In this document: positions 1 through 64,000 of the stretch, one piece after another | How the letters are laid out: every line of letters starts with the position of its first letter | Position numbering within the stretch: the first letter of the stretch is position 1 | NCBI GenBank assembly: GCA_041916675.1 | Contig: JAYRZB010000005.1 | Location: 121,789-185,788, forward strand | Length of the DNA stretch: 64,000 bases | DNA from: Devosia sp. | GTDB lineage: Bacteria; Pseudomonadota; Alphaproteobacteria; Rhizobiales; Devosiaceae | Direction: 5' to 3' | The notes under the pieces: generated by a model | The model's database searches: none | What the model saw: the letters and a program-made list of their open reading frames with translations, nothing else | What the model was told of the DNA's origin: nothing | Translations under genes and position numbers: made by a program

Positions 1-1246
1 GGAAGCGGTTGTGACCGTCGGTGACGTGGCGCACGATCTCGAACGCCATCTGGGGAATGTTCACCTGCGTATGCGGGCTCTGATAAGCAGCCTGCACGGC
101 ACGCAGGCCGGGGGCGAGCTCGGTCCTGGCGGCGGGCACGATTCCGGTATTGGCCTGTGGCGCAGTCGGAGCCGGGTCGGCGGCGGCATCGGCCTGGGCC
201 AGCGTGGGGGCTGCGGTGTCGGCGCGCTGGCGCATGGGCTCGGCGGCCGGCTTGTCGGTTTCGGGCCGGGCGGTGGCCGGAGTGGCGCGCAGCACGATTT
301 CGGGCTCTTCGAGCACCGGCTCGTCGGGCTTTGCCTCAGCCTTGACCGGCGCAATCACCTCGGGCGTATCAAGCGTTGGCGCTGCAAAGGGCTGAGCCGG
401 GGCCACCGGCTTATCGGGCGCCTTGCCGGCTAGGAGTGTTGTCAGGGCAGCGTCGGCGTCGCCCGATGTCAGGTTCAGGGCGGCATCGAAGCCGAGCTTG
501 GTCAACACCTCGGCGTTGGCCCGCGCGGCCTGCAGGTTTTCGGCAAGGGTCTTGAGGCGGGCCGACAGTTCCGTTTCGCTGGCGCCAAGCGCCTTGGCCA
601 GGTCGGCCAGCTTCTGGGTCAGGGCATCGAGTTCATTGGCGGGCGGGGCGGCCGCGGCCGCATCGCCGCCGCTGCCGGCTGGGGCTGTGCCGAGGAGCGC
701 TGCCAGCCGGGCGCTGAGCTCGGCGCCATCGCCGCCCTCGGGGCCAAAGCTGTTGACCGGCATGCCCATGAGTTGGGCCAGGGCCTCGAGACCGTCATTG
801 ACCTGTTGGGTGAGGGCGGGATCGGGCGTTTCGCCCCGCGCCAGAACCTGCTGCAGCGCGCTGAGGGCGTCGATGATGCCAGCGAGCAGATCTGCCGGAT
901 CGGTCTTGTCCCCATCAGCCTCCACGGCATCGGTGGTTTCGGTTTCAAAGGCGGGCAGGGCGGCAAGGGTCAGGTCGCCCGGGTTTTCGGCAAAGTTTTC
1001 GGCGCTTGCGTCCGTCGTGCCGGGCACAAGGCCTGCCAGTTGACCGAGCATGGCCTGATAAGCCGCGAGATCGGTTTGTGCTTCACCGACGGCAAATTGG
1101 GGTGCAGGTTCGGCAGCAAAGGCCGATTTCAGCACCATACCCTCGGGTGCGCCGGCATTGGCGGCAAAGCCCATCAGAGTAGCAAAGGCGTCGCCGGTCG
1201 ACTGGTCCGCGCCCGGCTGGCTGCCCGGCACGATGGGGGCGGGCAT
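1..1246 (-). CDS. fliK: flagellar hook-length control protein FliK/MotD-like (N-terminal part; gene runs off the window start)
   Basis: Absent from the ORF track because it has no stop inside the window. My own minus-strand translation from ATG 1246 (alternative GTG 1282) gives an uninterrupted Ala/Pro/Asp-rich, high-GC3 frame. It ends ...NIPQMAFEIVRHVTDGHNRF at base 2, matching the start of the conserved FliK C-terminal Flg_hook domain (pattern A.EI.R....G..RF.IRLDPPELG). Plus-strand ORFs 423..1043 and 773..1276 look like antisense shadows. Confidence 0.55.
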   Translation of the reverse strand, partial: MPAPIVPGSQPGADQSTGDAFATLMGFAANAGAPEGMVLKSAFAAEPAPQFAVGEAQTDLAAYQAMLGQLAGLVPGTTDASAENFAENPGDLTLAALPAFETETTDAVEADGDKTDPADLLAGIIDALSALQQVLARGETPDPALTQQVNDGLEALAQLMGMPVNSFGPEGGDGAELSARLAALLGTAPAGSGGDAAAAAPPANELDALTQKLADLAKALGASETELSARLKTLAENLQAARANAEVLTKLGFDAALNLTSGDADAALTTLLAGKAPDKPVAPAQPFAAPTLDTPEVIAPVKAEAKPDEPVLEEPEIVLRATPATARPETDKPAAEPMRQRADTAAPTLAQADAAADPAPTAPQANTGIVPAARTELAPGLRAVQAAYQSPHTQVNIPQMAFEIVRHVTDGHNRF

Positions 1247-1546
1247 GGCTTGCGGGCTGATGGCGGTAAAGTTTGAGCTCACGGGCGGAACGGCCTTTAC
1301 TGAATACAATAATCCATCCCCAGCAATGCAATCTCGGTGCCAACTGCGGGGGCGACAGAAACGTTAGGATTGGCAAGGGTTTGGCGGATTCATTCGAGGT
1401 TACTCGTCCGGCAACAGTTCCAAAGCGCGGGGCAGAAAGCGCCGCCGACCGGCAAAAGCTGCCGGGTGCAGCCCGGCTTGCCGCAGGAGCGGAAAAGGCG
1501 TAAATCGGCGCCTTCCGCTGGCCCTTGAACCCAACCGGACACAAAG

Positions 1547-2698
1547 ATGGACCTGAACTCGCTTGATATCGCCAAGCGCCCCGAAGACACGCGCGTTGTT
1601 GTCGCGATGTCTGGGGGCGTTGATTCCTCGGTTGTTGCCGGGCTGCTGGCCCGCGAAGGCTATGATGTTGTGGGGGTAACCCTGCAGCTTTACGACCACG
1701 GCGAGGCCACCCACCGCAAAGGCGCGTGCTGCGCTGGTCAGGACATCCACGATGCCCGCCGCGTGGCGGCAGCGCTCAACATTCCGCACTATGTGCTCGA
1801 CTACGAAGAGCGCTTCAAGAACGCGGTGATGCGCCCGTTCGCCAATGCCTATCAGCAGGGTGAAACGCCGGTGCCGTGCATTGCCTGCAACCAGAGCGTG
1901 AAGTTTGTCGACCTGATGGAGGTGGCCCGCGACCTGGGCGCCGATGTGCTGGCCACCGGGCACTATGTGCAGTCGCGGCTCGAAGATGGGCGGCGCCGTC
2001 TCTACCGCCCGGTCGATTCCAATCGCGACCAGACCTATTTCCTGTTTGCCACCACCGAAGAACAGCTCGATTTCCTGCGTTTTCCGCTCGGGGGCATGAG
2101 CAAGGACGAAGTGCGCGAGCACGCGCGCTCCATGGGGCTCGAGATTGCCGAAAAGCACGACAGCCAGGACATCTGCTTTGTGCCGCAGGGCAAATATGCC
2201 GATGTGATCCGCAAGATGTATCCCGAGGCCATGGCCGGCGGGCAGATTGTGCATCTCGATGGAAGGGTGCTGGGCCACCATGATGGCATCGTCAACTATA
2301 CCGTCGGGCAGCGCCGTGGATTGGGGATCGCTTCGGCCGAGCCGCTTTATGTGATCAAGCTCGACCACAAGACCGGGCGGGTGATTGTGGGGCCGCGCGA
2401 GGCGCTGATGACGCGCACGGTGCGCCTGCGCGACGTCAACTGGCTGGGCGCAGAAAAGCTCGAGGCGCTGGCCGGGGGCAATGGCATGGCGCTCGAGGTC
2501 AAGGTGCGTTCGACCCGCGCCCCGCAGCAGGCCGCGATTGCCATGGTTGACGGGCAGGTGCTGGTGACCCTGTTTGACGGGGAATATGGCATTTCACCCG
2601 GGCAGGCCTGCGTGTTCTACGCCGATGACAGCCCGACCTCGGAAGTGCTTGGTGGCGGATTTATCGCCGAAGCGGTGCCGACGGCGCTGGTGGCTTAA
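1547..2698 (+). CDS. mnmA: tRNA 2-thiouridine(34) synthase MnmA
   Basis: 383 aa. N-terminal PP-loop [19 protein letters not shown] and PCIACN motifs. Full-length resemblance to MnmA/TrmU. Confidence 0.95.
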
Positions 2699-2874
2699 GG
2701 GCTGACTGGTGCAGCCGTGCCATCGGTGGGGCGCGCCACTTCCTTGACGGCCTGATAGCCGCTGAGGCCGCCAAAGATCGAGGCGAATATTGTCGCCAGC
2801 GCCAGAAGGATGAAAAACAACAGCAGCAGGCGCGAGCGCGTCAGCTTGAAGGGGCTCAGTTTTTCCTCGGTCAT
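2695..2874 (-). CDS. small single-pass membrane protein (hypothetical)
   Basis: Internal ATG 2874 of ORF 2695..2964 is preceded by GGAGA about 7 nt upstream. The product is [36 protein letters not shown]..., with one clear TM helix. The longer 89-aa version lacks an RBS. Confidence 0.45.
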
Positions 2875-3026
2875 GGCGGTCTCCGGCAATGGAGTTGATG
2901 TACGCCGAAGGGCCGGTGCTGTCACCGGAGCAAATTTTCTGCGAATCTCACCCAAGGATTGCATCGGCAGCAGCGTCCAAGCTTTAGTGACGGCCCTGAG
3001 TCTGTCGAGGTGGTCTGATCCGCGCC

Positions 3027-3572
3027 ATGCCGCAAGCCTTTGTTGATGAGAGTGGGGTGGCGCCCGAAAGCCTGGTGCTGCTCGCCCAGCGCGGGGACAG
3101 GGCAGCGTTTGCCGAACTGATCGGCCAGCACTACGACCTGATCTACCGCACGGCCTATAAATGGTCGGGCAACCGCAGCGATGCCGAAGACATTGCCCAG
3201 GATGTCTGCGTCAAACTGGGCAGCGTTCTGGGATCGTTTGACAACCGCTCGGCGTTTTCGAGCTGGCTCTACCGCATCACGCTGAATGCGGTGCGCGACA
3301 TGCAAAGGGCGCGCACGCGGCGCGGCAGGCATGTGGATGCGCTGGCCCAGGTGAGCCCGGAAGACTATCCGCCCGACCAGGAGGATGCGACCGCGGCCCG
3401 CGAACTCTGGGCTGCCGTGCGCGCCCTGCCCGAAAAGCAGCGCGATGCGGTGCTGCTGATTTATGTCGAGGACCTCAACCACGCCGCGGCCGCCGACATC
3501 ATGGGGTGCAAGGAAACCACCGTCTCCTGGCACATTCACGAAGCAAAAAAGACCCTGAGGGGACTTTTATGA
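3027..3572 (+). CDS. ECF-type RNA polymerase sigma-70 factor
   Basis: 181 aa. Region 2 (DAEDIAQDVCVKL, SWLYRITLNAVRD) and region 4 HTH (LPEKQRDAVLLIYVEDLNHAAAADIMGCKETTVSWHIHEAKKTL). Confidence 0.9.
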   Translation: MPQAFVDESGVAPESLVLLAQRGDRAAFAELIGQHYDLIYRTAYKWSGNRSDAEDIAQDVCVKLGSVLGSFDNRSAFSSWLYRITLNAVRDMQRARTRRGRHVDALAQVSPEDYPPDQEDATAARELWAAVRALPEKQRDAVLLIYVEDLNHAAAADIMGCKETTVSWHIHEAKKTLRGLL

Positions 3573-5743
3573 GCAATGACATGCAGAATGATCCGCTGAG
3601 CCGCCTGAAATCGGCCCCCGTGCCACCCGCCTCCCCCAGCGCGCGCGAGCGGGCGCTGGCCGCGAGCCTTGTGGCGTTTGATGCCGCACAGAACGCGGAT
3701 GCGAAAAAAACTTTGTCCCCGGCCCAAGGATCGGGCTGGCTCAACCGTCTCAAGTCCATGATCAACCCCAAGGAAGGGATCTGGACCATGGACATGCGTA
3801 TTCCTCTCGGCACTGCCGCCGTTGCCCTGCTGCTGCTGCCGCTCGGCTATCAGCTCTATAGTTCCACCGCGATTACGCCGGTGAGCACTGGAACCAACGA
3901 ACTGACCGTTGTGACGGAGAACCAGCCGGTGCCACCGGTCGATGCGGCAAAATCGGAAGCGGTGGTGGACGAGAAAGACACCGAAATCCAGATGCTGCAG
4001 CCCCGCTTTGACCCCAACCTGATTGATGGGGTTGAAAAGCCCGATGGTGCGGCCGGGACCATGGTGATGGCCGAGGAAAGCGCGCCGGTGGAAGCCCAGT
4101 CGATGGCGCTGGCGGTGGGCACCGTGGACCAGCCTGCCATTGTGAATGGCGATATGGAGCCGATGGCGCCCATGACCATGGCCGCCCCGCAGACCCAGGC
4201 GCGCACGATGGTGGGCTCCGGGGAGGGCGGTATGATCATTGCCCCGGATGCGGGCGGCATGATTGTCACCCCCGACCCGAGCGGCGATGAATTCACCGAA
4301 TTTGTCGAATCCCCGCTCAAGGTGGTCAAAGAGGAGCCGGTTTCCACCTTCTCGATCGATGTGGATACCGCGTCTTATTCCTATGTGCGGCGCTCGCTGG
4401 TCGATGGCTATCTGCCCGATGCCGACGCGGTGCGCATCGAGGAGATGATCAATTATTTCTCCTATGATTATCAGGCGCCCGACAGCGCCGAGACCCCGTT
4501 CTCGCAGAACGTGACTGTCTTCCCCACGCCCTGGAACCCGAAAACCCAGATCATCCAGATCGGCATCAAGGGCTATGTGCCGCCCGCTGCCGAGCGCAAG
4601 CCGGCCAACCTGGTTTTTCTCATCGATACGTCGGGCTCGATGGATGAGCCGGACAAGCTGCCCCTGCTCAAGCGCTCGTTCGGGCTGCTGGTCGATACGC
4701 TTTCGGCCAATGACACGGTTTCGATCGTTGCCTATGCCGGTTCGGCCGGCACGGTGCTGAACCCGACCAAGGCCAAGGACAAGGCGCAGATTCTGGCAGC
4801 GCTCGATAACCTTGCCGCAGGCGGTTCGACCGCAGGTGCCGAAGGGATCACGCTGGCCTATCAGCTGGCCGAGCAGAACAAGGTTGCCGATGGGGTGAAC
4901 CGGGTGATCCTGGCCACCGATGGCGATTTCAACGTCGGCATCGATGATCCCGAAGACCTGGTCGATTTCATCAAGACCAAGCGCGATGGCGGGGTGTTCC
5001 TGTCGGTGCTCGGCTTTGGCCGCGGCAATCTCGACGATGCCACCATGCAGGCCCTGGCCCAGAACGGGAACGGCAACGCCGCCTATATCGACACCTTCCG
5101 CGAGGCGCAGAAGGTGCTGGTTGAACAGGGCGGAGCGAACCTGCAGACCATTGCCAAGGATGTGAAGATCCAGGTCGAGTTCAACCCGGCCTTTGTCTCC
5201 GAATATCGTCTGATCGGGTATGAAACCCGGGCGCTCAACCGCGAAGATTTCAACAACGACAAGGTCGATGCCGGTGAAATCGGGGCCGGGCATACCGTGA
5301 CCGCGCTCTATGAAATCACCCCGGTCGGCTCGGGTGCCGAACTGGTCGATCCCCTGCGCTATGGCAGCGACACGGCGGCCGATGGCACGGTGGCCCCTGT
5401 GGGCGGTGAACTGGCGTTCCTCAAGCTGCGCTATAAAGCGCCCGAGGGCGATGTGTCCAAACTCATCGAGATGCCGATTGCCGCCGACAGTGCTTTGGCC
5501 GACATCGCCAGGGCATCCGACGATGCCCGCTGGGCCACCGCGGTTGCGGCCTTTTCGCAAAAGCTCAAGGGCTCGAACTACGGCGGCACCATGACCTGGG
5601 ACCAGATCCGCGATCTGGCGCAGGGCGCACGCGGCAGCGATGAAAGCGGCTATCGCGCCGAGTTCATCCAGCTGATCAACTCGGCCGCCAGCATCAGCCC
5701 CGATCAGGCGTTCGACCCGGCCGGCGCCGCGCTGCCCGAGTAA
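3569..5743 (+). CDS. membrane-anchored von Willebrand factor type A protein (YfbK/DUF3520-like), putative anti-sigma partner
   Basis: ATG 3569 overlaps the sigma stop (ATGA). Short cytoplasmic N-terminus, one TM (LGTAAVALLLLPLGYQLY), Pro/Ala/Met-rich linker. Then the YfbK-type block FSIDVDTASYSYVRR...INYFSYDY, the MIDAS motif LIDTSGSM, and GGSTAG..ATDGDFNVG. Confidence 0.85.
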   Translation: MSNDMQNDPLSRLKSAPVPPASPSARERALAASLVAFDAAQNADAKKTLSPAQGSGWLNRLKSMINPKEGIWTMDMRIPLGTAAVALLLLPLGYQLYSSTAITPVSTGTNELTVVTENQPVPPVDAAKSEAVVDEKDTEIQMLQPRFDPNLIDGVEKPDGAAGTMVMAEESAPVEAQSMALAVGTVDQPAIVNGDMEPMAPMTMAAPQTQARTMVGSGEGGMIIAPDAGGMIVTPDPSGDEFTEFVESPLKVVKEEPVSTFSIDVDTASYSYVRRSLVDGYLPDADAVRIEEMINYFSYDYQAPDSAETPFSQNVTVFPTPWNPKTQIIQIGIKGYVPPAAERKPANLVFLIDTSGSMDEPDKLPLLKRSFGLLVDTLSANDTVSIVAYAGSAGTVLNPTKAKDKAQILAALDNLAAGGSTAGAEGITLAYQLAEQNKVADGVNRVILATDGDFNVGIDDPEDLVDFIKTKRDGGVFLSVLGFGRGNLDDATMQALAQNGNGNAAYIDTFREAQKVLVEQGGANLQTIAKDVKIQVEFNPAFVSEYRLIGYETRALNREDFNNDKVDAGEIGAGHTVTALYEITPVGSGAELVDPLRYGSDTAADGTVAPVGGELAFLKLRYKAPEGDVSKLIEMPIAADSALADIARASDDARWATAVAAFSQKLKGSNYGGTMTWDQIRDLAQGARGSDESGYRAEFIQLINSAASISPDQAFDPAGAALPE

Positions 5744-5753
5744 GCGAACACAA

Positions 5754-5786
5754 GGGCCGGAGCCAGCGCTCCGGCCCTCCGGTTTT
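5754..5786 (+). terminator. Rho-independent terminator after the vWA gene
   Basis: GGGCCGGAG-ccagcg-CTCCGGCCC perfect 9-bp stem followed by tccggtttt. Confidence 0.6.
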
Positions 5787-5811
5787 CAAGCGCAAGGGGC
5801 GCGCGTTCTGC

Positions 5812-5840
5812 TTGACACTGCCAACGGGCAAACCTAATAA
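5812..5840 (+). promoter_or_regulatory. sigma-70-like promoter for the tRNA gene
   Basis: TTGACA (5812-5817), 17-nt spacer, TAATAA (5835-5840). Lies about 50 nt upstream of the tRNA 5' end. Confidence 0.45.
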
Positions 5841-5888
5841 GCACCGGCGCATCCCAGCGCCACGGCGGCCCATGGCCCAGCCCTTCGG

Positions 5889-5965
5889 GGCGGAGTAGCT
5901 CAGTTGGTTAGAGCAGCGGAATCATAATCCGTGTGTCGGGGGTTCAAATCCCTCCTCCGCTACCA
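5889..5965 (+). tRNA. tRNA-Met (anticodon CAT), elongator type; a lysidine-modified tRNA-Ile2 cannot be excluded
   Basis: Hand-folded cloverleaf. Acceptor GGCGGAG/CTCCGCT, D arm GCTC-AGTTGGTTA-GAGC, anticodon stem GCGGA/TCCGT with loop ATCATAA, T arm GGGGG-TTCAAAT-CCCTC, encoded CCA. No C1:A72 mismatch and no GGG/CCC anticodon stem, so it is not an initiator. Confidence 0.9.
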
Positions 5966-6325
5966 AATTTTCCATTTCCCCTCAAATTTGCGGGTGCATG
6001 TGATTTATGCGTGTAGATGTCGCATGAACTCGGGTTCGTTTGCAGCAAACGCGGGTTTGATCATTCCGCAGCTTGCTCGTCCCGCTGTTTCTGCGCCATC
6101 ACCGCGAAAAATGGCCCGCGACCGGCAGAAAGCCAGGTGCGACGCGAGCGTCACAGAAGGATTCAGGATACAGGCTATCCGGGGGGAGGGGGCTGGTTTC
6201 ACTGAAATGCTGGGCGCTGCAGTGTATGGATGGCGTGTTTAGGGCCTTTACTCAACATCGGCGCTCCATTACGCGCGATGGAGTGGAGCCAATGGCGGCG
6301 AGCGCTTAGCGGACTGCGGGGGCAT

Positions 6326-6727
6326 ATGGAAATGTGGAAGTGGTTGACGCGCATTGTCGTTGTCGTGCTGGTCGCAGGCGGCGGATATGCTGCCTACGAT
6401 TATTTCATGGCAGGCTTTCACACGAGACCGGAGATGCCGGAAGGCGCATTCTCGATTTCATACAAGAATGGTCTGCGGGCCATCCTCATCGATGTCCCCA
6501 ACGAACAAGAAACTCGGCGCTACTTCGGCTTCCCCCAGGATGTTCCGTTCTACGTCAAGGACGCGTGGTCGCTTTGTCATCCGCCCACGGATGAAGAAGC
6601 GCCAGAAGTCGCCCGCTTTTTGCAGGATCGCAACATGCCCGGCGAGCGATTTGAGGCGGTGTGCAAGGTGACGGTGGACGATGATGTTGTCTTGCGAGGG
6701 CTCATAACGTCCGTCCCGAAACTTTAG
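6326..6727 (+). CDS. hypothetical membrane-anchored protein
   Basis: Internal ATG of ORF 6230..6727. N-terminal TM WLTRIVVVVLVAGGGYAAYDYF followed by a soluble domain. No family recognised. Confidence 0.45.
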   Translation: MEMWKWLTRIVVVVLVAGGGYAAYDYFMAGFHTRPEMPEGAFSISYKNGLRAILIDVPNEQETRRYFGFPQDVPFYVKDAWSLCHPPTDEEAPEVARFLQDRNMPGERFEAVCKVTVDDDVVLRGLITSVPKL

Positions 6728-6795
6728 CAGGCGGCTCGCAGATGGCCCGTAGACTGCCTAGCGACAAGGGAAAGCACCGGGCAAATCAGTGGAGG

Positions 6796-7293
6796 TCAAG
6801 CTGTTGCGCCGAGGACGAAACGGGCGCGCTCTCGCCGCAACATTTCATACGGACTGATGCAGGGCACGGTGAGGCCAATACAGGCATTCGGAATCTTGAT
6901 CTTCCGAACCGTCTCGGCAGGAACCTCGTGAGTGACCACCGTGAAGTTATGGGCCAGGGCGTGCGACACCAGCCAGTAGTCAGCGACTTGCAGGAACGTC
7001 GCAATTGCCGCCGGTTCATAATTTTGGCTCGTGGCCCACGTGCTCACGCGCGTCAGAGCTGGCAGAACAGGGTCGTCGGGGGGCAGAAAGAATCCAGCTC
7101 CCCGCGCCGTGGCCCAGACGGACAGGTCATCGCCCCCCGCCTGCAATTCGTCGCCAACCTTGTCGATGCTCGCAACCGTCCCCGCACCGTTCTGCTGCAC
7201 CAGCCAATCCCAGAATGCGGGACAGAAATCGAACCCATAGTGCAGGTTCTTGGCCTGGATGAAAATGTTGGTATCGAGCAGGTAGCGCGTCAT
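6796..7293 (-). CDS. DUF4411 family PIN-like nuclease-fold protein (putative toxin/effector)
   Basis: 165 aa. MTRYLLDTNIFIQAKNLHYGFDFCPAFWDWL... and ...VVTHEVPAETVRKIKIPNAC match my recollection of the DUF4411 signature. The start overlaps the upstream gene's stop by 4 nt. Confidence 0.8.
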   Translation of the reverse strand: MTRYLLDTNIFIQAKNLHYGFDFCPAFWDWLVQQNGAGTVASIDKVGDELQAGGDDLSVWATARGAGFFLPPDDPVLPALTRVSTWATSQNYEPAAIATFLQVADYWLVSHALAHNFTVVTHEVPAETVRKIKIPNACIGLTVPCISPYEMLRRERARFVLGATA

Positions 7294-8444
7294 AGCAAGA
7301 CTCCGACTTCCCTGCCGATATTGTTGAAGGTTTCGGTCTTGGCGACGCCAAGCATTCGGAATGCATCGCGATACAGCGTCTGGCCCTCCAGCGTGCTCTC
7401 AACAAGAGCCCGCGCAAACCTTCGGCTCACCCGCGAAAGCGTCGTCCGGTAAAAATCGCCGCCGCCTGCATCCCCTTCGGCGGCCTCCCGAAGTCGCGCC
7501 CTCTCCATCGCCCACGCAGCATCGAACGCCGCGCGGTCGAGCCAGCGCGCATCCAGAAGCCGGCGAAGAATGACAAGGGTGCTCACCTTGAACACGCGCG
7601 CCAGTCTGGGCAGCGCGAAGGTCAGCGCCTCGTTCTCTCGCAGCTCTGGCCGCAACCGTGCAAGCGGCACCAGCAATTCCGCCGCCACTGCGTTGCACCA
7701 GACTTCTTCTCGCCTGTAGCCGTTGAGTGGCGCGGCACTGGCATTCGACACCGCCGAGCTTCCAAGCCACAGATGAGCAAGCTCGTGGGCCAGCGTAAAC
7801 ATCTGGCCGGACTTCGTATCTGTCCCATTGATAAAGACCAGCGGCGCGCGGCTGTCCGCGAGCGCGAAGCCACGAAACTCATCAACATCCAGCCTGCGCC
7901 GGTTGTTGCTGAGGACAACGCCGCTGACCATGACCAGCACGCCAATTCGGTCGGCTTGCCCAATGAACATCCGGAGCGCTTCTTCCCAAGTAAGGGATGC
8001 TGCGCGTGCGTTGGTATCGAACCCTAGCGTTGCCGCCATTCTCCCGGCAACTGTCTCGGGCGCTTCCGCAAGCGTGACGCTGCCAACAAACTCCAGCTCC
8101 CGTTGGCGTGTTGTCTGGGCAAACTCCCGATACCATCCCTGTCGCTCCTGGCACGCATAGAGCATGTCCAGCAAATCGGGGCTGGCACGTCGTACGCCCC
8201 TCCCGTCCACTGTTCGGAAGTCGGGAATAGGCAAGGGCTCGTCTGGCGGTTCAGGCAAAAAAAGATAGCCGATCGGGACGCGCACAGCCCGCGCAAAGTC
8301 GTCCAATTGTTTGAGCGTCGGCAGCTTGTCGCCAGCTTCCCATTCCCCCAGCTTGGGAAAGCGCGCCTCAAGCTCCGCAGGCTCCATCCTTGCGCGCTCT
8401 CGCGCCCATGTCATCATTGCGGGGCTTACAGCGGCGCGGGTCAT
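7290..8444 (-). CDS. XRE-type HTH fused to an ImmA/IrrE (M78) zinc metallopeptidase
   Basis: 384 aa. N-terminal HTH region (LPTLKQLDDFARAVRVPIGYLF), HEXXH motif HELAHLWLG, long C-terminal extension. Known genomic partner of DUF4411. Confidence 0.85.
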   Translation of the reverse strand: MTRAAVSPAMMTWARERARMEPAELEARFPKLGEWEAGDKLPTLKQLDDFARAVRVPIGYLFLPEPPDEPLPIPDFRTVDGRGVRRASPDLLDMLYACQERQGWYREFAQTTRQRELEFVGSVTLAEAPETVAGRMAATLGFDTNARAASLTWEEALRMFIGQADRIGVLVMVSGVVLSNNRRRLDVDEFRGFALADSRAPLVFINGTDTKSGQMFTLAHELAHLWLGSSAVSNASAAPLNGYRREEVWCNAVAAELLVPLARLRPELRENEALTFALPRLARVFKVSTLVILRRLLDARWLDRAAFDAAWAMERARLREAAEGDAGGGDFYRTTLSRVSRRFARALVESTLEGQTLYRDAFRMLGVAKTETFNNIGREVGVLL

Positions 8445-8779
8445 GTGCCTCGCCCCGCACGCTGTTTCGAGATGGTCGCAAACCCAAGAAACCGCTCGAC
8501 CTTGATTTTGGCGGCGCGTTTACGGGCCTGGGCAATGTCGTAGCTGTTCTGCATGCGCATGAGCGTTTCGAGGGAAAACCCAAATGCCTTCTCAATCCGC
8601 AGCGCCATGTCAGCGGATAAGTGCGTGTGCTCATTCAGGAATGCGGACAGTCCCGGTCGGGTCACACCAAGCACCTTGGCCGCCTCTGTCACCGTCAGCC
8701 CATGTGCCTCGATGATTTCTGCGCGAACGAAAGCGCCCGGGTGAACAGGCGCCGCCGTTATGTTTTGTACGGTTGTCAA
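8441..8779 (-). CDS. higA: HigA-family (VapI-like) HTH antitoxin/transcriptional regulator
   Basis: PVHPGAFVRAEIIEAHGLTVTEAAKVLGVTRPGLSAFLNEHTHLSADMALRIEKAFG is the typical HigA core. I prefer TTG 8779, preceded by GGAGG 6 nt upstream, over the track start at 8830. The stop overlaps the next gene's start by 4 nt. Confidence 0.75.
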   Translation of the reverse strand: MTTVQNITAAPVHPGAFVRAEIIEAHGLTVTEAAKVLGVTRPGLSAFLNEHTHLSADMALRIEKAFGFSLETLMRMQNSYDIAQARKRAAKIKVERFLGFATISKQRAGRGT

Positions 8780-9031
8780 CCCGTCCTCCAAGCTCCGTAA
8801 AGCATAGCAGACCCGAATTCTGCCCGTCAAACGTCAAGTGACGGTTTACATTTCGAACGACGAGAACATCAGGCAATCCGGTGCTTTGGGGCACTCCCAC
8901 CAGAATAGAAATCTCCGCCCGCTCCGTGGGGGTTATTGGCTGCATTGGATCTCCGCTACCAGAATTTCTTCCAATGAACTCCTCGCAACGATCCGCTCGG
9001 GTCTTTGGATTTCCGGCCTCCCCCGTACGTC

Positions 9032-9628
9032 CTATTCGAGCAAAACGGTCCTGAAAGTCAGGGAAACTCGGCGGGTTCGGGCTGTGCGGGTGCCGTGAAT
9101 GACGTCGAAGCGGCGGGCGGCGATGCTATGGGTCCAGGTGAAGCGTGCCTCGCCGCTGAGAACCAAGAGACTGCCGGGCTCCAGGATTTGCCCGGCCATG
9201 TCTTTGCTGCCGGTGTGGGCAAAATCCATGATGCATTGTGAGCCTAGGCTGAGCGATGCAACGGTTCCACCGAAGCACGGCTCGCAATCGATATGAGCGG
9301 CAATGCCCTGCCCTGGCAAATATTCGTTGATGATGACCTGGTCGGGAATGGAGCCAAAATGGCCCTCAGTTGCCAGCCTTTCGGCGTGGCGGGTGAGCCA
9401 GTCGGGTAGTGCGCCGATATAGCTGTCCCGGTTCAGGCGCCGGGCTCTGTAATCGTAGAGATAGCCATAGTGCTGCACCCGGCGTTTGAGATCATTGCGC
9501 CAGGGTTGTGCCTCAATCAGAGCGAGCAGGGCCGACTGGTCGTCTTTTGCAAGATAGCTCGGTGAATAAATGGCGCCGCTCGGCAACATGGGCAAGGGCT
9601 CTATTGGCAATGCCGAGAAGTTTAGCAA
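9032..9628 (-). CDS. alkB: AlkB-family 2OG-Fe(II) dioxygenase
   Basis: 198 aa. INEYLPGQGIAAHIDCEP (HxD) and a later THS...RVSLTFR (RxS) motif. Start is uncertain: TTG 9628 or ATG 9589. Confidence 0.75.
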   Translation of the reverse strand: MLNFSALPIEPLPMLPSGAIYSPSYLAKDDQSALLALIEAQPWRNDLKRRVQHYGYLYDYRARRLNRDSYIGALPDWLTRHAERLATEGHFGSIPDQVIINEYLPGQGIAAHIDCEPCFGGTVASLSLGSQCIMDFAHTGSKDMAGQILEPGSLLVLSGEARFTWTHSIAARRFDVIHGTRTARTRRVSLTFRTVLLE

Positions 9629-9664
9629 ATCGCGCCGGACTGGTCACCTACCCCCAAGAACAGC

Positions 9665-9687
9665 GATGCCCGCGCGGGGCGGGCATC
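9665..9687 (-). terminator. hairpin terminator candidate downstream of 9691..10029
   Basis: GATGCCCGC-gcggg-GCGGGCATC 9-bp stem immediately after the stop. The trailing U-tract on the minus strand is only moderate (GCUGUUCUU). Confidence 0.4.
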
Positions 9688-9690
9688 GGG

Positions 9691-10029
9691 TTAGTTGAAG
9701 GTGAAGGTGCCGATTTCGCAGACGTTGACATCGGCTTTTTCGACAACGTCGCCATCGTCGAACACGGCGCGGAAGTCGTATTTGCAGTAGCCGGTGCCAT
9801 CATCGATGTTGATCACAACCGAATGGCCGGAGGGCAAGACGCTTTTGCCCAGAATGTCTTCCTCCCAGGATTTCTGGCCCACCGAGGAGGCATAGAACTG
9901 TTCCATGACATAGCCGGTATTGTTGACGATCTCGACGCGGCGATCGAGCGCCAGTGACGGCGCTACGGTTGCCAGAATGGTTGCCACGGCCAGCGTTGCC
10001 GTGGCGGCCAGAATTGCAGAGTGCTTCAT
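9691..10029 (-). CDS. small secreted protein (hypothetical)
   Basis: 112 aa. Signal peptide MKHSAILAATATLAVATILATVAPSLA. Two Cys residues; no recognised family. Confidence 0.6.
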   Translation of the reverse strand: MKHSAILAATATLAVATILATVAPSLALDRRVEIVNNTGYVMEQFYASSVGQKSWEEDILGKSVLPSGHSVVINIDDGTGYCKYDFRAVFDDGDVVEKADVNVCEIGTFTFN

Positions 10030-10185
10030 CTATTCCCTCTTTGTGCGCTTGGCGCTTTGCTCTGATAGTCCCCGGAGCAAATCTGGCACGGGAGAGGTGT
10101 TATTTACAATCGTAACGATTGAATTTTGTTACAGAAGTTGAGCCCGGCCATGGGCCGGGCCCGGATGGTGCAGGGCAGCGGGGTC

Positions 10186-10548
10186 TTATTCGGGGGCGAA
10201 GCCGGGCTTGCCGTTCTTGAGTTCGTCTTCAGCGATGAATTCGCCGTCGCACAGGTCGATGACGAAGGTGTAGTAGCGATAGCCGTAGGGCCCGATCTTG
10301 GTGCCGAAGCCGTGCACCTTGGTGCCGTTTTCGAACAGGCGGAACTGGTAGTACTGATAGTACTGATAGAGCTTGAGATTGGCGGCGATCTGCCCCTGGC
10401 GCGCCGATTCAGACAGGCAGTTTTCCCCCATCGGTCCGGCGCCGTTAAGGGCCGATGACAGGCCGGCGGCCGAGGCGGGTTGAACTGCGCAAAGGGCAAT
10501 GGCGGCCGTGGTCAGGGCGGCAGCGGCGAGGCGAGCAATCGAAAACAT
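10186..10548 (-). CDS. small secreted protein (hypothetical)
   Basis: Internal ATG 10548 gives signal peptide MFSIARLAAAALTTAAIALCAVQPASA. Tyr-rich segment LYQYYQYYQF. No recognised family. Confidence 0.55.
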   Translation of the reverse strand: MFSIARLAAAALTTAAIALCAVQPASAAGLSSALNGAGPMGENCLSESARQGQIAANLKLYQYYQYYQFRLFENGTKVHGFGTKIGPYGYRYYTFVIDLCDGEFIAEDELKNGKPGFAPE

Positions 10549-10680
10549 GTGAATTCTCCAATCAGGTTTGAGGTCTATGTCCATGGGTATGACATGGCCC
10601 GTCTGAACCTGTTCCGGTCGCAGTGTTCAAGGAGAATTCATATATATTTCAATTACTTACCTGTCAGGTAATCGTGGTGC

Positions 10681-11346
10681 CTATATCGCCTCGGGCACCG
10701 AGAACACGTCCACCAGCGTGCGGCCGGTGGCGAGGGTTTCGATCCAGGCCTTTTCCATGCGCACCCGTTCTTCGGCGAGCGGCAGCAGGGTGGTGGATTC
10801 GGCGAAGGGGATGATGGCGATGCCGTCATTATCGCCGAGCACGATATCGCCGGGTTCGGCCCGGGCGCTACCGAAGACGATGGGGCCATTGACCGCGCCA
10901 CGTTCCTTGCTCAGCGGGCCGCGGGCGGTGTGGCCGAGCGCATAGACCGGCAGGTCGGGCCAGCTGGCAATGGTATCGATATCGCGCACCGCCCCGTTGA
11001 CGGCAAAGCCGGCAATGCCCTTGGCGCGGGCGTGCCCGGCAAGGATTTCGCCCATATAGGCGGTCTGCACGCAGCCCCCGGCATCGACCAGCACCACATC
11101 GCCTTTCTGTGCCAGATCGATGGCATGCAGCATGGCGCCGAAATCGGAGCGTTCGCACCAGGCGGTGACGGCCTGCCCCACGAGGCGCTGGCCCAGCGGC
11201 AGGGGGCGCAGCGGGGTCAGGCGCGGATCGGCAATCAGGCGCCCGGCGGTGATATCGGACAGAATGGTCACCGGGATCTGGGCCCAGGCGGCAAGCGTTG
11301 CGGGCTTGAGGCGTTTGAATGTCTGGCTCAACAGCTTGGTCGGCAT
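10681..11346 (-). CDS. RraA-family protein (4-hydroxy-4-methyl-2-oxoglutarate aldolase / oxaloacetate decarboxylase-like)
   Basis: 221 aa. GDVVLVDAGG...AYMGEILAGHARAKGIAGFAVNGAVRD...GDIVLGDNDGIAIIP is typical of the RraA/demethylmenaquinone methyltransferase-like fold. Confidence 0.8.
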   Translation of the reverse strand: MPTKLLSQTFKRLKPATLAAWAQIPVTILSDITAGRLIADPRLTPLRPLPLGQRLVGQAVTAWCERSDFGAMLHAIDLAQKGDVVLVDAGGCVQTAYMGEILAGHARAKGIAGFAVNGAVRDIDTIASWPDLPVYALGHTARGPLSKERGAVNGPIVFGSARAEPGDIVLGDNDGIAIIPFAESTTLLPLAEERVRMEKAWIETLATGRTLVDVFSVPEAI

Positions 11347-11375
11347 GGGTCCCCTCCAGTGCGCGGAAATTGCGG

Positions 11376-12569
11376 TCAGGTCCAGCCGAGGCTGGAGCGT
11401 TCGAGTGTTTCGGCCAGGCGGTCGAGAAAGCCCTGGCAGAGGACAATTTCGCTCAGCGCCAGGAATTCGTCGGGCTTGTGGGCCTGTTCGATCGAGCCCG
11501 GGCCGCAGACGACCGAGGGCACCCCGGCGATGACGCTGAACAGCCCCGCCTCGGTGCCATAGGCAACCTTGGTGTGGCCATTGCGCCCGAGCAGGGCCTT
11601 GATGAAACTGACCGCCGGATGGGCGGCATCGGTGCCAAGCCCGACAAATTCGGCGCTGGGGGCGATGACGATTTCGGCCTCGGGCGCTATGGCCCGCATG
11701 CGCGGCAGCAGTTCGGTGTCGGCAAAACCCTGGATGCGGGCGATCAGCGCTGGCGCATCCACTTCGGGCAGTGAGCGGATATCAAAGCCGATTTCGCAGC
11801 GGTCCGGGATGATATTGATCGCCGTGCCACCGGTTATGGTGGTCACCGACAGGGTGGAATGCGACACGTCATAGTCGTGATCGTGCGGGCCGTGGTGGCG
11901 ATGCTCTGCCGACAGCGATTTGATGAAGGCGATGAGCTCGGCGCCATATTCAATGGCATTGACCGCATGCGGGGCCAGGCTCGAATGGGCGCTGCGCCCG
12001 GTCAGGGTGGCCTTGTAGAGGCCGCCGCCCTTGTGGCCGATCACCACCTGCATGCTGGTGGGTTCGCCCACGATGCAGAGGCCGGGCTTGACCGTAAGGC
12101 CCGCCACCCTGTCCACAAGGCTGCGCACGCCGGTGCAGCCGAATTCCTCGTCATAGGAAATGGCGATATGGATCGGCACCTTGAGCTCGCGCCGCACCAG
12201 TTCGGGCACGGCGGCCAGAACAATGCCGATAAAACCCTTCATGTCGCAGGTGCCGCGGCCATAGAGCCGGTCATCGGCGCGGCGGACGGTGAAGGGGTCG
12301 CTGGTCCAGGCCTGTCCATCCACCGGCACCACATCGGAATGACCCGACAGGATGACGCCCGGGCGGTCGGCGGGCCCGATGGTGGCCCAAAGGTTGCCCT
12401 TGGTGCCTTCGGCATTCCAGATGATTTCGGACCGCACCCCGTGCAGGGATAGGTAGGTTTCCACAAAGGCGAGAAAATCGCGGTTGGGGTCGCGCGACAC
12501 GGTGGGCAGGGCGATCAGTTCGCCGATCATGCGCACCGCGCCTTCCAGCGTTGTCAGCGGCTTTGCCAT
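11376..12569 (-). CDS. M20-family amidohydrolase, acetylornithine deacetylase (ArgE)-like
   Basis: 397 aa. LSGHSDVVPV, GRGTCDMKG, ISYDEEFGC and HKPDEF motifs of ArgE/DapE-type M20 peptidases. Confidence 0.85.
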   Translation of the reverse strand: MAKPLTTLEGAVRMIGELIALPTVSRDPNRDFLAFVETYLSLHGVRSEIIWNAEGTKGNLWATIGPADRPGVILSGHSDVVPVDGQAWTSDPFTVRRADDRLYGRGTCDMKGFIGIVLAAVPELVRRELKVPIHIAISYDEEFGCTGVRSLVDRVAGLTVKPGLCIVGEPTSMQVVIGHKGGGLYKATLTGRSAHSSLAPHAVNAIEYGAELIAFIKSLSAEHRHHGPHDHDYDVSHSTLSVTTITGGTAINIIPDRCEIGFDIRSLPEVDAPALIARIQGFADTELLPRMRAIAPEAEIVIAPSAEFVGLGTDAAHPAVSFIKALLGRNGHTKVAYGTEAGLFSVIAGVPSVVCGPGSIEQAHKPDEFLALSEIVLCQGFLDRLAETLERSSLGWT

Positions 12570-12573
12570 CGGG

Positions 12574-12972
12574 TCAGGCCGGGGTGAACACGGGCAGGGG
12601 CGGCAGGCCCTCGCGCGTGCGCCAGGCCACGCTCACCCGGTCGCCGATGCGGGCGGTTTCGGCCACAATATTGGTCAGCAGCCTTGGGCCCTCGTCGAGA
12701 TCCACCAGCGCCAGCAGGTAGGGCGGGGTCAGTTCAGGCACCACGGGCATGTGCATGGTGGTCAGCGAATAGATGGTGCCCTTGCCGCTGGCGGGCACCC
12801 ACTCGAGGTCTGTGCTTTCGCAAGCCAGGCAGAACGGGCGCGGATAGAACTGGTGGCCGCCGCAGGCCCGGCAATGCTGCACGGTCAGCCGATGGTCGGC
12901 GCAGGCCTGCCAGAAGGCCTCGGTGGTGGGGTCGGCGGCGCCGAGATCGGAAAACGACAGAGGGTCACTCAC
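12574..12972 (-). CDS. DUF35 Zn-ribbon/OB-fold protein (thiolase partner)
   Basis: CRACGGHQFYPRPFCLACES zinc ribbon followed by an OB fold. I place the start at GTG 12972, overlapping the thiolase stop by 8 nt, giving a typical 133 aa. The track start at 13044 is probably too long. Confidence 0.75.
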   Translation of the reverse strand: MSDPLSFSDLGAADPTTEAFWQACADHRLTVQHCRACGGHQFYPRPFCLACESTDLEWVPASGKGTIYSLTTMHMPVVPELTPPYLLALVDLDEGPRLLTNIVAETARIGDRVSVAWRTREGLPPLPVFTPA

Positions 12973-14125
12973 GGGCCAGCACCACGGTTGAGGCAGTCGA
13001 AAAGGCCAGGCCACCCGTGCCATGGGCAACCGCAATTTCAGCACCCGGCACCTGGCGGTCGCCGGCTTCGCCGCGCAACTGCCGCACCGCCTCGATCAGC
13101 AACAAAATACCGAGCGCGCCGGGATGGCAATAAGAGAGGCCGCCGCCGGAGGTCATGGAGGGCAGGCTGCCGCCGGGCCGCAACCGGCCTTCAGACACGA
13201 ACGCCGCCGCTTCGCCCTTGCCGCAGAACCCGAGGTCTTCGAGATAAAGCAGCACGGCATGGGTGAAATTGTCATAGGGTTCGAACACATCGACATCGGC
13301 AGCGGTGATGCCGGCCATGCCGAAGGCAGCCTTGCCCGAGGCCACGCCGGGGGTAATGGTCAGGTCGGCGCACTGGGCGACGTGCCACTGGTGGTGGCTT
13401 TCGCCTGCGCCAAGAATGCGGATGGGTTTTTTTGCCGCGTCGCGGGCCCGGTCCTTGCGGGCAATCACAATGGCGCCGCCGCCATCGGTGACAAGGCAGC
13501 AATCGAGCTTGCGCAGCGGATCGCTCAGCAATGGCGAGGCCATGACATCATCAATGCTCAGCGGCGTGCGCACCCAGGCCTTGGGGTTAAGTCCGGCCCA
13601 CTGGCGCGCCGCCACGGCGATTTCCGCAAGGTGCTCGGGGCGTGCGCCATACTGGTGCATGTAGCGGGCGGCGCTCAGCGCATAGTGGCCAATGGGAAAG
13701 TGGATGCCAAAAGGGGTTTCGAACTGGGCGGCCAACGAACCATCGAGGGCGGCCGAAACCTTCTTGCGGTTGCGTCGGCTGCGCTGGCGCGAGGCATAGG
13801 CGATCAGCGCCACATCGGCGCGGCCGGTGGCAATGGCGACCATGGCATGGTGCACGAAGAATTCGAACGATGCCCCACCCATATCCGAGGATTCGGCATA
13901 GCGCGGGCGCAGGCCAAGATATTCGCCAAGCTGAACCGAGCCTTCTTCGCCCATATAGTTGGTGAAAAGCGCATCCACATCGCGGAAACCAAGACCGGCT
14001 TCCGCCAGCGCTTCGCGTGCGGCGATGGCGGCCATGGAAAATTCGCTCTGGTCGGTGACCTTGCCCAGTGCCGTTTCCGCCGCGCCAACAATGTAGACCG
14101 GTGACGCACTCAGGGCATGTGGCAT
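12965..14125 (-). CDS. SCP-x/nonspecific lipid-transfer-type thiolase-like protein
   Basis: Start set at ATG 14125 (MPHALSASPVYIVGAAETALGKV). Thiolase-fold hallmarks along its length and a C-terminal GHPGALG..HGTGG-like region. The upstream 94 codons of ORF 12965..14407 look non-coding. Confidence 0.85.
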   Translation of the reverse strand: MPHALSASPVYIVGAAETALGKVTDQSEFSMAAIAAREALAEAGLGFRDVDALFTNYMGEEGSVQLGEYLGLRPRYAESSDMGGASFEFFVHHAMVAIATGRADVALIAYASRQRSRRNRKKVSAALDGSLAAQFETPFGIHFPIGHYALSAARYMHQYGARPEHLAEIAVAARQWAGLNPKAWVRTPLSIDDVMASPLLSDPLRKLDCCLVTDGGGAIVIARKDRARDAAKKPIRILGAGESHHQWHVAQCADLTITPGVASGKAAFGMAGITAADVDVFEPYDNFTHAVLLYLEDLGFCGKGEAAAFVSEGRLRPGGSLPSMTSGGGLSYCHPGALGILLLIEAVRQLRGEAGDRQVPGAEIAVAHGTGGLAFSTASTVVLARE

Positions 14126-14190
14126 GAGGGGTCCACTCGATTTCGGGCGCATAACGGCGCTTGCTGCCAATGGGATAGAACATGTATTAT

Positions 14191-14211
14191 ATGAATATGA
14201 AGTCAATATCA
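14191..14211. promoter_or_regulatory. operator-like imperfect palindrome, copy 1 (ATGAATATGAAGTCAATATCA)
   Basis: Read directly from the sequence. Lies in the divergent thiolase/TetR intergenic region, about 76 nt from thiolase ATG 14125. Near-identical copies at 16465..16485 (reverse) and 29979..29999. Confidence 0.6.
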
Positions 14212-14352
14212 ATTCTGTGTCTGACATGTGCACGGTTGTGCCGGCGCGGTTGATCGGGACGCGTGGCGGTGCAATATCGGGCATCGGAGGACGGCACATT
14301 GGAAGCACAAAGTCGATTGCCTTCGGCCCCGGTGGCCGAACAGCCCGGCCCG

Positions 14353-15027
14353 ATGAAATATGGTGACTATCTTCTGGACCGACTGGCGACCCAGTCCTTC
14401 GCCTCAAAAGGCGATCGCACGCGCTATCGGCTGAAGGTGGCAGCGGCGCAGGCGCTCGAACGCATCGGCTACCAGGATATCAAGGTGGGCGATATCTGCG
14501 TGCAGGCCGAAGTGGCGCTGGGCACATTCTATGTCTACTACAAGGACAAGAACGAGATCGCCATGGAAGTGGTGCTCGATTTTGTCGAGCATCTTTATGA
14601 GCTGGCGCGCGAGGCCGGGCGCGGCAAATCCGAGTTCGATGCCATTGTCTCGACCAACCGCTTCTTCATTGCCGCCTATAGCGCCAATGCCGGGTTGATG
14701 AAGTGCCATGTGCAGCTCGAAAGCCAGCTCTCTGAATATCGCGAAGTGTTCCGGGCCAAGCATATTAAGTGGATCGAAGCCCTCGGGCGCTCCATCGCCA
14801 AGCGCGGCAACTATGGCGAGGATATGCCCGGCACCACGGTTGCGGTGGCCCGGGCGCTCGAAGGCATGGTGTTCCATCACCTTTATTCGGTGATCGTGAG
14901 CAGTGACACCCTGTTTGACGGGCAGGAGCCTGCCGATGCCGACGAACTGGCGCTGATGCTGGCCACCGTCTGGTATCGCGCCGTCTACTGCAAGGATCCT
15001 CCGCTCAGCGGGGACAGTTTATTTTGA
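14353..15027 (+). CDS. TetR/AcrR family transcriptional regulator
   Basis: TRYRLKVAAAQALERIGYQDIKVGDICVQAEVALGTFYVYYKDKNEI is a TetR N-terminal HTH. The start is taken at MKYGDY (14353); the track start at 14263 is possible. Confidence 0.85.
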   Translation: MKYGDYLLDRLATQSFASKGDRTRYRLKVAAAQALERIGYQDIKVGDICVQAEVALGTFYVYYKDKNEIAMEVVLDFVEHLYELAREAGRGKSEFDAIVSTNRFFIAAYSANAGLMKCHVQLESQLSEYREVFRAKHIKWIEALGRSIAKRGNYGEDMPGTTVAVARALEGMVFHHLYSVIVSSDTLFDGQEPADADELALMLATVWYRAVYCKDPPLSGDSLF

Positions 15028-15034
15028 GCGCGCG

Positions 15035-15140
15035 CACCCCCACCTTGATCCTCCCCCTGGAAGGGGGAGGAAATACGCAAGCCGTGAAACGCGGCCTCCC
15101 TCCCTCTTGAGGGGTAGGGATGGGGTGGGGGTGAGGGGAG
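15035..15140. repeat. nested palindromic intergenic element (REP-like), probable bidirectional terminator
   Basis: Outer stem CACCCCCACC (15035-44) / GGTGGGGGTG (15124-33). Inner perfect hairpin CCTCCCCCT-gga-AGGGGGAGG (15050-70) plus a second imperfect C-rich/G-rich hairpin. Lies between the convergent TetR and aminotransferase genes. Confidence 0.5.
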
Positions 15141-15185
15141 CCACCGACAGTCCAATGTGAACACTCCCCCGCTCAGCGGCGGCGC

Positions 15186-16394
15186 TTAATCGAGCGAGGC
15201 CATGTAGCGGCGGGTGGCGATGGCGAGGCGCCGCACGCCCTCGCGCAGCTTTTCGGGTGTATTGCGCGAAAAATTGACCCGCATGGCCGAACGCAGTCTG
15301 GCCTCCGGGTCAAAAACACTGCCGGGCACGAAGGCGACTTTTTCTTCGAGCGCGAACTGATAGAGCGCGTCGGTATCGATGCGCGGATCGCGGGTGCGCA
15401 TCCAGACGAACATGCCACCTGGCGGGTTTTCCCATTCAAACCAATTGGCAAGCTCGGCGCTGGCGGCCGAACACAGGGCATCGCGGCGGGCCCGATACTG
15501 GGCAACGATCTCGGGAATGTGCGCGGCCTCGCGGCCGCTTTCGAGCAGTTCGAGCGCCACGGCCTGAGTGAGCATCGAGCTTGAAAGGTCCGAGGACTGC
15601 TTGGCCACCACCATGGCCTGAATGATTTCGGGGGCGGCGATGGTCCAGCCGACGCGCAGGCCCGGCACGATCGATTTTGACAGCGTGCCCAGGTAGATCA
15701 CCGGTCCCTGATAGACGCCCTCGGGCTGCATGCGACCGTGAAGCGCCAGGATCGAGGGACCGGCGCTGCCATCGAGCTGCAGGGGCAGATAAGGATCGTC
15801 TTCGACCAGCCATGTCCCGGCGGCGATGACCTTTTCGAGCAGGGCCTGCCGGGCTTGGGTCGGCACCAGCGCGCCGGTGGGGTTGGAATAGTTGGGCACG
15901 GTGTAAACGAACTTGGCGCTGGCCAGCGTTGCCGGATCGCTCAGGCCCTGTGTCGCCCAGTCGAGCGGCACATAAGCAGGCTGGCGCGGCCGCCAGGCAT
16001 CGAGGGCGCCGACATAGGTGGGGAACTGGGCCACAACCTTGTCTTCGGGGTCGAGCAGTACCTTGCCGATCAGATCGAGCCCCTGCATGGCCCCGACGGT
16101 CAGCAGCACATTTTCAACACCGAAATGGCGGCCGGTTTCGCGGCTGATGCGCTCGGCAATATGCTGGCGCAGGGCGGGGAATCCTTCGACCGGGCCGTAT
16201 TCCAGCGCTGCGGCGCCCCAGCGGTTCAGCGCCGCGGTCGAGGCTTCCGCAATGGCATCGGTGGGGTAGAATTCAGAGGCGGGCAGGCCGCCCGCCATAG
16301 AAATGAAATCGGCCTGGCCGCCGATTTTGAGGAACTGCTGGGTGATGGTGTTGCTTTGCGAGAGCCACCGCGCGAATGCTGGTTTCGGCGCCAT
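15186..16394 (-). CDS. PLP-dependent aminotransferase, class I/II (ARO8/LysN-like)
   Basis: 402 aa. Typical fold-type I pattern with YTVPNYSNPTG and GTLSKSIVPGLRVGW (Lys for PLP). Confidence 0.85.
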   Translation of the reverse strand: MAPKPAFARWLSQSNTITQQFLKIGGQADFISMAGGLPASEFYPTDAIAEASTAALNRWGAAALEYGPVEGFPALRQHIAERISRETGRHFGVENVLLTVGAMQGLDLIGKVLLDPEDKVVAQFPTYVGALDAWRPRQPAYVPLDWATQGLSDPATLASAKFVYTVPNYSNPTGALVPTQARQALLEKVIAAGTWLVEDDPYLPLQLDGSAGPSILALHGRMQPEGVYQGPVIYLGTLSKSIVPGLRVGWTIAAPEIIQAMVVAKQSSDLSSSMLTQAVALELLESGREAAHIPEIVAQYRARRDALCSAASAELANWFEWENPPGGMFVWMRTRDPRIDTDALYQFALEEKVAFVPGSVFDPEARLRSAMRVNFSRNTPEKLREGVRRLAIATRRYMASLD

Positions 16395-16464
16395 CAGGAA
16401 GGCTCCCTGCTGCTGGCCCCGGGGCTTTGCCGGGGCAATGAGAACAAAGGTGTTTGGTCAGAAA

Positions 16465-16485
16465 TGATATTGACTTCATATTCAT
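16465..16485. promoter_or_regulatory. operator-like imperfect palindrome, copy 2 (reverse complement ATGAATATGAAGTCAATATCA)
   Basis: Plus strand reads TGATATTGACTTCATATTCAT. Lies between the divergent aminotransferase (ATG 16394) and the SDR operon (ATG 16671). Confidence 0.6.
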
Positions 16486-16670
16486 TTTCATTACTGCTGT
16501 CAAACCAGTCACGCTCGATCTGGCTCGCCTGAGGCCATCGCCACGGCCTTTGACGACCCCGTTGGGCAGGCGGAACAAACCAGCTGGCGGCGTGTGAGGA
16601 CCTGTGCGTTACTGCTTGGATGCACTCGATTTGGCCCGTGATTTTCCCTTTTTGCTCGGAGCGTTTGCTG

Positions 16671-17570
16671 ATGGCCGGTCTTGATCTCAAGGGCCGCGTG
16701 GCCATCGTTACCGGCGGCGGGCGCGGGCTGGGGCGCGGTTATGCGCTGGCACTGGCCGCCCATGGCGCATCGGTCGTGGTCAACGATCTGGGCGGAGACC
16801 TGCATGGGGCCGGGCGCGATGCCACCCCTGCGCAATCGGTGGTCGCAGAAATCGAGGCGGCAGGGGGCAAGGCAGTGGTCAGCGGGCACGATGTGGCCGA
16901 CTGGGCCGATGCCAGGGCCATGGTGGGCCTTGCCATTGAGCGCTTCGGGCGGCTCGACGTGCTGGTCAACAATGCCGGCATCCTGCGCGACCGGCTGTTT
17001 GCCAATATGAGCGAAGAAGAGTGGGATGCGGTGATCCGCGTGCACCTCAAAGGCCATGCCGCACCGGCGCGGCATGCCATGGAATACTGGCGGGCCGAGG
17101 GCAAGGCCGGGCGGGCGGTGGCCGGATCGATTGTGCACACCACGTCGCTGGCAGGGCTGGTGGGCAATTTCGGGCAGGCCAATTATGCGGCAGCCAAGGC
17201 CGCCGTGATCGGGTTATCGCGCACGCTGGCGCTTGAAGGCGTCAAGTATGGCGTGCGCTCCAATGCCGTATCGCCTTCGGCGCGAACGCGCATCGAAGGC
17301 TCGCTGGAGCCGCCACCGGAAGGTGTGTTCGATGTATTCGCTCCTGAAAATGTGGCGCCGTTGATTTGCTGGCTGGCCCATGCCGATTGTCCCGCCAGCG
17401 GGCAGGTGTTCCAGGCTTATGGCGACCGGGTGGAAGTGCTGGCGCCCAGCGCCATCGCCGTGGACCTGCGCACCAGCGGCCGCTGGACGCTTGATGCCCT
17501 TGATGCGGCATTGACCGGCAAGCTTCCGGCCCTGCCCACTCTTGGCACCTTTGTTGAGGGATTGCCGTGA
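16671..17570 (+). CDS. SDR-family (3R)-hydroxyacyl-CoA dehydrogenase-like oxidoreductase (MFE-2 N-terminal type)
   Basis: MAGLDLKGRVAIVTGGGRGLGRGYALALAAHGASVVVNDLG, VNNAGILRD, and the catalytic YAAAK of the SDR fold. Confidence 0.85.
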   Translation: MAGLDLKGRVAIVTGGGRGLGRGYALALAAHGASVVVNDLGGDLHGAGRDATPAQSVVAEIEAAGGKAVVSGHDVADWADARAMVGLAIERFGRLDVLVNNAGILRDRLFANMSEEEWDAVIRVHLKGHAAPARHAMEYWRAEGKAGRAVAGSIVHTTSLAGLVGNFGQANYAAAKAAVIGLSRTLALEGVKYGVRSNAVSPSARTRIEGSLEPPPEGVFDVFAPENVAPLICWLAHADCPASGQVFQAYGDRVEVLAPSAIAVDLRTSGRWTLDALDAALTGKLPALPTLGTFVEGLP

Positions 17571-18391
17571 GCGCCGGACCGGCCAGCCTGATCGGAATTA
17601 TTCAGGACTCCGAGGAGTTCCGCACCAACAGCCATCGGCTTGCCGATTTCGCCCGGGCCGTGGATGACACCAACCCCGCGCATTTGACCGGTCAGTATGC
17701 GCCGCCGGTGTTCCACCACATTCCGGTCATGCAATCGATGATGGGGGTGATCGGCAGGCTGACGCAGGGCTTTGTCATGCATGGCGAGCACGACTTCGTC
17801 TTTGCCCACCCGATGGTGCCCGGCATGCGGCTCTTCACCACTTCAAGTCTGGTGGGCGTGCGCGGCATCAAGGCGGGCCTTTCCTTCATCATCCAGTCCG
17901 ATATCCGCACCGCGGATGGCGCGCTGGTCTCAAGCCAGTTCAGCACCTGCCTCGAGCGTGGAACCGCGTCCGATATTGCCGTCGGCACCTTTCCGCCCGC
18001 TCGCCCAAAGCCCGAACGCGCCGGTGCTGCCGAGGTGCGCTATGCGCTCACTAGTGACCAGACGCGGCGCTATGCCGATGCGGCGCGGGACTATTCGCCC
18101 TATACCATCGATCCGGCAGTGGCGGCCCAGCACGGTTTCCCGGCCCCGATTGTCCATGGCATGTGCACGCTGGCCTTCGCGGCGCGGGCCATTGTCGACG
18201 CGCATTGCGGCGGGCTGACGCCGCGGCTCAAGCGGCTCGGCGCGCGCTTTGCCCACCCTCTTTTCTTGTTGCCCGGCCAGACACTGACCGTGTCGCACTG
18301 GGCCGGGCCGGACGGGACAGTGGGCTTTGAGGCCATCGACCGGGACGGAAACGCCGTGATCAGGAACGGTTACGCGGAGGTTTCGGCATGA
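17567..18391 (+). CDS. double hot-dog MaoC-family hydratase/dehydratase
   Basis: 274 aa. GTGA overlap with the SDR stop. C-terminal half has the MaoC-like segment DYSPYTIDPAVAAQHGFPAPIVHGM. Confidence 0.75.
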   Translation: MSAGPASLIGIIQDSEEFRTNSHRLADFARAVDDTNPAHLTGQYAPPVFHHIPVMQSMMGVIGRLTQGFVMHGEHDFVFAHPMVPGMRLFTTSSLVGVRGIKAGLSFIIQSDIRTADGALVSSQFSTCLERGTASDIAVGTFPPARPKPERAGAAEVRYALTSDQTRRYADAARDYSPYTIDPAVAAQHGFPAPIVHGMCTLAFAARAIVDAHCGGLTPRLKRLGARFAHPLFLLPGQTLTVSHWAGPDGTVGFEAIDRDGNAVIRNGYAEVSA

Positions 18392-20046
18392 ACACCCATC
18401 CGGCCCGCCAGCAACTCGGCCTGACCGGGGCGCCCGAACGTCCTGCCGATTGGGTACGACACGAAAACATTGCGCCGGACTGGAGTGCGCTGCCGCAGGC
18501 GCACCTGATCGAGATCGTGCACAAGGGCTGCCTCGAGGACCCCGAGCGCCCGGCCATCATCATCGATGGCGGCCCGGTAATGACGCGGCGCGAGTTGCTC
18601 GACCAGTGCCAGCGCTTTGCCGGCTATCTCAGCACCCGCATCAAACCCGGCGACCGGGTGGTGGTGATGCTAGACAATCGGATTGAGTTCATGGTGGCGC
18701 TCTTCGCCATCATCGCCAATCGCGGCACCTTGGTTTCGATTCCGCCCACCGCCATGGCGTTCGACGCCGGCCACATCGTCAAGGATGCCCGTCCTGTGGC
18801 GGCGATCGTGGGGGCCGCGCAAAGGCAGGTGCTCGACACAGTGCTGCCCGACGCGCCGTTTCTTGAGCACATGATCGTGGTCGAGGGTGATGAGCCGAAT
18901 GGGCTCGCCCCCTATCAGGACGCGCCCGCGCTCGATTTTGGCGCCGTGGCCTGCGAGCGTGAGGACATTGTTGCGGTCTACTACACCTCGGGCACTACCG
19001 GCGCGCCGAAGGGCTGCATGCTGCATCACGGCTGGTGGATGCGCATCATCGATCTCGACCTGCGCCTGTTCCGGCGCGGCTGGCAGGACCGGCAGCTGTG
19101 CTGCCTGCCGTTCTATTATGCCGACCCGGCGCTGCAACTGCTGACATCGCTGGCGTCGCGCGGCACCATGGTGGCGATGCGGCGCTTTTCGGTCTCGCGC
19201 TTCTGGGAGGTGGTGACGCGCTATGATGCCACCGAAATCCTCTCGATTGCCTCGATCCCGGCGCTGCTGCTCAAAGGCGTACCCGGCCCGGCCGAGCGCG
19301 ATCACAGCGTGCGGCTGGCCATCCATGCGGGCCTGCCCAAGGAACTGCATCAGGAACTGCTCGACCGCTATGGCTTTCACTGGCTCAATCAATATGGCAG
19401 CACCGAGGGCGGAATGATGAGCCGGGTGCCGTTGCACCTGGCCGATGACCTGGTGGGCACCGGCACTATGGGCGTTGAACCCCCGGGGGTGACGGTGCGG
19501 CTGGTCGATGAGAACGACAACGACGTGTCCGTGGGCGAGCCCGGCGAATGCCTGATCGGCGGGCCGGACCTTTATGCCGGGTACCTGAACCGCCCCGAAG
19601 TCACCGCCGAGGCCAATCGCGGCGGCTGGTATCATTCCGGCGATATCGCCCGGCGCGATGAGCGGGGCCTGCTCTATTTCGTGGGCCGCAAGAAAGAGAT
19701 CATCCGTCGCTCGGGCGAGAATATTTCGGCGGCCGAGGTTGAATCCGTCCTGCGCTCACATCCAGCAGTCGTCGAGGCTGCGGTGATCCCGGTTCCGGAC
19801 CAGTTGCGTGGTGAAGAGGTGAAAGCCTATATCCAGTTCCGGCCCGGAGAAGCGCTGGCACCCGAGGCGGTGATTGATTTCTGCAGGGCCAGGCTGGCCG
19901 CGTTCAAAATTCCGCGTTTCCTTGAGTTTCGCGACACTGACTTTGAACGGACGCCCTCGATGCGCGTTCAAAAGCAGGCCCTGCTCAAGGAGAAATCCGA
20001 TCTGCGCCAAGGCGCCTGGGATCGGGAATCGGGAACATGGATATGA
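18388..20046 (+). CDS. AMP-dependent acyl-CoA synthetase/ligase
   Basis: 552 aa. AMP-binding motif YYTSGTTGAPKG, YGSTEG, GWYHSGD. ATGA overlap with the upstream gene. Confidence 0.9.
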   Translation: MNTHPARQQLGLTGAPERPADWVRHENIAPDWSALPQAHLIEIVHKGCLEDPERPAIIIDGGPVMTRRELLDQCQRFAGYLSTRIKPGDRVVVMLDNRIEFMVALFAIIANRGTLVSIPPTAMAFDAGHIVKDARPVAAIVGAAQRQVLDTVLPDAPFLEHMIVVEGDEPNGLAPYQDAPALDFGAVACEREDIVAVYYTSGTTGAPKGCMLHHGWWMRIIDLDLRLFRRGWQDRQLCCLPFYYADPALQLLTSLASRGTMVAMRRFSVSRFWEVVTRYDATEILSIASIPALLLKGVPGPAERDHSVRLAIHAGLPKELHQELLDRYGFHWLNQYGSTEGGMMSRVPLHLADDLVGTGTMGVEPPGVTVRLVDENDNDVSVGEPGECLIGGPDLYAGYLNRPEVTAEANRGGWYHSGDIARRDERGLLYFVGRKKEIIRRSGENISAAEVESVLRSHPAVVEAAVIPVPDQLRGEEVKAYIQFRPGEALAPEAVIDFCRARLAAFKIPRFLEFRDTDFERTPSMRVQKQALLKEKSDLRQGAWDRESGTWI

Positions 20047-20456
20047 AGATCGGCGACATCCTTGGCGAGTGGGACTATCAGGTCGAGGCCGGCAAAGTGG
20101 CCGAATTCGGCCGGGCGGTGCATGACATCCATGCCGGAAAGACCAAGATTGCTCCGCCGACCTTTCCCGTCGTCGCCTCGGCCGAATTCGTCGAAAGGCT
20201 GGTTACCGAAATTCTCGGGCTCGACCGCACCCGCACCGTGCATGGCGAGCAGGAATACGAGTATTTTGAGCCGATCAGGGTTGGTGATAAACTGCATTGC
20301 ACGGCGCGCCTGACCGGGGACGAAACCAAGACCGGCAAGCGCGGTGGGCGGATGCGGATTGTGACCACCGAGATTGAATATGTCTCGGCGCAGACAGGCA
20401 CGCTGATCTGCCGGGATGTGACGAGGTCGATTGAAACCGCCGCGGTGCCGGCATGA
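20037..20456 (+). CDS. MaoC N-terminal-type (FAS1-like) hot-dog subunit, probably non-catalytic
   Basis: 139 aa single hot-dog. Overlaps neighbours on both sides, which suggests a HadA/ChsH-type heteromer with the next gene. Confidence 0.7.
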   Translation: MDMKIGDILGEWDYQVEAGKVAEFGRAVHDIHAGKTKIAPPTFPVVASAEFVERLVTEILGLDRTRTVHGEQEYEYFEPIRVGDKLHCTARLTGDETKTGKRGGRMRIVTTEIEYVSAQTGTLICRDVTRSIETAAVPA

Positions 20457-20842
20457 CCAGGGAGCCGGTGCAGCCGATCACCTTCCCGGCCCTCACCCGC
20501 ACCGACCTCGTGCGTTATGCCGGGGCGTCCGGAGACTTCAACCCGCTGCATCACGATGCCCGTTTTGCCGCTGCTGGCGGGCTCAAGGACGTGATGGGGC
20601 ACGGCATGCTGTCGGCCGGGCTTCTGGCCTCGGCCCTGACCCGCTGGTTTGGCCCGGGCAGCGTATTGCGGTTCAAGACGCGTTTCAGGAGCCCGGTCTG
20701 GCCCGGCGACGTGCTGACGGCGCGTTGCCTGTCCATGGTCAGCAATCCGGAAGGATCGCACCTGGTGCTCGAACTGGTGCGTGGTGACAGCGATGTGGTG
20801 CTCACCGCCACCGCGACGGTTCGTATAGGGGAGACGCGTTAG
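20453..20842 (+). CDS. MaoC-family (R)-specific enoyl-CoA hydratase subunit
   Basis: 129 aa. YAGASGDFNPLHHDARFA hydratase-2 motif. ATGA overlap with the upstream hot-dog gene. Confidence 0.85.
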   Translation: MTREPVQPITFPALTRTDLVRYAGASGDFNPLHHDARFAAAGGLKDVMGHGMLSAGLLASALTRWFGPGSVLRFKTRFRSPVWPGDVLTARCLSMVSNPEGSHLVLELVRGDSDVVLTATATVRIGETR

Positions 20843-20844
20843 CC

Positions 20845-21312
20845 ATGCCGGCCATTCAAACCACCATCCGCCAGGCGGCGCCCGGCGACCGCGATGGCTT
20901 TCTGGAAATGTGGGCCGATTTCGTCGCCATGATCCCCGGTGAGCCGGGCAACCACACGATGGGCGCGCTCAACTGGGAGCGCATCATTAATCCGACCCAT
21001 CCGCTCGAATGCATCCTGGCGGTCGATGCGGCGGGGCGGGCCCATGGCTTTACGCTCTATCTGGCGTTTCCCTTTACCTGGAGCACCGGCAATGTCTGCT
21101 ATTTGCAGGATATCTATGTGCGCGGGGAAAGCCGGGGCAACGGCATTGCCCAGCAGTTGATCGCCCACCTGAAATCGATCGGCGAGGCCGAAGGCTGGTT
21201 CAAGATTTTCTGGATGACCCAGCACGACAATGCGCCAGCCCAGCGCGTCTATGATAAGGTGGCCAGGCGGATGGACTATATCCGCTACGACCTGACCATC
21301 GCAGAACCCTGA
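20845..21312 (+). CDS. GNAT family N-acetyltransferase
   Basis: 155 aa. LQDIYVRGESRGNGIAQQLIAHL is the acetyl-CoA-binding Q/RxxGxG/A motif. Confidence 0.85.
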   Translation: MPAIQTTIRQAAPGDRDGFLEMWADFVAMIPGEPGNHTMGALNWERIINPTHPLECILAVDAAGRAHGFTLYLAFPFTWSTGNVCYLQDIYVRGESRGNGIAQQLIAHLKSIGEAEGWFKIFWMTQHDNAPAQRVYDKVARRMDYIRYDLTIAEP

Positions 21313-21344
21313 GCCGCCAGCCGGGTGACCGGCGGCTCGATTCC

Positions 21345-23396
21345 TTAGTCGACCAGTTCGATCAGCAGGTTGCCGTGGCTGTCGACTTCCATCTCCTGCT
21401 TTTCCAGCAGCAGGACGGTGGTGGTGGGCAATTCCAGTACCGCCGGACCCTTGACCTTGCCGCCGGCCCCGATCAGGCCTGCGTCATAGATCGGCACATC
21501 CTTGAATCCCTTGCCCAGGTAGACCGGGCGTGACCCCTTGGGCGTGATCTTGCCCTTGTGCCTGGCAATGGCCGCCCCGCGCCGTTCCGCCCCGCCGGTG
21601 TCGCCAATGGCGCGCACCTTCCAGGTGGTGAACTCAACCGTGTCGGCTTCGTCCTTGATGGTATAGATGCGCTCATGCTGGGCGTGGAAGGCGGCCACCA
21701 GCTCCTTGAGTGCGCCCTTGCCCAGCTTGCCGGTTGCGCCATCAATGGGCACCTCGATATCCCAGGACTGGTAGAGATAGCGGCCCTGGAAGGCGAACTC
21801 GAAGCGCTGGTCTTTCCCGGCAATGCCGGAGCGCTTGAGGAACGCTGCGCCGCGCGCCTTCAGAGATGCCAACAGAGCGTTGACGCCTTCGAGGTCGAAA
21901 TGCCGATCGGTGGTGTTGAGCGTGCCGGTCTCTTCCCAGCGCACGTCTGAAATCAACCCACCATAGGCGCTGAGCCCGGCGGCAAAGCGCGGCACCATCA
22001 GGCTTTTGATGCCCAGGATGCGGGCCATGTCGCCGATATGGCAGGCCGTGGCGCCGCCGCCGGAGACGACATAGCTTTCGCGCGGATCGATGCCTTCGTT
22101 GACCGTGATGTCTTCAATCGCCCCGATCATGGAGTGATTGGTGGTGGTATAGATCGCATAGGCCGCTTCCGGCACGCTGATCTTGAGCTGTTTGGCGATC
22201 TTGCCGATGGCCGCTTCCGCCTTGGCGCGGTCAAGCTTGATGCGGCCGCCGAGGAAATAGTCCGGGTCGATGATGCCGAGCACCACATTGGCATCGGTCA
22301 CCGTGGGTTCGGTGCCGCCGCGGCTGTAGCAGGCCGGGCCGGGCACGGCGCTGGCGCTGTGCGGGCCCACCCGCAACAGGCCACCGGCATCGACCCAGGC
22401 AATCGAGCCGCCCCCGGCGCCGACCGAGCGCACATCGATCTTGGGAATGCCGAGCATTTCCATGCCGAAGGTGGCCTCAGGGGTGACCACCAGATGCCGG
22501 TTGCGCAGCGCGGAAACGTCAAAGGTCGTGCCGCCCATATCCACCACGATCACATCGCTGGCAGTGGTCAGGTTGATGGCGGCGATGGGAGCCAGCGTTG
22601 GTCCCGACATCACCGAATAGATCGGGCGCTCGACAATGGCTTCGGGCGGCATCATGCCGCCGACGCAATTGGCAATCAGCAGTTCGCCTGCATAGCCCGC
22701 ATCTTTGAGCGCTTCGGTCAGCTTGCCGACATATTCGCTGACGATGGGGTAGAGCGAAGCGTTGATCGCGGTGGAAATGGTGCGGCGGTATTCGCGCGGA
22801 ATGGGGTTGAGCTCATGGCTCAATGTCACCGGAATGCCCGGCAGCTCTTCCGCCAGGATCTCGCGCACCCGCCGCTCGTGGCTGGGGTTGACGATCGACC
22901 ACAACAGGCACACGGCGATGGCCTCGACCTTGACGGCGCGGAAATGCGCCGCAGCAGCCCGTACATCGGCTTCGTTGAGCGGCTCGATCTCGTTGCCCAT
23001 GGCATCGATGCGCCCATGCACTTCGAAGGTGCGGTTGCGGTGGATATAGGGTGGGGGAAAATCGATCTTGATGTTGAAGGCCCGTTTGCGCGGGGATTCG
23101 CGCAGGGTCAGGATATCGGGGTGGCCGAAATTGCAGATCAGCCCGGTCGGTGCCACCTTGCCCTCGACCAGCGCATTGGTCGAAACCGTCGTGCCGTGCA
23201 CGATCATGTCGGTGTTATCGAGGAAGGTCTTGAGGTCCATGCCGTGCGCCCTGGCGGCCACATCAAGCACGTCGATAAAGCCGCGCTCGAAATGGCCCGG
23301 CGTTGTCGGCGACTTGTGGATTTCAAGGTCGGCACCATCGCGGTGCAGCACCAGGTCCGTAAACGTCCCGCCAATATCGATGCAGGCGACAAACAT
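21345..23396 (-). CDS. hydantoinase/oxoprolinase family protein, A (HyuA-type) subunit
   Basis: 683 aa. MFVACIDIGGTFTDLV N-terminus and VVDMGGTTFDVS second ASKHA phosphate motif. Confidence 0.9.
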   Translation of the reverse strand: MFVACIDIGGTFTDLVLHRDGADLEIHKSPTTPGHFERGFIDVLDVAARAHGMDLKTFLDNTDMIVHGTTVSTNALVEGKVAPTGLICNFGHPDILTLRESPRKRAFNIKIDFPPPYIHRNRTFEVHGRIDAMGNEIEPLNEADVRAAAAHFRAVKVEAIAVCLLWSIVNPSHERRVREILAEELPGIPVTLSHELNPIPREYRRTISTAINASLYPIVSEYVGKLTEALKDAGYAGELLIANCVGGMMPPEAIVERPIYSVMSGPTLAPIAAINLTTASDVIVVDMGGTTFDVSALRNRHLVVTPEATFGMEMLGIPKIDVRSVGAGGGSIAWVDAGGLLRVGPHSASAVPGPACYSRGGTEPTVTDANVVLGIIDPDYFLGGRIKLDRAKAEAAIGKIAKQLKISVPEAAYAIYTTTNHSMIGAIEDITVNEGIDPRESYVVSGGGATACHIGDMARILGIKSLMVPRFAAGLSAYGGLISDVRWEETGTLNTTDRHFDLEGVNALLASLKARGAAFLKRSGIAGKDQRFEFAFQGRYLYQSWDIEVPIDGATGKLGKGALKELVAAFHAQHERIYTIKDEADTVEFTTWKVRAIGDTGGAERRGAAIARHKGKITPKGSRPVYLGKGFKDVPIYDAGLIGAGGKVKGPAVLELPTTTVLLLEKQEMEVDSHGNLLIELVD

Positions 23397-23405
23397 CAGT
23401 TTCTC

Positions 23406-24446
23406 CTATGACTTGGCAGGTGCGGCGGTCGGCTGGCGCTTGCGCGGCCAGCCGATTTCAGTGTCGCCCAAAAGGCCCGACGGGCGCAGCACCAGGATGA
23501 TGAGCAGCAGGGCGGCGAGAACAATTTCCTGCAGCCCGGGCGGGGCGGAAATGGCCATGCCACCAAGCTCGATTCCGCGTTCAACCGTGCGCAGCAGTTC
23601 CGAGACGGTCGAGACCAGCACCACGCCGACAAATGCCCCGGTCAGGCTGCGCATGCCGCCCACAACCAGCATGGTCAGGGTGACAAAGGTGAGATCGAGA
23701 TAGAAAGTATTGGCGGTGATGGTGCCGATAAAGTGCGAGAACAGCATGCCACCCATCGCCACCACCATGGCGCTGATGACAAAGGCGATCAGGCGTTCGC
23801 GGCTGATATCGATGCCGGTTGCGGCCGCCGCGACCTCGTTTTCGCGCGCGCAGCGCGCCAGCAGCGAATGCCGGGTCAGCCCATAGATGGCTGCCACCAG
23901 AATGGCCAGCGAGGCACCCCCGAACGCCACCCAGAGGTTGGTGTAGCGCGGCAGGCCGACCAGCGCCTGACGGCCCCCGGTCACCTGCTGCCAGTTCGAT
24001 GCCACGACATAGACAATGATCAAAAGGGCAAAGGTGGCCATGGAGGGGGCAATGCCGCGCAGGCGGGCAAGCGGCCAGCCGACCAGAAACGCCACCACGC
24101 CAACCCCGATCAGCACGATCACCATGGCCATCGGCCAGGGCAATTGAATGGCCTCGACCATGCCGGGCAGGTCGAGCAGGGCGCCCTTGCGGGCCGGGGC
24201 GAGGGTGAGAATGGCCGAGCTGTAGGCGCCAAGCGACATGAAGGCGACATGGCCAAACGAGAAGATGCCGGAATTGCCCACAAAGATGAACAGCCCGACC
24301 ACCACGACCAGCTTGATCATGGCCTCGATCACCGTGCGCTGCAGGGCAGGGGGCACAGTGGTGGCGACAAGAGAAATCACCAGCAGGGTGGCGATCAGGA
24401 TCGCCGCGGTCTGCAGGGGGCGCAGGGCGGAATCTGCCATGGTCAC
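23406..24446 (-). CDS. branched-chain amino acid-type ABC transporter permease (LivM-like)
   Basis: 346 aa polytopic membrane protein with LivM-type topology and sequence. Confidence 0.9.
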   Translation of the reverse strand: MTMADSALRPLQTAAILIATLLVISLVATTVPPALQRTVIEAMIKLVVVVGLFIFVGNSGIFSFGHVAFMSLGAYSSAILTLAPARKGALLDLPGMVEAIQLPWPMAMVIVLIGVGVVAFLVGWPLARLRGIAPSMATFALLIIVYVVASNWQQVTGGRQALVGLPRYTNLWVAFGGASLAILVAAIYGLTRHSLLARCARENEVAAAATGIDISRERLIAFVISAMVVAMGGMLFSHFIGTITANTFYLDLTFVTLTMLVVGGMRSLTGAFVGVVLVSTVSELLRTVERGIELGGMAISAPPGLQEIVLAALLLIILVLRPSGLLGDTEIGWPRKRQPTAAPAKS

Positions 24447-25320
24447 ACGCGCTCCCGGTTGGCTTTGCTCATCAGCAGCCCATCAGGCCGCCAGAGCAGG
24501 AACAGAATAAAGATCAGGAAGACGAAGGCATCGCGATAGGGGCGCAGCTCAACCGGCAGATAGGCCTGAAGCGAGACGGAGACGACCCCGACAAGGAAGC
24601 CGCCAAGCGCTGCACCGGCGACCGAGCCCATGCCCCCGATCACCGAGGCGACAAAGGCGATCAGGACGATCGAGACGCCCATTTTGTAGGAAACGCTGCC
24701 GGTCTGGGCCACCAGGTAAATCGAGACCATGGTGGCCAGCACGCCCGAGATGGCAAAGGCAAAGGCGATGACGCGGTTGGCGCGCACCCCGACCAGCCGG
24801 GCCATGGTGAAATCTTCGGCGGCGGCCCGCATCTGCAGGCCGATGCGCGAGAATTTAAAGAAGGCCACCAGCCCGCCCATGAGCAGCAGGGTGACAATGA
24901 TGGTGACGATCTGCAGCAGCGGAATGCGCAGGCCGCCGAACTCGATGGCTGTGCCCAGTTCGGAGAGGAACGATACCCCGATGGCGCGCGAGCCGAAGAC
25001 CAGGAGCACGATATGCTGAACAAAGTAGGACACAGCGAACGAGGAGATCAGCAGCGTCGACGGGCTGGCCTTGCGCAGCGGGCGAAAGGCGACTCGCTCC
25101 ATGCCGAGTGCAAGCAGGGTGACCACCATGATGGCGCCCAGCATCATGACCAGCAGCGGCTGGCCGGAGAGGGTGAACAGCGAAAAGCCACCCACCATGA
25201 TCAGTTCGCCATGGGCGAAGTTGATCAGTCGCATGATCGAAAAGATCAGGCCAATCCCCAGTGCGGCCAGCGCGTAGATGGCACCAAGGCTGATGGCATC
25301 GATGGCGTTCTGCAGAAAGA

Positions 25321-25324
<4 letters not shown>
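24443..25324 (-). CDS. branched-chain amino acid-type ABC transporter permease (LivH-like)
   Basis: 293 aa. MIFLQNAIDAISLGAIYALAALGIGLIFSIMRLINFAHGE is a typical LivH N-terminus. Confidence 0.9.
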
Positions 25325-26046
<722 letters not shown>

Positions 26047-26049
26047 GGG

Positions 26050-26805
26050 CTAGTTCTCCTCGCCAAAATAGGCGGCGCGCACTTTCGGATCGGTGCGGAT
26101 TTCGGCTGTCGTGCCCTCGGCCAGCGTACGGCCGAGCTGGAGCACGTGGATGCGGTGGCAGAGTTCGAACACCAGCGACATGCGATGCTCGATAAACAGG
26201 ATTCCGCAATCGAGTTTATGGCTGATGTCGCGCACGATCTGGGCCAGTTCGGCGCATTCATTGTCGTTGAGCCCGGCCGCCGGTTCATCCATCAGCAGGA
26301 ACTTGGGCCGCATGGCAACGGCCCGCGCAATGCCAACCCGTCGCTCCTGACCAAAGGGCAGGGTGCCCGCGGGCCGGTCGAGCTGCTGGGCAAGACCCAT
26401 TTCCGTCAGGATGCGGACCGCCTCGTCACGCGCCTCGCGGCGGGTCAGGCCGATGGCGACGCCCCCGGCCTCGACATTTTCCAGCGCCGTCAACCCAGCG
26501 AAAGGCAAAACGCTCTGGAAGGTGCGGACCAGACCGCGCTGGCTGCGTTCGTGCGGCTTCCAGCCGGCAATATCGATGCCGCCGAGCCTGACGCTGCCGC
26601 GGGTGACGGCCTGGAAACCGGTCAGGACATTGATGAGCGTGGTCTTGCCCGCCCCGTTGGGCCCGATCAGCCCGAGGATTTCGCGGGGCCCGAGGGTGAG
26701 GCTGACCGCCTCGACCGCCCGCAGGCCCTGGAAGTCGACGACGATATCGTCGACTTCCAGTTGCGCCGTTGACGCCTGTACCTGATTGATCAACTGCGCA
26801 AACAT
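26050..26805 (-). CDS. ABC transporter ATP-binding protein (LivG-like)
   Basis: Walker A GPNGAGKTT, Walker B FLLMDEPAAG, LivG-type C-terminus. Confidence 0.9.
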   Translation of the reverse strand: MFAQLINQVQASTAQLEVDDIVVDFQGLRAVEAVSLTLGPREILGLIGPNGAGKTTLINVLTGFQAVTRGSVRLGGIDIAGWKPHERSQRGLVRTFQSVLPFAGLTALENVEAGGVAIGLTRREARDEAVRILTEMGLAQQLDRPAGTLPFGQERRVGIARAVAMRPKFLLMDEPAAGLNDNECAELAQIVRDISHKLDCGILFIEHRMSLVFELCHRIHVLQLGRTLAEGTTAEIRTDPKVRAAYFGEEN

Positions 26806-26825
26806 TTTCTGCTAGGTGGTCCGGA

Positions 26826-28007
26826 CTACTGAGGCATCTGGGCGGCTCGGACGATGCCGACCACATTGCCCGGCTTGCCATCCTGAACCTTGAGAAGGAT
26901 CAGGTCGCGCTGCATGTTGATGTGGTTTTCGGCCGTAAAGCTCGTCGGTCCGGCCAGCAGGGGCACATCCACGAAGCTTTCAAGGATTGGGCGCACGGCT
27001 TCGGCATCGAGCGTTCCGGCCTGTTCAACCGCATAGCTCCAGGCCTGGATCACCGAGTATCCGGTGACCGCGTGCGAGGTGGTGGGCGGAGCGCCGAACT
27101 TGGCCTTGAACTTTTCCATGAACTGGGCCACGTCGGGCCTTGTGTCATTGCCAAAGATCGAGGCGTAGGTGACGAGGTAGAAGTCCGACAGGTTGGGGAC
27201 CGCTTCAAGCCAATAGTCGCCATCCCAGGATTCCGAACCCAGCACGGGCTGGTTCACGCCCGCTGCGCGGAGCTGACGCAGGGCGCTGGAGCCGCCGGGC
27301 GGGAACGAGGCCAGCACCACGAAGTCCGGCTGGTCGGCCAGGGCCTTGATGCGGGTGATCTGGCTGGCGATCTGCGGGTCTTCGCCGCCAAACGTATCCT
27401 TGCCCAGCAGCGGCCCGGACAGTTCGGCCCAGCGGCGCTCGAAGGCGTCGGCGAAGCTGGCGTCAAAGGCAATAGTGGTATCGAGCAGCAGATAGGGCTT
27501 GCGCCAGCCCTGTTCGTTATAGGCCCATTCGGCGAGGGCCACGGCCTGTCCGGGCGCGCCGGTGGCCATGGTGAAGGCGTTCGGGCCAATGCCGATCGGT
27601 CCGAATTTGGGGTCGCCCGCACAGGTCGAGAAGGTAATCAGCGCGGCTGCGTCCGCCACCGAGGCTGCGGCCCCGCCATAATCGTAGTCGCAGGTCACCA
27701 CGACCATCTGCGCGCCCTTGTCGATGACATCCTGCGCTGCCGTTGCGCCATAGGCGATGTCTGACTTGGTGTCCGAGTAGATGAGCTCGAGCTGCTTGCC
27801 CAGCAGCCCGCCTTCGGCATTGATTTCCTCAATGCGGATTTCCATGGCCTTGGCCGGGCCTTCGTCATAAGGCGCAATGGCGCCCGACTGGGCGATGGCC
27901 GCACCGATGATGATCTTTTCCTGTGCCATGGCCGTGGTGGTGGCCGCAAGGCCCGCCGCCAGGATCACTGCACCCATACTCAAGGTCATACAATTAAGCT
28001 TAGTCAT
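26826..28007 (-). CDS. periplasmic substrate-binding protein, LivJ/amide-urea (Peripla_BP_6) family
   Basis: 393 aa. Signal peptide ending TTAMAQE, then IIIGAAIAQSGAIAPYDEG, typical of cluster-4 SBPs. Confidence 0.9.
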   Translation of the reverse strand: MTKLNCMTLSMGAVILAAGLAATTTAMAQEKIIIGAAIAQSGAIAPYDEGPAKAMEIRIEEINAEGGLLGKQLELIYSDTKSDIAYGATAAQDVIDKGAQMVVVTCDYDYGGAAASVADAAALITFSTCAGDPKFGPIGIGPNAFTMATGAPGQAVALAEWAYNEQGWRKPYLLLDTTIAFDASFADAFERRWAELSGPLLGKDTFGGEDPQIASQITRIKALADQPDFVVLASFPPGGSSALRQLRAAGVNQPVLGSESWDGDYWLEAVPNLSDFYLVTYASIFGNDTRPDVAQFMEKFKAKFGAPPTTSHAVTGYSVIQAWSYAVEQAGTLDAEAVRPILESFVDVPLLAGPTSFTAENHINMQRDLILLKVQDGKPGNVVGIVRAAQMPQ

Positions 28008-28048
28008 TGACGTTCCCTCTGTATTTTTGAGCCGGCCAGTTCAGTTGT

Positions 28049-29848
28049 TCAGGAATGCACCTCGTTACGCAGGCTTTGCGTGGCGGCCTGATCGACCGCA
28101 TAGTCGACGCCGTTTTCACCCAGGGTGAGCGCCACGCCAAAGATCTCCTTTGCCAGTTCAGGGCGCAGCCACTTGCGGTTGACATCGTCTGCCACCCGCT
28201 GCGGGTCGCGCTTTTGCGGCTGGCCGTAACCGCCCCCGGCACAGGAACGATACAGCACTGCTTCGCCGTCGTAATAGGTGCCGGAAAAGAAATCGCTGAC
28301 CCGTTCCACCTTGCCCTTGGCGTCGCGCTTCCAGGTGCCCGAATTGGCCCCGGCCTTGCCGCCGAGCACGCCGCCGGCCGGAAACACCCCGCCGTCGCCG
28401 CACACATAAAGCGTCATGTCGCCGGTCAATGAGCGATAGGCGCCCTCGACTGCCGGCGCGCCGTTCCACTGGCCAAAGCCAATGCTGTCCTGGCTGATGC
28501 GGCGTTCTTCGACGAGAATGGGATAGGTCGCCTCGTCCACTTCGATGGAGTCGGTCACCATGATGCCGTTGCCCACCGAGCACTCATAGGTCAACCAGCC
28601 ATCATGGCCATGGTTGGCCGGGCCACCCGACAGGGCCATCATCAGTTGCGTGATATAGGGCACATGTTCTGCGCGGCGCTTGTCGATGCCAGAAACCACG
28701 CCCAGCGCCGCCGAGAAATTGCCGCCGCCTTCTGCCATGCCATAGGGTTCGCCCATCTGCGAGAAGGCGCATTGCACCGCATTGGCCAGCCGTTCATTGA
28801 CGTTGGATGTGGCGCAGGAGGTGCCGATGGGGTGGCTGGGCCGGCCAACCACGCAATTGTCGCGCAACAGCGGCACAATGCGGCTCGAACTGCCCTCGTT
28901 GTGCGGCACTCCGGCATCGAGATTGTAAAACACCCCGATCCGGCAAGAGGCGACCGCGCAGGCTTCGGTCAGGTTCAGCCCGCCGGGCACGCAATCGGGG
29001 TTGTCACGCACATCGACGGTGATCAGGCCCTTCTTGGGGTCCACCGTGACTTTGGCGGTAATCTCGATGCCCTCGTCGGCAACCCCGGCGACGGGATCGT
29101 GCTTGACGGTATAGCTGAAGGTGCCGGCAGGCAGTTTGCGGATGGCGGCAATTGCCCGGCGCTCGCCATAATCCATCCAGGCTTCGATGAAGTCGCGAAT
29201 GGTGTCGATGCCGTATTTGGCCACCAGTTCCTTCAGGCGTCGCTCGCCGGTGCGGCAGGCGCCGACCTGGGCGCGATAGTCGCCGTGCCAGATATTGGAA
29301 ACACGGATTTTCTGCAGCCCGATGCGGATGATATCGGCCTTGTCGGTGAAATTCTCCTGCACACGCACGCAGGGGAAATGCACCCCTTCCTCATAGATCG
29401 TGCTGGCAAACGGCAGGTAGGTCGATGGTTCCGGTGCTCCGATATCGGCATGGTGTGAGCGAGACAGGGTCCAGAACAGGGGCACGCCGTCAAAAAACAC
29501 CGGCACGCACAAGGTCAGGTCGGCATGGTGGGTCACGCCATAGAACGGGCTGTTGTTGAGAAAAGCGTCGCCTTCCTTCACATCGTCAAACAGTTCGGTG
29601 ATCGGCTTGGTGGTCAATTCCAGCGCGTTGACGTGGATTGGCAGGGCTTCCTCCACCGAGACCAGCCGATGGTCGTATGTCAGGATGCCGCAGGACATGT
29701 CGCGCGCATTCTTGATCACGCTCGATCGCGAGGCCTTCATGACCGTGTTGGTCATTTCGCGGATGATTGATTCAAACCGGCTGGAAAGAACGGCAAGCAG
29801 GGTGGGATCGAAATCCGCAACTGATCTGGATTTGGTCGCCTGTCGCAT
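28049..29848 (-). CDS. hydantoinase B/oxoprolinase family protein (HyuB-type subunit)
   Basis: 599 aa. FDPTLLAVLSSRFESIIREMTNTVMKASRSSVIKNARDMSCGI is the canonical HyuB N-terminus. Confidence 0.9.
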   Translation of the reverse strand: MRQATKSRSVADFDPTLLAVLSSRFESIIREMTNTVMKASRSSVIKNARDMSCGILTYDHRLVSVEEALPIHVNALELTTKPITELFDDVKEGDAFLNNSPFYGVTHHADLTLCVPVFFDGVPLFWTLSRSHHADIGAPEPSTYLPFASTIYEEGVHFPCVRVQENFTDKADIIRIGLQKIRVSNIWHGDYRAQVGACRTGERRLKELVAKYGIDTIRDFIEAWMDYGERRAIAAIRKLPAGTFSYTVKHDPVAGVADEGIEITAKVTVDPKKGLITVDVRDNPDCVPGGLNLTEACAVASCRIGVFYNLDAGVPHNEGSSSRIVPLLRDNCVVGRPSHPIGTSCATSNVNERLANAVQCAFSQMGEPYGMAEGGGNFSAALGVVSGIDKRRAEHVPYITQLMMALSGGPANHGHDGWLTYECSVGNGIMVTDSIEVDEATYPILVEERRISQDSIGFGQWNGAPAVEGAYRSLTGDMTLYVCGDGGVFPAGGVLGGKAGANSGTWKRDAKGKVERVSDFFSGTYYDGEAVLYRSCAGGGYGQPQKRDPQRVADDVNRKWLRPELAKEIFGVALTLGENGVDYAVDQAATQSLRNEVHS

Positions 29849-29978
29849 GCGGTACCGTGCCCCTCATAAACGGTAAAAGCGGCTCCCGCCGTAGCGCGTC
29901 TGCCATGCCCCTCAGCATGGCAATCGCCCTTGTCGGCATCAAATCCGACTTGGCTGGAACCCGTCAAGAGAAGCATAA

Positions 29979-29999
29979 ATGAAATTGAAGTCAATATCA
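29979..29999. promoter_or_regulatory. operator-like imperfect palindrome, copy 3 (ATGAAATTGAAGTCAATATCA)
   Basis: About 140 nt upstream of hyuB-type ATG 29848. 19 of 21 positions are identical to copies 1 and 2. Confidence 0.6.
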
Positions 30000-30508
30000 T
30001 TTTTGTGCAGGATGGCCAGGAGCGACTGAGGTCGGAGGCATTTTCGGGGCAGGGGAAAAATGTACCCGACGCCCCGCGGGCCTCTTGGCCAGGAGGCTGC
30101 TCTGCCTCACCGGGCGTGATGTGCCGCCTCGCAAGGGCAAACCATGCTGTTGTCGAACGAGATTGGCTCGGCGATATCGGTCAAAAGTTAGATGGCGGCA
30201 CGCCTGGTGGACACGGTCGCGGTGGAAGGAGGTAGCGAAATAGGTGAAATTTCTACTGGAGCGCTCCAATAGTTTTTGACCGAATGGGCATTTCGAGTTA
30301 CGTAACAGTCGAAATATGCCACTATGTGGTGGCCGAATGGAGATTTCAGGCCCGAATTGTCGCCTTCTGGTGCGATGAAACGGGTGGAGGAGCGGTGAGT
30401 GCGTGACACTGGCGGCGCAGCCATAGAGAATGGCGCGTCCAATAGTGTTGCGGAGCGGATACGGCAGATGCCGCACCGCCCGTTATTGACCAAGGGGGAG
30501 ATGCCTGA

Positions 30509-31636
30509 ATGAAGACCCGTGCTGCGGTTGCCTTTGCCGCCGGAAAACCTTTGGAAATCGTCGAAGTCGACCTCGAGGGCCCCAAGGCCGGCGAAGTGCT
30601 CGTTGAGATCAAGGCTACCGGCATTTGCCACACTGACGATTTCACCTTGTCTGGCGCCGATCCCGAGGGCCTGTTTCCCTCGATCCTCGGCCATGAAGGT
30701 GCTGGTGTCGTCATCGACGTCGGCCCGGGCGTGACCAGCGTCAAAAAGGGCGACCATGTCATTCCGCTCTATACGCCCGAATGCCGTCAGTGCCCGTCCT
30801 GCCTGTCGCGCAAGACTAACCTGTGCACGGCCATCCGCTCCACGCAGGGGCAGGGCCTGATGCCCGATGGCACGTCGCGCTTCTCCTATAAGGGCCAGCC
30901 GATTTTCCACTACATGGGCTGTTCGACCTTTGCCAACCACACCGTGCTGCCAGAAATCGCAGTGGCCAAGATCGATGCCAATGCCCCGTTCGACAAGGTC
31001 TGCTACATCGGCTGCGGCGTTACCACCGGCGTTGGTGCCGTAATCAATACCGCCAAGGTGGAAGCGGGCGCAACTGCGGTTGTGTTTGGCCTCGGTGGCA
31101 TCGGCCTCAACGTCATCCAGGGCCTGCGGCTCGCCGGCGCCGATATGATCATTGGTGTTGACCTCAATAACGCCAAGAAGGTCTGGGGCGAGCGCTTCGG
31201 CATGACGCACTTCGTCAACCCCACCGAAATCGATGGCGATATCGTTCCCTACCTCGTGAACCTGACCAAGCGTGGCAACGACCTGATCGGGGGCGCCGAT
31301 TATACCTTTGATTGTACGGGCAATACCAAGGTAATGCGCCAGGCGCTCGAAGCCAGTCATCGCGGCTGGGGCAAGTCGGTGGTGATCGGGGTGGCAGGTG
31401 CCGGGCAGGAAATTTCCACCCGCCCGTTCCAGCTGGTAACCGGCCGCACCTGGATGGGCACCGCCTTTGGCGGCGCCCGCGGCCGCACCGACGTGCCAAA
31501 GATTGTCGACTGGTACATGTCGGGCAAGATCGAGATCGATCCGATGATCACCCACACCCTGCGCCTTGAGGACATCAACAAGGGGTTTGAGATGATGCAT
31601 TCGGGCGAAAGCATTCGCAGCGTGGTTCTCTACTAG
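30509..31636 (+). CDS. adhC: S-(hydroxymethyl)glutathione dehydrogenase / class III alcohol dehydrogenase
   Basis: 375 aa. [43 protein letters not shown] and GHEGAGVV. Very close to known AdhC/FrmA/FlhA sequences. Confidence 0.95.
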
Positions 31637-31722
31637 CTGGCAAGGCTGGAACCAGAGCTGACGGGTAGCAGGCGGCCCATGGCCGACTGCACGTTCATAA
31701 GAGTCCCTGAGGAGGAGACACA

Positions 31723-32295
31723 ATGGCAAGCGTAGCAATTCACCCCAGCGTTGATGGTGGGGTCAAGGCAGGCAGCGGCAGCTTCAGCGGCGGTACGCTG
31801 GTGTGCAAGTGCGCCACCAACCCGGTCAAGGTCGAGATCAAGGGCGACGTCGCCCACAATCACGCCTGTGGCTGCACCAAGTGCTGGAAGCCCGAAGGCG
31901 CCATTTTCTCGGTTGTGGCCGTTGTGCCGCACGAGAATGTCAAGGTTGTCGCCAATGGCGACAAGCTCAAGGTTGTCGATCCGTCCGCGTTGATCCAGCG
32001 CCATGCCTGCACCGGTTGCGGCGTTCATATGTACGGGCCGGTCGAGCGCGATCACGCCTTCAAGGGCCTCGATTTCATTCACCCCGAATTGTTCGACAAG
32101 CCGGGTTCGGCTGCGCCGGGCTTTGCCGCATTCGTGTCCTCGGTCATCGAAGGGGGCGTCAAGCCCGCTGCCATGGACGGGATCCGGGCCCGCCTGCGCG
32201 AACTCAAGCTCGAACCCTATGATTGCCTGAACCCGCCCCTGATGGACTACCTGGCAACGGTTGCTGCCAAGAAATCCGGCGTGCTCAAGGACTAA
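31723..32295 (+). CDS. gfa: S-(hydroxymethyl)glutathione synthase (glutathione-dependent formaldehyde-activating enzyme)
   Basis: 190 aa. [15 protein letters not shown]...[20 protein letters not shown] matches Paracoccus Gfa almost motif for motif. Confidence 0.9.
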
Positions 32296-32323
32296 GACCT
32301 TCCTCCCTGGAAGTCTCTCGACT

Positions 32324-32355
32324 GCCCCCGGACGCAAATCCGGGGGCTTTTTTTT
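32324..32355 (+). terminator. strong Rho-independent terminator between gfa and the convergent TerC gene
   Basis: GCCCCCGGA-cgcaaa-TCCGGGGGC perfect 9-bp stem followed by eight T. Confidence 0.8.
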
Positions 32356-32359
32356 AACC

Positions 32360-33340
32360 TCAGGCCTCAGCGGGCTTTGGGTTGCGGGTGCGCCAGAGCG
32401 AGTAGCCGATGCCGGAGGCAAGAATGGCAAAGGTGACGCCCAGCGACCATTCGGCAGGGAACTTGCCCAGCCCCAGCCAGTCGGCCACGAAGACTTTGGA
32501 CCCGATGAACACCAGCAGCACCGCCAGCGCCTGCTTGAGATAGGCAAAGCGGTGGATCACCGCCGACAGGGCAAAATAGAGCGCCCGCAGGCCCAGGATG
32601 GCGAAGATGTTCGAGGTATAAACCAGATAGGGGTCGGTCGTGATGTTGAAGATGGCCGGCACCGAATCGACGGCAAAGATCACGTCGGCGATCTCGATCA
32701 TGACCAGCGCCAGGAACAGCGGGGTCATGAACCGCGCGATCTTTCCGGTCTTGGGGTCGGGCTGATCGACAAAGAAGCGTTGACCATGCAGCTCATCGGT
32801 GATGCGGAAGCGCTTGCGCATGAACTTGAGCAGGCGATTGTTGGCAAGATCGGGCTCGTCATGGCCGGTAAAGAGCATCTTGATGCCGGTCAGCACGAGG
32901 AAGGCGGCAAACACATAGAGCAGCCAGCCGAACTGGCTGACGAGCGTTGCGCCAAAGCCGATCATGATGGCGCGCAGCAGGATTACCCCCAGAATGCCCC
33001 AGAACAGCACCCGGTGCTGATACTGGCGGGGGATGGCCAGGGTGGAAAAGATCAGGGCGATGACGAAGACATTGTCCATCGCCAGGGTTTTTTCGACCAC
33101 AAAGCCGGTCAGGTATTCGACGCCCGATTGCTGGCCGAGGCTGTACCAGACAAATCCGCCGAAGCCGAGGCCGAGGGCAATATAGAACGCCGATAACAGC
33201 AGGCTTTCGCGTACGCCGATCTCATGTTGATCGCGGTGCAGGACGCCCAGATCGAAGGCGAGCAGGGCAACCACCAGTCCAAAGAAGCCAAGCCACATCC
33301 ACAGCGGCTTGGACAGCAGTTCGATGAAAAGAAAATCCAT
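32360..33340 (-). CDS. TerC/Alx-family integral membrane protein
   Basis: 326 aa. LWMWLGFFGLVVALLAFDLGVLHRDQHEIGVRESL and two repeated DNVFV/DSVPA-type motifs of TerC. Confidence 0.9.
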   Translation of the reverse strand: MDFLFIELLSKPLWMWLGFFGLVVALLAFDLGVLHRDQHEIGVRESLLLSAFYIALGLGFGGFVWYSLGQQSGVEYLTGFVVEKTLAMDNVFVIALIFSTLAIPRQYQHRVLFWGILGVILLRAIMIGFGATLVSQFGWLLYVFAAFLVLTGIKMLFTGHDEPDLANNRLLKFMRKRFRITDELHGQRFFVDQPDPKTGKIARFMTPLFLALVMIEIADVIFAVDSVPAIFNITTDPYLVYTSNIFAILGLRALYFALSAVIHRFAYLKQALAVLLVFIGSKVFVADWLGLGKFPAEWSLGVTFAILASGIGYSLWRTRNPKPAEA

Positions 33341-33371
33341 GGGTTTGTACCGCCCGGCGCGGGGGAATGAT

Positions 33372-33427
33372 GCAGCGTCGACATCGTGGACGAGCCGGGT
33401 TCATCCACCAGAGGGGCCCGACGCTGC
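33372..33427. other. structured-RNA-like module B (P1 9 bp, internal loops, 5-bp hairpin)
   Basis: Plus strand: GCAGCGTCG-ACATC-GTGGA-(13 nt)-TCCAC-CAGAGGGGCC-CGACGCTGC. Lies 31 nt from TerC ATG 33340. Strand not resolved. Confidence 0.4.
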
Positions 33428-33556
33428 GTGGTCTTGGAGATGGGATTGTGATGCCTTTGCCGTCTCCTCGCTCACAGGCTCGATGGGGCCGGCAGATGCG
33501 TCACGGCAGGCGCGAGCCATTGCAGCGACGCGGATATCCTTCGGGCCCCGCGTTCA

Positions 33557-33606
33557 GTGAACCGACATCACGCACCTGTTCGATGCGTCAGAGGGGCCCG
33601 GATCAC
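33557..33606. other. structured-RNA-like module A (same architecture as module B with different stem sequences)
   Basis: Plus strand: GTGAACCG-ACATC-ACGCA-(9 nt)-TGCGT-CAGAGGGGCC-CGGATCAC. Loops are identical to module B. Both stems are changed but still pair, with one mismatch in P1. Confidence 0.4.
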
Positions 33607-34222
33607 GCTCGGCAGATGGGGATCACAGCGCATCGGTGCAAGGGGCGGTGCATAGATTCTGCAAGTTGCAGGTGCGGGGCCGCCGCCGAGGCGCTTTCGC
33701 AGTGGCCCAACACGCGCGCCCGGAGTTCGAATTTGCACAGCATTGCAACTGTCTCGAAAGCACGATTCCGGTGGCGTTGGCCCGCCAGGTTTGTTCGGAC
33801 AGTGCCGTCATGAAACTGGAATGCAAACCCTGTAAGTCTTTTCACCGACCGTTGTTTGTTTTCAATAACTGCTGATGTTCTTGAACGTTCTGACCACTTT
33901 CGTAAAAGAGTTGCGCGCGGATTGCCGAGATTCCGCCAAGTTCGAAACCTGCGTGATTATTTTCGTTTTTGCTCAAAATGAGGCAAATTCGAAAATTGCA
34001 GTCAAACTACAAAAGTAGCGTAAAAACTTACGTCACAAAAATATCATATATTTCAGGTTAGTAGTGCCAATCCGCTGGCGTTTTTCCCCGCTTGCGGTTG
34101 CGATTCCGCTGTTTCATACGAAAGGTCTCTTGCGAAGCGAAAGTTCGTTTGCTAGCGTTTGGCCATGAGAGGCCGCAACGACGGCCAATCGGGCATTCCA
34201 ATCGATCAAGGGAGGAGAAACC

Positions 34223-35548
34223 ATGATCAAGCACGCCCTCTACGTAGCCACCGCGCTTGCCGCGCTGACTGCTGCTACCCCCGCCTTCGCGCAGACTGAG
34301 ATCCAATGGTGGCATGCCATGGGTGCCGAGCTCGGTCAGAAGCTGGAAGCGATTGCACAGGGGTTCAACGAAACCCAGTCTGACTACAAAATTGTGCCGG
34401 TCTACAAAGGGACTTATCCTGAAACGCTGACCGCCGCGATTGCTGCGTTCCGCGCCAACGAGCAGCCGGCCATTGTGCAGGTTTTTGAAGTTGGCACCGG
34501 CACGATGATGGCTGCCAAGGGTGCAGTCTATCCGGTGCACCAGTTGATGGCGGACAATGGCGAACCGTGGGATCCGTCTGGGTTCCTGGCACCTGTGGTT
34601 GGCTACTACTCGGACACCGATGGCAACATCCTGTCGATGCCGTTCAATTCCTCGACCCCGATCATGTACTACAACAAGGACGTGTTCGAGAAAGCCGGAC
34701 TTGACCCGGAAGTGGCGCCCAAGACATGGGCCGAGGTTGAAGCGTTCTCGCGCAAGATCGTGGAATCAGGCGCGGCCAAGTGCGGCCTGACCAGTGCCTG
34801 GATTTCCTGGATTCAGCTTGAAAACCTGTCTGCCATTCACGACCAGCCCTACAGCACGCTGGACAATGGCTTTGGTGGCCTTGGCGCTGAATTCACCTTG
34901 AATGGACCGGTGCAGGTCAAGCACTGGGAAAACCTCAAGAAATGGGCCGATGAAGGCTTGTTCCAGTATGGTGGCCCGGTGGGCGGCAACGATGCTCCGC
35001 CCAAGTTCTATGCGCAGGAATGCGCAATCTACATGAACTCTTCAGGCTCGCGTTCGGGTGTGGTTGCCAACGCCAAGGACTTCAAGGTTGGCTTTGCGCC
35101 GCTCCCCTACTACGACGATGTCACGCAGGATCCCAAGAACTCCATCATCGGTGGGGCGACCTTGTGGGTGCTTAACGGCAAGTCTCCGGAAACTTACAAG
35201 GGTGTCGCAAAGTTCTTCACCTATCTGTCGAGCCCGGAAGTGCAGGCCGACTGGCACCAGGGTACCGGCTACCTGCCGATCACCAACGCTGCCTATGAAC
35301 TGGGCCAGCAGCAGGGCTATTATGCTGCCAATCCCGGTTCGGATGAAGGCATCAAGCAGATCACCCGCGGCACGCCGAGCGTGAATTCGAAGGGCATCCG
35401 TTTTGGCAATCTCACGCAGGTCCGTGACGTGATCGACAGTGAGTTCGAAGCACTCCTTGGTGGGCAGAAGTCGGCTCAGGAAGCGCTTGATGCGGTCGTT
35501 GAACGCGGCAACGTCATTCTGCGCGAATTCGAAGCCGCCAACCAGTAA
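34223..35548 (+). CDS. ugpB: sn-glycerol-3-phosphate ABC transporter substrate-binding protein
   Basis: 441 aa. GGGAGGAGAAACC precedes the ATG. Signal peptide, then QTEIQWWHAMGAELGQKLEAIAQGFNETQ, typical of UgpB. Confidence 0.9.
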   Translation: MIKHALYVATALAALTAATPAFAQTEIQWWHAMGAELGQKLEAIAQGFNETQSDYKIVPVYKGTYPETLTAAIAAFRANEQPAIVQVFEVGTGTMMAAKGAVYPVHQLMADNGEPWDPSGFLAPVVGYYSDTDGNILSMPFNSSTPIMYYNKDVFEKAGLDPEVAPKTWAEVEAFSRKIVESGAAKCGLTSAWISWIQLENLSAIHDQPYSTLDNGFGGLGAEFTLNGPVQVKHWENLKKWADEGLFQYGGPVGGNDAPPKFYAQECAIYMNSSGSRSGVVANAKDFKVGFAPLPYYDDVTQDPKNSIIGGATLWVLNGKSPETYKGVAKFFTYLSSPEVQADWHQGTGYLPITNAAYELGQQQGYYAANPGSDEGIKQITRGTPSVNSKGIRFGNLTQVRDVIDSEFEALLGGQKSAQEALDAVVERGNVILREFEAANQ

Positions 35549-35658
35549 TCACGATCTTCAGGGCCCGGGCCACAAGCCTGGGCCTTGGCCTATCCAACAC
35601 TTGCTACCCTCTCGTCGGGTGGTGGGCGGGAAGGCCGTGAAGCGAGCCGGAGCAGGCA

Positions 35659-36543
35659 ATGCAAACCAAGCGGACGACTTTTCCCAACAGGCTTCTGCCT
35701 TACCTGCTGCTGGCACCGCAGCTGGCCATCACAATAGCTTTTTTCCTTTGGCCAGCGGCGCAGGCCGTCAAATCGTCGTTCGAGCGCGAAGATCCGTTCG
35801 GGTTCAAGACGACATTTGTCTGGTTCCAGAACTACTCGAAGCTCTTTTCAGATCCTGAATATATTAACGCGCTCGGACGCTCTTTGCTGTTTGCAGTGAG
35901 TGTGGCGCTGATTTCGATGACTGTTTCGCTGTTCATGGCGATGGCTGTGAGCCGGTTGATCCGAGCCAACCGGTTCTACACCACAATGCTGGTCTGGCCT
36001 TATGCCGTTGCGCCGGTTGTAGCGGGCATTCTGTGGTGGTTCATGTTCAACCCAACGATCGGCATCCTGCCGTATCTGCTTGGTCAACTGGGTATTGAGT
36101 GGAACCATCGCGTCGATGGCGGCAATGCCATGCTGCTGGTGGTGCTGGCGGCAAGCTGGAAGCAAATCTCCTACAACTTCCTTTTCTTCGTGGCAGGGCT
36201 GCAATCGGTTCCACAATCGCTGACCGAGGCGGCGGCCATTGATGGCGCCGGTCCGACGCGACGCTTCTGGACCATTGTGTTTCCGCTGCTCTCGCCGACG
36301 ACGTTCTTCCTGATGATCATCAACATCAATTACGCCATGTTCGATACCTTCGGTATTATCGATGGCACAACCATGGGCGGCCCGGCCGGGGCCACCAATA
36401 CGCTGGTCTATAAAGTGTTCGCCGATGGTTTCCTCGGCCTGAACATCGGCTCGTCTTCAGCACAATCGGTGCTGCTCATGCTTATCGTCATCGTGCTTAC
36501 CGTGATCCAGTTCCGCTGGGTCGAGCGGCGCGTACAATACTAG
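35659..36543 (+). CDS. ugpA: sn-glycerol-3-phosphate ABC transporter permease
   Basis: 294 aa MalF-type permease with [22 protein letters not shown] (EAA loop). Position is as in ugpBAEC. Confidence 0.9.
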
Positions 36544-36552
36544 GAGGCCGCT

Positions 36553-37401
36553 TTGGTTGAACGCCGGCCCATTCTGACCATTCTTTCGCATCTGGTGCTG
36601 ATCCTGGGTGTGGTGACCATTGTTTTCCCGGTTTACCTGGCCTTCATTGCATCGACCCATGACGCGGGCGCGTTCCTGCGCGGCGTCGTGCCGCTGTTGC
36701 CGGGCCCGCATATGATCGAAAACTATTCGGCCATGTGGAGCACCGGCCTGACGACCGCTGGCGCTCCTCCAGTGTGGCTGATGCTGACCAACTCCATTGT
36801 CATGGCGCTGGTCATCGCGGTCGGCAAGATCTGCATTTCGATCCTCTCGGCCTATGCGATTGTCTATTTCAAGTTCCCGTTCCGGCTGTTGGCGTTCTGG
36901 ATGATCTTCATCACCCTTATGCTGCCGGTTGAAGTGCGCATCATGCCCACCTTTAAGGTTGTGGCCGGGCTCGGCATGCTCAATTCCTACGCGGGATTGA
37001 TCATCCCGCTCGTGGCTTCGGCTACGGCAACGTTCCTGTTCCGGCAGTTTTTCCTGACGGTGCCTGATGAGTTGATGGAAGCCGCCCGGGTCGATGGCGC
37101 CGGCGCGCTGAAATTTTTCCGCGACATCCTGCTTCCCCTCAGCAGGACCAACATCGCGGCGCTGTTTGTCATCCTCTTCATCTATGGCTGGGTGCAGTAT
37201 CTCTGGCCGCTGCTGGTGACCACAGACAGCCGCTATTACACCATCGTGATGGGGATCAAGCGTCTGGCCGCGGCGGCCGATGCAGATCCGTTGTGGAATC
37301 TGGTTATGGCCGCCGTGATCCTGGCCATGCTGCCCCCCATCCTTGTCGTCATTTTCATGCAGCGCCTGTTCGTCAAGGGCCTGGTCGAAACCGAGAAATA
37401 A
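36553..37401 (+). CDS. ugpE: sn-glycerol-3-phosphate ABC transporter permease
   Basis: 282 aa MalG-type permease with [24 protein letters not shown] start as in the track. Confidence 0.85.
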
Positions 37402-37403
37402 CC

Positions 37404-38450
37404 ATGGCAAATATCGAAATCTCAGGGGTCAAGAAGGTCTATGCGGGCAACGTGACCGCGATCCAAAATCTTGACCTGTCCATCGCCGATGGTGAGCTCG
37501 CGGTGCTCGTGGGTCCATCGGGGTGCGGCAAGTCAACGCTCTTGCGCATGATTGCCGGGCTCGAAACAATCACCGGCGGCACGATTTCCATCGGCGACAA
37601 GGTGGTCAACAAGCTCGAACCGTCCGAGCGCGATATTGCCATGGTGTTCCAGAACTACGCGCTTTATCCCCATATGACGGTGCGCGGAAACCTGGAATAT
37701 GGCCTCAAGAACCGCGGCACGCCGAAATCGGAAATCGAAACGCGTATTGCCGAGGCCGCGCGCATTCTCGAAATCACCCCGTTCCTCGACCGCAAGCCCA
37801 GGGCCCTTTCCGGTGGGCAGCGGCAGCGTGTTGCCATGGGTCGGGCGATTGTGCGCAAGCCCAAGGCGTTCCTGTTCGACGAACCGCTCTCCAATCTCGA
37901 TGCCAAGCTGCGCGGGCAGATGCGCGTTGAAATTCGCCGCCTGCAGCGGGCGCTTGGCACGACTTCGGTTTATGTCACTCACGATCAGCTTGAAGCGATG
38001 ACGCTCGCCGACCGGTTGGTGGTGATGAATGGCGGGGTGATTGAACAGCAGGGTAAGCCGCTCGAAATTTACGCCAATCCAGCGTCGGTTTTTGTCGCAG
38101 CCTTTATGGGCTCTCCAGGCATGAACCTGATTGCCGTCGACGAGGTGAGGGCAGCGGGCGGAAAGGTTCCGGATGCTATTCCATCGGCCACCGGCACGCT
38201 GGGCATTCGCCCGGAGGATATCATGCTTGAAAAGCCATCTGGCGATGCCATTGAACTGCCGGGAACACTCGACGCGATCGAACTGGTCGGTTCTGAAAGC
38301 CTCGTCTATGGGCGACCAACGGGCCTGAGCAAGGATGTGGTAGTGCGTACCCAGGGCATTCACCAAGCGGAGCCAGGGTCGGCGCTCAATTTCTATCTGC
38401 CGGTTGCTGCGCTGCACACGTTTGATCGGACGAACGGCAGGCGCATCTAG
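37404..38450 (+). CDS. ugpC: sn-glycerol-3-phosphate import ATP-binding protein
   Basis: Start at [13 protein letters not shown] (ATG 37404, 2 nt after the ugpE stop). Walker [18 protein letters not shown], MalK-type C-terminal regulatory domain. Confidence 0.9.
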
Positions 38451-39022
38451 CAATCAAGGTGTGCGCGCGGAGCATGCGACAAGGCTGGCACTTTGCTGGT
38501 GGGTCCTCGTGCCGACAGAACCCGGGTGTCCGGGGTTTCCGTCGAATGTGCGAGCTGTGACGCCAGGGTGGCACAGGCGTGTGGGTGAGGGTGGCTATTC
38601 TGCGCCATCCTGGGTGCCATCGTCAGATAGAGGGTGCGAAACGCTCGGCAGGTCGCGCTCTACTATCCGTAGCCTTCCAGCACGCACTGCTGTCATCGCA
38701 CGGAAAATGTTGGCATAGACACCGCTGCGGGACATGAGCTGTCGTGGCGCAGCAGCCTGCCGATGGGGCGGTCACGACCCGCTATGCCAGGTTTCACGAT
38801 CGTTATCGAAATCTCGACGACTTCAATAAAACTAGACGAAAAGTAATCCAAAGTTAAATACCGCAAGAGAATGTATTTATGTCACATTGGGCTATGACGC
38901 CGCCGTCGACTTGAATCAAGTCACGTTCACCAATCTAATGAGAACTGCGGAGGCAAATCGTTTGACATCCGGTCGCGGGCCGCATCGCCGGAGTCTTTCA
39001 GGATGCGGCTAAGGATGCCGCG

Positions 39023-41041
39023 ATGTCTCTCAAACTAAGGCTGATCGCCTCTTTATCGATTCTGTCGACTGTCATTGTCGCTCTTATCTGCGCCGCGCTC
39101 GTCACGCAGTCCAGCATGAGCGAGGTCACTCGATCCATAGTTGCCGACCGTGTGGTGCCGCTTGATGACCTCAAGCAGGTCGCTGATGCCTATGCTGTTG
39201 CGATGGTGGACAACGTCCACAAGGTTCGTGCCGGAAAAGTCAGCTTTTCGGATGGAATTGTCATCATGGCAGATGCCCAGGCCCACATCGATGAGAGATG
39301 GACGGCCTATTCAACAACCAAGATGACCGACGAAGAGCAGGCTCTCGCCCGGGAAACCGAAGCCGCGATGGTGAATGCAAAGCCCGCGTTAGAACGCCTC
39401 AGGACAATCCTTATTGCAGAGGACCGAGAAGGGTTAGCCCGTTTTGCGGACAATGACCTCTATCCGGCGGTCGATCCCATCAGCGGGGCTGTTTCAAGCC
39501 TGGTCGACTTGCAGGTGGAGGTGGCCATGGCCGATTTTGCTACGTCTGAAGATATGCGTCGGCTGATCAATGTTGCCATGATGGCATTGGCCGCCTTAAG
39601 CGCCGTTGCAATAGGCTATGCCAGCTACGTGATCGTGCGTAGCGTGGCGCTGCGACTGGGCGGGATGCAGGCTGCGCTCGAGGCAGTGGCGGCAGGTGAT
39701 CTTCTTGCAGAAATTCCCTTTGCTGGACGCAATGACGAGATTGGCAAGATGGCCAAAGCGGCCGAGGTATTTCGGCGCAATGGACTCAAGGTCGTGGAAC
39801 TCACGCGATCCGAGGCCGAGGCCAGCGCTGCAGCCCAGAGGGCGCGCGCAGAAATGATGACAAAACTGCAGAACGCATTTGGTTCGGTTGTTCGGGCCTC
39901 AATTGCCGGGGACTTCAGTGGGCGCGTTCCTGCCGATTTCGCCGATGCTGAACTCAACACTCTTGCCGAGGGCGTCAATACACTCGTCGAAACCGTCGAT
40001 CGCGGTCTTATGGAGACAGGCAGCGTGCTATCGGCTTTGGCCAACACCGATCTCACCAAGCGCATGAACGGCAGCTACCAGGGGGCCTTCGCCCGGTTGG
40101 CACACGACACCAATGCTCTTGGAGAAAAGCTTGGTAGCGTGATCGTGCAACTAAGGGGCACATCGCAGGCCCTCAAGATTGCAACGGGTGAAATTCTGGC
40201 GGGCGCCAACGACCTTTCTGAGCGTACGACCCGGCAGGCTGCCACCATCGAGGAAACTTCTGCGGCCATGGAGCAGTTGGCAGCCACGGTGAGCAGTAAC
40301 GCCAAAACTGCGGAGGAGGCCAGCCACCAGGCGGTTGCGGTGTCCCGTGTGGCCGAAGAAGGTGGTCTGGTCATGGGCAAGGCAACCGAAGCCATGGAAC
40401 GGATCACAATGTCTTCGTCCAAGATATTCAATGTGATTGGCATGATAGACGACATCGCCTTTCAGACCAATCTTCTGGCGCTCAACGCCTCGGTCGAGGC
40501 CGCGCGTGCGGGGGAGGCAGGGAAAGGATTTGCTGTTGTTGCCGTCGAGGTTCGCAGGCTCGCGCAGTCGGCAGCCGAAGCCTCCAAAGAGGTCAAAGTC
40601 CTCGTTGAACAGAGCTCGGGAGAGGTCAGTGGCGGTTCAAGGCTGGTGGCGGAGGCCGCTGTCAAACTCGCTGCGGTTCTGTCTTCGGTTCGAGAGAATG
40701 CCGCGATGATGGACACCATATCTCAGGCAAGTCGCAATCAGGCGTCAGCCATCGCGGAGATCTCGACGGCCGTGCGCCAGATGGATGAATTGACCCAGCA
40801 CAACGCCGCATTGGTCGAGGAAACCAATGCAGCCATCGAGCAGACGGAAGCGCAGGCCAATGATCTTGACGCCATGATCGATGTCTTCAAGATTGCGAAT
40901 GCTACGCATCGGCCCCAGACGCCCCATGCCAGCTCGGCAGGCGAAATGGTGATCCAGCTTCCCCCTCGCGCACATGGCTCAATTCGGCCCCTCCGCACTC
41001 AGGGCAATGCGGCGCTATCCCAGGATTGGAGTGAATTCTGA
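39023..41041 (+). CDS. methyl-accepting chemotaxis protein (4-helix-bundle sensor, HAMP, C-terminal xWxxF tether)
   Basis: 672 aa. Two TM segments, a HAMP region, and the highly conserved signalling hairpin [33 protein letters not shown]. Ends in DWSEF, a CheR/CheB-docking pentapeptide type. Confidence 0.9.
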
Positions 41042-41523
41042 TGGCTGGTGCAGCGATTGAGGTCAAGCCGATGGAAAGCTCGGTGGCCGACGAAGTCATC
41101 ACTGCTATGAGCCAGTTCGTTACCTTCACCTCCGGTGGCCAGCCTTATGGCATCGACATCATGAGTGTGCGGGAAATTCGCTCATGGTCGCCAACCACAC
41201 CACTGCCCGGCAAACGTGCCTTTTCGCGGGGCATACTGGAAATCAGGGGCAGTGTAATCGAGGTCTTCGACCTGTCGCAGCTCTTGGGCGGCCGGGCCAC
41301 CGCAATCGAGAGTGGCAACGTGGTGCTGGTCATTTCCCTGGGCAAAGAAAATATCGGACTGCAGGTCGAGGCTGTATCAGACATCATATTTGCCCAGCCT
41401 GAAGACTTTAGAGCGGTGCCGTCAGTTGGATATATCGCTGGGCTCGACGGCAAAGTCTCAAGCCTTGTCGAGCAATCGGACCAGTTGGTAGCGATCCTGG
41501 ACCCGGCGCGGTTACTCCACTAG
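41041..41523 (+). CDS. cheW: chemotaxis coupling protein CheW
   Basis: 160 aa. QFVTFTSGGQPYGIDIMSVREIR...PLPG is the CheW-domain signature. The ATG shares one base with the MCP stop (TGATG). Confidence 0.9.
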   Translation: MAGAAIEVKPMESSVADEVITAMSQFVTFTSGGQPYGIDIMSVREIRSWSPTTPLPGKRAFSRGILEIRGSVIEVFDLSQLLGGRATAIESGNVVLVISLGKENIGLQVEAVSDIIFAQPEDFRAVPSVGYIAGLDGKVSSLVEQSDQLVAILDPARLLH

Positions 41524-41750
41524 CCTCTCGCCCGCTCTGCTGCAGCGAGCATCAGGGCCGCGCGCTGAGCCAATGGATTCAAGTCCTCTGCTCCATTGGC
41601 AACGTATTGGATGAGCGCATCGCGCATGCGCTTGTCCCAGAAATCGCGGACATGGGTGGCTATGCCGTTGACGGCCTCATCTTCAGGATAGGCCGAGAAG
41701 AACGTGGCGATCTGGTTGACCATGCTGACCAGCTCTCGCATATCACTCAT
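41520..41750 (-). CDS. fdsD: formate dehydrogenase delta subunit
   Basis: Internal ATG 41750 gives MSDMRELVSMVNQIATFFSAYPEDEAV..HVRDFWDKRM, the FdsD family pattern. Overlaps the fdhD stop by 8 nt. Confidence 0.8.
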   Translation of the reverse strand: MSDMRELVSMVNQIATFFSAYPEDEAVNGIATHVRDFWDKRMRDALIQYVANGAEDLNPLAQRAALMLAAAERARG

Positions 41751-42558
41751 CGGGACAGTCTCCAAAAACCATAACACCATCGCCAGCCTGCGCCGCAACA
41801 CCGAGACCGACGGCGCGCGCCGTGAGCAGGGCAAGACTGGTAGGAGCGGAGACCGAGGCCAGGAAAGCAACGCCGAATGTGGCTGCTTTCTGCACCATTT
41901 CGACACTCATTCGACTGGAAATCACAATAAAGCCCGACCCAGGCCTGGTGTCGGATCGCAGCAATGCGCCAATGAGTTTGTCGAGTGCGTTGTGGCGCCC
42001 GACGTCTTCGCGGACGAGAATCGGGGTGCCATCGTGACCAAAGAAACCGGCGGCGTGTGTTGAGTGATTGCGCGCGTTGAGCGGTTGCAGAGTCGGCAGG
42101 CTGTTCAGGGCCGCGAGAATGGCTCCTGAATTCGGATGCGATCCAGTGACTGAAGGCAGGCGGGGCAGGGCGGCTCCCAGAGTTTCGGCACCGCAAATGC
42201 CGCAGCCGGATCGCCCGGTGAGGGTTCGTCGCCGTTTTTCCATCGCCTCGCCAGTCACGCCCGGGACAATACAGTTGATGGAGACGCCGTCGTCGAGCTG
42301 CATGATGCGCAGGCCGGTCAGGTCTGCTGGGTGTGTGATAATCTTTTCGGTAAAGAGGAAGCCCAGCGCGAAGTCTTCAAGATCTGATGGGGTTGCCATC
42401 ATCACCGCGAAGGTCTGGCCATTGATGAGAAAGCCGATTGCTGCTTCCTCGGCCAGGTGCCATTTGACCGGTGCAGAGCCGGATGGACTTATCCGCGTTC
42501 CGGCAACGCCTAGGTCGGCGTTGGGCGGAGCAGGGTCAAGATACTGGACATCCATCAC
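41743..42558 (-). CDS. fdhD: formate dehydrogenase accessory sulfurtransferase FdhD (FdsC)
   Basis: 271 aa. GRSGCGICG motif and HAAG. Start is GTG 42558 or ATG 42555. Confidence 0.9.
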   Translation of the reverse strand: MMDVQYLDPAPPNADLGVAGTRISPSGSAPVKWHLAEEAAIGFLINGQTFAVMMATPSDLEDFALGFLFTEKIITHPADLTGLRIMQLDDGVSINCIVPGVTGEAMEKRRRTLTGRSGCGICGAETLGAALPRLPSVTGSHPNSGAILAALNSLPTLQPLNARNHSTHAAGFFGHDGTPILVREDVGRHNALDKLIGALLRSDTRPGSGFIVISSRMSVEMVQKAATFGVAFLASVSAPTSLALLTARAVGLGVAAQAGDGVMVFGDCPDE

Positions 42559-45392
42559 TATTCGGCCGGTTCGCGCAGGGCGTGATCGAGCACAGGATCA
42601 GCACTGGCCGGCAGGTTCGATGCTGTAACCTGAACGGCGGTGACCTTGTATTCGGGGCAGTTGGTCGCCCAATCCGAATTGTCGGTGGTGATCACATTGG
42701 CGCCAGAAAGTGGATAGTGGAAGGTCGTGTAGACAACGCCCTGCGGCATGCGATCCGAAATCTGGGCGCGCAAGGTGGTGGCGCCGACGCGGCTGGCGAT
42801 CGAAACGAAACTGCCGTCCGCGATGCCCCGCTCCTCGGCATCGAAGGGGTGAATTTCCAGCCTGTCCTCGGTGTGCCAGAGCGTATTGGCGGTGCGCCTG
42901 GTCTGGGCGCCCACATTGTATTGGGAGAGGATGCGCCCGGTGGTGAGCAGCAGCGGAAAGGCCCGCGAGGCGCGCTCGCTGGTGGCGACGAATTCGGTGA
43001 TCATGAAGCGGCCTTTGCCACGCACGAATTGGCCGATGTGCATGGTCGGCGTGCCATGTGGGGCTGCGTCGGTGACGGGCCACTGCATCGAGCCTTCGGC
43101 GTCGAGACGGGCGTGACTGACGCCGGCAAAGGTCGGGGTGAGGCGGGCGATCTCATCCATGATTTCTGCGGACGAGTTGTAGTGCATCGGATAGCCCATG
43201 GCGGTGGCAAGCCTGCTGACCACTTCCCATTCGGCCATGCCGGTCTTTTCCCTAAACGCCTTGCGGACGCGATTGATGCGGCGCTCGGCATTGGTGAATG
43301 TTCCGTCCTTTTCGAGGAACGAGGTCCCGGGCAGGAAAACGTGGGCGAAGGCAGCGGTTTCGTTCAGGAACAGGTCCTGAACAATGACGCAGTCCATCGC
43401 CGACAGGGCGGCCTCGACATGGCGGGTGTTCGGATCGGACTGGGCAATGTCTTCGCCCTGAACGAACAGGCCGCGATAGCTGCCATCCAGCGCAGAACTG
43501 AACATATTGGGAATGCGCAGGCCCGGTTCGGCATCAAGGCTGACGCCCCACTCGGCCTCGAAGGCGCCACGGGTGACGCCGTCGGAAACGTGGCGATAGC
43601 CCGGCAGTTCGTGCGGGAAAGAGCCCATGTCGCACGAGCCTTGCACGTTGTTCTGCCCGCGCAGTGGATTAATACCGACGCCCTCGCGCCCCACATTGCC
43701 GGTGGCCATGGCAAGGTTGGCCATGGCCATAACCATGGTGGAACCCTGCGAGTGCTCGGTGACACCGAGGCCGTAGTAGATTGCGGCGTTATTTGCCTTG
43801 CCATAGAGCCGGGCGGCGCCACGGATGGCCTCCGCTTCAACGCCGATTGTGTCGGCCAGTGCTTCCGGCGCATGTTCCGGGCGGGCGATGAAGGCGCGCC
43901 AGCGGGCGAATTCGGCGGTATCGCAGCGCTCGGCCACATAGGCTTCATCGACAAGGCCTTCAGTGACGATGACATGAGCGATGGCGTTCATCAGCGCCAC
44001 ATTGGTGCCGGGGCGCAGCGGCAGGTGGAAATCAGCCTCGACATGAGGTGAGCGCACCAGATCGATACGGCGCGGATCTGCTACGATCAGCTTGGCACCC
44101 TGGCGCAGCCGGCGCTTCATGCGCGAGGCAAAGACCGGGTGGCCATCGGTGGGGTTGGCGCCGATGACGAGGATAACGTCAGCCTTGGCGACCGAGCGGA
44201 AATCCTGCGTGCCCGCAGAAGTGCCAAAGGTCTGTTTCAGCCCATAGCCGGTGGGAGAATGGCAGACGCGGGCGCAGGTATCGATGTTGTTATTGCCGAA
44301 GGCCGCGCGGACCATTTTCTGGACCACATAGACTTCTTCGTTGGTGCAGCGCGAGGAGCTGATGCCGCCGATGGCGCCGGTGCCGTAGCGAGCCTGAATG
44401 CCCTTGAGCTTGTCTGCCGCAAAGCTGATGGCTTCGTCCCAGCCGACAACGCGCCAAGGGTCGGTGATGCGCTCACGCACCATGGGTGTGGTGATGCGGT
44501 CTTCGTGCTCGGCATAGCCGAAGGCAAAGCGGCCCTTGACGCAGGAGTGCCCTTCGTTGGCGCCGCCGGTTTTCGAAGGGACCATGCGCACAAGCGTATC
44601 GCCCTTGAGTTCGGCCTTGAACGAGCAGCCTACGCCGCAATAGGCGCACGTCGTTTCAACGGTGCGATTGGGCACCCCGTGAACCACGATGGCTTTTTCC
44701 TCAAGCGTTGCCGTGGGGCAGGCGGCGACACAAGCCCCGCAGGAGACGCATTCGGAGGAGAAAAAGTCATCGGACAGCATGCCGGCCGAAACTTTTGAAC
44801 CAAATCCCTGGCCCGAAATGGTGAGCGCCAGCGTGCCCTGCACTTCGTCACAGGCGCGGACGCAACGCGAGCAGACGATGCACTTGGAGGGATCGAACTG
44901 GAAATAGGGATTTGAAATATCAACCGGATCGCGGTCGTCGGCGGCAAAGTGATTGTCGCCCGTTTTGGGATAGCGCACATCGCGCAGACCCACCTGGCCC
45001 GCCGCATCCTGCAGTTCGCAGTCGCCGTTGGCCGAGCAGGTCAGGCAATCGAGCGGATGGTCGGAGATGTAAAGTTCCATCACCCCCTTGCGCAGCTTTT
45101 GCAGGCGCTGGGTTTCGGTGGCAACTTTCATCCCGTCCCGCACGGGAGTCGTACACGAGGCCGGCGTGCCTTTGACCCCTTCGATTTCAACGAGGCACAG
45201 TCGGCACGAGCCGAACGGTTCAAGACTGTCGGTGGCGCAGAGCTTGGGGATCTGTCGGTCAACCAGGCTTGCGGCGCGCATCACCGAAGTGCCCTCGGGC
45301 ACAGTGACGGGAACGCCATCGATTTCCAGAGTGACCATCGTCGCGCTGAGGCGGGCGGGTGTGCCGTGATCGAGTTCGTGCAGCAGGGCCAT
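42558..45392 (-). CDS. fdsA: NAD-dependent formate dehydrogenase alpha (molybdopterin) subunit
   Basis: 944 aa. N-terminal 2Fe-2S and 4Fe-4S Cys clusters (FGSCRLCLVEIEG, CIVCSRCVRAC), a molybdopterin oxidoreductase core with Cys (not Sec), and no in-frame TGA. Confidence 0.95.
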   Translation of the reverse strand: MALLHELDHGTPARLSATMVTLEIDGVPVTVPEGTSVMRAASLVDRQIPKLCATDSLEPFGSCRLCLVEIEGVKGTPASCTTPVRDGMKVATETQRLQKLRKGVMELYISDHPLDCLTCSANGDCELQDAAGQVGLRDVRYPKTGDNHFAADDRDPVDISNPYFQFDPSKCIVCSRCVRACDEVQGTLALTISGQGFGSKVSAGMLSDDFFSSECVSCGACVAACPTATLEEKAIVVHGVPNRTVETTCAYCGVGCSFKAELKGDTLVRMVPSKTGGANEGHSCVKGRFAFGYAEHEDRITTPMVRERITDPWRVVGWDEAISFAADKLKGIQARYGTGAIGGISSSRCTNEEVYVVQKMVRAAFGNNNIDTCARVCHSPTGYGLKQTFGTSAGTQDFRSVAKADVILVIGANPTDGHPVFASRMKRRLRQGAKLIVADPRRIDLVRSPHVEADFHLPLRPGTNVALMNAIAHVIVTEGLVDEAYVAERCDTAEFARWRAFIARPEHAPEALADTIGVEAEAIRGAARLYGKANNAAIYYGLGVTEHSQGSTMVMAMANLAMATGNVGREGVGINPLRGQNNVQGSCDMGSFPHELPGYRHVSDGVTRGAFEAEWGVSLDAEPGLRIPNMFSSALDGSYRGLFVQGEDIAQSDPNTRHVEAALSAMDCVIVQDLFLNETAAFAHVFLPGTSFLEKDGTFTNAERRINRVRKAFREKTGMAEWEVVSRLATAMGYPMHYNSSAEIMDEIARLTPTFAGVSHARLDAEGSMQWPVTDAAPHGTPTMHIGQFVRGKGRFMITEFVATSERASRAFPLLLTTGRILSQYNVGAQTRRTANTLWHTEDRLEIHPFDAEERGIADGSFVSIASRVGATTLRAQISDRMPQGVVYTTFHYPLSGANVITTDNSDWATNCPEYKVTAVQVTASNLPASADPVLDHALREPAE

Positions 45393-45401
45393 TTCCGCCT
45401 C

Positions 45402-46949
45402 CTATGAACCAGGGACCGGGCGGGGTGCGAAATCCTCGCCGAACAGCCGGATGGCCGAACGCACGGGCATGGGGGTTAGTCCCCCCATGGCGCAGAGTGA
45501 GCCATCGGTCATCACTTCGCAAAGGTCTTCGACCAGAGCGAGGTTTTTCTCAACATCGCGCCCGGCTTGAATTTCGGCGATGGTTTCAGCGCCGCGAACG
45601 GACCCGATGCGGCAGGGTGTGCACTTGCCGCAGCTTTCGTGGGCGCAAAAATCGAAAGCAAGCCGTGCCATTTCGGCCATATCCACACTGTCATCGAACA
45701 CAACGATGCCGCCATGGCCCAGCATGGCACCATTCTGCGCCAGCGTCTCGTAATCCATGGGCAGGTTCAAGTGAGAGTGATCGATATATGCCCCGAGCGG
45801 CCCGCCGATCTGGGCGGTGCGGAATGGGCGCCCGGAGAGGGTGCCGCCGCCAAAGGTGTTGATCAAGTCCCCGACGGTTACGCCGAAAGCTTTTTCGACC
45901 AGTCCGCCCCGACGGATATTGCCGCCAAGCTGAAAAGCCTGAGTGCCGCGCGAGCGGCCCATGCCGAAATCACGATAGGCGGCACCACCTTTCGAGAGGA
46001 TGTAGGGGACCGCGGCCAGCGAAAGCACGTTATGCACCAGCGTCGGCTTGCCAAACAGCCCGGCAATTGCAGGAATAGGCGGCTTGGCCCGCACAACGCC
46101 GCGCTTGCCTTCCAGGCTTTCAAGCATGGCGGATTCTTCGCCGCAGATATAGGCGCCGGCACCGCGCCTGACATGCAGGTGGAAGGCTTTGCCCGATCCT
46201 CCAATATTGTCACCGAGCCAACCGGCGCTGAGCATTGTCTCGATACCGGCAATCAGCTTGGCTTCGGCGGCCGGGTACTCGGAGCGAATGTAGACGTAGC
46301 CGTGGCTCGCGGCAGTGGCGAGACCGGCAATGATCATGCCCTCGATCAGGCAGAAGGGGTCGGCCTCGATCAGGAGCCGGTCGGCAAAGGTGCCGCTGTC
46401 GCCTTCGTCGGCATTGCAGCAGACGTACTTTTCGGCCGCTGTTTGCTGGGCAACGGTGCGCCACTTTAATGCTGCGGGGAAGGCCGCGCCGCCGCGGCCG
46501 CGTAGGCCCGACGTTTCGACCTCGGCGATGATTGCCGCAGCGTCGAGAGTCAACGCTTTCTTCAGGCCATCGAGCCCCTCAAGCGCCTGATAGGCAGCCA
46601 GATCAAGCGGATCGGCAATTCCAGCGCGGGCAAAGGTCAGCCGATCCTGAGCGGCAAGATAGGGAATTTCATCAGTTGGGCCCAAACACAGAGGGTGGGT
46701 GCCGCCGGTTTCGAACCCTGCTGCAAAAAGTCCCGGCACATCATCCGCCGCCACCGGGCCGAAGGCGTGGCGGATGCCGTTGATTTCAATTTCGACCAGC
46801 GGTTCAAGCCAGAAAAGACCTCGGGAGCCGTTGCGGATGATTTCAACGCTGCGGCCGAGGCGGGTCGCGCTGGCGGCAATCGCCTCTGCCACATCGTCGG
46901 CGCCAACCGAAACGGCGGCGGAGTCCTGGGGCACGAAAATGCGGATCAT
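45402..46949 (-). CDS. fdsB: formate dehydrogenase beta subunit (NuoF-like, FMN/NAD/4Fe-4S)
   Basis: Start at MIRIFVPQDSAAVSVGAD (ATG 46949; ATGA overlap with the fdsG stop). GRGGAAFP, CNADEGDSGTF, ESCGKCTPCR motifs. Confidence 0.9.
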   Translation of the reverse strand: MIRIFVPQDSAAVSVGADDVAEAIAASATRLGRSVEIIRNGSRGLFWLEPLVEIEINGIRHAFGPVAADDVPGLFAAGFETGGTHPLCLGPTDEIPYLAAQDRLTFARAGIADPLDLAAYQALEGLDGLKKALTLDAAAIIAEVETSGLRGRGGAAFPAALKWRTVAQQTAAEKYVCCNADEGDSGTFADRLLIEADPFCLIEGMIIAGLATAASHGYVYIRSEYPAAEAKLIAGIETMLSAGWLGDNIGGSGKAFHLHVRRGAGAYICGEESAMLESLEGKRGVVRAKPPIPAIAGLFGKPTLVHNVLSLAAVPYILSKGGAAYRDFGMGRSRGTQAFQLGGNIRRGGLVEKAFGVTVGDLINTFGGGTLSGRPFRTAQIGGPLGAYIDHSHLNLPMDYETLAQNGAMLGHGGIVVFDDSVDMAEMARLAFDFCAHESCGKCTPCRIGSVRGAETIAEIQAGRDVEKNLALVEDLCEVMTDGSLCAMGGLTPMPVRSAIRLFGEDFAPRPVPGS

Positions 46950-47443
46950 GCTGATGTCCCCGCCTTCTCGACGATCTTGATGATCCGCTCTGCAGTTGCC
47001 CGCCCAATCAGCTTGCCAGCAACTGTGGCGGCGGGGGAAAGGGCACAGTTGCCAAGGCAATAGACGGCGCGGGCATGGCCGCCGCAGGCGGCCTGAACAT
47101 CATCGAACAAATCAGATGCGCCCATCGCCCGGCATGCTTCGCCGAGGCAGACCTGAACATCGGGGCCTGGCAGAGGGGCCAGGCGGAAGTCATGATAGAA
47201 ACTGACCACCCCATAAACCTCGGCGCGCGACCGGTTAATGGCCGAAGCAATCGCGGGCAGCACCTCTTCGGGGACAAAGCCGAAATGGGCCTGCACATCA
47301 TGCAGGACGGAAATGAGGTTGGCGGGGTCGTTGCCATGCTTCGCGCAGAGACGTTTTGCGTCAATTGTCTCTGGCGTATCGGGGTGCAATGGCTCGGTTG
47401 GACCTTTACGCTTGCGCGCCCGCTGGGCGTCCTCATGCTGCAA
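46946..47443 (-). CDS. fdsG: formate dehydrogenase gamma subunit (NuoE-like 2Fe-2S)
   Basis: NLISVLHDVQAHFGFVP..AEVYGVVSFYHDF..VCLGEACRAMG..YCLGNCALSP. I favour TTG 47443, with GGGAGGA 7 nt upstream. The ATG at 47512 has no RBS and is followed by low-GC3 codons. Confidence 0.75.
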   Translation of the reverse strand: MQHEDAQRARKRKGPTEPLHPDTPETIDAKRLCAKHGNDPANLISVLHDVQAHFGFVPEEVLPAIASAINRSRAEVYGVVSFYHDFRLAPLPGPDVQVCLGEACRAMGASDLFDDVQAACGGHARAVYCLGNCALSPAATVAGKLIGRATAERIIKIVEKAGTSA

Positions 47444-47629
47444 TCGGTGATCCTCCCAAAGTTCGCGCAGCTTAGCGGCTCGGTGTGGTACTTCAAGTGG
47501 TAGGTACAACATTTTTCTGCACAAGTTATGGACTATCAGTTCTAATAGCCAAATGTGTAATAGTGATGCTTGAAACCTCATAATTCGAGGTTTAGCGTTG
47601 TGGCCAACATCTGTTGGCGTTGGAAAAGT

Positions 47630-47896
47630 ATGATTACCTCACCGCAAATGAAGGCTGCACGGGCGCTGTTGGGCATCGACCAGAAGACCCTGGCGCAGCT
47701 TTCGGGAACATCCCTGCCAACCATCCAGCGCATGGAGGCTTCGGACGGCACGGTGCGCGGCAACATTGATACCCTGACCAAAGTGGTCGAGGCGCTCCAT
47801 GCCGCCGGGATCGAACTGATCGCGGACAATGCGCCAAGTCAGGGGGCCGGGCGCGGCGTTCGCCTGCGCGACCCGGTCAGCATCCGGGCAGAATAG
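47630..47896 (+). CDS. small XRE-family HTH transcriptional regulator
   Basis: MITSPQMKAARALLGIDQKTLAQLSGTSLPTIQRMEA is an XRE-type HTH. 88 aa from internal ATG 47630. Confidence 0.7.
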   Translation: MITSPQMKAARALLGIDQKTLAQLSGTSLPTIQRMEASDGTVRGNIDTLTKVVEALHAAGIELIADNAPSQGAGRGVRLRDPVSIRAE

Positions 47897-47913
47897 CCAG
47901 AAGGCAGCAAACC

Positions 47914-49644
47914 ATGACGACCCCCGACGCACCACGCGACAAACCCAGCTTTGGCGAGCTTTTTACGCCTAAACTGATCACTGTCTTGCGAGAGGGGTAC
48001 GGCCTTAAGGACCTGCGGGCGGACGCTATTGCCGGACTGACGGTGGCGATTGTCGCGCTGCCCCTATCGATGGCGATTGCGATAGCATCCGGTGCCTCGC
48101 CAGCGCAGGGCTTGTTCACTGCCATCGTTGGCGGATTCCTGATCTCCGCGCTTGGGGGCAGTCGCTTCCAGATCGGTGGGCCTGCAGGGGCGTTTATCGT
48201 CCTGGTGTCGGCCACGGTCAGTCGACACGGCATGGATGGGCTCTTGCTGGCCACGTTGATGGCGGGCGTCTTACTGTTGCTGATGGGGTTCCTGCGCCTT
48301 GGGACTTACATCAAGTTCATTCCCTATCCCGTCACGGTGGGGTTCACGGCGGGGATCGCGGTCATCATCTTTGCCAGCCAGATCAAGGATCTGTTCGGCT
48401 TGACCCTGCCTGGCAAGGAGCCGGGTGAGTTTATCGCCAAGATTGAAATGCTGTGGGCATCGCTGGGGACGATCAATTATGCCGCGGTTGCAGTGGCGGC
48501 GGCGACCATTGGGACTATTGCCGTGCTCAAGACGCTGCGCCCGCATTGGCCGGGAATGCTGTTTGCAGTGGCGGTTGGGGCGCTGGCGACGGGGTTGATG
48601 CACCTGCCGATCGAGACCATTGGCACCCGCTTCGGGGGCATTCCGAACTCCTTGCCTTTGCCGGCCCTGCCGGCTTTCTCGCTGGAGAAGGCGCAATCGG
48701 TGTTACCAAGTGCCATTTCGTTTGCGCTGCTGGGGGCAATTGAATCGCTGCTCTCGGCCGTGGTGGCCGATGGCATGACCGGGCGGCGGCATCGCTCGAA
48801 CATGGAACTGGTTGGCCAGGGTGTGGCCAATATCGGGTCGGCGCTGTTCGGTGGCATCTGCGCCACTGGAACGATTGCGCGTACCGCAACCAATGTGCGG
48901 GCGGGTGGGCGTACGCCGGTGGCGGGGATGCTGCATGCACTGTTCATTCTGCTGTTCATGCTGGTGGCAGCGCCGCTGGCGAGCTTTATTCCGCTGGCCT
49001 CGCTTGCGGGTGTGCTGGCGGTGGTGGCCTGGAACATGGCCGAGAAGCACGAGTTTACGGCGCTGATCCGTGCCTCGCGGGGCGACGCACTTGTGCTGCT
49101 GGCAACGTTCGGGCTGACTGTGTTCCGCGACCTGACTGAGGCGATTCTGGTCGGTTTTGCGCTGGGGGCACTGATTTTCATCAATCGCATGGCGCAGACT
49201 GCCGACGTGCAGGCGCAGGTGCCGCATGTGGCGGAGGATCAGGCGGATGATCGGGGCGATGATCGGGCGCCCTACGATTCCTCGGCCGCTTCCGATCGTG
49301 AGGTGGTGATCTATCGCATCACCGGCGCATTCTTTTTCGGCGCAGCATCAACAGTTGGCAGCGTGCTCGACCGCATTGCGGATGAGCACAAGGCCTTTGT
49401 CATCGATTTTTCGGCAGTGCCGTTTATCGATTCAACGGCGGCGAACACGATGGCAAGCGCAGCGCGCAAGGCCGGGCGGCAGAATGTGCTGGTCTATATT
49501 TCCGGCGCTTCGGCCGGAGTGCGGCGGGAACTGCTGGCGCATGGTGTTCGGCCGCCATTGGTCGAATTCGCTCCCGGTATCGCCGATGCAGTTGCCAGTG
49601 CCAGGGTAGCCATCGCGACGCCGTCGGGACCAGATTCGAGTTAA
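47914..49644 (+). CDS. SulP-family anion transporter with C-terminal STAS domain
   Basis: 576 aa. LRADAIAGLTVAIVALPLSMAIAIASG SulP signature, many TM segments, and STAS (VVIYRITGAFFFGAA...FIDSTAA). Confidence 0.9.
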   Translation: MTTPDAPRDKPSFGELFTPKLITVLREGYGLKDLRADAIAGLTVAIVALPLSMAIAIASGASPAQGLFTAIVGGFLISALGGSRFQIGGPAGAFIVLVSATVSRHGMDGLLLATLMAGVLLLLMGFLRLGTYIKFIPYPVTVGFTAGIAVIIFASQIKDLFGLTLPGKEPGEFIAKIEMLWASLGTINYAAVAVAAATIGTIAVLKTLRPHWPGMLFAVAVGALATGLMHLPIETIGTRFGGIPNSLPLPALPAFSLEKAQSVLPSAISFALLGAIESLLSAVVADGMTGRRHRSNMELVGQGVANIGSALFGGICATGTIARTATNVRAGGRTPVAGMLHALFILLFMLVAAPLASFIPLASLAGVLAVVAWNMAEKHEFTALIRASRGDALVLLATFGLTVFRDLTEAILVGFALGALIFINRMAQTADVQAQVPHVAEDQADDRGDDRAPYDSSAASDREVVIYRITGAFFFGAASTVGSVLDRIADEHKAFVIDFSAVPFIDSTAANTMASAARKAGRQNVLVYISGASAGVRRELLAHGVRPPLVEFAPGIADAVASARVAIATPSGPDSS

Positions 49645-49667
49645 CCCTTTCTTAAGCCTGCGCTTAG
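49640..49667 (+). promoter_or_regulatory. EPS-cluster motif copy 1 (GTTAACCCTTTCTTAAGCCTGCGCTTAG); its reverse strand is a perfect CtrA-box TTAA-N7-TTAAC
   Basis: Read directly from the sequence. Overlaps the SulP stop and ends 4 nt before the WecB/TagA ORF start. Confidence 0.45.
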
Positions 49668-49670
49668 GCC

Positions 49671-50492
49671 ATGGCGGCAACTGCGATACCTCTGGGGCGT
49701 GAAAACCCGGGTGTCGCCGTGAATACAGCATCGTTCAGATCGGCCTTTGAAATCGTCACTATCGGTGGGTTGCAGATTGCCGTTCTCAGCCGGGCCGAAA
49801 CAGCCGACCTGATGGTGCGCGCTGCAATCGAACGTCCCCGCGGCCAGCGGCCGCTCTATCTGACATCCGCCAATGGCGAGGTGATTGCTCGGGTCAACAG
49901 CGATGGCCGGGTCGCAAGCCTCTTTGACCAGGCTGATCAGATCGTCGCCGATGGGCAGCCTATGGTGATGGCCTCGCGTCGGTTCTGTCGCCGCCCTTTG
50001 CCTGAGCGGGTCGCCACCACCGATCTGTTCCACGACGTGGCCCGGCGGGCCGAGCGGTTGGGTCTGAGCTTTTATATGTTCGGGGCAACAGAGGCCGAAA
50101 ACCAGAAGGCCGTGCAGGCCGTGCGCCGTACCTATCCCAACCTGCGGATCGCTGGACACTGTCATGGTTTTCTCACAGGAGAGGCGCTGGACGCCAGGGT
50201 CAATGAGATCAACGCGGCGAGGCCCGATGTGTTGTGGCTGGCCATGGGCGTGCCGCGCGAGCAGGAGTTCGTGGCACGCTATGCCGACCAGTTGACGGAA
50301 GTGGGCATGATCAAGACCTCAGGCGGCCTGTTCAATTTCCTCTCGGGTGCCAACAGGCGGGCACCGGGCTGGATGCAGGCGGCAGGTCTTGAATGGGCCT
50401 GGCGGGTGATGATGGAGCCGCGACGCTTGTTCTGGCGCTATGCTGTGACCAATCCGGTGGCTATCTACCAGATGGTGCGGCGCTCAAGCTAA
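49671..50492 (+). CDS. WecB/TagA/CpsF-family glycosyltransferase
   Basis: 273 aa. LYLTSANGEVI, ADGQPMV, FYMFGA, and VLWLAMGVPREQEF, typical of the family. The exact start is uncertain. Confidence 0.85.
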   Translation: MAATAIPLGRENPGVAVNTASFRSAFEIVTIGGLQIAVLSRAETADLMVRAAIERPRGQRPLYLTSANGEVIARVNSDGRVASLFDQADQIVADGQPMVMASRRFCRRPLPERVATTDLFHDVARRAERLGLSFYMFGATEAENQKAVQAVRRTYPNLRIAGHCHGFLTGEALDARVNEINAARPDVLWLAMGVPREQEFVARYADQLTEVGMIKTSGGLFNFLSGANRRAPGWMQAAGLEWAWRVMMEPRRLFWRYAVTNPVAIYQMVRRSS

Positions 50493-51430
50493 GGCGCAGG
50501 CGGTGCCTTGTATGGCACTGGCGAGAACCCGAGGCTGGCCAAGGTGCGGCCAATCGACATCAGCAGTGGATGGCTCGCGGGCAGTAGTTTGCGGGTGCGG
50601 GCCAGCATGATGACTGACCGCAGCACCGACAACCCAAGGCTGCCAACGTTCTTGGCCAGGACTTTCGCGACGCCGAAAGGTGAACCGGCGCGAAGGCGAT
50701 CAATGGTGTAGTTGATCGAGCCGGTTCGCAGTGAACGGGCCATCAGCCAGCGGGCCGAGACGCGGTCAGATGGTACGAATTCTAGGATGCGAGCCTCGGC
50801 GCACCAAGCGAATCGGAAGCCGGCGGTGCGGCAACGGGTAAAGAAATCCATGTCCCCGCCGCCAAGGAAATTGAACCGGATATCAAAGTCGGGGCGTGAG
50901 AGGCCATCAAAAACACGGCGCCGGATGAGGCAATTGCCTGAGCCGTGAATGATATCAACCGGGCCGGTCGCGGCCGGAATTGAGCCAAACAGCGGATGCT
51001 GGCGAATGGCTTCGGAGGCTTCGACTTCGAACGTCCTGTCTACAGGGCCGCCAACAATATCGGCCCCAAAACGGTCGGCGGTTTCGACGATTGATTTCAG
51101 CCAATCAGGATCAGCGGTTTCGTCGTCATCGATCATGGCAAAGTATTCGGCGGAGGGGAAGGTTTCGCGGGCGGCGCGGAAGGCGCGGTTGATGGCGTGG
51201 CAATTGCCCTGCTCGGCCTCAACCGCCACAAGACCGGGACGCCCGGTTTGCGCAAGAAAGGTCCGCGCGACCTCAGCGCCAAGTGGGTTACTGACATCAT
51301 TGTCGACGACAACAATCGCAAAGCCGAAGTCGGCGGTCTGTTGGTCGAGTGAGGCAAGGGTGCGCCCGAGCCATTCCGGGCGCCGGAAGGTGGGGATGCA
51401 GACGACAGCCTTGATGGTTGGATCGGGCAT
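50489..51430 (-). CDS. family 2 glycosyltransferase
   Basis: Start at MPDPTIKAVVCIPTFRRPEWLGRTLASL (ATG 51430). GT-A fold with VVDNDV and DDDE motifs. Confidence 0.85.
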   Translation of the reverse strand: MPDPTIKAVVCIPTFRRPEWLGRTLASLDQQTADFGFAIVVVDNDVSNPLGAEVARTFLAQTGRPGLVAVEAEQGNCHAINRAFRAARETFPSAEYFAMIDDDETADPDWLKSIVETADRFGADIVGGPVDRTFEVEASEAIRQHPLFGSIPAATGPVDIIHGSGNCLIRRRVFDGLSRPDFDIRFNFLGGGDMDFFTRCRTAGFRFAWCAEARILEFVPSDRVSARWLMARSLRTGSINYTIDRLRAGSPFGVAKVLAKNVGSLGLSVLRSVIMLARTRKLLPASHPLLMSIGRTLASLGFSPVPYKAPPAP

Positions 51431-51437
51431 TGTGGCC

Positions 51438-52346
51438 TCAAATACCGGCCAGGGCTGCCCCTGACATGAGCAGCAGGCGTGGGGTCTGGGTAGGGTGGCG
51501 AACAAGCATCCGGGCGAGTGCCGGAAGGGCGCGCCCGTAGCGCCGCGCTCGGATCGACTGGGTAACGAGATAGCCGCCGAGATGGGCCTCGGCACGCCGC
51601 ATCAGACTGGTGCGCTGTTCCGGGCTGACATGGCTCATCAGCATTGCATCGGCAAAGATGGCCTCGATCGCCGGCCGGTAGTCTTCGAGGGTGACCGTTG
51701 CGCCCATCATGGCGCTTTGGTCGTGCACGCGATAGTCGAGGACGTGCAGGCCGGGCCGATAAACTATCGGCCCGGTGGCCGCCAAGCGGCACCAGGCATA
51801 CCAGTCTTCGCAATAGCGCAGGCCCGCATCAAACCCGCCCAGGTCCCTGAAGGGGGCAGTGCGGATAAGCATCACGCCGCCATTGACGATGAAATTGCCG
51901 GCCAGCAGCCGGGGCAGGATATCGCCTGAGGGTTTTGCTCTCTTACGGATCAGGTTGCGATGCCCGATGGGTTTGCCGCTGACCCCGATGCGCTCGTAGT
52001 CGCCATAAACGGCGATCGCGTCGCCTGCCTGCGCGATCAGGGCGGCGAGGGCGCCGGGGCGCAGGCGGTCATCGGCATCAAGAAACATCACCCACTCGCC
52101 GGTCGCTGCGGCAAGGCCGGTGTTGCGCACCACCGAGACACCACCGGGTGACATTAACGGGCGGGACAGTAGTCTGACGCGCGGATCGGCAATGGAAGAG
52201 ACGATATTGCAGGTTTTGTCGGTTGATCCGTCATCGACAACCAGAACTTGGGCGACGAGGTCGCCCTGGGCCAAGGCGCTATTGATGGCTTCGGCAATGA
52301 ATGCGGCCCCGTTGCGCACTGGAATGACGATGGAGATGGCGGGCAT
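51438..52346 (-). CDS. family 2 glycosyltransferase
   Basis: Start at MPAISIVIPVRNGAAFI (ATG 52346, with AGGAGA upstream). VVDDGSTD and LDADD motifs. Confidence 0.85.
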   Translation of the reverse strand: MPAISIVIPVRNGAAFIAEAINSALAQGDLVAQVLVVDDGSTDKTCNIVSSIADPRVRLLSRPLMSPGGVSVVRNTGLAAATGEWVMFLDADDRLRPGALAALIAQAGDAIAVYGDYERIGVSGKPIGHRNLIRKRAKPSGDILPRLLAGNFIVNGGVMLIRTAPFRDLGGFDAGLRYCEDWYAWCRLAATGPIVYRPGLHVLDYRVHDQSAMMGATVTLEDYRPAIEAIFADAMLMSHVSPEQRTSLMRRAEAHLGGYLVTQSIRARRYGRALPALARMLVRHPTQTPRLLLMSGAALAGI

Positions 52347-52433
52347 GGGGGTCTCCTGCTGGCACAACCTATAGTCGCAGCGGGGACAAAGCGCATGTGA
52401 TGCGTCAACCCTTGGTTAACGAAAGACGGGGCA

Positions 52434-52460
52434 GTTAACCCTTTCTTTAGCCTCACGTTC
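52434..52460 (+). promoter_or_regulatory. EPS-cluster motif copy 2 (GTTAACCCTTTCTTTAGCCTCACGTTC)
   Basis: In the divergent GT2/GH10 intergenic region, about 50 nt upstream of GH10 ATG 52510. Confidence 0.45.
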
Positions 52461-52509
52461 AGCGCCGCCAGAGGCTTGGATACAATGGGGTGAACCCAAT
52501 GGATACACC

Positions 52510-53574
52510 ATGCCGCTGACGCGCCGCGAACTGATTGAGAAGGCCCTCGGGGCCGCGGCGGCCTCCGCCTTCGGGACTTTGCCCGCGCTCGGGGCGCAGG
52601 GTGGGCGCGTACCCTATGGGGCAGCGCTCTATCTGCCCGACCTGACCGCCGATGTGCGGGTCGGGCGGGCTATTATTGAGCACTGCAATCGTGTGTCGCC
52701 GGTCAGCGAACTGAAATGGAATACGTTGCGGCCAAGCGATGGCGTGTTTGATTTCGCCTCTGGCGACGCCATCGCTGATTTCGCCCGGACCAACAAGCTG
52801 GCCATGCATGGCCATACGCTGATCTGGTATGCGGACATGCCCGACTGGGTGCGTGCCTATGACGGGCATCAGGGCGGTGAACGGCTCATGGCCGAGCATA
52901 TCGAGACGGTTGCCGCGCACTATGCCGGTACGATCGCAAGCTGGGACGTTGTGAACGAACCTATTCCTGACGCAGCCCCCGATGAAACGACGCTGCGCGA
53001 TGGCTTCTGGCTCAACCGTATGGGCAAATCCTATGTCGGTACGGCCTTCAGGCTGGCCCATGCAGCAGCGCCGCAAGCCCTGCTGGTGCTCAACGAGTAC
53101 GATATTGAATTTGCCGTTGACCGGTCTCCGGCCAAGCGCGCCGCCTTCCGGAGGCTGGTGCTGGACCTGCTTGATGAAGGCGCGCCGATTGGGGCCATTG
53201 GGTTGCAGGGCCACCTGCGGGGTGGCTGGCCGATTGCCAAAGACGAACTGGCGGCCTTTGTTGCCGAGATGCGCGACCTGGGGCTCAAGGTTCTGGTGAC
53301 GGAGCTTGACGTGCAGGACCAGGACCTGCCAGGGCCGGAAGCAGAGCGTGACAACCTGATCGCCAGGCAGGTCTATGATTTTCTCGAGGCCGTGACGGAT
53401 TCAGGGCCGCTGGAATCGCTGACGACCTGGGGCATTTCGGACCAGTACAGCTGGGTGCGCTGGGCCTATCCGCGGACCGATGGCACGCACAACCGGCCAT
53501 TGCCGCTGGACTGGGATTTCGAACCTAAACCGTTCAAGGTCGTGATCGACCACTTTCTGAAAAAGACCACGTGA
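52510..53574 (+). CDS. Tat-exported glycoside hydrolase family 10 (endo-1,4-beta-xylanase-like)
   Basis: 354 aa. Twin-arginine leader MPLTRRELIEKALGAAAASAF. GH10 catalytic motifs WDVVNEP (acid/base) and VTELDV (nucleophile). Confidence 0.85.
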   Translation: MPLTRRELIEKALGAAAASAFGTLPALGAQGGRVPYGAALYLPDLTADVRVGRAIIEHCNRVSPVSELKWNTLRPSDGVFDFASGDAIADFARTNKLAMHGHTLIWYADMPDWVRAYDGHQGGERLMAEHIETVAAHYAGTIASWDVVNEPIPDAAPDETTLRDGFWLNRMGKSYVGTAFRLAHAAAPQALLVLNEYDIEFAVDRSPAKRAAFRRLVLDLLDEGAPIGAIGLQGHLRGGWPIAKDELAAFVAEMRDLGLKVLVTELDVQDQDLPGPEAERDNLIARQVYDFLEAVTDSGPLESLTTWGISDQYSWVRWAYPRTDGTHNRPLPLDWDFEPKPFKVVIDHFLKKTT

Positions 53575-54656
53575 TGGCGCATGACCTGACCCCGCCGATG
53601 CGCGTGGCCCTGCAGATCAACATGCATCCGCACGATGTGCGCCATGTCACGCAGACCCTGCCGCATCAGTTGCGACAGTGGCGCAATCAGGTTGACCGCA
53701 TTGTGCTGACCATCGACATGCGCCAATCCGCCTCGGGCCGCTACCGCGCGGCGGACTATGAGGAAAATCGCGACAGGCTGCTCAGCTATCTTGAAAGCCT
53801 GGCGGCGGAGATTCCCGAGCTGGTGATCGATCCGGTGGTCTATCAGGGTACCGTCCGCGAAGCCGTTGAACGGCGGTTTTTCGGGACGCCCGGCCTGATG
53901 CCCGAAAAGGCCTTCGATGGTGGGCCCTTCTATGTCTATTTCTTTGGGCTGATGCGCGCCAACTGCCGCTACGTCTTACACATGGACAGTGACATGCTGT
54001 TTGGCGGTGGCAGCACGACCTGGATTGCCGAGGCCATCGCTGCGCTGGAAGCCAATCCGCAGGCGCTGGCCATTTGCCCGTTCCCCGGACCGCCACGCGC
54101 CGACGGTACGCTGGACCCGGCGCTGCACATGGGGTTTCCGGGGCTGGTGGCGCCCAGTGCCCCACAAAGGCTTGAACTCGGATCGCCGGCCTATCGATTT
54201 GACGGCGTCAGTACCCGCATCTTCATGATCGATATGGCACGTTTCGATGCGGAAGCGGCGCCACTGGCGCTCACGCGTCCCGATTGGCGCCGACGGCTGC
54301 GCTCGCGGGTGTTTGGCCACCAGCCGGTGTCCATGCCAGCCGAGGAAGTGCTCTCGGCCAACATGAGGGCAAGGGGACTGTTCCGCATTGACATGCTGGG
54401 AAGCGGCGAGGGTGCGTTCTCGTTGCATCCCCCTTATCGGTCGGCCGAGTTCTATGCTGCGCTGCCCGGCCTGATCGCCCGCATTGAGGCCGATGATATT
54501 CCAGACGGACAGCGCGGCGATTACGACGTCAATGCCAGCATGGTGGACTGGACCAGCGCGCTGCGCGAAAAGGCGCGCGCCAAGCGCTATCGCAAGGCGT
54601 TTCGGCAATTACTCGACGTGCATTTGGGCAGGATACTGCCGCGTGGCCGACCCTAG
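53571..54656 (+). CDS. hypothetical protein, possible GT-A-like nucleotide-sugar transferase (HMDSDMLF = DxD-like)
   Basis: 361 aa, good GC3. The start (GTG 53571 or ATG 53574) overlaps the GH10 stop. No family recognised with confidence. Confidence 0.5.
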   Translation: MMAHDLTPPMRVALQINMHPHDVRHVTQTLPHQLRQWRNQVDRIVLTIDMRQSASGRYRAADYEENRDRLLSYLESLAAEIPELVIDPVVYQGTVREAVERRFFGTPGLMPEKAFDGGPFYVYFFGLMRANCRYVLHMDSDMLFGGGSTTWIAEAIAALEANPQALAICPFPGPPRADGTLDPALHMGFPGLVAPSAPQRLELGSPAYRFDGVSTRIFMIDMARFDAEAAPLALTRPDWRRRLRSRVFGHQPVSMPAEEVLSANMRARGLFRIDMLGSGEGAFSLHPPYRSAEFYAALPGLIARIEADDIPDGQRGDYDVNASMVDWTSALREKARAKRYRKAFRQLLDVHLGRILPRGRP

Positions 54657-55408
54657 TCGAACCCCAGTGACTTGAGCGCCGCGCCCACGGTCAGAACGTC
54701 GCATTTGCGCATTTGGGCATAGGCGACCAATCCATCGAGCTCTTCTGGCGTGCAGCCATAGAGCCCCGGACGGCTGGTGACTTCGTGGGTGAAAAAGATC
54801 AGCCAACCCGGGTTGGATGCGGCCGCGTCGATCCAGCGCCGCAGGCCGCCATTGCATTCTGAGTGATTGCGGATTTCGACGGCGCGCAGGTTGTGCAAGT
54901 CGGTGCCGAGCCGATTGATACCGGGCGTGCCCCCGCGGGCACTGCTGTACCGCCTGCGCATGGAAGGTTGGGCGGGGGGCCACATCATGGTGTAGGGCGT
55001 GGCAAAGCTTCTTGGTCCATCACCGGTGGTGATGCTGTCAAGAAATGCCCGGTTGCGGTCGAGATCCTGTTCCAGGTCGCGTTGGCTGAGATCACGCAGG
55101 CGCTGGTGCCCGAACGTGTGGCAGGCCAACTCGTGGCCGCGAAGGGCGAGTTCCTCACAGCCCCGATGGGAAATGGGCATCCAATCTGCGCCCGCGCTAT
55201 CCACTATGCTGCCAGCAAGATAGTAGGTGCCTCGGACCCCGCGCGCCTCAAGCACCGCCGCCCCTTCATGCAGGGCCGATGCCGGAACATCATCGAACGT
55301 GAATGACACGATAGGTCGAGGCGGGGCGATATCGTGGCGCGGTGAAGGTGCGAGCCTGACAACACTATTGGCGATCCGGTCAATGACGCCGCCGACTCGA
55401 TTAGGCAA
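54653..55408 (-). CDS. polysaccharide deacetylase (CE4) family protein
   Basis: FTFDDVPAS (TFDD motif 1) and HTFGH (motif 2). TTG start overlaps the upstream stop. Confidence 0.85.
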   Translation of the reverse strand: MPNRVGGVIDRIANSVVRLAPSPRHDIAPPRPIVSFTFDDVPASALHEGAAVLEARGVRGTYYLAGSIVDSAGADWMPISHRGCEELALRGHELACHTFGHQRLRDLSQRDLEQDLDRNRAFLDSITTGDGPRSFATPYTMMWPPAQPSMRRRYSSARGGTPGINRLGTDLHNLRAVEIRNHSECNGGLRRWIDAAASNPGWLIFFTHEVTSRPGLYGCTPEELDGLVAYAQMRKCDVLTVGAALKSLGFD

Positions 55409-56735
55409 TCTGTCCCCCCGTAGTCAGGTCAGGATTTGAAACGAGGTGTGCCCGACCCTGAAGGCGCAGGCCGAAGACGGCGAAAAGAGCACTGAACCAG
55501 ATCGGTCCGATGCCGGTGAAGAATATGCTTTCGAGACAGGCAGTCAGAATGGCGAAAACCCAGATACGGGTGAACAGCCGGGTGAGAGTGGCGTTATTGT
55601 TCCCGCCTGCTGCGCGCCGGAAATCGCGCAGCGGAAGCAGGATCAGCCAGATGATGGTCAGCACAAAGCCGGGAATTCCGGCATTGAGCAGCGTTTCGAT
55701 GTAAGCGTTGTGCGCGTGGCTGGCAGTGACGGCCCAACTGGCATAGTCACCGCCGGCGTCGACGGACAGTCCGGTCTGCCAGAACGACTGGAAGCCAAAG
55801 CCGGTCAATGGCTGGTCGAGAACAGCATTGAGCGAGAGGTTCCAGATATCGGCGCGGGCCGTAAACGTGGGGTCGATCCCTAACGAGGCGACGAAGGCCC
55901 GGATGGGCTCTGACACCGCCGCGCCGACGGTGAGAGTGTTCATCAAGACCAGGCCGCCCAGCACGAGCCACGGTGCTGCACCCGGCCTGCGCTCGATGAG
56001 GAAGACAAAACCGAGAACGACCGGGAGCATGGCAGCGGCAGTTTTGCCGCCAGTCTGCCAGAGAAAGACGGCGGCCAGCGCCACGATCAGCCAGCCGCCC
56101 CGGCGCGACCAGGCGTCCTTGAGGTAGAGGCCGCAGAAGATGATGACGACCATGGCAGGGGCGGCGAAATTCTTGTGGTTGAAGACGCCGCGCCAATCGC
56201 CGGCCAGTGTTGGCTCGACCAGATCGGTGGCCTGGTGAATGGCCCTGTCGGGCAGCAGCAGGACGCCGATGTAGCTCAGCCCAAGGATGGTCAGGACCGA
56301 GGCAGCCAGCAGACCGGCGAAATGGGACTGGTTGCGGGGAAGCAGCAGCAAGGCGCCTGCCCCGATGCAGATTGTGAGGCTGATGAACAACCGCCGCAGT
56401 GCCGCGCCGGCATCCGGGCCAAGCATGGATGCGATGGCCATCCAGCCGAGCAGGCCCAGGATGAGGAGCCGGGGCTGCAGCATCATTGACCGGTTGGGAA
56501 GGCGCGCGAAATAGGCAATCACGCCCAGCATCATGGCGGCGGCAACCACCTGATTGAGCGCATTGGCAAAGCCACCGGTCTCGGCAAGGCTTTCGAAGGG
56601 CACGGCCGACATCGTAGAGAAGAGGAAGATGAAAACGAACAGGGCCGATGCGCCAGCACTGCGGGCGGCAGTGGTCCCCCGGGGTGCTGCCGCGTCCCCA
56701 TCCCACCGGCCAAGGCTGATGTTCGTCAGGCTCAT
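55401..56735 (-). CDS. O-antigen ligase/Wzy-like polymerase family membrane protein
   Basis: 444 aa, roughly 10-12 TM segments. AHNAYIETLLNAGIPGFVL is the Wzy_C-type motif. ATGA overlap with the upstream gene. Confidence 0.8.
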   Translation of the reverse strand: MSLTNISLGRWDGDAAAPRGTTAARSAGASALFVFIFLFSTMSAVPFESLAETGGFANALNQVVAAAMMLGVIAYFARLPNRSMMLQPRLLILGLLGWMAIASMLGPDAGAALRRLFISLTICIGAGALLLLPRNQSHFAGLLAASVLTILGLSYIGVLLLPDRAIHQATDLVEPTLAGDWRGVFNHKNFAAPAMVVIIFCGLYLKDAWSRRGGWLIVALAAVFLWQTGGKTAAAMLPVVLGFVFLIERRPGAAPWLVLGGLVLMNTLTVGAAVSEPIRAFVASLGIDPTFTARADIWNLSLNAVLDQPLTGFGFQSFWQTGLSVDAGGDYASWAVTASHAHNAYIETLLNAGIPGFVLTIIWLILLPLRDFRRAAGGNNNATLTRLFTRIWVFAILTACLESIFFTGIGPIWFSALFAVFGLRLQGRAHLVSNPDLTTGGQIA

Positions 56736-58228
56736 TCCTGCCTGCGGGCCTTGAGCAGGGCCAGAAACCCGAAGAGGCAGGCAAGCGCCGCGCCGCCGCC
56801 AATACCAAGGGCAGTGCCCACCATCATCAGCAGCATGGTCCGAGGCGGCCAGCTGCGTGCCTCGGGCGGGAAGGCCGATGAGATGACGCGCACGTTGGTG
56901 GTGTCGATCTGTTCGCGCTCGGCGACCTGCCCGGCCCGCACGAGGAAGGATTGATAGACGTTCGCCTGCGCCTCGGCATCGCGCTCAAGCTCGCGCAGCT
57001 TGACCATGGCCGCGCCGTCAGCGGAAACGCTTGAACGGATGTCCCCTGCTTCCTGATTGAGCTGGTCCAGCACGGCCCTGGCCTGGTCGAGCTCGCTGCG
57101 GGCGGCGGCAGTCAGCCGGTCAAGCTCGAGTTTGATCTCGTTGGCAATGCTGTCAAGCTGAGGCTGAAGCGCGGTGATGCGGGGATGGCGCGGGCCGAAA
57201 ACGACGGCCTGGGAGTCTATTTCCTGCTTGATGGTGGCATACTGGGCCCGCAGCGCCGCGACGGTTTCCGAGGTGACGCCTGACGCTCCTTCGAGGCCAC
57301 GGGCCTGGGCCAGAACCAGATCATCATAGCGGGCCTGCGCTGCGATCACCCGCCCCTGGGCCTCGACGACTTGCAGGTTGATCTGGGTCAGCGATTGGGA
57401 GCTGATCAGTTCGCCAGCACTCGACTGCAGTCCGTTCTCGCGGCGGAAGTCTTCAACGCGCTGCTCGGCGGCGGCGACGGACGCGCGCAGTTCTTCGACC
57501 CGCTGGCTCAGAATGGCCGCCGTGCGCCCGGCGCCGTCGCTTTCCGCCTGCGCTAATTCGGCCTGGAAGGCCGTGACCATCGTGTTGGAGATGAGCACTG
57601 CCTTGTTGGGGTCTTCGGCCCAGACCGAAAGGCTGACCACGAATGAGCGTTCTTCGCGCATGGCTTCGATGCGTTTGGACAGGCTGCGAACCGCGGCGAG
57701 CGTCTTGTCGCCTTCAGGCGCATTGGGCGACGAATTCAGAAAAGGCAGGGAAAGCAAGGGCTCGCCGCCGACGAATTCTGGGTCCTTGTCGAGTTCGAGC
57801 ACGTTGACAACGCGGGTAAGCAGGTTGCCGGAGGTCAAGACCCGCATCTTGCTTTCGACGGTGAGCAACTGGGAGTCGCGCTGCGGGTTCTGCCCGAACA
57901 GGTCATCGGAGACAACCTGCAGGCTGACCGGATCGATCAGGATATCGGCGTAGGTGGTGTAGCGCGCCTTCGCGAAGGTGCCAAAGCCCAGGCCCCCTGC
58001 GGCACCAAGGACGCCGAGGGCGATAATTGCGGGGAGTCCGCGGCGGAGCCAAGCCAGAATCTGGGGCAGGTCGACCGAGCCAACGGCGTCCCATTCTGGC
58101 ACAGATTGGGCAGGGCGCCCTGACTTGGCGGGTGCCGGATGGTTAACCGTGCTGGCGTCGAGACGGGCGTAACGCCGGGCCGGATTGGGCAGGGCGCCCT
58201 TCGGACTGCGATCGAACGTTTCGTACAT
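56732..58228 (-). CDS. polysaccharide co-polymerase (Wzz/GumC/ExoP N-terminal type) without a kinase domain
   Basis: 498 aa. N-terminal TM, long coiled-coil periplasmic region, C-terminal TM (LLMMVGTALGIGGGAALACLFGFL). No Walker-type tyrosine kinase tail. Confidence 0.85.
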   Translation of the reverse strand: MYETFDRSPKGALPNPARRYARLDASTVNHPAPAKSGRPAQSVPEWDAVGSVDLPQILAWLRRGLPAIIALGVLGAAGGLGFGTFAKARYTTYADILIDPVSLQVVSDDLFGQNPQRDSQLLTVESKMRVLTSGNLLTRVVNVLELDKDPEFVGGEPLLSLPFLNSSPNAPEGDKTLAAVRSLSKRIEAMREERSFVVSLSVWAEDPNKAVLISNTMVTAFQAELAQAESDGAGRTAAILSQRVEELRASVAAAEQRVEDFRRENGLQSSAGELISSQSLTQINLQVVEAQGRVIAAQARYDDLVLAQARGLEGASGVTSETVAALRAQYATIKQEIDSQAVVFGPRHPRITALQPQLDSIANEIKLELDRLTAAARSELDQARAVLDQLNQEAGDIRSSVSADGAAMVKLRELERDAEAQANVYQSFLVRAGQVAEREQIDTTNVRVISSAFPPEARSWPPRTMLLMMVGTALGIGGGAALACLFGFLALLKARRQE

Positions 58229-58341
58229 TGGCTCACCATTCCCAGCTCGAACAAGCTTTTCAAGCGGCTGTTATAGACGAGCGATCAGTAACGAAGGATG
58301 CAATTGCCAAAACTGGTTAAGACTGGCGGTGGTTAACCGCG

Positions 58342-58366
58342 ATTAACAGAAAGTAAAGCCGAGCTT
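58342..58366 (+). promoter_or_regulatory. EPS-cluster motif copy 4 (ATTAACAGAAAGTAAAGCCGAGCTT), most divergent copy
   Basis: In the divergent PCP/Wzx intergenic region, about 25 nt before the Wzx ORF start. An extra TTAA-N6-TTAAC lies at 58333-58347. Confidence 0.35.
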
Positions 58367-58390
58367 CCCCGAATGTGACAAACAGGAAGT

Positions 58391-59740
58391 GTGAAACCCG
58401 GCACGCCGGTTGCGCACAAATTTGCTAGTCGTGGACCGCGGAGACGGCAGTTGCCGTTACAATTTTCTGAAAAATCTCGCCGGTTACTACCGCTTGCCCT
58501 GTCATACATGGGATCGGGCGGGAGCCTTCTGGCGTCGGTTGCAGCGCAATTGATCACCTTTGCCGTGCTGGCCCGCTTTCTCGGCGTCGAGCAGTTCGGG
58601 CTCTATGCCGCCATGACCGCCCTGACCAATGTGGGTGTGCAGATGTGCGGCCTGGGCGCGCAGGAATCGCTGATCCGGCGGGTGGCGCAGGATCGGACCA
58701 TGTATCCGGTGATGCTGGGACACGCCACCCTCCTCAGCGCCGGAAGCGGGATCGTTCTCGTGCTGATCGGTCTGCTGGTCCTGCCGGTCATGTTCCATGT
58801 GTCGAACGATGTTCTGATCAATATCGAAACGGCAGCGCTGATCCTGGTCACCAATATCATGGTGCTCAAGGCCATTTCCCTGCCGACCCAGGCGTTCCTG
58901 GCGCATTCGGACTTTGCCTCGGCCAACAAGATCGATGTGTTTTATGCGCTATCCCGGACGGCGGCCGCCGTTCTGGCCTGCTTTGTGTTTGGTGTGTCGA
59001 CAACCGCGCAATGGGCCTACTGGCACTTTGGCGTGCATGCGGTGGTGGCCGGGGTAGCGATGTTTTCAATCCGCGGTCTGGGGCGGCCACGGTTTGAGCT
59101 GGTGCGCAGTGAGATCCGCATAGGGGTTCTGTTCAGCACCCAGTTCATCTTTCGGGCACTGCGGCAGAATGCCGACATGCTGGTGCTGAGCGCGGTGACG
59201 GGGGCCGAGGTGCTGGGCAGCTATTCGCTGGCGCGGCGGATCCTCGACAGTTCCTATACGTCAGTTGAGGCGCTCAACCGGCTGATTTATCCGGGTTCCG
59301 CCTCTGCGGCGGTCAACGGAGTGCACGGTGCGCTTGAGCGCACCAAAAAGGTGCTGGTGGCGGCCTTTGCCATTGCAACAGCCAGTGCGACGGCGATCTT
59401 TGTGCTGGCGCCGCTCCTGCCCTGGCTGTTCGGGGAAGAATATGTGTCTTTGGTCGGCTTTACCCGCATCCTGTGCTGGGCGGTCATTCCAACTGCGATC
59501 TACGCGGTGGCGCTCGAAGCGCTGGGGGCATCGGGGCTGCAGGGTGCACGCGCGGCGATCCTGAACAGTACGAACCTGGTTGGCGCCGGCGTGGTCGCGC
59601 TTGCAACCTGGTGGTTTGCGGCTAACGGAACCTTCGCGGCTTACTACCTGATTGAGATCACGACAGTGGTCATCGCCTGGGTGGTATTGCTGCATTTCGC
59701 GCAGGTGCACCGCGCGCAGGCCGCCGCCATTAACCCTTAG
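58391..59740 (+). CDS. Wzx-type oligosaccharide flippase (polysaccharide biosynthesis protein)
   Basis: 449 aa, roughly 12-14 TM segments. LITFAVLARFLGVEQFGLYAA is the typical MOP/Wzx N-terminus. Start is uncertain: GTG 58391 or ATG 58508. Confidence 0.8.
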   Translation: MKPGTPVAHKFASRGPRRRQLPLQFSEKSRRLLPLALSYMGSGGSLLASVAAQLITFAVLARFLGVEQFGLYAAMTALTNVGVQMCGLGAQESLIRRVAQDRTMYPVMLGHATLLSAGSGIVLVLIGLLVLPVMFHVSNDVLINIETAALILVTNIMVLKAISLPTQAFLAHSDFASANKIDVFYALSRTAAAVLACFVFGVSTTAQWAYWHFGVHAVVAGVAMFSIRGLGRPRFELVRSEIRIGVLFSTQFIFRALRQNADMLVLSAVTGAEVLGSYSLARRILDSSYTSVEALNRLIYPGSASAAVNGVHGALERTKKVLVAAFAIATASATAIFVLAPLLPWLFGEEYVSLVGFTRILCWAVIPTAIYAVALEALGASGLQGARAAILNSTNLVGAGVVALATWWFAANGTFAAYYLIEITTVVIAWVVLLHFAQVHRAQAAAINP

Positions 59741-59756
59741 TTAAGCATGCGCTTTG
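59729..59756 (+). promoter_or_regulatory. EPS-cluster motif copy 3 (ATTAACCCTTAGTTAAGCATGCGCTTTG)
   Basis: Overlaps the Wzx stop codon. About 60 nt upstream of the priming transferase ORF. Confidence 0.45.
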
Positions 59757-59812
59757 TCGCGGCCGAACCGACCACTACTAATTGGTTGGAAATGAAACTA
59801 AGGTCCTGATCC

Positions 59813-61267
59813 GTGGTTGATGTCGGCCTGCCACTATCGAAATCCCCGACGCGCCCGGCGCCACGCCCGCAGGTGGTGGCGATGGAAATCCTGTGTGTGC
59901 TGCTGGCGATTATCGACGGCACCATGGCCGGTGGGTCGTTTCTGGTCACAGCGCTGTTTTACCATCATTTCGTGATCCTGAGCGGCGTGGATGCGGGGCA
60001 GTTGCTGTTGTTTTTCGGCTTCGCCGCGGTGCTGGGCATGGCTTATGCGACGTTGTCGTTCAGCGTTTATGCCAGCCTGCTTGAGCGGCAGGATTCCCCG
60101 CACGTGACCATGGCCAAGACGCTCTATGGCTGGCTGGCAACCTTCGGGGTGGCGCTGCTGCTCGCCTTCGTCGTTGGGGTGGTGGGCGACCTGTCGCGCG
60201 TTTCGATTGTCTCGGCGTTTGTTCTGGGCCTGCCGCTGGCGCTGCTGCTGCGCATGCGCCTAGCGCGGTCGCTGGCGCGGCGTGCATCCGATGGCAGCCT
60301 GCACTTCCAGAAGGTTGCCATCGTCGGGCGGCGTGAACTGGTGGTCAACTATCTGCTCAAGTCCAACATCTGGCAGCACGGACGCAAGCTATCGGCCGCG
60401 CTCTATCTCGACGATGTGGGTGGAACTGACGGTGCGGTTGATCTTGATGCCGTGCGGGCCTTTGTGAGCGATGCGCTGGGCAAGAATGTCGAGAGCGTGA
60501 TCTTTGTTGCCGACCAGGCAAGCGCGACGGTCAATCGCGGCATCATTGATCTCTTGCGCCGGGTATCGATCAATATCGACTATGTGCCGGTCGAGCTGTC
60601 GCAGTTCCGCTTTCTCGATGTCATCCGCATTGGGGCGACAACAGCGCTGCGGATTGCCCGCAGGCCGCTCGATGGGCGGGCGCTGTTCATCAAGCGGGTC
60701 TTTGATGTCACCGCCGCTGGTGCCGGACTGATCGCGCTCTCGCCGCTGCTGGCGATCGTCGCCCTCGCCATAAAGCTTGAAACGCCCGGACCGGTGTTCT
60801 TCAGGCAGGAGCGTCGCGGGTTCAATGGCTCGACCTTCCGGATATGGAAGTTCCGCTCCATGAGCGTGCTCGAGAACGGCGATGCGGTGGCTCAGGCCCG
60901 GCGCGGCGACCTGCGGATCACCCGAGTGGGGCGCCTGATCCGTGCAACCAGCATTGATGAGTTGCCGCAGCTGTTCAATGTCATCATCGGCAATATGAGC
61001 CTTGTCGGCCCGCGCCCGCATGCGGTGTCGCACGATGCCGAACTCATCGGCAAGCTCGATGACTTCGCCTATCGCAACCGCATCCTGCCCGGCATTACCG
61101 GCTGGGCACAGGTGAACGGCCAGCGCGGGGAAACCGTGAGCATGGAGCAGATCGAGGCCCGGGCCTTCTATGATCTGTACTACGCCGAAAACTGGTCGCT
61201 GCTGCTCGACCTGTGGATCATCGTGCTGACGGTGTTCTCGCCCCGCACGCATCGCGGTGCCTTTTGA
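59813..61267 (+). CDS. undecaprenyl-phosphate hexose-1-phosphate transferase (WbaP/ExoY-type priming sugar transferase)
   Basis: 484 aa. N-terminal TM block, and a C-terminal bacterial sugar transferase domain ([20 protein letters not shown]...[24 protein letters not shown]...[21 protein letters not shown]). Start could be ATG 59882. Confidence 0.9.
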
Positions 61268-61406
61268 GGAAAGCTTGTACGTAGTGTCCCTGATTACCCA
61301 AAAAAATGTCGACCGTTTGCCGGGTGGGGCAGCACCTGTTTTACCATCGCTTGCGGTGGCGGGGATTAGTCGGGGTGCTGTTGCAGATCGTCCGGCGGCA
61401 AAGCCG

Positions 61407-62567
61407 ATGCGCGAGGCCAGTGCGTCAGTTGAGGCCGAGCCGGAACTGCATATCAGCGTGGATACGGCCATGCCCGCGATCTGGCCGTCGGCGGCAGACC
61501 CTGCCGGGGCGGTGCTGCATGTGTTCCAGAGCCGCGAGTTCATTGAGGTCTGGCAGGCCAGCTATGGGGCCAGCGCGCGGCGAAAGCCCTATTTTGTGAC
61601 CGTGCAGGACGCAAAAGGGCAAGTTCTGACGCTCGCCGGATTCTGCATCCAGAGCAGGGGCGGGGGGCGTGTGCTCACGTTTATTGATGACGGTATTGCC
61701 GATTACAATGGGGCGGTCATCTACCCCACCGGGGTGAACTGGACCGAGGCGCGAGCCAAAAGGCTGTGGAAGGCAATCCTTGCGGCGCTGCCGCCGGTTG
61801 ATCTGGTTGAACTTGAGAAAGTGCCTGCCGAGATCGGGGGGCAGGTCAATCCATTCCATTTCGTTACCGATACTGCCCATCCGGAATCGGCGCATGGCCG
61901 GAATCTGCAACCCAGCTGGGCCGAGATCGAGGCCAAACAAGCCGAGCTTAAGAGCATCAAGCGAAAGTGGCGCAAGCTCGAAGCGCTGGGCGCACTACGT
62001 TTTCACGTGGCTGAGGGACAGCAGGACATTGAGCGGGTTCTGGCGCGGGCGCTGGAGCAGAAGCAACGCCGGTTCGAGCAAACCCGCATTGCCGGCTTTG
62101 ATCGCGACCCGGAAAAACTCAGCTACTTTGTGACCGCGACAGAACGGTTTGGTGCAATCGGTCGGCTGCAGCTGTGTGCGCTTGAGCTCGACGGGCAGAT
62201 TCTGGCGACGACCTGGAGCCTAGTGCTGGGGCGGACCGTTTATGAAATCATGATCGGGCATGAAGGAGGGGATTGGGCCAAGTATTCGCCGGGCCGGATC
62301 CTCAATCTGATGCAAATGGCCTGGATCAAGGAGCATGGCTTCACCTATCTCGACCATGGCGTGGGTGATGAAAGCTGGAAGCTTGAACACTGCGACACGC
62401 ACGTGGCGCTGCAGCGCCTGCAACAGGCGCTGACCTTTCGGGGCTGGGCGATGTTGTGGCGCAATCGCGTGCTCGAGCGGCTGCGCAAGACCAATGTCTG
62501 GCCACGCCTGCGGGCGCTGAAGTGGGCGCTACAGCGCCGGATGCGCGGGCACGCGGACCCATCCTGA
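61407..62567 (+). CDS. CelD/BcsL-like GNAT-fold acyltransferase (FemAB-related)
   Basis: VFQSREFIEVW..., KRKWRKLEALG, and ELDGQILATTWSLVLGRTVYEIMIGHE...YSPGRIL resemble the COG5653 family. Start is uncertain: 61257 (GTG) or 61407 (ATG). Confidence 0.65.
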   Translation: MREASASVEAEPELHISVDTAMPAIWPSAADPAGAVLHVFQSREFIEVWQASYGASARRKPYFVTVQDAKGQVLTLAGFCIQSRGGGRVLTFIDDGIADYNGAVIYPTGVNWTEARAKRLWKAILAALPPVDLVELEKVPAEIGGQVNPFHFVTDTAHPESAHGRNLQPSWAEIEAKQAELKSIKRKWRKLEALGALRFHVAEGQQDIERVLARALEQKQRRFEQTRIAGFDRDPEKLSYFVTATERFGAIGRLQLCALELDGQILATTWSLVLGRTVYEIMIGHEGGDWAKYSPGRILNLMQMAWIKEHGFTYLDHGVGDESWKLEHCDTHVALQRLQQALTFRGWAMLWRNRVLERLRKTNVWPRLRALKWALQRRMRGHADPS

Positions 62568-62620
62568 GCGCCCGCGGGACCGGGGCTCAGGTCAGTTCGT
62601 CCTTTTGGGGATGCCGCCCT

Positions 62621-63856
62621 TCAGGCCCATTCACCTTTGCGCATGACGGGGGTGGCCGAGCCATCGGCATTGATGCCATCGATATCGATCTGGCCCGAGC
62701 CGATCATCCAGTCGATATGGATCAGGCTTGAATTGCCGCCCTGGGCTGCAACCTGTTCGGGGGTGATGGTATCGCCGCCCACAAAGCAGGAATGATAGCA
62801 CTGGCCCAGCGCAATGTGGCTCGAGGCGTTCTCATCGAACAAGGTGTTGAAGAACAACAGCCCGCTTTTCGAGATCGGGGACGAATGCGGTACCAGCGCA
62901 ACTTCGCCGAGACGGCGGGCGCCCTCGTCGGTATCGAGCAGTTTGTTGAGTACGGATTCGCCCTTGCTGGCCTTGGCCTCGACGATGCGGCCGGCCTCGA
63001 AGCGAACCTGGATGTCGTCGATCAGCGTGCCGTTATGCGAAAGCGGCTTGGTGCTCGACACATGGCCATCGACCCGCAGGCGGTGCGGGGTGGTGAAGAC
63101 TTCTTCGGTGGGAATATTGGCATCGCAGACGATGCCGTTCTTGGCGACTGAGGAACCGCCATGCCACTCGTGGCCATCGGCGAGGCCGACGGTCAGCGCC
63201 GTGCCCGGGCCGGTGTAGCGCAGGGCCGAGAAGCGGCGCTCGTTCAGCGATTTGGTGTGGCGCTTGAGCACGACGTTGTGCTCGTCCCAGGCCGCGATGG
63301 GGTCTTCGACGTCGACGCGGCTGGCGGCAAAAATGGCATCGGCAAGCTTGCGCACCGCAATATCGGGGGCATCGCCGGGGAAGACGCGGGCGGCCCAGGA
63401 GGCGGTGGGATAGGAAACGATGGACCAGTTGATCTCGAAGCTGGTGATCTTTTCGAGCGCCGGGCGATAGGCGATCGAGCGGGCGCGGTTGGCGCGGGAC
63501 ACCTTTTCGGTATCCTGCCCGGCGAGCAGCATGGGGTCTTCGCCAACGATGGCCATGCGGGCGGTGTTGGCGCCATAGGCCTTGGCCATGCCTTCATAGA
63601 GCCAAGCCTCGGCGCGATCAAAGCTGAGATCGGGGGCGTGGCGATAGCGGGCAAGGGTTGCTTCCTCGTCGGAATAGATGGTGGTGACGAGGCCCGCACC
63701 GGCCTTGTAGGCCTCGGCGGTGATCAGGCGCACCAGCGGCAGGGCGGCAATGGGAGCGGTAAGCAGCAGATCCTGACCCGGCTCGAGGTGCAGGCCGACC
63801 TTGATGGCAACCTGGGCGAGCTTTTCAAGCTTGGTGGTATCGATGGGCGCGGTCAT
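62621..63856 (-). CDS. M29-family aminopeptidase (AmpS/PepS type)
   Basis: 411 aa. LEKLAQVAIKVGLHLEPGQDLLL N-terminus, EEVFTTP, and the HIALG...HIDWMIG metal-site motifs. Confidence 0.9.
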   Translation of the reverse strand: MTAPIDTTKLEKLAQVAIKVGLHLEPGQDLLLTAPIAALPLVRLITAEAYKAGAGLVTTIYSDEEATLARYRHAPDLSFDRAEAWLYEGMAKAYGANTARMAIVGEDPMLLAGQDTEKVSRANRARSIAYRPALEKITSFEINWSIVSYPTASWAARVFPGDAPDIAVRKLADAIFAASRVDVEDPIAAWDEHNVVLKRHTKSLNERRFSALRYTGPGTALTVGLADGHEWHGGSSVAKNGIVCDANIPTEEVFTTPHRLRVDGHVSSTKPLSHNGTLIDDIQVRFEAGRIVEAKASKGESVLNKLLDTDEGARRLGEVALVPHSSPISKSGLLFFNTLFDENASSHIALGQCYHSCFVGGDTITPEQVAAQGGNSSLIHIDWMIGSGQIDIDGINADGSATPVMRKGEWA

Positions 63857-63889
63857 GAAAGCTCCGTGGATTCGAAAATGAGTTGCCGT

Positions 63890-64000
63890 TTCAGATAGCG
63901 CGGCCAGGCGCGCCGTGCCAGAGCGTTGAACGCAGGAAAGCGAGGATGAACAGCAGGCTCATCAGCAGCACGATGGTGGGGGCGGGGGCGCTATTTACGA
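63890..64000 (-). CDS. 3' end of an unidentified membrane protein gene (partial, runs off the window end)
   Basis: My own minus-strand translation gives ...NSAPAPTIVLLMSLLFILAFLRSTLWHGAPGRAI-stop (stop at 63890-63892). Hydrophobic helix, high GC3. Not in the ORF track because the start lies outside the window. Confidence 0.3.

Follow-up and report, generated by a model that had tools for sequence, protein, structure and literature searches.

A HigA-family gene coupled to a VapBC52-type HTH-M78/DUF4411 pair beside tRNA-Met in a Devosia genome

Three genes on the minus strand of a 64,000-nt stretch of Devosia sp. DNA (the window) fairly likely form one operon that combines a HigA-type autoregulated controller with a VapBC52-type toxin-antitoxin/abortive-infection pair. 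The genes encode, in operon order, a HigA-family helix-turn-helix (HTH) protein, an HTH-M78 peptidase and a DUF4411 PIN-like protein. As judged by sequence, the last two are a member of the already characterised VapBC52-type toxin-antitoxin/anti-phage pair. Direct observation covers gene structure, protein families, motif conservation, the limits of the cassette, the surroundings of relatives and the conservation of promoter and operator.

Organisation of the locus

The initial annotation described three minus-strand genes chained by 4-nt overlaps, and the sequence shows both start/stop overlaps (ATGA, at 8441-8444 and 7290-7293; Table 1). The longest form of the first open reading frame spans 8441-8830, but a TTG start at 8779 is favoured. 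This start is preceded, 5 nt upstream, by GGAGG, gives the 112-aa product called in near-identical contigs (L001-L003), and aligns with TTG or GTG starts at the equivalent place in homologous loci. The module had also been placed in a lower-GC patch next to tRNA-Met. The tRNA gene is present, but the dip in GC content is modest, with values of 0.56-0.59 at 6001-7000 and 8501-10500, 0.61-0.63 over the two genes of the M78/DUF4411 cassette, and 0.60-0.70 in the flanks.

Table 1. Features of the locus, in window coordinates.
Feature	Position	Strand	Basis
tRNA-Met	5889-5965	+	ARAGORN; its 3' end forms the second repeat copy, 5955-5972
DUF4411 PIN-like protein, predicted VapC52-type toxin, 165 aa	6796-7293	-	PF14367 E 2.5e-53 (Pfam); profile match to VapC52
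Candidate catalytic residues D7, E49, D105, E123	7275-7273, 7149-7147, 6981-6979, 6927-6925	-	invariant in alignment A1
HTH-M78 (ImmA/IrrE) peptidase, predicted VapB52-type antitoxin, 384 aa	7290-8444	-	PF06114 E 5.6e-17; phmmer to 9vzy_A
HELAH (HEXXH), residues 220-224	7787-7773	-	sequence
FR motif, F76-R77	8219-8214	-	alignment with VapB52
HigA-family XRE HTH protein, 112 aa, TTG start	8441-8779	-	TIGR02607 84.1 bits; HTH_3 E 2.4e-10
Shine-Dalgarno GGAGG of the HigA-like gene	8785-8789	-	sequence; TGGAGG kept in L084, L089, L090 and L092
Sigma-70-like promoter	8801-8830	-	TTGACG, 18-nt spacer, TATGCT; TG before the -10 hexamer
Operator-like block GTAAACCGTCACTTGACGTTTGACGG	8824-8849	-	palindrome CGTCA-NN-TGACG (8832-8843), overlaps the -35 hexamer
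Candidate att scar CTCCGCTACCAGAATTTC	8951-8968	+	imperfect copy of the tRNA-Met 3' end, 16/18; direct repeat D2

The M78/DUF4411 cassette

The reference for the last two genes is VapBC52 of M. tuberculosis (Rv2515c/Rv2514c), for which the complex has been solved (PDB 9VZY, 9VZZ; Singh et al., NAR 2026, PMC13273310). In the complex, VapC52 is a dimeric DUF4411 tRNase bound by VapB52, the HTH-M78 antitoxin, which cleaves itself in the presence of ssDNA; a cysteine-switch loop (C229) occludes the zinc site of VapB52, and toxicity and its neutralisation are likewise known from the M. tuberculosis proteins (PMC13273310). Phage protection was limited to over-expression of the toxin by itself and did not appear on co-expression with the antitoxin (PMC13273310), so that even for VapBC52 the case for a native anti-phage role is not firm. 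This work supersedes the earlier remark that DUF4411 has no experimentally defined role.

The product of the last gene matches DUF4411 over its full length. Four acidic residues that are invariant in an alignment of its homologues (A1) are candidates for the catalytic residues; the DUF4411 N-terminus and PIN-like acidic residues had been noticed earlier in the translation. A profile built from A1 matches the 'DUF4411 family protein' of PDB 9vzy_D/9vzz_A (VapC52) with E 5e-9, and this homology supports the proposal that DUF4411 is the effector nuclease. An AlphaFold2 model based on A1 (pLDDT 52, pTM 0.50) is too poor to use because the alignment, with homologues at >=78% identity, is too shallow.

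In the middle protein, Peptidase_M78 matches residues 165-296, and E247 is the third zinc ligand after the two histidines of HELAH. The protein aligns with VapB52 (9vzy_A) over residues 8-350 against 4-358 (phmmer E 6.4e-24), and this full-length homology supports its earlier reading as an antitoxin and sensor; identity to VapBC52 is low, about 25-30% by eye. The segment PDFRTVDG, which contains the FR motif, aligns with RDFRRLDG of VapB52. Across 74 family members, conservation of HEXXH, E247 and the FR motif is 97-99% (F76 97%, R77 99%). Ser233 aligns with the VapB52 switch cysteine C229 and is a serine in 99% of the same 74 sequences. Given this replacement by a conserved serine, activation in the window's clade may work differently from that of VapB52.

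The protein also has an XRE-like N-terminal domain (approximately residues 8-65) and a conserved C-terminal helical domain (approximately 330-384). An XRE-type HTH and an intact HEXXH had both been assigned to it. The latter is confirmed. For the HTH, Pfam is silent on the N-terminus of the window protein itself and support is indirect, from the VapB52 alignment, which starts at residue 8, and from homologues of about 79% identity that carry PF01381. Profile searches, proposed as a check on the initial annotation, bear out the PF14367 and PF06114 assignments as well as HTH_3, the last on the 8441-8779 protein. With an HTH of its own, the M78 protein could regulate the operon without HigA.

The M78/DUF4411 pair forms a tight 1.65-kb cassette that was found in all 80 of the closest related genomes examined, which span several phyla. 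The M78 gene is directly upstream of the DUF4411 gene in 80/80, and an NTGA 4-nt overlap is kept in 78. DNA homology of the window to other genomes is confined to 8458-6793. At 37 of the 80 loci hsdR lies downstream on the same strand, and in 28 of those 37 hsdM is also found upstream; this frequent placement within type I restriction-modification (R-M) operons fits a defence role for the cassette. Further neighbours at cassette loci include Abi_C, vapBC-like and AbiEi-like genes (partly identified by eye). A HigA homologue adjoins the M78 gene in none of the 80 closest genomes. The three-gene order, the conservation of which had been put forward as a check, is not a property of the family.

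The HigA-family gene, its promoter and its contexts

The first gene was originally called HigA-like, and its product does pass the NCBIfam HigA model, well above the cutoff of 47.7 bits. The nearest solved structures found with a profile of its clade are HigA/YbaQ; no classical C proteins were found among PDB structures at E <= 0.01. The HigA part of a HigBA toxin-antitoxin system is present and the upstream HigB part is not. The gene-strand frames of 8780-9034 all lack a long ORF and any Pfam match (E <= 10), and HigB is absent from every sampled context of the clade. One frame in this interval faintly resembles a HigB C-terminus by eye, but it was rejected as a higB remnant: Pfam is blank there and no relative has HigB.

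Homologues of the HigA-like protein (61-83% identity) head diverse operons in the sampled contigs. These include hsdM (L092), type III mod-res (L100-L108), an MmeI-like enzyme (L109-L116), SNF2 helicases (L097-L099) and the M78-DUF4411 cassette itself (L084-L091). Joined to the overlapping contig L117, the L092 operon continues through hsdS into M78-DUF4411. HigA and the cassette recur together in at least three other metagenomic contexts. HigA beside the cassette is restricted to a small lineage and is probably an accessory regulator. Because its closest relatives lack HigB and head type I, type III and MmeI-like R-M operons and SNF2-helicase genes, the HigA-like protein is, from context only, probably a controller-type transcription regulator and not an antitoxin. 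It had been proposed to add a third regulatory layer; it is better read as a controller borrowed from restriction operons.

The promoter is the sole promoter-like site in 6600-9100. Homologous loci at the head of different operons retain its -35 hexamer and the TAnnnT of its -10 hexamer. The overlapping operator-like block is unique in the window (0 occurrences expected by chance) and could be aligned across homologous loci (alignment A3); in L092-L096, where the HigA-like gene precedes hsdM, it is 96% identical over 27 nt. As an HTH gene that is first in its operon, with its own promoter and an overlapping putative operator, the gene fits the functional class of R-M controllers. Its sequence places it outside the classical C-protein family.

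Operon model and relation to known systems

Under the operon model, the sigma-70-type promoter would transcribe all three genes, and the palindromic putative operator overlaps its -35 hexamer. The HigA-family protein would most likely act as an autoregulated controller in the manner of R-M C proteins, and the HigA unit would equip a two-gene cassette that otherwise has no promoter with both a promoter and repression. The HTH-M78 protein would silence a DUF4411 PIN ribonuclease dimer by binding to it. When phage replication or DNA damage yields single-stranded DNA, this would turn on the zinc peptidase of the M78 protein, which would then cut its own N-terminal domain at the conserved F76-R77. 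The freed PIN toxin would cleave tRNAs and growth would stop. For this locus, we infer the 1:2 binding, ssDNA activation, self-cleavage and tRNA target by homology to VapBC52.

It is also conceivable, if rather doubtful, that the M78 peptidase cleaves the HigA repressor in response to ssDNA or DNA damage, with derepression and production of more toxin, in an ImmR/ImmA- or CapH/CapP-type circuit. ImmR/ImmA, DdrO/IrrE and CapH/CapP classically pair an M78 peptidase with a neighbouring, separate XRE-type HTH gene (PMC13273310, PMC5499597). The 4-nt coupling of HigA to M78 is kept in the window, L084, L089 and L124, and a different XRE gene occupies the equivalent coupled position in L123. However, such a separate HTH gene beside the M78 gene occurs in the window and a small clade, and one is coupled to the M78 gene in none of the 80 related genomes, from which it follows that the peptidase works without a substrate of this kind. 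In addition, VapB52 cleaves itself, the HigA clade also operates in operons without an M78 peptidase, and no DFR-type motif was seen by eye in the HigA-like protein. Another reading concerns the origin of the unit and is compatible with the operon model: the three genes would be what was left when hsdM-hsdS and hsdR were lost from a HigA-headed composite type I R-M operon, and HigA would be tied to the toxin pair by promoter supply only. A composite of this form can be assembled from two contigs that overlap by 517 nt at 100% identity (L092 and L117), giving HigA (P0124)-hsdM-hsdS-M78 (P0245)-DUF4411 and then a coupled ORF at the hsdR position. Its M78 protein is 80% identical to that of the window, the closest sampled after those of loci with a stand-alone HTH gene, and its hsdM shares 75-91% identity with the hsdM genes found beside genomic cassettes. 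We nevertheless regard such an origin as unlikely. Most R-M-embedded cassettes lack HigA at the operon head, tblastn found zero hsd genes and no hsd remnants are present in the window, and the junction is a clean ATGA overlap with no scar. The unit also persists in at least three other contexts through 76-83% HigA divergence, which argues for maintenance.

That HigA is an orphan antitoxin, left over from a decayed higBA pair and by chance beside an independent toxin-antitoxin module, is highly improbable. The protein does pass the HigA equivalog threshold, its nearest solved structures are HigA antitoxins, and toxin-antitoxin genes cluster in islands. Against this stand the lack of any HigB-like frame or Pfam match on the gene strand of 8780-9034, the lack of HigB in all sampled contexts of the clade, and the conservation of the ATGA coupling and promoter across contexts.

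The repeat at 8951-8968 is a candidate att scar and left boundary of a mobile segment. Homology of the DNA to L088-L090 ends here too, at 8961, and at the matching site those contigs have TGGTAGCGG. A look-up of empty sites by the exact AlkB-like protein returned occupied sites only. When metagenomes were scanned for the pattern of the expected tRNA/attR junction, the one contig retrieved (L125) proved unrelated; it lacks both a tRNA gene and any similarity to the window, and carries a tRNA-3'-like fragment near an ORF that resembles the TrbE/VirB4 C-terminus by eye. The putative islet at tRNA-Met also occurs in three metagenomes, there as a 2.9-kb unit in circularly permuted form; this would be consistent with a cis-mobilisable mini-element. 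Tentatively, these observations can be read jointly as a portable HigA controller unit and a plug-in cassette combined on a tRNA-Met islet, although we think this more possible than probable. The HigA clade may be a portable 'defence-operon controller' and not an antitoxin clade, that is, a promoter-operator-regulator unit that may recombine before type I, type III and MmeI-like restriction systems, SNF2-helicase systems and the cassette. The cassette may be a promoter-less plug-in, often between hsdS and hsdR, that serves as a PrrC-like backup to restriction. The combination may have come about on an integrase-less islet of approximately 3 kb at tRNA-Met.

The core finding opens no new question, and the comparative picture is the useful part. 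A near-invariant 1.65-kb cassette occurs across phyla and is often joined to type I restriction operons through 4-nt overlaps. The serine at the position of the cysteine switch indicates that activation in the main environmental clade may differ from that of VapB52, the only studied homologue. At the head of restriction operons, HigA-family 'antitoxins' hint at a class of defence-operon regulators that is systematically mis-annotated. Both points are open to simple genetic and biochemical tests, but are incremental.

As in VapBC52, the HTH-M78 antitoxin gene is upstream of, and overlaps, the DUF4411 toxin gene. Both proteins are homologous. The M78 protein has the HEXXH, the Glu ligand and a conserved C-terminal domain, and also the FR motif, the proposed point of self-cleavage, where the N-terminal domain meets the middle one. 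It differs in having Ser233 in place of the Cys229 switch. The locus differs in its extra upstream HigA-family gene and in that its cassette belongs to a proteobacterial/multi-phylum clade, very conserved and horizontally spread, that often lies within type I R-M operons.

The PrrC and RloC anticodon nucleases are embedded in type I R-M loci; PrrC is an ABC-ATPase/nuclease and is triggered by an anti-restriction peptide. Like these, relatives of the cassette fill the slot between hsdS and hsdR, and the effector is probably a latent tRNA-cleaving nuclease. The PIN proteins are unrelated to PrrC, the window copy has no R-M link and the trigger of VapB52 is ssDNA.

The locus shares with RosmerTA and CapH/CapP the use of an HTH and M78 peptidase as sensor/antitoxin, and PADLOC gives weak matches to capP and RmrA. 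Unlike those systems, the locus has no CBASS or RmrT partner, and the matches (E 1e-13 to 1e-3) fall largely in the peptidase core. RosmerTA (RmrT/RmrA), for which the initial annotation cited the HTH and zinc-peptidase antitoxin architecture, was rejected: the RmrA profiles are weak (best E 8.6e-13) and cover mainly the peptidase region, and PADLOC returned no match for the toxin and no system-level match for the locus.

A similar HTH-DUF955/PIN toxin-antitoxin prediction was reportedly made by Makarova and co-workers in 2009. Matelska et al. (2017; PMC5499597) predicted 'three-component' HTH-DUF955(COG2856)/PIN systems, with DUF4411.1 genes downstream of fused HTH-DUF955, and linked PIN toxins to type I R-M operons. 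They also noted stand-alone HTH genes beside DUF955-PIN systems in some cases (PMC5499597), whereas the initial annotation had treated the three-gene arrangement as not known to be described. Those predictions are at the level of domains: the third gene is not named there as a HigA-family controller shared with restriction operons, and the position between hsdS and hsdR is not quantified (PMC5499597).

The HigA-family protein belongs to a different family by sequence from the C proteins. Like C.PvuII, C.Csp231I and the product of the C gene at the head of the Mycoplasma gallisepticum hsd operon (reviewed in PMC12707154), it is encoded by a small XRE HTH gene that comes first, with a promoter overlapped by a palindromic putative operator, and that is co-transcribed or translationally coupled with potentially toxic genes downstream. 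Structural and biochemical work published in 2026 followed the 2017 prediction of the HTH-M78/DUF4411 pair; the locus is this known system with a rare regulatory add-on.

Organization of the module in the window

The three head-to-tail minus-strand genes of the initial annotation are borne out by their open reading frames, and the ATGA stop/start overlaps read from the sequence at 8441-8444 and 7290-7293 join consecutive genes. The family assignments agree with profile searches. The last protein matches DUF4411 over its full length (PF14367, E 2.5e-53), the middle protein matches Peptidase_M78 (PF06114, E 5.6e-17) and carries HELAH at residues 220-224, and the first matches HTH_3 (E 2.4e-10) and lies above the NCBIfam HigA equivalog cutoff (TIGR02607, 84.1 bits vs 47.7). 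We place the start of the HigA-like gene at 8779, since GGAGG occurs 5 nt upstream, near-identical metagenome contigs have 112-aa gene calls, and the position aligns with TTG/GTG starts of homologous loci. The proposed XRE-type HTH at the N-terminus of the M78 protein has no Pfam match in the window's protein, but it is supported by homology to VapB52 (the antitoxin of the M. tuberculosis VapBC52 pair) from residue 8 and by PF01381 matches in homologues ~79% identical. The low-GC patch described for the module does exist as a dip, but it is modest and the M78 and DUF4411 genes lie outside it.

Features of the module and its flanks (window positions)
Feature	Position	Strand	Remarks
HigA-like HTH gene	8441-8779	-	TTG start; longest ORF reaches 8830
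M78 peptidase gene	7290-8444	-	ORF
DUF4411 gene	6796-7293	-	ORF
ORF, 165 aa	6230-6727	+	convergent with DUF4411 gene, inside putative islet
AlkB-like 2OG-Fe(II) oxygenase gene	9032-9628	-	upstream of module
Predicted promoter/operator block			-35 TTGACG, 18-nt spacer, -10 TATGCT; palindrome CGTCA-NN-TGACG
18-nt imperfect direct repeat of tRNA-Met 3' end	5955-5972 and 8951-8968		candidate att scar

A two-gene cassette in restriction and defence loci

In a scan at one genome per species, close relatives of DUF4411 turn up in 511 genomes. The 80 best-matching loci, with DUF4411 proteins 73-86% identical, span Alpha- and Gammaproteobacteria, Chloroflexota, Nitrospirota, Nitrospinota, Gemmatimonadota, Acidobacteriota and Binatia. 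An M78 gene is directly upstream of DUF4411 in all 80 (62-85% identity), and the 4-nt overlap between the two (NTGA) is kept in 78. The three-gene order is not conserved in these relatives: the HigA-like gene is a rare add-on to a known pair, next to it in none of the 80 genome loci but recurring beside it in at least three further metagenomic contexts. At the DNA level the window resembles the 80 loci over 8458-6793 only, exactly the two cassette ORFs. It is these two genes, rather than all three, that form the conserved unit. The ATGA of the M78 start codon also ends the preceding gene, whatever its identity, in ~45 of the 76 genome loci with a placeable M78 start. Given the conserved pair, the confined similarity and the overlaps with varied upstream genes, the cassette behaves as a promoter-less plug-in.

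Downstream of DUF4411 and in the same orientation, 37 of the 80 loci encode the type I restriction subunit HsdR; HsdM is upstream in 28 of these 37, HsdS is usually directly before the M78 gene, and 4-nt overlaps link the genes (e.g., L066:3315-6578 and L007:1292-3559). Metagenome contigs (L117-L122) encode hsdS-M78-DUF4411 and then a coupled ORF in the hsdR position, all via 4-nt overlaps. No hsd genes were identified in the window. Other cassette neighbours include, by Pfam, a MazE-family antitoxin gene and an Abi_C protein and, by inspection of translations, VapC-like, AbiEi-like and reverse-transcriptase-like proteins and an AAA-ATPase resembling PrrC/RloC. Elsewhere, then, the surroundings of the cassette are a defence island. 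PrrC/RloC-type nucleases occupy the hsdS-hsdR slot in other type I loci, and we count the systematic occurrence of the cassette in this position among the more interesting by-products of the analysis.

The HigA-like gene, a probable regulator, and possible module mobility

No HigB was identified, either as an ORF or as a Pfam match in any gene-strand frame of 8780-9034, or in the sampled contexts of the closest HigA homologues. These homologues form two groups. Those linked to the cassette have the same 4-nt overlap, and follow either BrxC/BrxD-like and DEAD-helicase genes (L084-L087; identity to the window 76-81% for HigA, 84% for M78, 87% for DUF4411) or DUF4130 (L088-L091; 83%, 92-94% and 95-98%, respectively). 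The others (L092-L116), 61-74% identical to the window's protein and annotated as 'HigA family addiction module antitoxin', stand first in operons of other kinds. P0124 (L092-L096) precedes a type I hsdM, P0184 and P0130 precede type III mod-res carried by a conjugative element, P0131 precedes an MmeI-like enzyme plus helicase, and P0133 precedes SNF2-type helicases. All these proteins are probably mis-annotated controller-type regulators. That HigA-family regulators head restriction operons is a further by-product of interest. Because the HigA-hsdM contig L092 overlaps L117 (hsdM-hsdS-M78-DUF4411 plus a coupled ORF where hsdR would stand) by 517 nt at 100% identity, the two joined reconstruct a HigA-headed composite operon.

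The predicted promoter/operator block is kept upstream of HigA homologues in cassette-linked and other operon contexts, and occurs once in the window. The clade resembles restriction-modification controller proteins (reviewed in PMC12707154) by position, but by sequence it is HigA-family, and the solved structures closest to it are those of YbaQ and HigA proteins. From this comparison the gene is best read as an accessory, portable controller-type regulator, and we conclude that it gives the cassette a predicted promoter when the cassette lies outside a restriction operon. In L123, an unrelated XRE-family HTH gene (1318-1647, 109 aa, not HigA-like) has the 4-nt overlap with an M78 gene whose product is 83% identical to the window's, which suggests that stand-alone regulators were recruited independently ahead of the cassette. 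Under an ImmR/ImmA model, the HigA-like protein would be the substrate of the M78 peptidase encoded next to it; this is less likely than a portable regulator.

The direct repeats bound a ~3.0-kb segment with the three genes and the 165-aa ORF. The segment has no integrase, and the repeats are a candidate att scar of such an islet. The 165-aa ORF has no Pfam or NCBIfam match; by eye, it has a hydrophobic N-terminal stretch. The second repeat copy coincides with 8961, where similarity to L088-L090 begins, and these contigs have the same tRNA-3'-like nonamer at the equivalent place. Each of L088, L089 and L090, which come from three separate JGI metagenomes, is a circular permutation of a single ~2907-nt unit (tRNA-3'-like att-like site, HigA, M78, DUF4411, DUF4130), which implies that this module occurs in tandem or as a circle. 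The unrelated contig L125 matches the predicted tRNA-Met/attR junction exactly over 23 nt (1108-1130); it has no intact tRNA, and the match lies near an ORF resembling, by eye, the TrbE/VirB4 C-terminus. A conjugative element that uses the same site may have left this sequence as an att remnant.

An oxygenase gene 53% identical to the window's AlkB-like one is downstream of DUF4411 at L081:6959-7501, and DUF4130 is found by the module at L088:1417-2112 and also in L090. The recurrence of DNA-repair-type genes beside the module may be chance, or may relate to sensing of ssDNA or DNA damage.

Relation to VapBC52 and earlier predictions

Residues 8-350 of the M78 protein match PDB 9vzy chain A (E 6.4e-24), and the DUF4411 profile hits chains 9vzy_D and 9vzz_A, each named 'DUF4411 family protein', at E 5e-9; these structures are of M. 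tuberculosis VapB52/VapC52 (Rv2515c/Rv2514c). The published work on this pair (PMC13273310) describes VapC52 as a tRNA-cleaving PIN fold, bound at a VapB52:VapC52 stoichiometry of 1:2. In VapB52, an N-terminal HTH domain is followed by a middle domain of M78 peptidase plus HTH, and the C-terminal domain blocks the toxin active site; ssDNA triggers self-cleavage of the N-terminal domain, in or close to a conserved FR motif. In the same study, over-expressed VapC52 protects M. smegmatis from phage D29, but not when the antitoxin is co-expressed. Judged by this homology, the initial annotation was probably right to read DUF4411 as effector and the peptidase-HTH as antitoxin, but the system was already known. 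The VapC52 work overturns its statement that DUF4411 has no experimental role, and its comparison to RosmerTA, a defence system with an HTH and Zn-peptidase antitoxin, does not hold. Matelska et al. (2017; PMC5499597) had earlier reported 'three-component' toxin-antitoxin systems in which a DUF4411.1 gene lies downstream of an HTH-DUF955 fusion, the occasional presence of stand-alone HTH genes, and PIN toxins coupled to type I restriction-modification operons.

Like VapB52, the window's M78 family keeps HEXXH (220-224), the Glu ligand (E247) and the FR motif (F76-R77, in PDFRTVDG), all 97-99% conserved, as is much of the C-terminal region. The substitution at the 'cysteine switch', which we also count among the more interesting by-products, is a real difference: C229 of VapB52 aligns with Ser233 (window 7748-7746), and Ser is found in 99% of 74 members. 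Because of this residue, activation of the peptidase may differ from that of VapB52 and CapP.

Follow-up and report, generated by a model that had tools for sequence, protein, structure and literature searches.

A conserved palindromic motif links catabolic operons into a predicted TetR-family regulon of Mesorhizobium-like bacteria

In Mesorhizobium-like bacteria, about 19 kb of uncharacterized catabolic genes are joined into a single regulated unit by a short palindromic motif that occurs three times in the window (the whole 64-kb stretch of DNA that was analyzed), as sequence comparisons solidly indicate. The three copies are likely operators of the TetR-family regulator encoded in the same locus (positions 14299 to 15027), a prediction that we hold with good confidence. 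The motif brings five groups of generically named genes into one controlled pathway, which is beyond the reach of gene annotation, and this pathway is found again, with differing uptake and ring-opening modules, in 15 or more Mesorhizobium-like species. General concepts are unchanged by the finding; it is common for conserved palindromes to delineate a TetR regulon, and this one is of the familiar kind. A defined operator and a candidate repressor together provide a route to the substrate and the inducer.

Motif copies and target operons in the window

The initial annotation had placed a 21-bp motif at 14191-14211 (ATGAATATGAAGTCAATATCA, plus strand), at 16465-16485 (its exact reverse complement, minus strand), and at 29979-29999 (ATGAAATTGAAGTCAATATCA, plus strand, two mismatches), and all three copies were recovered there. 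No further match with up to three mismatches was found in the 64-kb window, and none appeared in any of 100 dinucleotide-preserving shuffles of it. When the 64 kb was scanned with a weight matrix derived from 48 distinct orthologous sites, nothing above 8 bits was detected besides the three copies, except copy 3 on the opposite strand (21.7 bits). The sites form AT-rich islands amid DNA of 62 to 69% G+C. Their 20-bp cores are as follows.

14192-14211, minus strand: O1 core, TGATATTGACTTCATATTCA read on the minus strand, facing the thiolase gene; 55.3 bits; extended site, 14187-14216
16465-16484, plus strand: O2 core, TGATATTGACTTCATATTCA read on the plus strand, facing the SDR operon; 56.2 bits; extended site, 16460-16489
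29980-29999, minus strand: O3 core, TGATATTGACTTCAATTTCA read on the minus strand, facing hyuB; 48.2 bits; extended site, 29975-30004

Both differences in the O3 core fall within one N3 spacer of the dyad (see below). The gene calls around the sites were borne out by Pfam. In the SDR operon, whose genes overlap or lie 2 nt apart, the SDR, MaoC, CoA ligase, and GNAT genes were confirmed, and two additional MaoC-type genes (20037-20842) that had been omitted were found before the GNAT gene.

10681-14125, minus strand: thiolase operon (Pfam, NCBIfam; synteny conserved)
12965-14125, minus strand: SCP-x-type thiolase, thiolase operon
12574-12972, minus strand: DUF35/ChsH2-type OB protein, thiolase operon
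11376-12569, minus strand: ArgE-like M20 deacylase, thiolase operon
10681-11346, minus strand: RraA-like aldolase/decarboxylase, thiolase operon
15186-16394, minus strand: class I/II aminotransferase (Pfam, NCBIfam)
16620-21312, plus strand: SDR operon (Pfam; synteny conserved)
16620-17570, plus strand: SDR, SDR operon
17567-18391, plus strand: double-hotdog MaoC hydratase, SDR operon
18388-20046, plus strand: acyl-CoA ligase, SDR operon
20037-20456, plus strand: MaoC-N, SDR operon
20453-20842, plus strand: MaoC-C, SDR operon
20845-21312, plus strand: GNAT, SDR operon
21345-29848, minus strand: hyuB-liv-hyuA operon (Pfam)
28049-29848, minus strand: hydantoinase B-like protein (hyuB), hyuB-liv-hyuA operon
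26826-28007, minus strand: Liv-type binding protein, hyuB-liv-hyuA operon
26050-26805 and 25321-26046, minus strand: two ABC ATPases, hyuB-liv-hyuA operon
24443-25324 and 23406-24446, minus strand: two permeases, hyuB-liv-hyuA operon
21345-23396, minus strand: hydantoinase A-like protein (hyuA), hyuB-liv-hyuA operon

Each copy had been described as lying 75 to 140 nt upstream of a minus-strand start; the actual distances from core to start codon are 67, 71, and 132 nt. The core is asymmetric, and its TTGACT half constantly faces a catabolic operon (thiolase, SDR, or hyuB). Because the core points at the catabolic operon, the SDR operon on the plus strand appears to be served by copy 2 no less than the aminotransferase gene on the minus strand. 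The latter gene is found in most orthologous loci but is missing from some; its product is similar to the enzyme domain of MocR-type proteins and lacks an HTH domain.

Conservation and genomic distribution of the motif

A scan of 185,579 species genomes returned 48 loci. Among these, 27 contain 37 exact sites from 15 high-GC Hyphomicrobiales genomes, all adjoining homologues of window genes; the remaining 21 are single matches in unrelated genomes, 20 of which are low-GC (0.30 to 0.52). The 37 sites adjoin thiolase/tetR, aminotransferase/SDR, and hyuB-liv genes, as well as two further targets, namely, an M81 peptidase with a peptide transporter and a PotD-type ABC operon. The earlier proposal that five transcription units form one TetR regulon is upheld in that the motif sites tie the operons together (37 of 37 exact copies at this gene set); the inclusion of tetR itself is doubtful (see below).

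Near-identical short palindromes in intergenic DNA might also be copies of a dispersed repeat (REP or MITE-like), or might owe their identity to recent horizontal transfer of the whole locus, but we give these explanations almost no credence. The genome-wide search that had been suggested as a test for a dispersed repeat found the motif confined to regulon genes, with 3 copies per 64 kb here, 4 in the complete 7.09-Mb chromosome of Mesorhizobium sp. ASY16-5R (all at regulon genes), and 1 to 4 per genome across 15 species, constantly at the same gene set. Similarity between copies or genomes ends at about 28 bp, and the adjacent proteins are only 57 to 90% identical. REP and MITE elements were rejected as candidates, as many copies at unrelated places were not found.

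Most of the 48 weight-matrix sites were retrieved via the motif search, so core conservation among them is partly by construction; the unbiased evidence comes from the flanks and from loci fetched via the TetR protein rather than the motif (Mesorhizobium L001, Microbaculum L004, L005/L006, and metagenome L055). In protein-fetched loci, the encoded TetR proteins are 50 to 72% identical to that of the window (50 to 63% for the loci named here, in alignment A1). The core is present in the SDR spacer as well as in the thiolase/tetR spacer, where 17 to 20 of its 20 bases are identical, and the sequences flanking it cannot be aligned. Phylogenetic footprinting of orthologous spacers, another check suggested at the outset, thus revealed a nearly invariant motif between diverged flanks. 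The thiolase/tetR spacer holds the same core as O1 in every motif-bearing orthologous locus, and O2-type sites are conserved in the aminotransferase/SDR spacers of orthologous loci. Seven other genomes have the motif, oriented like O3, at their hyuB-liv operons; this operon follows the motif in L014, L019, L022, L023, L043, L045, and L052. In L058 (TetR 48 to 52% identical), the thiolase/tetR spacer contains no good match, the best being 12 of 20 bases; more distant orthologues (L056 and L057) are accompanied by diverged versions of the site beside hyuAB or MaoC genes.

The candidate regulator and its operator

Thiolase-side sites with sufficient flank always have a TetR orthologue next to them, and among the 15 high-GC motif genomes such an orthologue is present in every one whose fetched DNA spans that position. 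No other conserved regulator was found in the orthologous loci, where GerE, GntR, and LysR neighbors are each confined to one lineage.

14299-15027, plus strand: tetR, TetR/AcrR family, EthR/FadR-like, 242 amino acids; start TTG 14299, alternatives GTG 14263 and ATG 14353

The TTG start, chosen from a conserved ribosome binding site (GGAGGA, 14286-14291) and promoter, is likelier than the ATG at 14353 that was assigned initially. An N-terminal TetR-type helix-turn-helix was detected with Pfam TetR_N at 24.7 to 25.0 bits, just over the cutoff of 24. The match of the window protein to Pfam EthR_C is weak; among its homologues (n = 75), the orthologues carry both PF00440 and EthR_C. The recognition helix (VALGTFYVY) is invariant among orthologues down to 39% identity. 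An AF2 model of the protein (pLDDT, 84.5; 10 helices) was compared with solved structures using Foldseek, which ranked EthR first (E value, 1.5e-6), followed by the acyl-CoA-binding FadRs of Sulfolobus, Thermus, and Bacillus. The probability was 1.00 for EthR, FadR, and many other TetR structures, in keeping with the two-domain all-helical TetR fold, in which the C-terminal domain is that of ligand binding and dimerization.

By sequence, the closest solved protein is Bacillus subtilis FadR (1vi0/3whb; E value, 4e-7), with which the TetR shares the recognition motif A-x-G-T-x-Y-x-Y. Bacillus FadR (YsiA; 1VI0/3WHB in B. subtilis) is an acyl-CoA-responsive TetR-family repressor. Orthology to FadR/YsiA was rejected on the basis of an E value of 4e-7 over 150 residues and 16 to 19% identity in Foldseek, which places the protein in a separate subfamily. 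EthR of Mycobacterium tuberculosis, which provided the best structural matches (target-normalized TM-score, 0.71 to 0.80), controls a single monooxygenase gene and binds as a multimer to a long operator.

The dyad symmetry noted initially is real; given then with the half-sites ATGAWWWT and AWWWTCAT, it is more fittingly expressed as TGA-N3-TGA-N2-TCA-N3-TCA. The operator unit is a 20-bp dyad, and conserved A/T tracts lengthen the site to about 28 bp. The 22-mer ATGA...TCAT is self-complementary at 7 of 11 positions. Outside the search pattern, the weight-matrix set has A at positions -4 to -1 in 37 to 47 of 48 sites and T at positions +21, +23, and +24 in 41 to 47 of 48, and this conservation is symmetric (flanks AAAATGA...TCATTTT). 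A dyad of about 20 bp, located in the thiolase/tetR spacer and ahead of the other operons and conserved across genera, lies within the 15- to 30-bp range of TetR operators. The fixed orientation of the asymmetric center (GACTTC) and of the arms is unexplained by a symmetric dimer.

Another reading of the operator is as a pair of 16-bp inverted repeats (hexamer-N4-hexamer, equivalent to TGA-N8-TCA) that overlap with a 6-bp stagger; direct reading of the sequence gives the hexamers ATGAAT and ATGAAG and, on the other strand, TTGACT and ATGATA. In the FadR-DNA structure of Bacillus halodurans (5GPC), two dimers bind GATGAATGAATACTCATTCAT, each dimer on a 16-bp repeat and each monomer reading ATGA(A/G)T, with a 4-bp offset between the repeats; QacR is cited there as a precedent for two TetR dimers on one operator (PMC5397183). 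The pseudo-palindrome of Bacillus FadR (about 21 bp) consists of two overlapping TGA-N8-TCA repeats, as here, and both regulons include CoA-dependent beta-oxidation-type enzymes. The systems differ in the stagger (6 bp here versus 4 bp), in the hexamers (one of four, ATGAAT, fully matches ATGA(A/G)T and three deviate), in the ranking of EthR above FadR by Foldseek, and in the target genes, which here are not canonical fad genes. An operator of about 28 bp with four recognition elements would imply two dimers. The likeness to QacR, a multidrug efflux regulator, consists in this putative arrangement of two dimers on one long operator. The site offers a natural test of how much variation in stagger two TetR dimers tolerate on a single operator.

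The TetR is the putative binder of the motif because it is the sole conserved regulator, has a TetR fold, and is associated with an operator resembling that of Bacillus FadR. Alternatively, a different transcription factor encoded elsewhere might bind the motif, with the neighboring TetR controlling something else or part of the set. Several motif-bearing hyuB-liv and M81-peptidase operons are indeed distant from tetR or on separate contigs (L014, L022, L052, and L030), and the tetR promoter does not lie under the operator. Such a factor nevertheless seems improbable to us, given that no other regulator is conserved beside the sites, that 15 of 15 high-GC motif genomes carry this gene set, with the TetR orthologue wherever the fetched DNA spans its position, and that the operator hexamers and geometry resemble those of FadR, the closest solved relative of the TetR.

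Promoters, proposed regulation, and pathway

Candidate promoters were located for two of the genes next to the sites.

14250-14277, plus strand: candidate tetR promoter, TTGATC (14250-14255), 16 nt, CAATAT (14272-14277); conserved in orthologous loci
16475-16503, minus strand: candidate aminotransferase promoter, -35 TTGACA (16503-16498), 17-nt spacer, -10 TATGAA (16480-16475) within O2

Most orthologous loci contain TTGAT(A/T/C)-N16/17-C(A/G)ATAT followed by GGAGG and a start codon. The candidate tetR promoter of the window, which was not called by a strict sigma-70 scan, begins 38 bp past O1. Overlap of the operator with the regulator's own promoter, a common but not universal trait of TetR systems, was therefore not seen for tetR, and autoregulation is doubtful because the conserved promoter lies beside the operator and not under it. 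A few other genomes have a TTGAAA box separated by 17 bp from TATGAA, which might provide an additional promoter covered by the operator. For the aminotransferase gene, 13 of the 14 distinct aminotransferase/SDR spacers have (T/A)GTCAA exactly 13 nt past the core, and the box is missing from the three spacers without this gene (L004, L005/L006, and L055). Scans and inspection of the spacers gave no convincing sigma-70 -10/-35 pair in the thiolase, SDR, and hyuB directions. In these directions, the operator lies 61 to 200 nt upstream of the start codon among orthologous loci (67, 136, and 132 nt here, respectively).

These data bear on whether the element is mainly a promoter module, with TTGACT as a -35-like box and AT-rich UP-like tracts repeated ahead of each operon, kept for recognition by RNA polymerase or a sigma factor and not by a repressor. 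We consider this unlikely. In all site classes, a -10 box is lacking 16 to 18 bp downstream of TTGACT (TCTGCT, TCTTCT, TGTGCT, etc., are found there), the two-fold symmetry of the conserved positions, including the flanks, is expected of a dimeric protein and not of a directional promoter, and the tetR promoter, which is conserved in these loci as well, has a quite different appearance. A promoter module would, however, agree with the constant direction of TTGACT, with the use of the opposite-strand TATGAA as the aminotransferase -10 box, and with the AT-rich character of the sites.

If the copies are TetR operators, each one would most likely accommodate two TetR dimers on nearly opposite sides of the helix, in the manner of the two FadR dimers at the B. 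halodurans fadR operator, and the bound TetR would keep the promoters shut. At the aminotransferase gene, the -10 box and the predicted transcription start lie within O2. As no sigma-70 pair could be placed for the other targets, we infer repression rather than activation only from the habit of the family and from the aminotransferase promoter. The TetR could instead bind the site as an activator or dual regulator of the catabolic operons, a role that would suit the fixed orientation, which is more typical of activator sites, and the position of the operator 61 to 200 nt upstream of starts, with no core promoter placed over it for three of four targets. We judge that role to be improbable, since almost every characterized member of the TetR family, FadR and EthR among them, is a repressor that a ligand releases (PMC5397183 and established knowledge) and the aminotransferase -10 box and start site lie within the operator.

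Under repression by TetR, the inducer would be an intermediate of the pathway, probably an acyl-CoA that the CoA ligase of the regulon itself produces; this compound would bind the EthR/FadR-like C-terminal domain and release the repressor. Support for an acyl-CoA ligand, which for Bacillus-type FadR is a long-chain acyl-CoA, consists of this CoA ligase and the acyl-CoA-binding structural neighbors. The substrate may be imported by the Liv-type ABC transporter, and HyuA and HyuB may open a cyclic amide or lactam in an ATP-dependent manner. The aminotransferase, M20 deacylase, and GNAT would then remove amino and acyl groups, and the CoA ligase, MaoC hydratases, SDR, and thiolase/DUF35 proteins would carry out CoA-dependent side-chain shortening.

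In other genomes, an Amidohydro_1 enzyme is present in place of HyuAB. A more speculative possibility, which we put forward tentatively, is that the 6-bp stagger represents a variant of the two-dimer TetR operator that marks an undescribed modular catabolic regulon of Hyphomicrobiales, in which a single conserved CoA-dependent core is supplied by interchangeable front ends and is induced by an acyl-CoA intermediate. The front ends would be the HyuAB lactamase with a Liv-type transporter, Amidohydro_1 with a PotD-type transporter, and the M81 peptidase with a peptide transporter; the core would comprise the CoA ligase, MaoC hydratases, SDR, thiolase/DUF35, M20, RraA, and GNAT. If so, the operator would be a handle for finding substrates and for mapping the full regulon in any genome that carries it.

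Caprolactam degradation in Pseudomonas jessenii uses an ATP-dependent two-subunit caprolactamase and an aminotransferase, followed by adipate oxidation (PMC6061476). The caprolactamase models CapA and CapB are the nearest NCBIfam models to HyuA and HyuB, with scores far under the cutoff, and the gene set is compatible with a route of lactam opening, transamination, and CoA-dependent oxidation. A caprolactam catabolic cluster was rejected (NCBIfam scores of 564 and 276 versus an equivalog cutoff of 1000; an aminotransferase of class I/II, not omega [class III]), and the thiolase/DUF35, M20, RraA, and GNAT genes of the window have no counterpart in that pathway. The ChsH1-ChsH2-Ltp2 side-chain cleavage system, which consists of a MaoC hydratase pair and a thiolase-like protein with a DUF35 OB domain, is another comparison for this locus. 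Steroid degradation genes are absent nearby, and the resemblance is limited to domain content: the domains of the DUF35 protein are named after ChsH2 in Pfam, and the locus encodes an SCP-x-type thiolase together with a split MaoC-N/MaoC-C pair.

Predicted operator copies and their distribution across genomes

The locus comprises the following genes and predicted 20-bp operator cores (O1 to O3), with gene identities taken from Pfam and NCBIfam.

Genes and operator cores of the locus
10681-11346, minus strand: RraA-like protein
11376-12569, minus strand: ArgE-like M20 deacylase
12574-12972, minus strand: DUF35/ChsH2-type OB protein
12965-14125, minus strand: SCP-x-type thiolase
14192-14211: O1, in the thiolase/tetR spacer
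14299-15027, plus strand: TetR, the putative binder
15186-16394, minus strand: class I/II aminotransferase
16465-16484: O2, in the aminotransferase/SDR spacer
16620-21312, plus strand: SDR, double-hotdog MaoC, acyl-CoA ligase, MaoC-N, MaoC-C, and GNAT, overlapping or 2 nt apart
29848 down to 21345, minus strand: HyuB, Liv-type binding protein, two ATPases, two permeases, and HyuA
29980-29999: O3, upstream of hyuB

The three palindrome copies reported in the initial annotation are real. The 21-mer lies at 14191-14211 (+), its exact reverse complement at 16465-16485, and a 2-mismatch copy at 29979-29999. No further match with ≤3 mismatches occurred elsewhere in the 64-kb window, and 100 of 100 dinucleotide-preserving shuffles of the window yielded 0 matches to the 21-mer. 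With a weight matrix built from 48 distinct orthologous sites, O2, O1, and O3 scored 56.2, 55.3, and 48.2 bits, respectively, and no other place in the 64 kb exceeded 8 bits except the opposite-strand reading of copy 3.

One genome per species (185,579 species) was scanned with the pattern TGAAWWTGAAGTCAATATCA, and 48 stretches were recovered. Twenty-one of these were single hits in unrelated genomes, 20 of low GC content (0.30 to 0.52) and one a GC-rich Hydrogenedentes MAG; none carried homologues of the locus genes, with only a remote ABC-ATPase similarity in one stretch (L010), and we take them as chance occurrences. The Hydrogenedentes MAG (L049) has one exact copy, likewise treated as chance, with neither the A/T flanks nor related genes. 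The remaining 27 stretches contained 37 exact sites in 15 high-GC Hyphomicrobiales genomes, including several Mesorhizobium species, Pseudaminobacter soli, Kumtagia ephedrae, Taklimakanibacter albus, and Parvibaculaceae and Rhizobiaceae MAGs. All 37 adjoin homologues of window genes (tblastn). Their positions are the thiolase/tetR spacer, the aminotransferase/SDR spacer, the region upstream of hyuB-liv in 7 genomes, and two further arrangements described below. In Mesorhizobium sp. ASY16-5R, whose complete chromosome measures 7.09 Mb, the motif occurs exactly four times, each time at regulon genes. It is therefore locus-specific, the opposite of a dispersed repeat, a question that the genome-wide pattern search proposed earlier was meant to test.

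Two further arrangements were found. In three Mesorhizobium genomes, another exact copy just after the GNAT gene faces a gene for an M81 (MlrC-like) metallopeptidase, after which a family-5 peptide-binding protein is encoded; the window lacks this target operon. In two other loci (L023, 3183-3237; L043, 6889-6952), two copies in opposite orientation, 15 to 24 bp apart, occupy the gap between hyuB and a PotD-type ABC operon that is transcribed divergently, one copy facing each operon.

Regions with M81-facing copies in Mesorhizobium genomes (gene identities from Pfam)
L030, 1008-2600
L034, 6180-7772
L040, 2150-5356

Loci were also selected by the TetR protein rather than by the motif. The exact 224-amino-acid TetR was not in the protein collection, which contains 75 homologues, the best of them 88% identical. 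The loci used were L001 (a Mesorhizobium genome), L004 (Microbaculum marinum), L005 and L006 (GCA_016850285 and a JGI metagenome), and L055 (an ENA metagenome). Their TetRs are 50 to 63% identical to that of the window (alignment A1), and all keep the order thiolase-DUF35-M20 <- tetR -> SDR-MaoC-CoA ligase ... MaoC-N-MaoC-C-GNAT. The core was present in both spacers of every one of them, with 17 to 20 of 20 bases identical, in spacer DNA that is otherwise unalignable. This phylogenetic footprint, a check named in the initial annotation, together with the restriction of the exact sites to one gene set, excludes the alternatives that the motif is a dispersed repeat or owes its identity to recent transfer. 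Diverged operator versions accompany more distant TetRs: TGTATATGACGTCAATTTCA and CGAAATTGACGTCGGCTTCA in L057 (TetR 44 to 49% identical), and in L056 (40 to 44%) TGATACTGACGTCAACTTCG, which lies between tetR and hyuA, and TGAGCTTGACATCAATTTCG, which closely follows hyuB. L058 (48 to 52%, synteny conserved) is an unexplained exception to operator conservation: its thiolase/tetR spacer (2040-2163) contains no convincing operator, the best match being 12 of 20 bases, in ATGAATCTGGCCTCAAGAATTG.

Anatomy of the predicted operator and its predicted binding protein

The symmetric unit, read from the sequence, is a 20-bp core, TGA-N3-TGA-N2-TCA-N3-TCA, which in the window is TGAATATGAAGTCAATATCA. When sites were oriented alike, A was found at positions -4 to -1 in 37 to 47 of the 48 sites and T at +21, +23, and +24 in 41 to 47. 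Since these A/T flanks lie outside any search pattern and are conserved symmetrically around the core, the functional element probably spans about 28 bp, AAAATGAnnnTGAnnTCAnnnTCATTTT. Both differences of copy 3 fall within one N3 spacer of the core, giving a variant that is shared by the thiolase-side sites of Mesorhizobium L001, L050, and L051. The core is imperfectly symmetric, and its TTGACT half always points toward a catabolic operon (thiolase, SDR, hyuB, M81 peptidase, or PotD-type), never toward tetR or the aminotransferase gene. The distances from core to ATG are 67 nt (thiolase), 71 nt (aminotransferase), 136 nt (SDR), and 132 nt (hyuB). A palindrome of this kind might instead act as an RNA element, which is unlikely: the whole-window search placed no Rfam family at or near the three sites, and only 6 to 7 of 10 to 11 palindrome positions could pair, so a hairpin role was rejected.

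No regulator other than TetR is conserved in the locus; GerE, GntR, and LysR neighbors are each confined to a single lineage. That a different, unlinked regulator binds the motif is improbable. The recognition helix of TetR, VALGTFYVY, does not vary among orthologues down to 39% overall identity, in keeping with the near-invariant operator. The AF2 model of the protein has a TetR fold (pLDDT, 84.5; pTM, 0.79), with best structural matches to EthR and then to FadRs that bind acyl-CoA, from Sulfolobus, Thermus, and Bacillus. The closest solved proteins by sequence are Bacillus subtilis FadR (1vi0/3whb; E value, 4e-7), which shares the motif A-x-G-T-x-Y-x-Y.

[quoted passage not shown] The operator described here can likewise be parsed into two hexamer-N4-hexamer repeats (TGA-N8-TCA), ATGAAT-ATGA-AGTCAA and ATGAAG-TCAA-TATCAT, but these are offset by 6 bp rather than 4 bp. 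The four TGA/TCA triplets are invariant in 48 of 48 sites, partly by construction, since the search that assembled them used this pattern. Because a single TetR dimer could not use all four triplets, we infer by homology that two dimers would bind each operator, on roughly opposite faces of the DNA.

Candidate promoters and proposed regulation

Of 14 distinct aminotransferase/SDR spacers, 13 have (T/A)GTCAA exactly 13 nt past the core, and this box is absent from all three spacers that lack an aminotransferase gene. Read on the aminotransferase strand, the arrangement is TTGACA, a 17-nt spacer, and TATGAA inside the operator (window, 16503-16475). In this candidate aminotransferase promoter, the operator would cover both the -10 box and the start site, the classical geometry for repression. 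With a -10 box inside the operator, the motif could also be read as a pure promoter element; this reading and an activator role for TetR are both improbable.

In most loci, TTGAT(A/T/C)-N16/17-C(A/G)ATAT is followed by GGAGG and the start codon of tetR.

Candidate tetR expression elements, plus strand, from conservation
14250-14255: TTGATC
14272-14277: CAATAT
14286-14291: ribosome-binding site GGAGGA
14299: start codon TTG

Given the conservation of this pattern, tetR probably starts at TTG 14299 and not at ATG 14353, as annotated initially, or at GTG 14263. The candidate promoter begins 38 bp past O1, outside the operator, which makes autoregulation of tetR doubtful. A TTGAAA box 17 bp from TATGAA in L020, L029, L032, and L033 may represent a second, operator-controlled tetR promoter.

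For the thiolase, SDR, and hyuB directions, sigma-70 scans of the three spacers and inspection placed no canonical promoter; the scans matched O2 once, weakly (ATGAAA-16-TATCAT, minus strand), and O1 and O3 not at all, and a terminator scan of the three spacers gave nothing useful. TTGACT and TTGATA as -35 boxes were rejected, as were, in thiolase spacers, the TATGAT-like boxes 6 nt past the core, because none kept canonical spacing in all sites.

We propose that, without substrate, TetR would occupy O1 to O3, directly blocking the aminotransferase promoter and blocking the thiolase, SDR, and hyuB promoters through putative overlapping elements. A pathway intermediate would bind the EthR/FadR-like domain and release TetR; an acyl-CoA is the most likely candidate inducer, as the regulon makes one and the structural neighbors bind acyl-CoA. 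TetR itself would probably be expressed from its own uncovered promoter. The earlier proposal of one TetR regulon is essentially right by the comparative evidence from orthologous spacers and the 37 sites, apart from its tetR arm, and constitutes a well-supported regulon prediction of an already known type. To it we add a 28-bp predicted operator, two additional target operons seen in other genomes, a proposed FadR-like two-dimer design, and candidate aminotransferase and tetR promoters. Its interest lies in an uncharacterized pathway delimited by a motif and in an operator variant with a 6-bp stagger.

Regulon content and genomic surroundings

The conserved core of the regulon would consist of the CoA ligase, MaoC hydratases, SDR, thiolase with its DUF35 partner, ArgE-like deacylase, RraA-like enzyme, and GNAT, and the variable part of an uptake system and an amide-bond hydrolase. 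In L001, L004, L005, L055, and L058, the SDR operon includes an Amidohydro_1 enzyme together with a PotD-type ABC transporter; the SDR operon of the window contains neither amidohydrolase nor transporter.

Amidohydro_1 and PotD-type modules
L001, 15639-20765
L004, 14383-19748
L055, 11945-17203

The window (at 21345-29848) and seven other genomes have a separate, operator-bearing hyuB-liv-hyuA operon, and some genomes add the M81 peptidase and peptide transporter. In the window, the Amidohydro_1/PotD-type module appears to be replaced by the nonorthologous hyuB-Liv ABC-hyuA operon, which suggests that a single core pathway is served by interchangeable front ends for ring opening and uptake. The best NCBIfam models for HyuA and HyuB were caprolactamase, far below cutoff. 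The caprolactam pathway of Pseudomonas jessenii, in which ATP-dependent lactam opening is followed by transamination and oxidation (PMC6061476), is the nearest precedent for the pathway logic, not for the genes. Literature searches found nothing on the DUF35/thiolase/MaoC/hydantoinase/CoA ligase combination, and the core sequence matched only mouse pseudoautosomal papers.

The top NCBIfam matches of the aminotransferase were enzyme domains of MocR-type transcription factors; a regulatory role was rejected, because the alignment covers only the MocR enzyme domain and the protein lacks an HTH domain. Its best matches also include MppQ/GntC/VioD-type enzymes, which act on arginine-derived cyclic amino acids, a similarity that may hint at the substrate class.

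By megablast of 13500-17500 against a plasmid collection, which returned only 36- to 90-bp SDR fragments, the locus is apparently not on a known plasmid. A tRNA-Met (CAT) gene (5889-5965) is followed by minus-strand genes for an IrrE/M78-type peptidase and an HTH_3 protein (7290-8830) and then by an AlkB-like 2OG-Fe(II) oxygenase (9032-9628); this stretch may mark the border of an integrated element beside the catabolic locus. An unusually long 660-bp gap (29849-30508) separates hyuB from a zinc alcohol dehydrogenase gene (30509-31636, plus strand). O3 lies near its left end, one terminator-like hairpin occurs at 30081-30064 (minus strand), and the gap contains neither an Rfam match nor an ORF with a Pfam domain. 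A TerC-family membrane protein gene (32360-33340) is preceded upstream by two tandem matches to the Rfam terC RNA motif on the minus strand, at 33369-33429 (50.2 bits) and 33553-33609 (44.6 bits), each above the gathering score.

Follow-up and report, generated by a model that had tools for sequence, protein, structure and literature searches.

Introduction

In Devosia sp. (assembly GCA_041916675.1), an intergenic region of 882 nt separates a minus-strand gene for a TerC-family membrane protein from a plus-strand open reading frame for a solute-binding protein. A first-pass annotation of the window, the whole stretch of 64,000 nucleotides of contig JAYRZB010000005.1 that was analysed and to which all coordinates without a locus or contig label refer, had pointed to two modules in this region, with shared unpaired strands and with divergent helices that still pair. 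Both modules were found where they had been placed. The locus raises the question which element is repeated here, on which strand it acts, and how two copies came to precede a single gene.

The yybP-ykoY riboswitch (RF00080), to which the E. coli alx leader belongs, controls TerC/Alx-type membrane proteins linked to Mn2+ handling. A second family, the terC RNA motif (RF03067), was published by Weinberg et al. (2017, Nucleic Acids Res 45:10811; PMC5737381) and was described there as a likely cis-regulator of TerC genes. Both families occupy the 5' leader of the same kind of gene; however, yybP-ykoY forms a four-helix junction, whereas the terC motif is a single hairpin of about 59 nt, and the two folds are unrelated.

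Identity of the Two Modules

The region from 32800 to 34600 was searched on both strands against Rfam under permissive conditions (E up to 10). Two meaningful matches were obtained, both on the minus strand and both to RF03067, and each of them is a full-length match to the covariance model above its gathering score of 39.9 bits (Table 1). For RF00080, no match was identified on either strand of this region even at E = 10, in agreement with the earlier view that the modules are distinct from the yybP-ykoY riboswitch. In the 2.94-Mb assembly, RF03067 reaches its cut-off only twice, in both cases at this locus; the next match has a score of 19.8 bits with E = 0.94. Caulobacter vibrioides, included as a control, also contains a terC motif.

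Table 1. Positions of the modules, the associated sequence elements and the flanking genes in the window.
Feature	Position	Strand	Remarks
TerC-family membrane protein gene	32360-33340	minus	326 aa; Pfam PF03741, E = 1.9e-50; presumed regulated gene
Module B, terC RNA motif copy 2	33369-33429	minus	RF03067, 50.2 bits, E = 3e-7, model positions 1-59
-10-like box CCATCT, before module B	33438-33443	minus	corresponds to the AGATGGGAT flank of the first-pass annotation
Relic SD GAGGAGA of a putatively lost terB (GAGCGAGGAGA)	33463-33469	minus	in the decayed spacer 33430-33552
Competitor GGGGCCCGA (= GGGGCCCG(A))	33541-33549	minus	complementary to strand CGGGCCCC of module A over 8 nt
Module A, terC RNA motif copy 1	33553-33609	minus	RF03067, 44.6 bits, E = 6e-6, model positions 1-59
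-10 box CCATCT, module A promoter	33614-33619	minus	17 nt after the -35 box; corresponds to the AGATGG(GGAT) flank of the first-pass annotation
-35 box CTTGCA, module A promoter	33637-33642	minus	begins 42 nt ahead of the invariant 11-mer
Extracellular solute-binding protein ORF, UgpB kind	34223-35548	plus	assigned by Pfam
			

The modules are arranged head to tail, 124 nt apart, and module B is the downstream copy. For module B, the Rfam match stops 28 nt short of the terC start codon; the distance of 31 nt given previously follows from a narrower boundary drawn for the P1 helix. Each module consists of P1, an internal loop formed by GCCCCUCUG and GAUG, and the P2 hairpin. This is the layout of the terC RNA motif, the invariant GCCCCUCUG and GAUG strands of which are kept in both copies. 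The unpaired strands common to both modules read CAGAGGGGCC and ACATC on the plus strand, corresponding to GGCCCCUCUG and GAUGU on the minus strand. As in other members of the family, the gene that follows is of the TerC family and the organism belongs to the same bacterial class. It is very likely that the two copies of RF03067 are placed as cis-regulatory elements in the 5' leader of this gene. Since the terC RNA motif has already been described, novelty is confined to the head-to-tail tandem arrangement, in which the window differs from the other loci examined, where one copy per gene was found.

The window TerC is 75% identical to its closest orthologue, the TerC encoded at a locus of a Devosia metagenome-assembled genome (L026), and 79% identical to the terB-linked TerC of locus L021 from a sister genus. 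The likeness to these two terB-linked proteins extends over the whole length, including the N-terminus, and the start of the window protein (MD...) is conserved. A chimeric origin of TerC was considered and rejected, because every block of 40 residues matches the terB-linked type. Two more TerC-domain genes are present in the genome (C1:189816-190382 and C4:182168-182746); they are only distant kin of the window TerC and are not accompanied by a terC motif. Within the first 20 codons of terC, a terminator-like hairpin was identified on the minus strand (33288-33312), with a 9-bp stem followed by CTTCTTTGG. It overlies the codons of the conserved peptide WMWLGFFG; it may have arisen by chance from the protein-coding constraint, or it may serve for early attenuation.

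Fold, Covariation, and Strand

For the comparison, the motif was taken from relatives and from 80 TerC-orthologue loci and was trimmed to landmark columns, which gave 77 sequences, 75 of them distinct. Among these 77 homologues, 18 columns are invariant; the 5' strand contributes CGG GCCCCUCUG to them and the 3' strand AUGUCG, and modules A and B keep all 18. In the 75 distinct sequences, 83.8% of the cells in P1 and P2 are paired, compared to 68.5% in shuffles; the set had been filtered for pairing beforehand, which flatters the former value and leaves the contrast with the slid controls unaffected. In these controls, in which the 3' partners were slid out of register, the covariation score was 0.04-0.15, as compared to 0.44 in register. 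Shuffled alignments gave 0.16, and none of 500 shuffles reached 0.44. Two-sided changes were identified at 13 of the 16 pairs.

Together with the RF03067 matches (E = 3e-7 and 6e-6), the covariation bears out the RNA fold that had been proposed for the modules from their comparison with each other. The same holds for the conservation upstream of terC orthologues, which had been named as a check: in 75 of 80 TerC orthologue loci from Alphaproteobacteria, the motif core was found upstream of the gene and on its strand, as a single copy in each locus.

The helices of modules A and B pair throughout, apart from a single U.U in P1 of module A. This mismatch had already been noticed and is indeed present; since the column is unpaired in 58 of the 75 family members, it represents the family norm and not a defect. 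Module B contains a perfect P1 of 10 bp. At two positions it carries a U-A pair in place of a C-G pair which is near-invariant in the family: U7-A39 is unique among the 75 sequences, and U21-A30 occurs in three of them. These compensatory double changes argue that the fold of module B has been under selection.

The strand of the RNA is fixed by the pair closing helix P1, which is G.U in all 75 sequences; read on the plus strand, this pair would turn into an A-C mismatch. A plus-strand RNA is excluded by this invariance, and the assignment of the modules as a cis-acting leader RNA of TerC on the minus strand, which is also the strand of both Rfam matches, stands. The GC-rich and palindromic character of the element, overlapped by an open frame of 148 aa on the plus strand (33367-33813), might be taken to suggest a REP or MITE repeat, a plus-strand small RNA or a protein-coding region. 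The probability of any of these is negligible: a REP or MITE is excluded since the genome contains only two copies, both at this locus, the plus-strand RNA is ruled out by the G.U pair, the open frame has no Pfam match, and across the Alphaproteobacteria the element is always located upstream of TerC-type genes on the strand of the gene. The plus-strand frame, which runs antisense to both modules, is almost certainly not a gene.

Putative Promoter Sequences at the Two Copies

For 101 copies of the terC motif, the preceding 90 nt were aligned. At a fixed distance, the alignment contains a -10 box similar to CCATCT or CCATAT and a -35 box that reads CTTGAA or CTTGCA. The tetramer TTG[AC] was found between -48 and -36 from the invariant 11-mer in 85 of the 101 copies, with a peak at -42/-41, compared to 8 of 101 in a control window, and a -10 box of the CCATCT/CCATAT type is present at the same position in many orthologous loci, for example, in L046, L054, and L029. 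Like most members of the family, module A lies directly behind such a predicted promoter of the typical alphaproteobacterial kind. The start at the promoter is a habit of the family seen in this analysis and is not part of the Rfam definition. From the two boxes of module A, and solely from their sequence pattern, the start of the transcript would fall at about 33608, at the beginning of the Rfam match. The locus is a clean example of the way in which the family sets in at the predicted start of transcription, downstream of a conserved promoter.

The similarity of about 25 nt (AGATGGGGAT in plus-strand reading) which had been observed to continue beyond the modules exists; it is the -10 box of the promoter, however, and lies outside of the RNA fold. 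Flank similarity between repeated RNA elements can be a mere shared promoter box. A generic sigma-70 scan missed the boxes of both modules and reported one site in the intergenic region, TTGGCA-N16-TATGAT at 34070-34043 on the minus strand. This site is located in an AT-rich stretch beside ugpB, points to terC, and lies about 430 nt upstream of module A.

The spacing of the -10-like box of module B to its motif is similar to that of module A. The hexamer 17 nt upstream of this box is GAGACG, a poor -35 box, and TTG[AC] is absent from the usual -35 window, so that copy B differs from the family in being devoid of the usual promoter. With the same -10-like box at a similar spacing before both copies, and with a promoter start being the habit of most family members, the modules might be two independent cassettes of promoter and motif, in which terC is transcribed through module B from its own promoter (33443-33438) and module A drives a separate short transcript. 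This arrangement is improbable, given a -35 hexamer that departs from the TTG[AC] present in 85 of 101 copies and a minus strand on which the scan found no terminator-like site between A and B. In the arrangement favoured here, terC would be transcribed from the promoter of module A through both motifs.

Origin of the Two Copies

Module A has its nearest relatives in the leader of L026 and in the terB-terC leaders of sister genera. From the L026 leader it differs in 7 of 27 variable columns; P1 is the same in both (GUGAUCCGG / CGGUUCAC), and a downstream GGGGCC element is common to them. In L021 and in most of 20 further genomes of the large sister genus, the leader is organized in the order promoter, motif, GGCAGGGCCCG, hairpin, anti-SD, SD, and start codon. 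The hairpin is of the type GGGCA..UGCCC, the anti-SD reads CACUCCCUCAG, and the SD reads UGAGAGGAG and is followed by the ATG of terB; AGAGG within this SD is complementary to CCUCU. In L021, the leader precedes a gene for a TerB-family protein of 161 aa (PF05099), which is followed by terC. Most of the terB-terC leaders compared (L229-L248 and L021) are conserved for about 110 nt after the motif, well past the 59-nt Rfam model, and a length of about 170 nt is possible for the functional unit.

In the window, the spacer from 33430 to 33552 keeps GCAUCUGC..GCCCCAUCGA..UGAGCGAGGAGA, in parallel to the terB-terC leaders of the sister genera, and the pieces kept reach down to the SD-like sequence listed in Table 1 as a relic. 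After this relic neither a start codon nor a gene was identified, and the anti-SD element of the sister leaders is missing from the spacer. A TerB homologue was not found in the genome, the assembly of which is 92.6% complete, so that a gap is possible. In front of terC itself, a weak SD-like GGGCGG is the only ribosome site, and no complement to GGGCCCCUCUG was found ahead of the start codon in the window.

Module B is of a different type. It differs from module A in 18 of the 27 variable columns, and from the whole set in a mean of 18.7 of 27. Its nearest relatives are the leaders L010, L020, L007, and L011, with 10-12 of 27 columns differing. The gene behind these leaders is a second TerC paralogue, which occurs in genera of the same bacterial family and is 55-59% identical to the window TerC. 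None of the three TerC-domain genes identified in the 92.6%-complete assembly is orthologous to this second paralogue.

This distribution suggests that module A is the leader of an ancestral terB-terC operon, from which terB and the ribosome-site hairpin would have been lost, and that a leader of the type of the other paralogue, module B, may have replaced terB together with the original ribosome site of terC. With the copies coming from two old leader lineages, the tandem would be a lineage-specific fusion and not a recent duplication. The chance that this account of the origin is right is put at somewhat less than even, and it is kept tentative because it was derived from 27 short variable columns and from an assembly of 92.6% completeness.

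Alternative Pairings and Possible Mechanism

In many loci of relatives, a hairpin is present in which an anti-SD pairs with the SD. Many loci also contain a downstream GCCCGG or GGGCCCG, which is complementary to the invariant CCGGGCC and the pairing of which would compete with P1. These expression platforms suggest translational control in the relatives. In L026 and L021, as in most of the 20 sister leaders, a GGGCC(C)G element is located at this offset from the motif. In the window, the competitor GGGGCCCGA is complementary to the invariant strand of module A, and the 9-mer is also a perfect complement, over 9 nt, to UCGGGCCCC of module B.

A shuffle test of the competitor for the window locus alone gave p of about 0.05. 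Tested per locus, a downstream complement was not significant, with a mean longest match of 5.45 nt as compared to 5.02 nt in shuffled sequences. Since the motif strand is invariant, the pairing is beyond a covariation test, and its support lies in the fixed position of the element within clades.

In the predicted minimum-free-energy fold of the whole leader, 33541-33549 pairs with 33600-33593 and replaces P1 of module A. The two states of module A are predicted to be near-isoenergetic, with -61.9 and -60.3 kcal/mol being 1.6 apart, whereas for module B the canonical fold is predicted at -37.3 kcal/mol, as compared to -29.0 or weaker with P1 blocked. Module A is predicted by these energies to be bistable and module B to be locked in the motif fold. 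For module B, neither an evident competitor nor a recognisable expression platform was found.

Whether both copies are in use has to be weighed against the possibility that only one of them works, module A being a leftover of the terB-terC leader kept for its promoter, or module B an inert insert. The platform behind module A is decayed, with the anti-SD of the 20 sister leaders gone and an SD relic without a gene, and the occurrence of the tandem in no other genome examined is what an accident of rearrangement would predict. On the other side, both modules keep 18 of 18 invariant nucleotides where a functionless motif in a GC-rich intergenic region would be expected to drift, pairing in module B has been kept by two compensatory double changes at near-invariant pairs, and module A retains the competitor strand and its predicted bistability. 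A single working copy is regarded as rather unlikely, and to the same degree it is doubted that the tandem is without a combined function.

When both copies are taken as active, a mechanism can be proposed in which each motif is a cis-acting sensor of a ligand or factor. Sensing would stabilise P1 against the pairing of CGGGCCCC with the downstream G-rich complement, and in relatives the choice between P1 and the competitor would be linked to the hairpin which hides the ribosome-binding site. For this switching mechanism the odds are judged to be close to balanced, if tilted slightly against it. Stably folded 28 nt from the start codon, module B might act by steric or factor-dependent control as one possibility.

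With respect to the signal, Mn2+ or a similar metal is plausible, given the roles of TerC proteins. The discoverers of the motif suspected Mn2+ or another cation owing to the association with TerC, and no cation altered the structure of the RNA (PMC5737381). A 2026 preprint still refers to the terC motif family as a "putative riboswitch". A partner protein is just as possible, and the label riboswitch is to be understood as putative.

The motif might be a protein-binding operator in the leader, the two copies serving as two binding sites rather than as parts of a ligand riboswitch. Such an operator would suit the small size of the motif, with one hairpin and an internal loop, the lack of a structural response to metal cations in the assays of the discoverers, and the predicted stable, non-switching fold of module B near the start codon, as expected for steric repression. 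No candidate protein gene is consistently linked to the motif, however, many loci contain alternative pairings and ribosome-site hairpins which resemble riboswitch platforms, and the family was still termed a putative riboswitch as of 2026. The operator is considered unlikely, though by no means negligible.

Returning to the sensor mechanism, the two motifs might work together as a two-stage gate in a single terC leader, put together from the leaders of different TerC paralogues. The one GGGGCCCGA element that lies between the copies could pair with the invariant strand of either and would in this way couple their states. Such a gate is a distinctly unlikely outcome.

Distribution of the Tandem

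The RF03067 model was searched in 61 relatives, 401 genomes of the class, and 243 genomes of the family, and 30 genomes with several matches were listed again. In these approximately 700 genomes, no second case of two terC motifs on the same strand within a few hundred bases was found. The other close pairs are arranged back to back on opposite strands (G101 and G226) or, on the same strand, are separated by about 930 nt (G447). The back-to-back pairs, at G101:C2:1489503-1489712 and G226:C157:2785-3024, are alphaproteobacterial with about 100-130 nt between the motifs, and presumably serve divergent genes.

Two exact invariant 11-mers 41-221 nt apart were sought by pattern scans of 185,579 species genomes; for a metagenome collection, the gap between the exact 11-mers was set to 161-221 nt. 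Among the 129 rows obtained from species genomes and metagenomes with this exact-match pattern, the source genome of the Devosia locus being left out, no tandem of terC motifs was identified either by regular expression or by Rfam.

In L130 (Azospirillum brasilense; 2901-3084, minus strand), a near-miss, one true terC motif is present, and about 140 nt upstream of it lies a bare ACCGGGCCCCTCTGAACGG, which lacks a 3' half and may be what is left of an earlier second copy. Two Rhodobacter-like metagenome-assembled genomes, L095 (2623-2687 and 3915-4015) and L096 (about 2635), contain a second terC motif between terC and the gene that follows it; L095 also has a TPP riboswitch about 1.2 kb beyond the second motif. 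In L015 (1501-2059), the motif is followed by a small open reading frame, MKCPIDDTQLV...CPSCRGVWLDRGELD, which is zinc-ribbon-like, and then by TerC, an order that fits the COG3809 association described in PMC5737381.

In the searchable literature, the 2017 paper (PMC5737381) is the only one describing the terC motif, and tandems of the motif are not reported; they are unmentioned in the main text of that paper and in the 2022 review on tandem riboswitches (PMC9481103), which leaves aside tandems of orphan candidates. As a layout, the tandem is a curiosity of a single genome.

Comparison to Tandem Riboswitches and Significance

The terC motif is an orphan riboswitch candidate which is widespread in Alphaproteobacteria and tied to TerC metal-handling proteins, and for which no signal has been found since 2017. 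In validated riboswitch classes, a tandem makes the response sharper and more digital; Welz and Breaker reportedly described tandem TPP riboswitches in Bacillus anthracis in 2007. Tandems are typical of ligand-sensing RNAs. The Devosia leader, with both copies on the same strand, 124 nt apart and with no terminator-like site between them as read from the DNA, would share with tandem riboswitches (TPP; PMC9481103) the serial arrangement, within one leader, of two complete sensor domains that belong to the same class. It differs from them in that the sensor class is putative, copy B has no separate expression platform, and the arrangement occurs in a single genome.

The locus does not add a new RNA class, and represents a unique natural construct of two diverged copies of the motif in series. 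For the family as a whole, the sister leaders indicate a conserved unit which exceeds the 59-nt Rfam model and extends through the competitor strand, the hairpin, the anti-SD, and the SD. Should the two-stage gate be true, this orphan candidate would have its first natural tandem and, since tandems are typical of ligand sensors, the leader would provide a compact genetic system, with A only, B only, or both copies, for finding the signal to which the terC motif responds.
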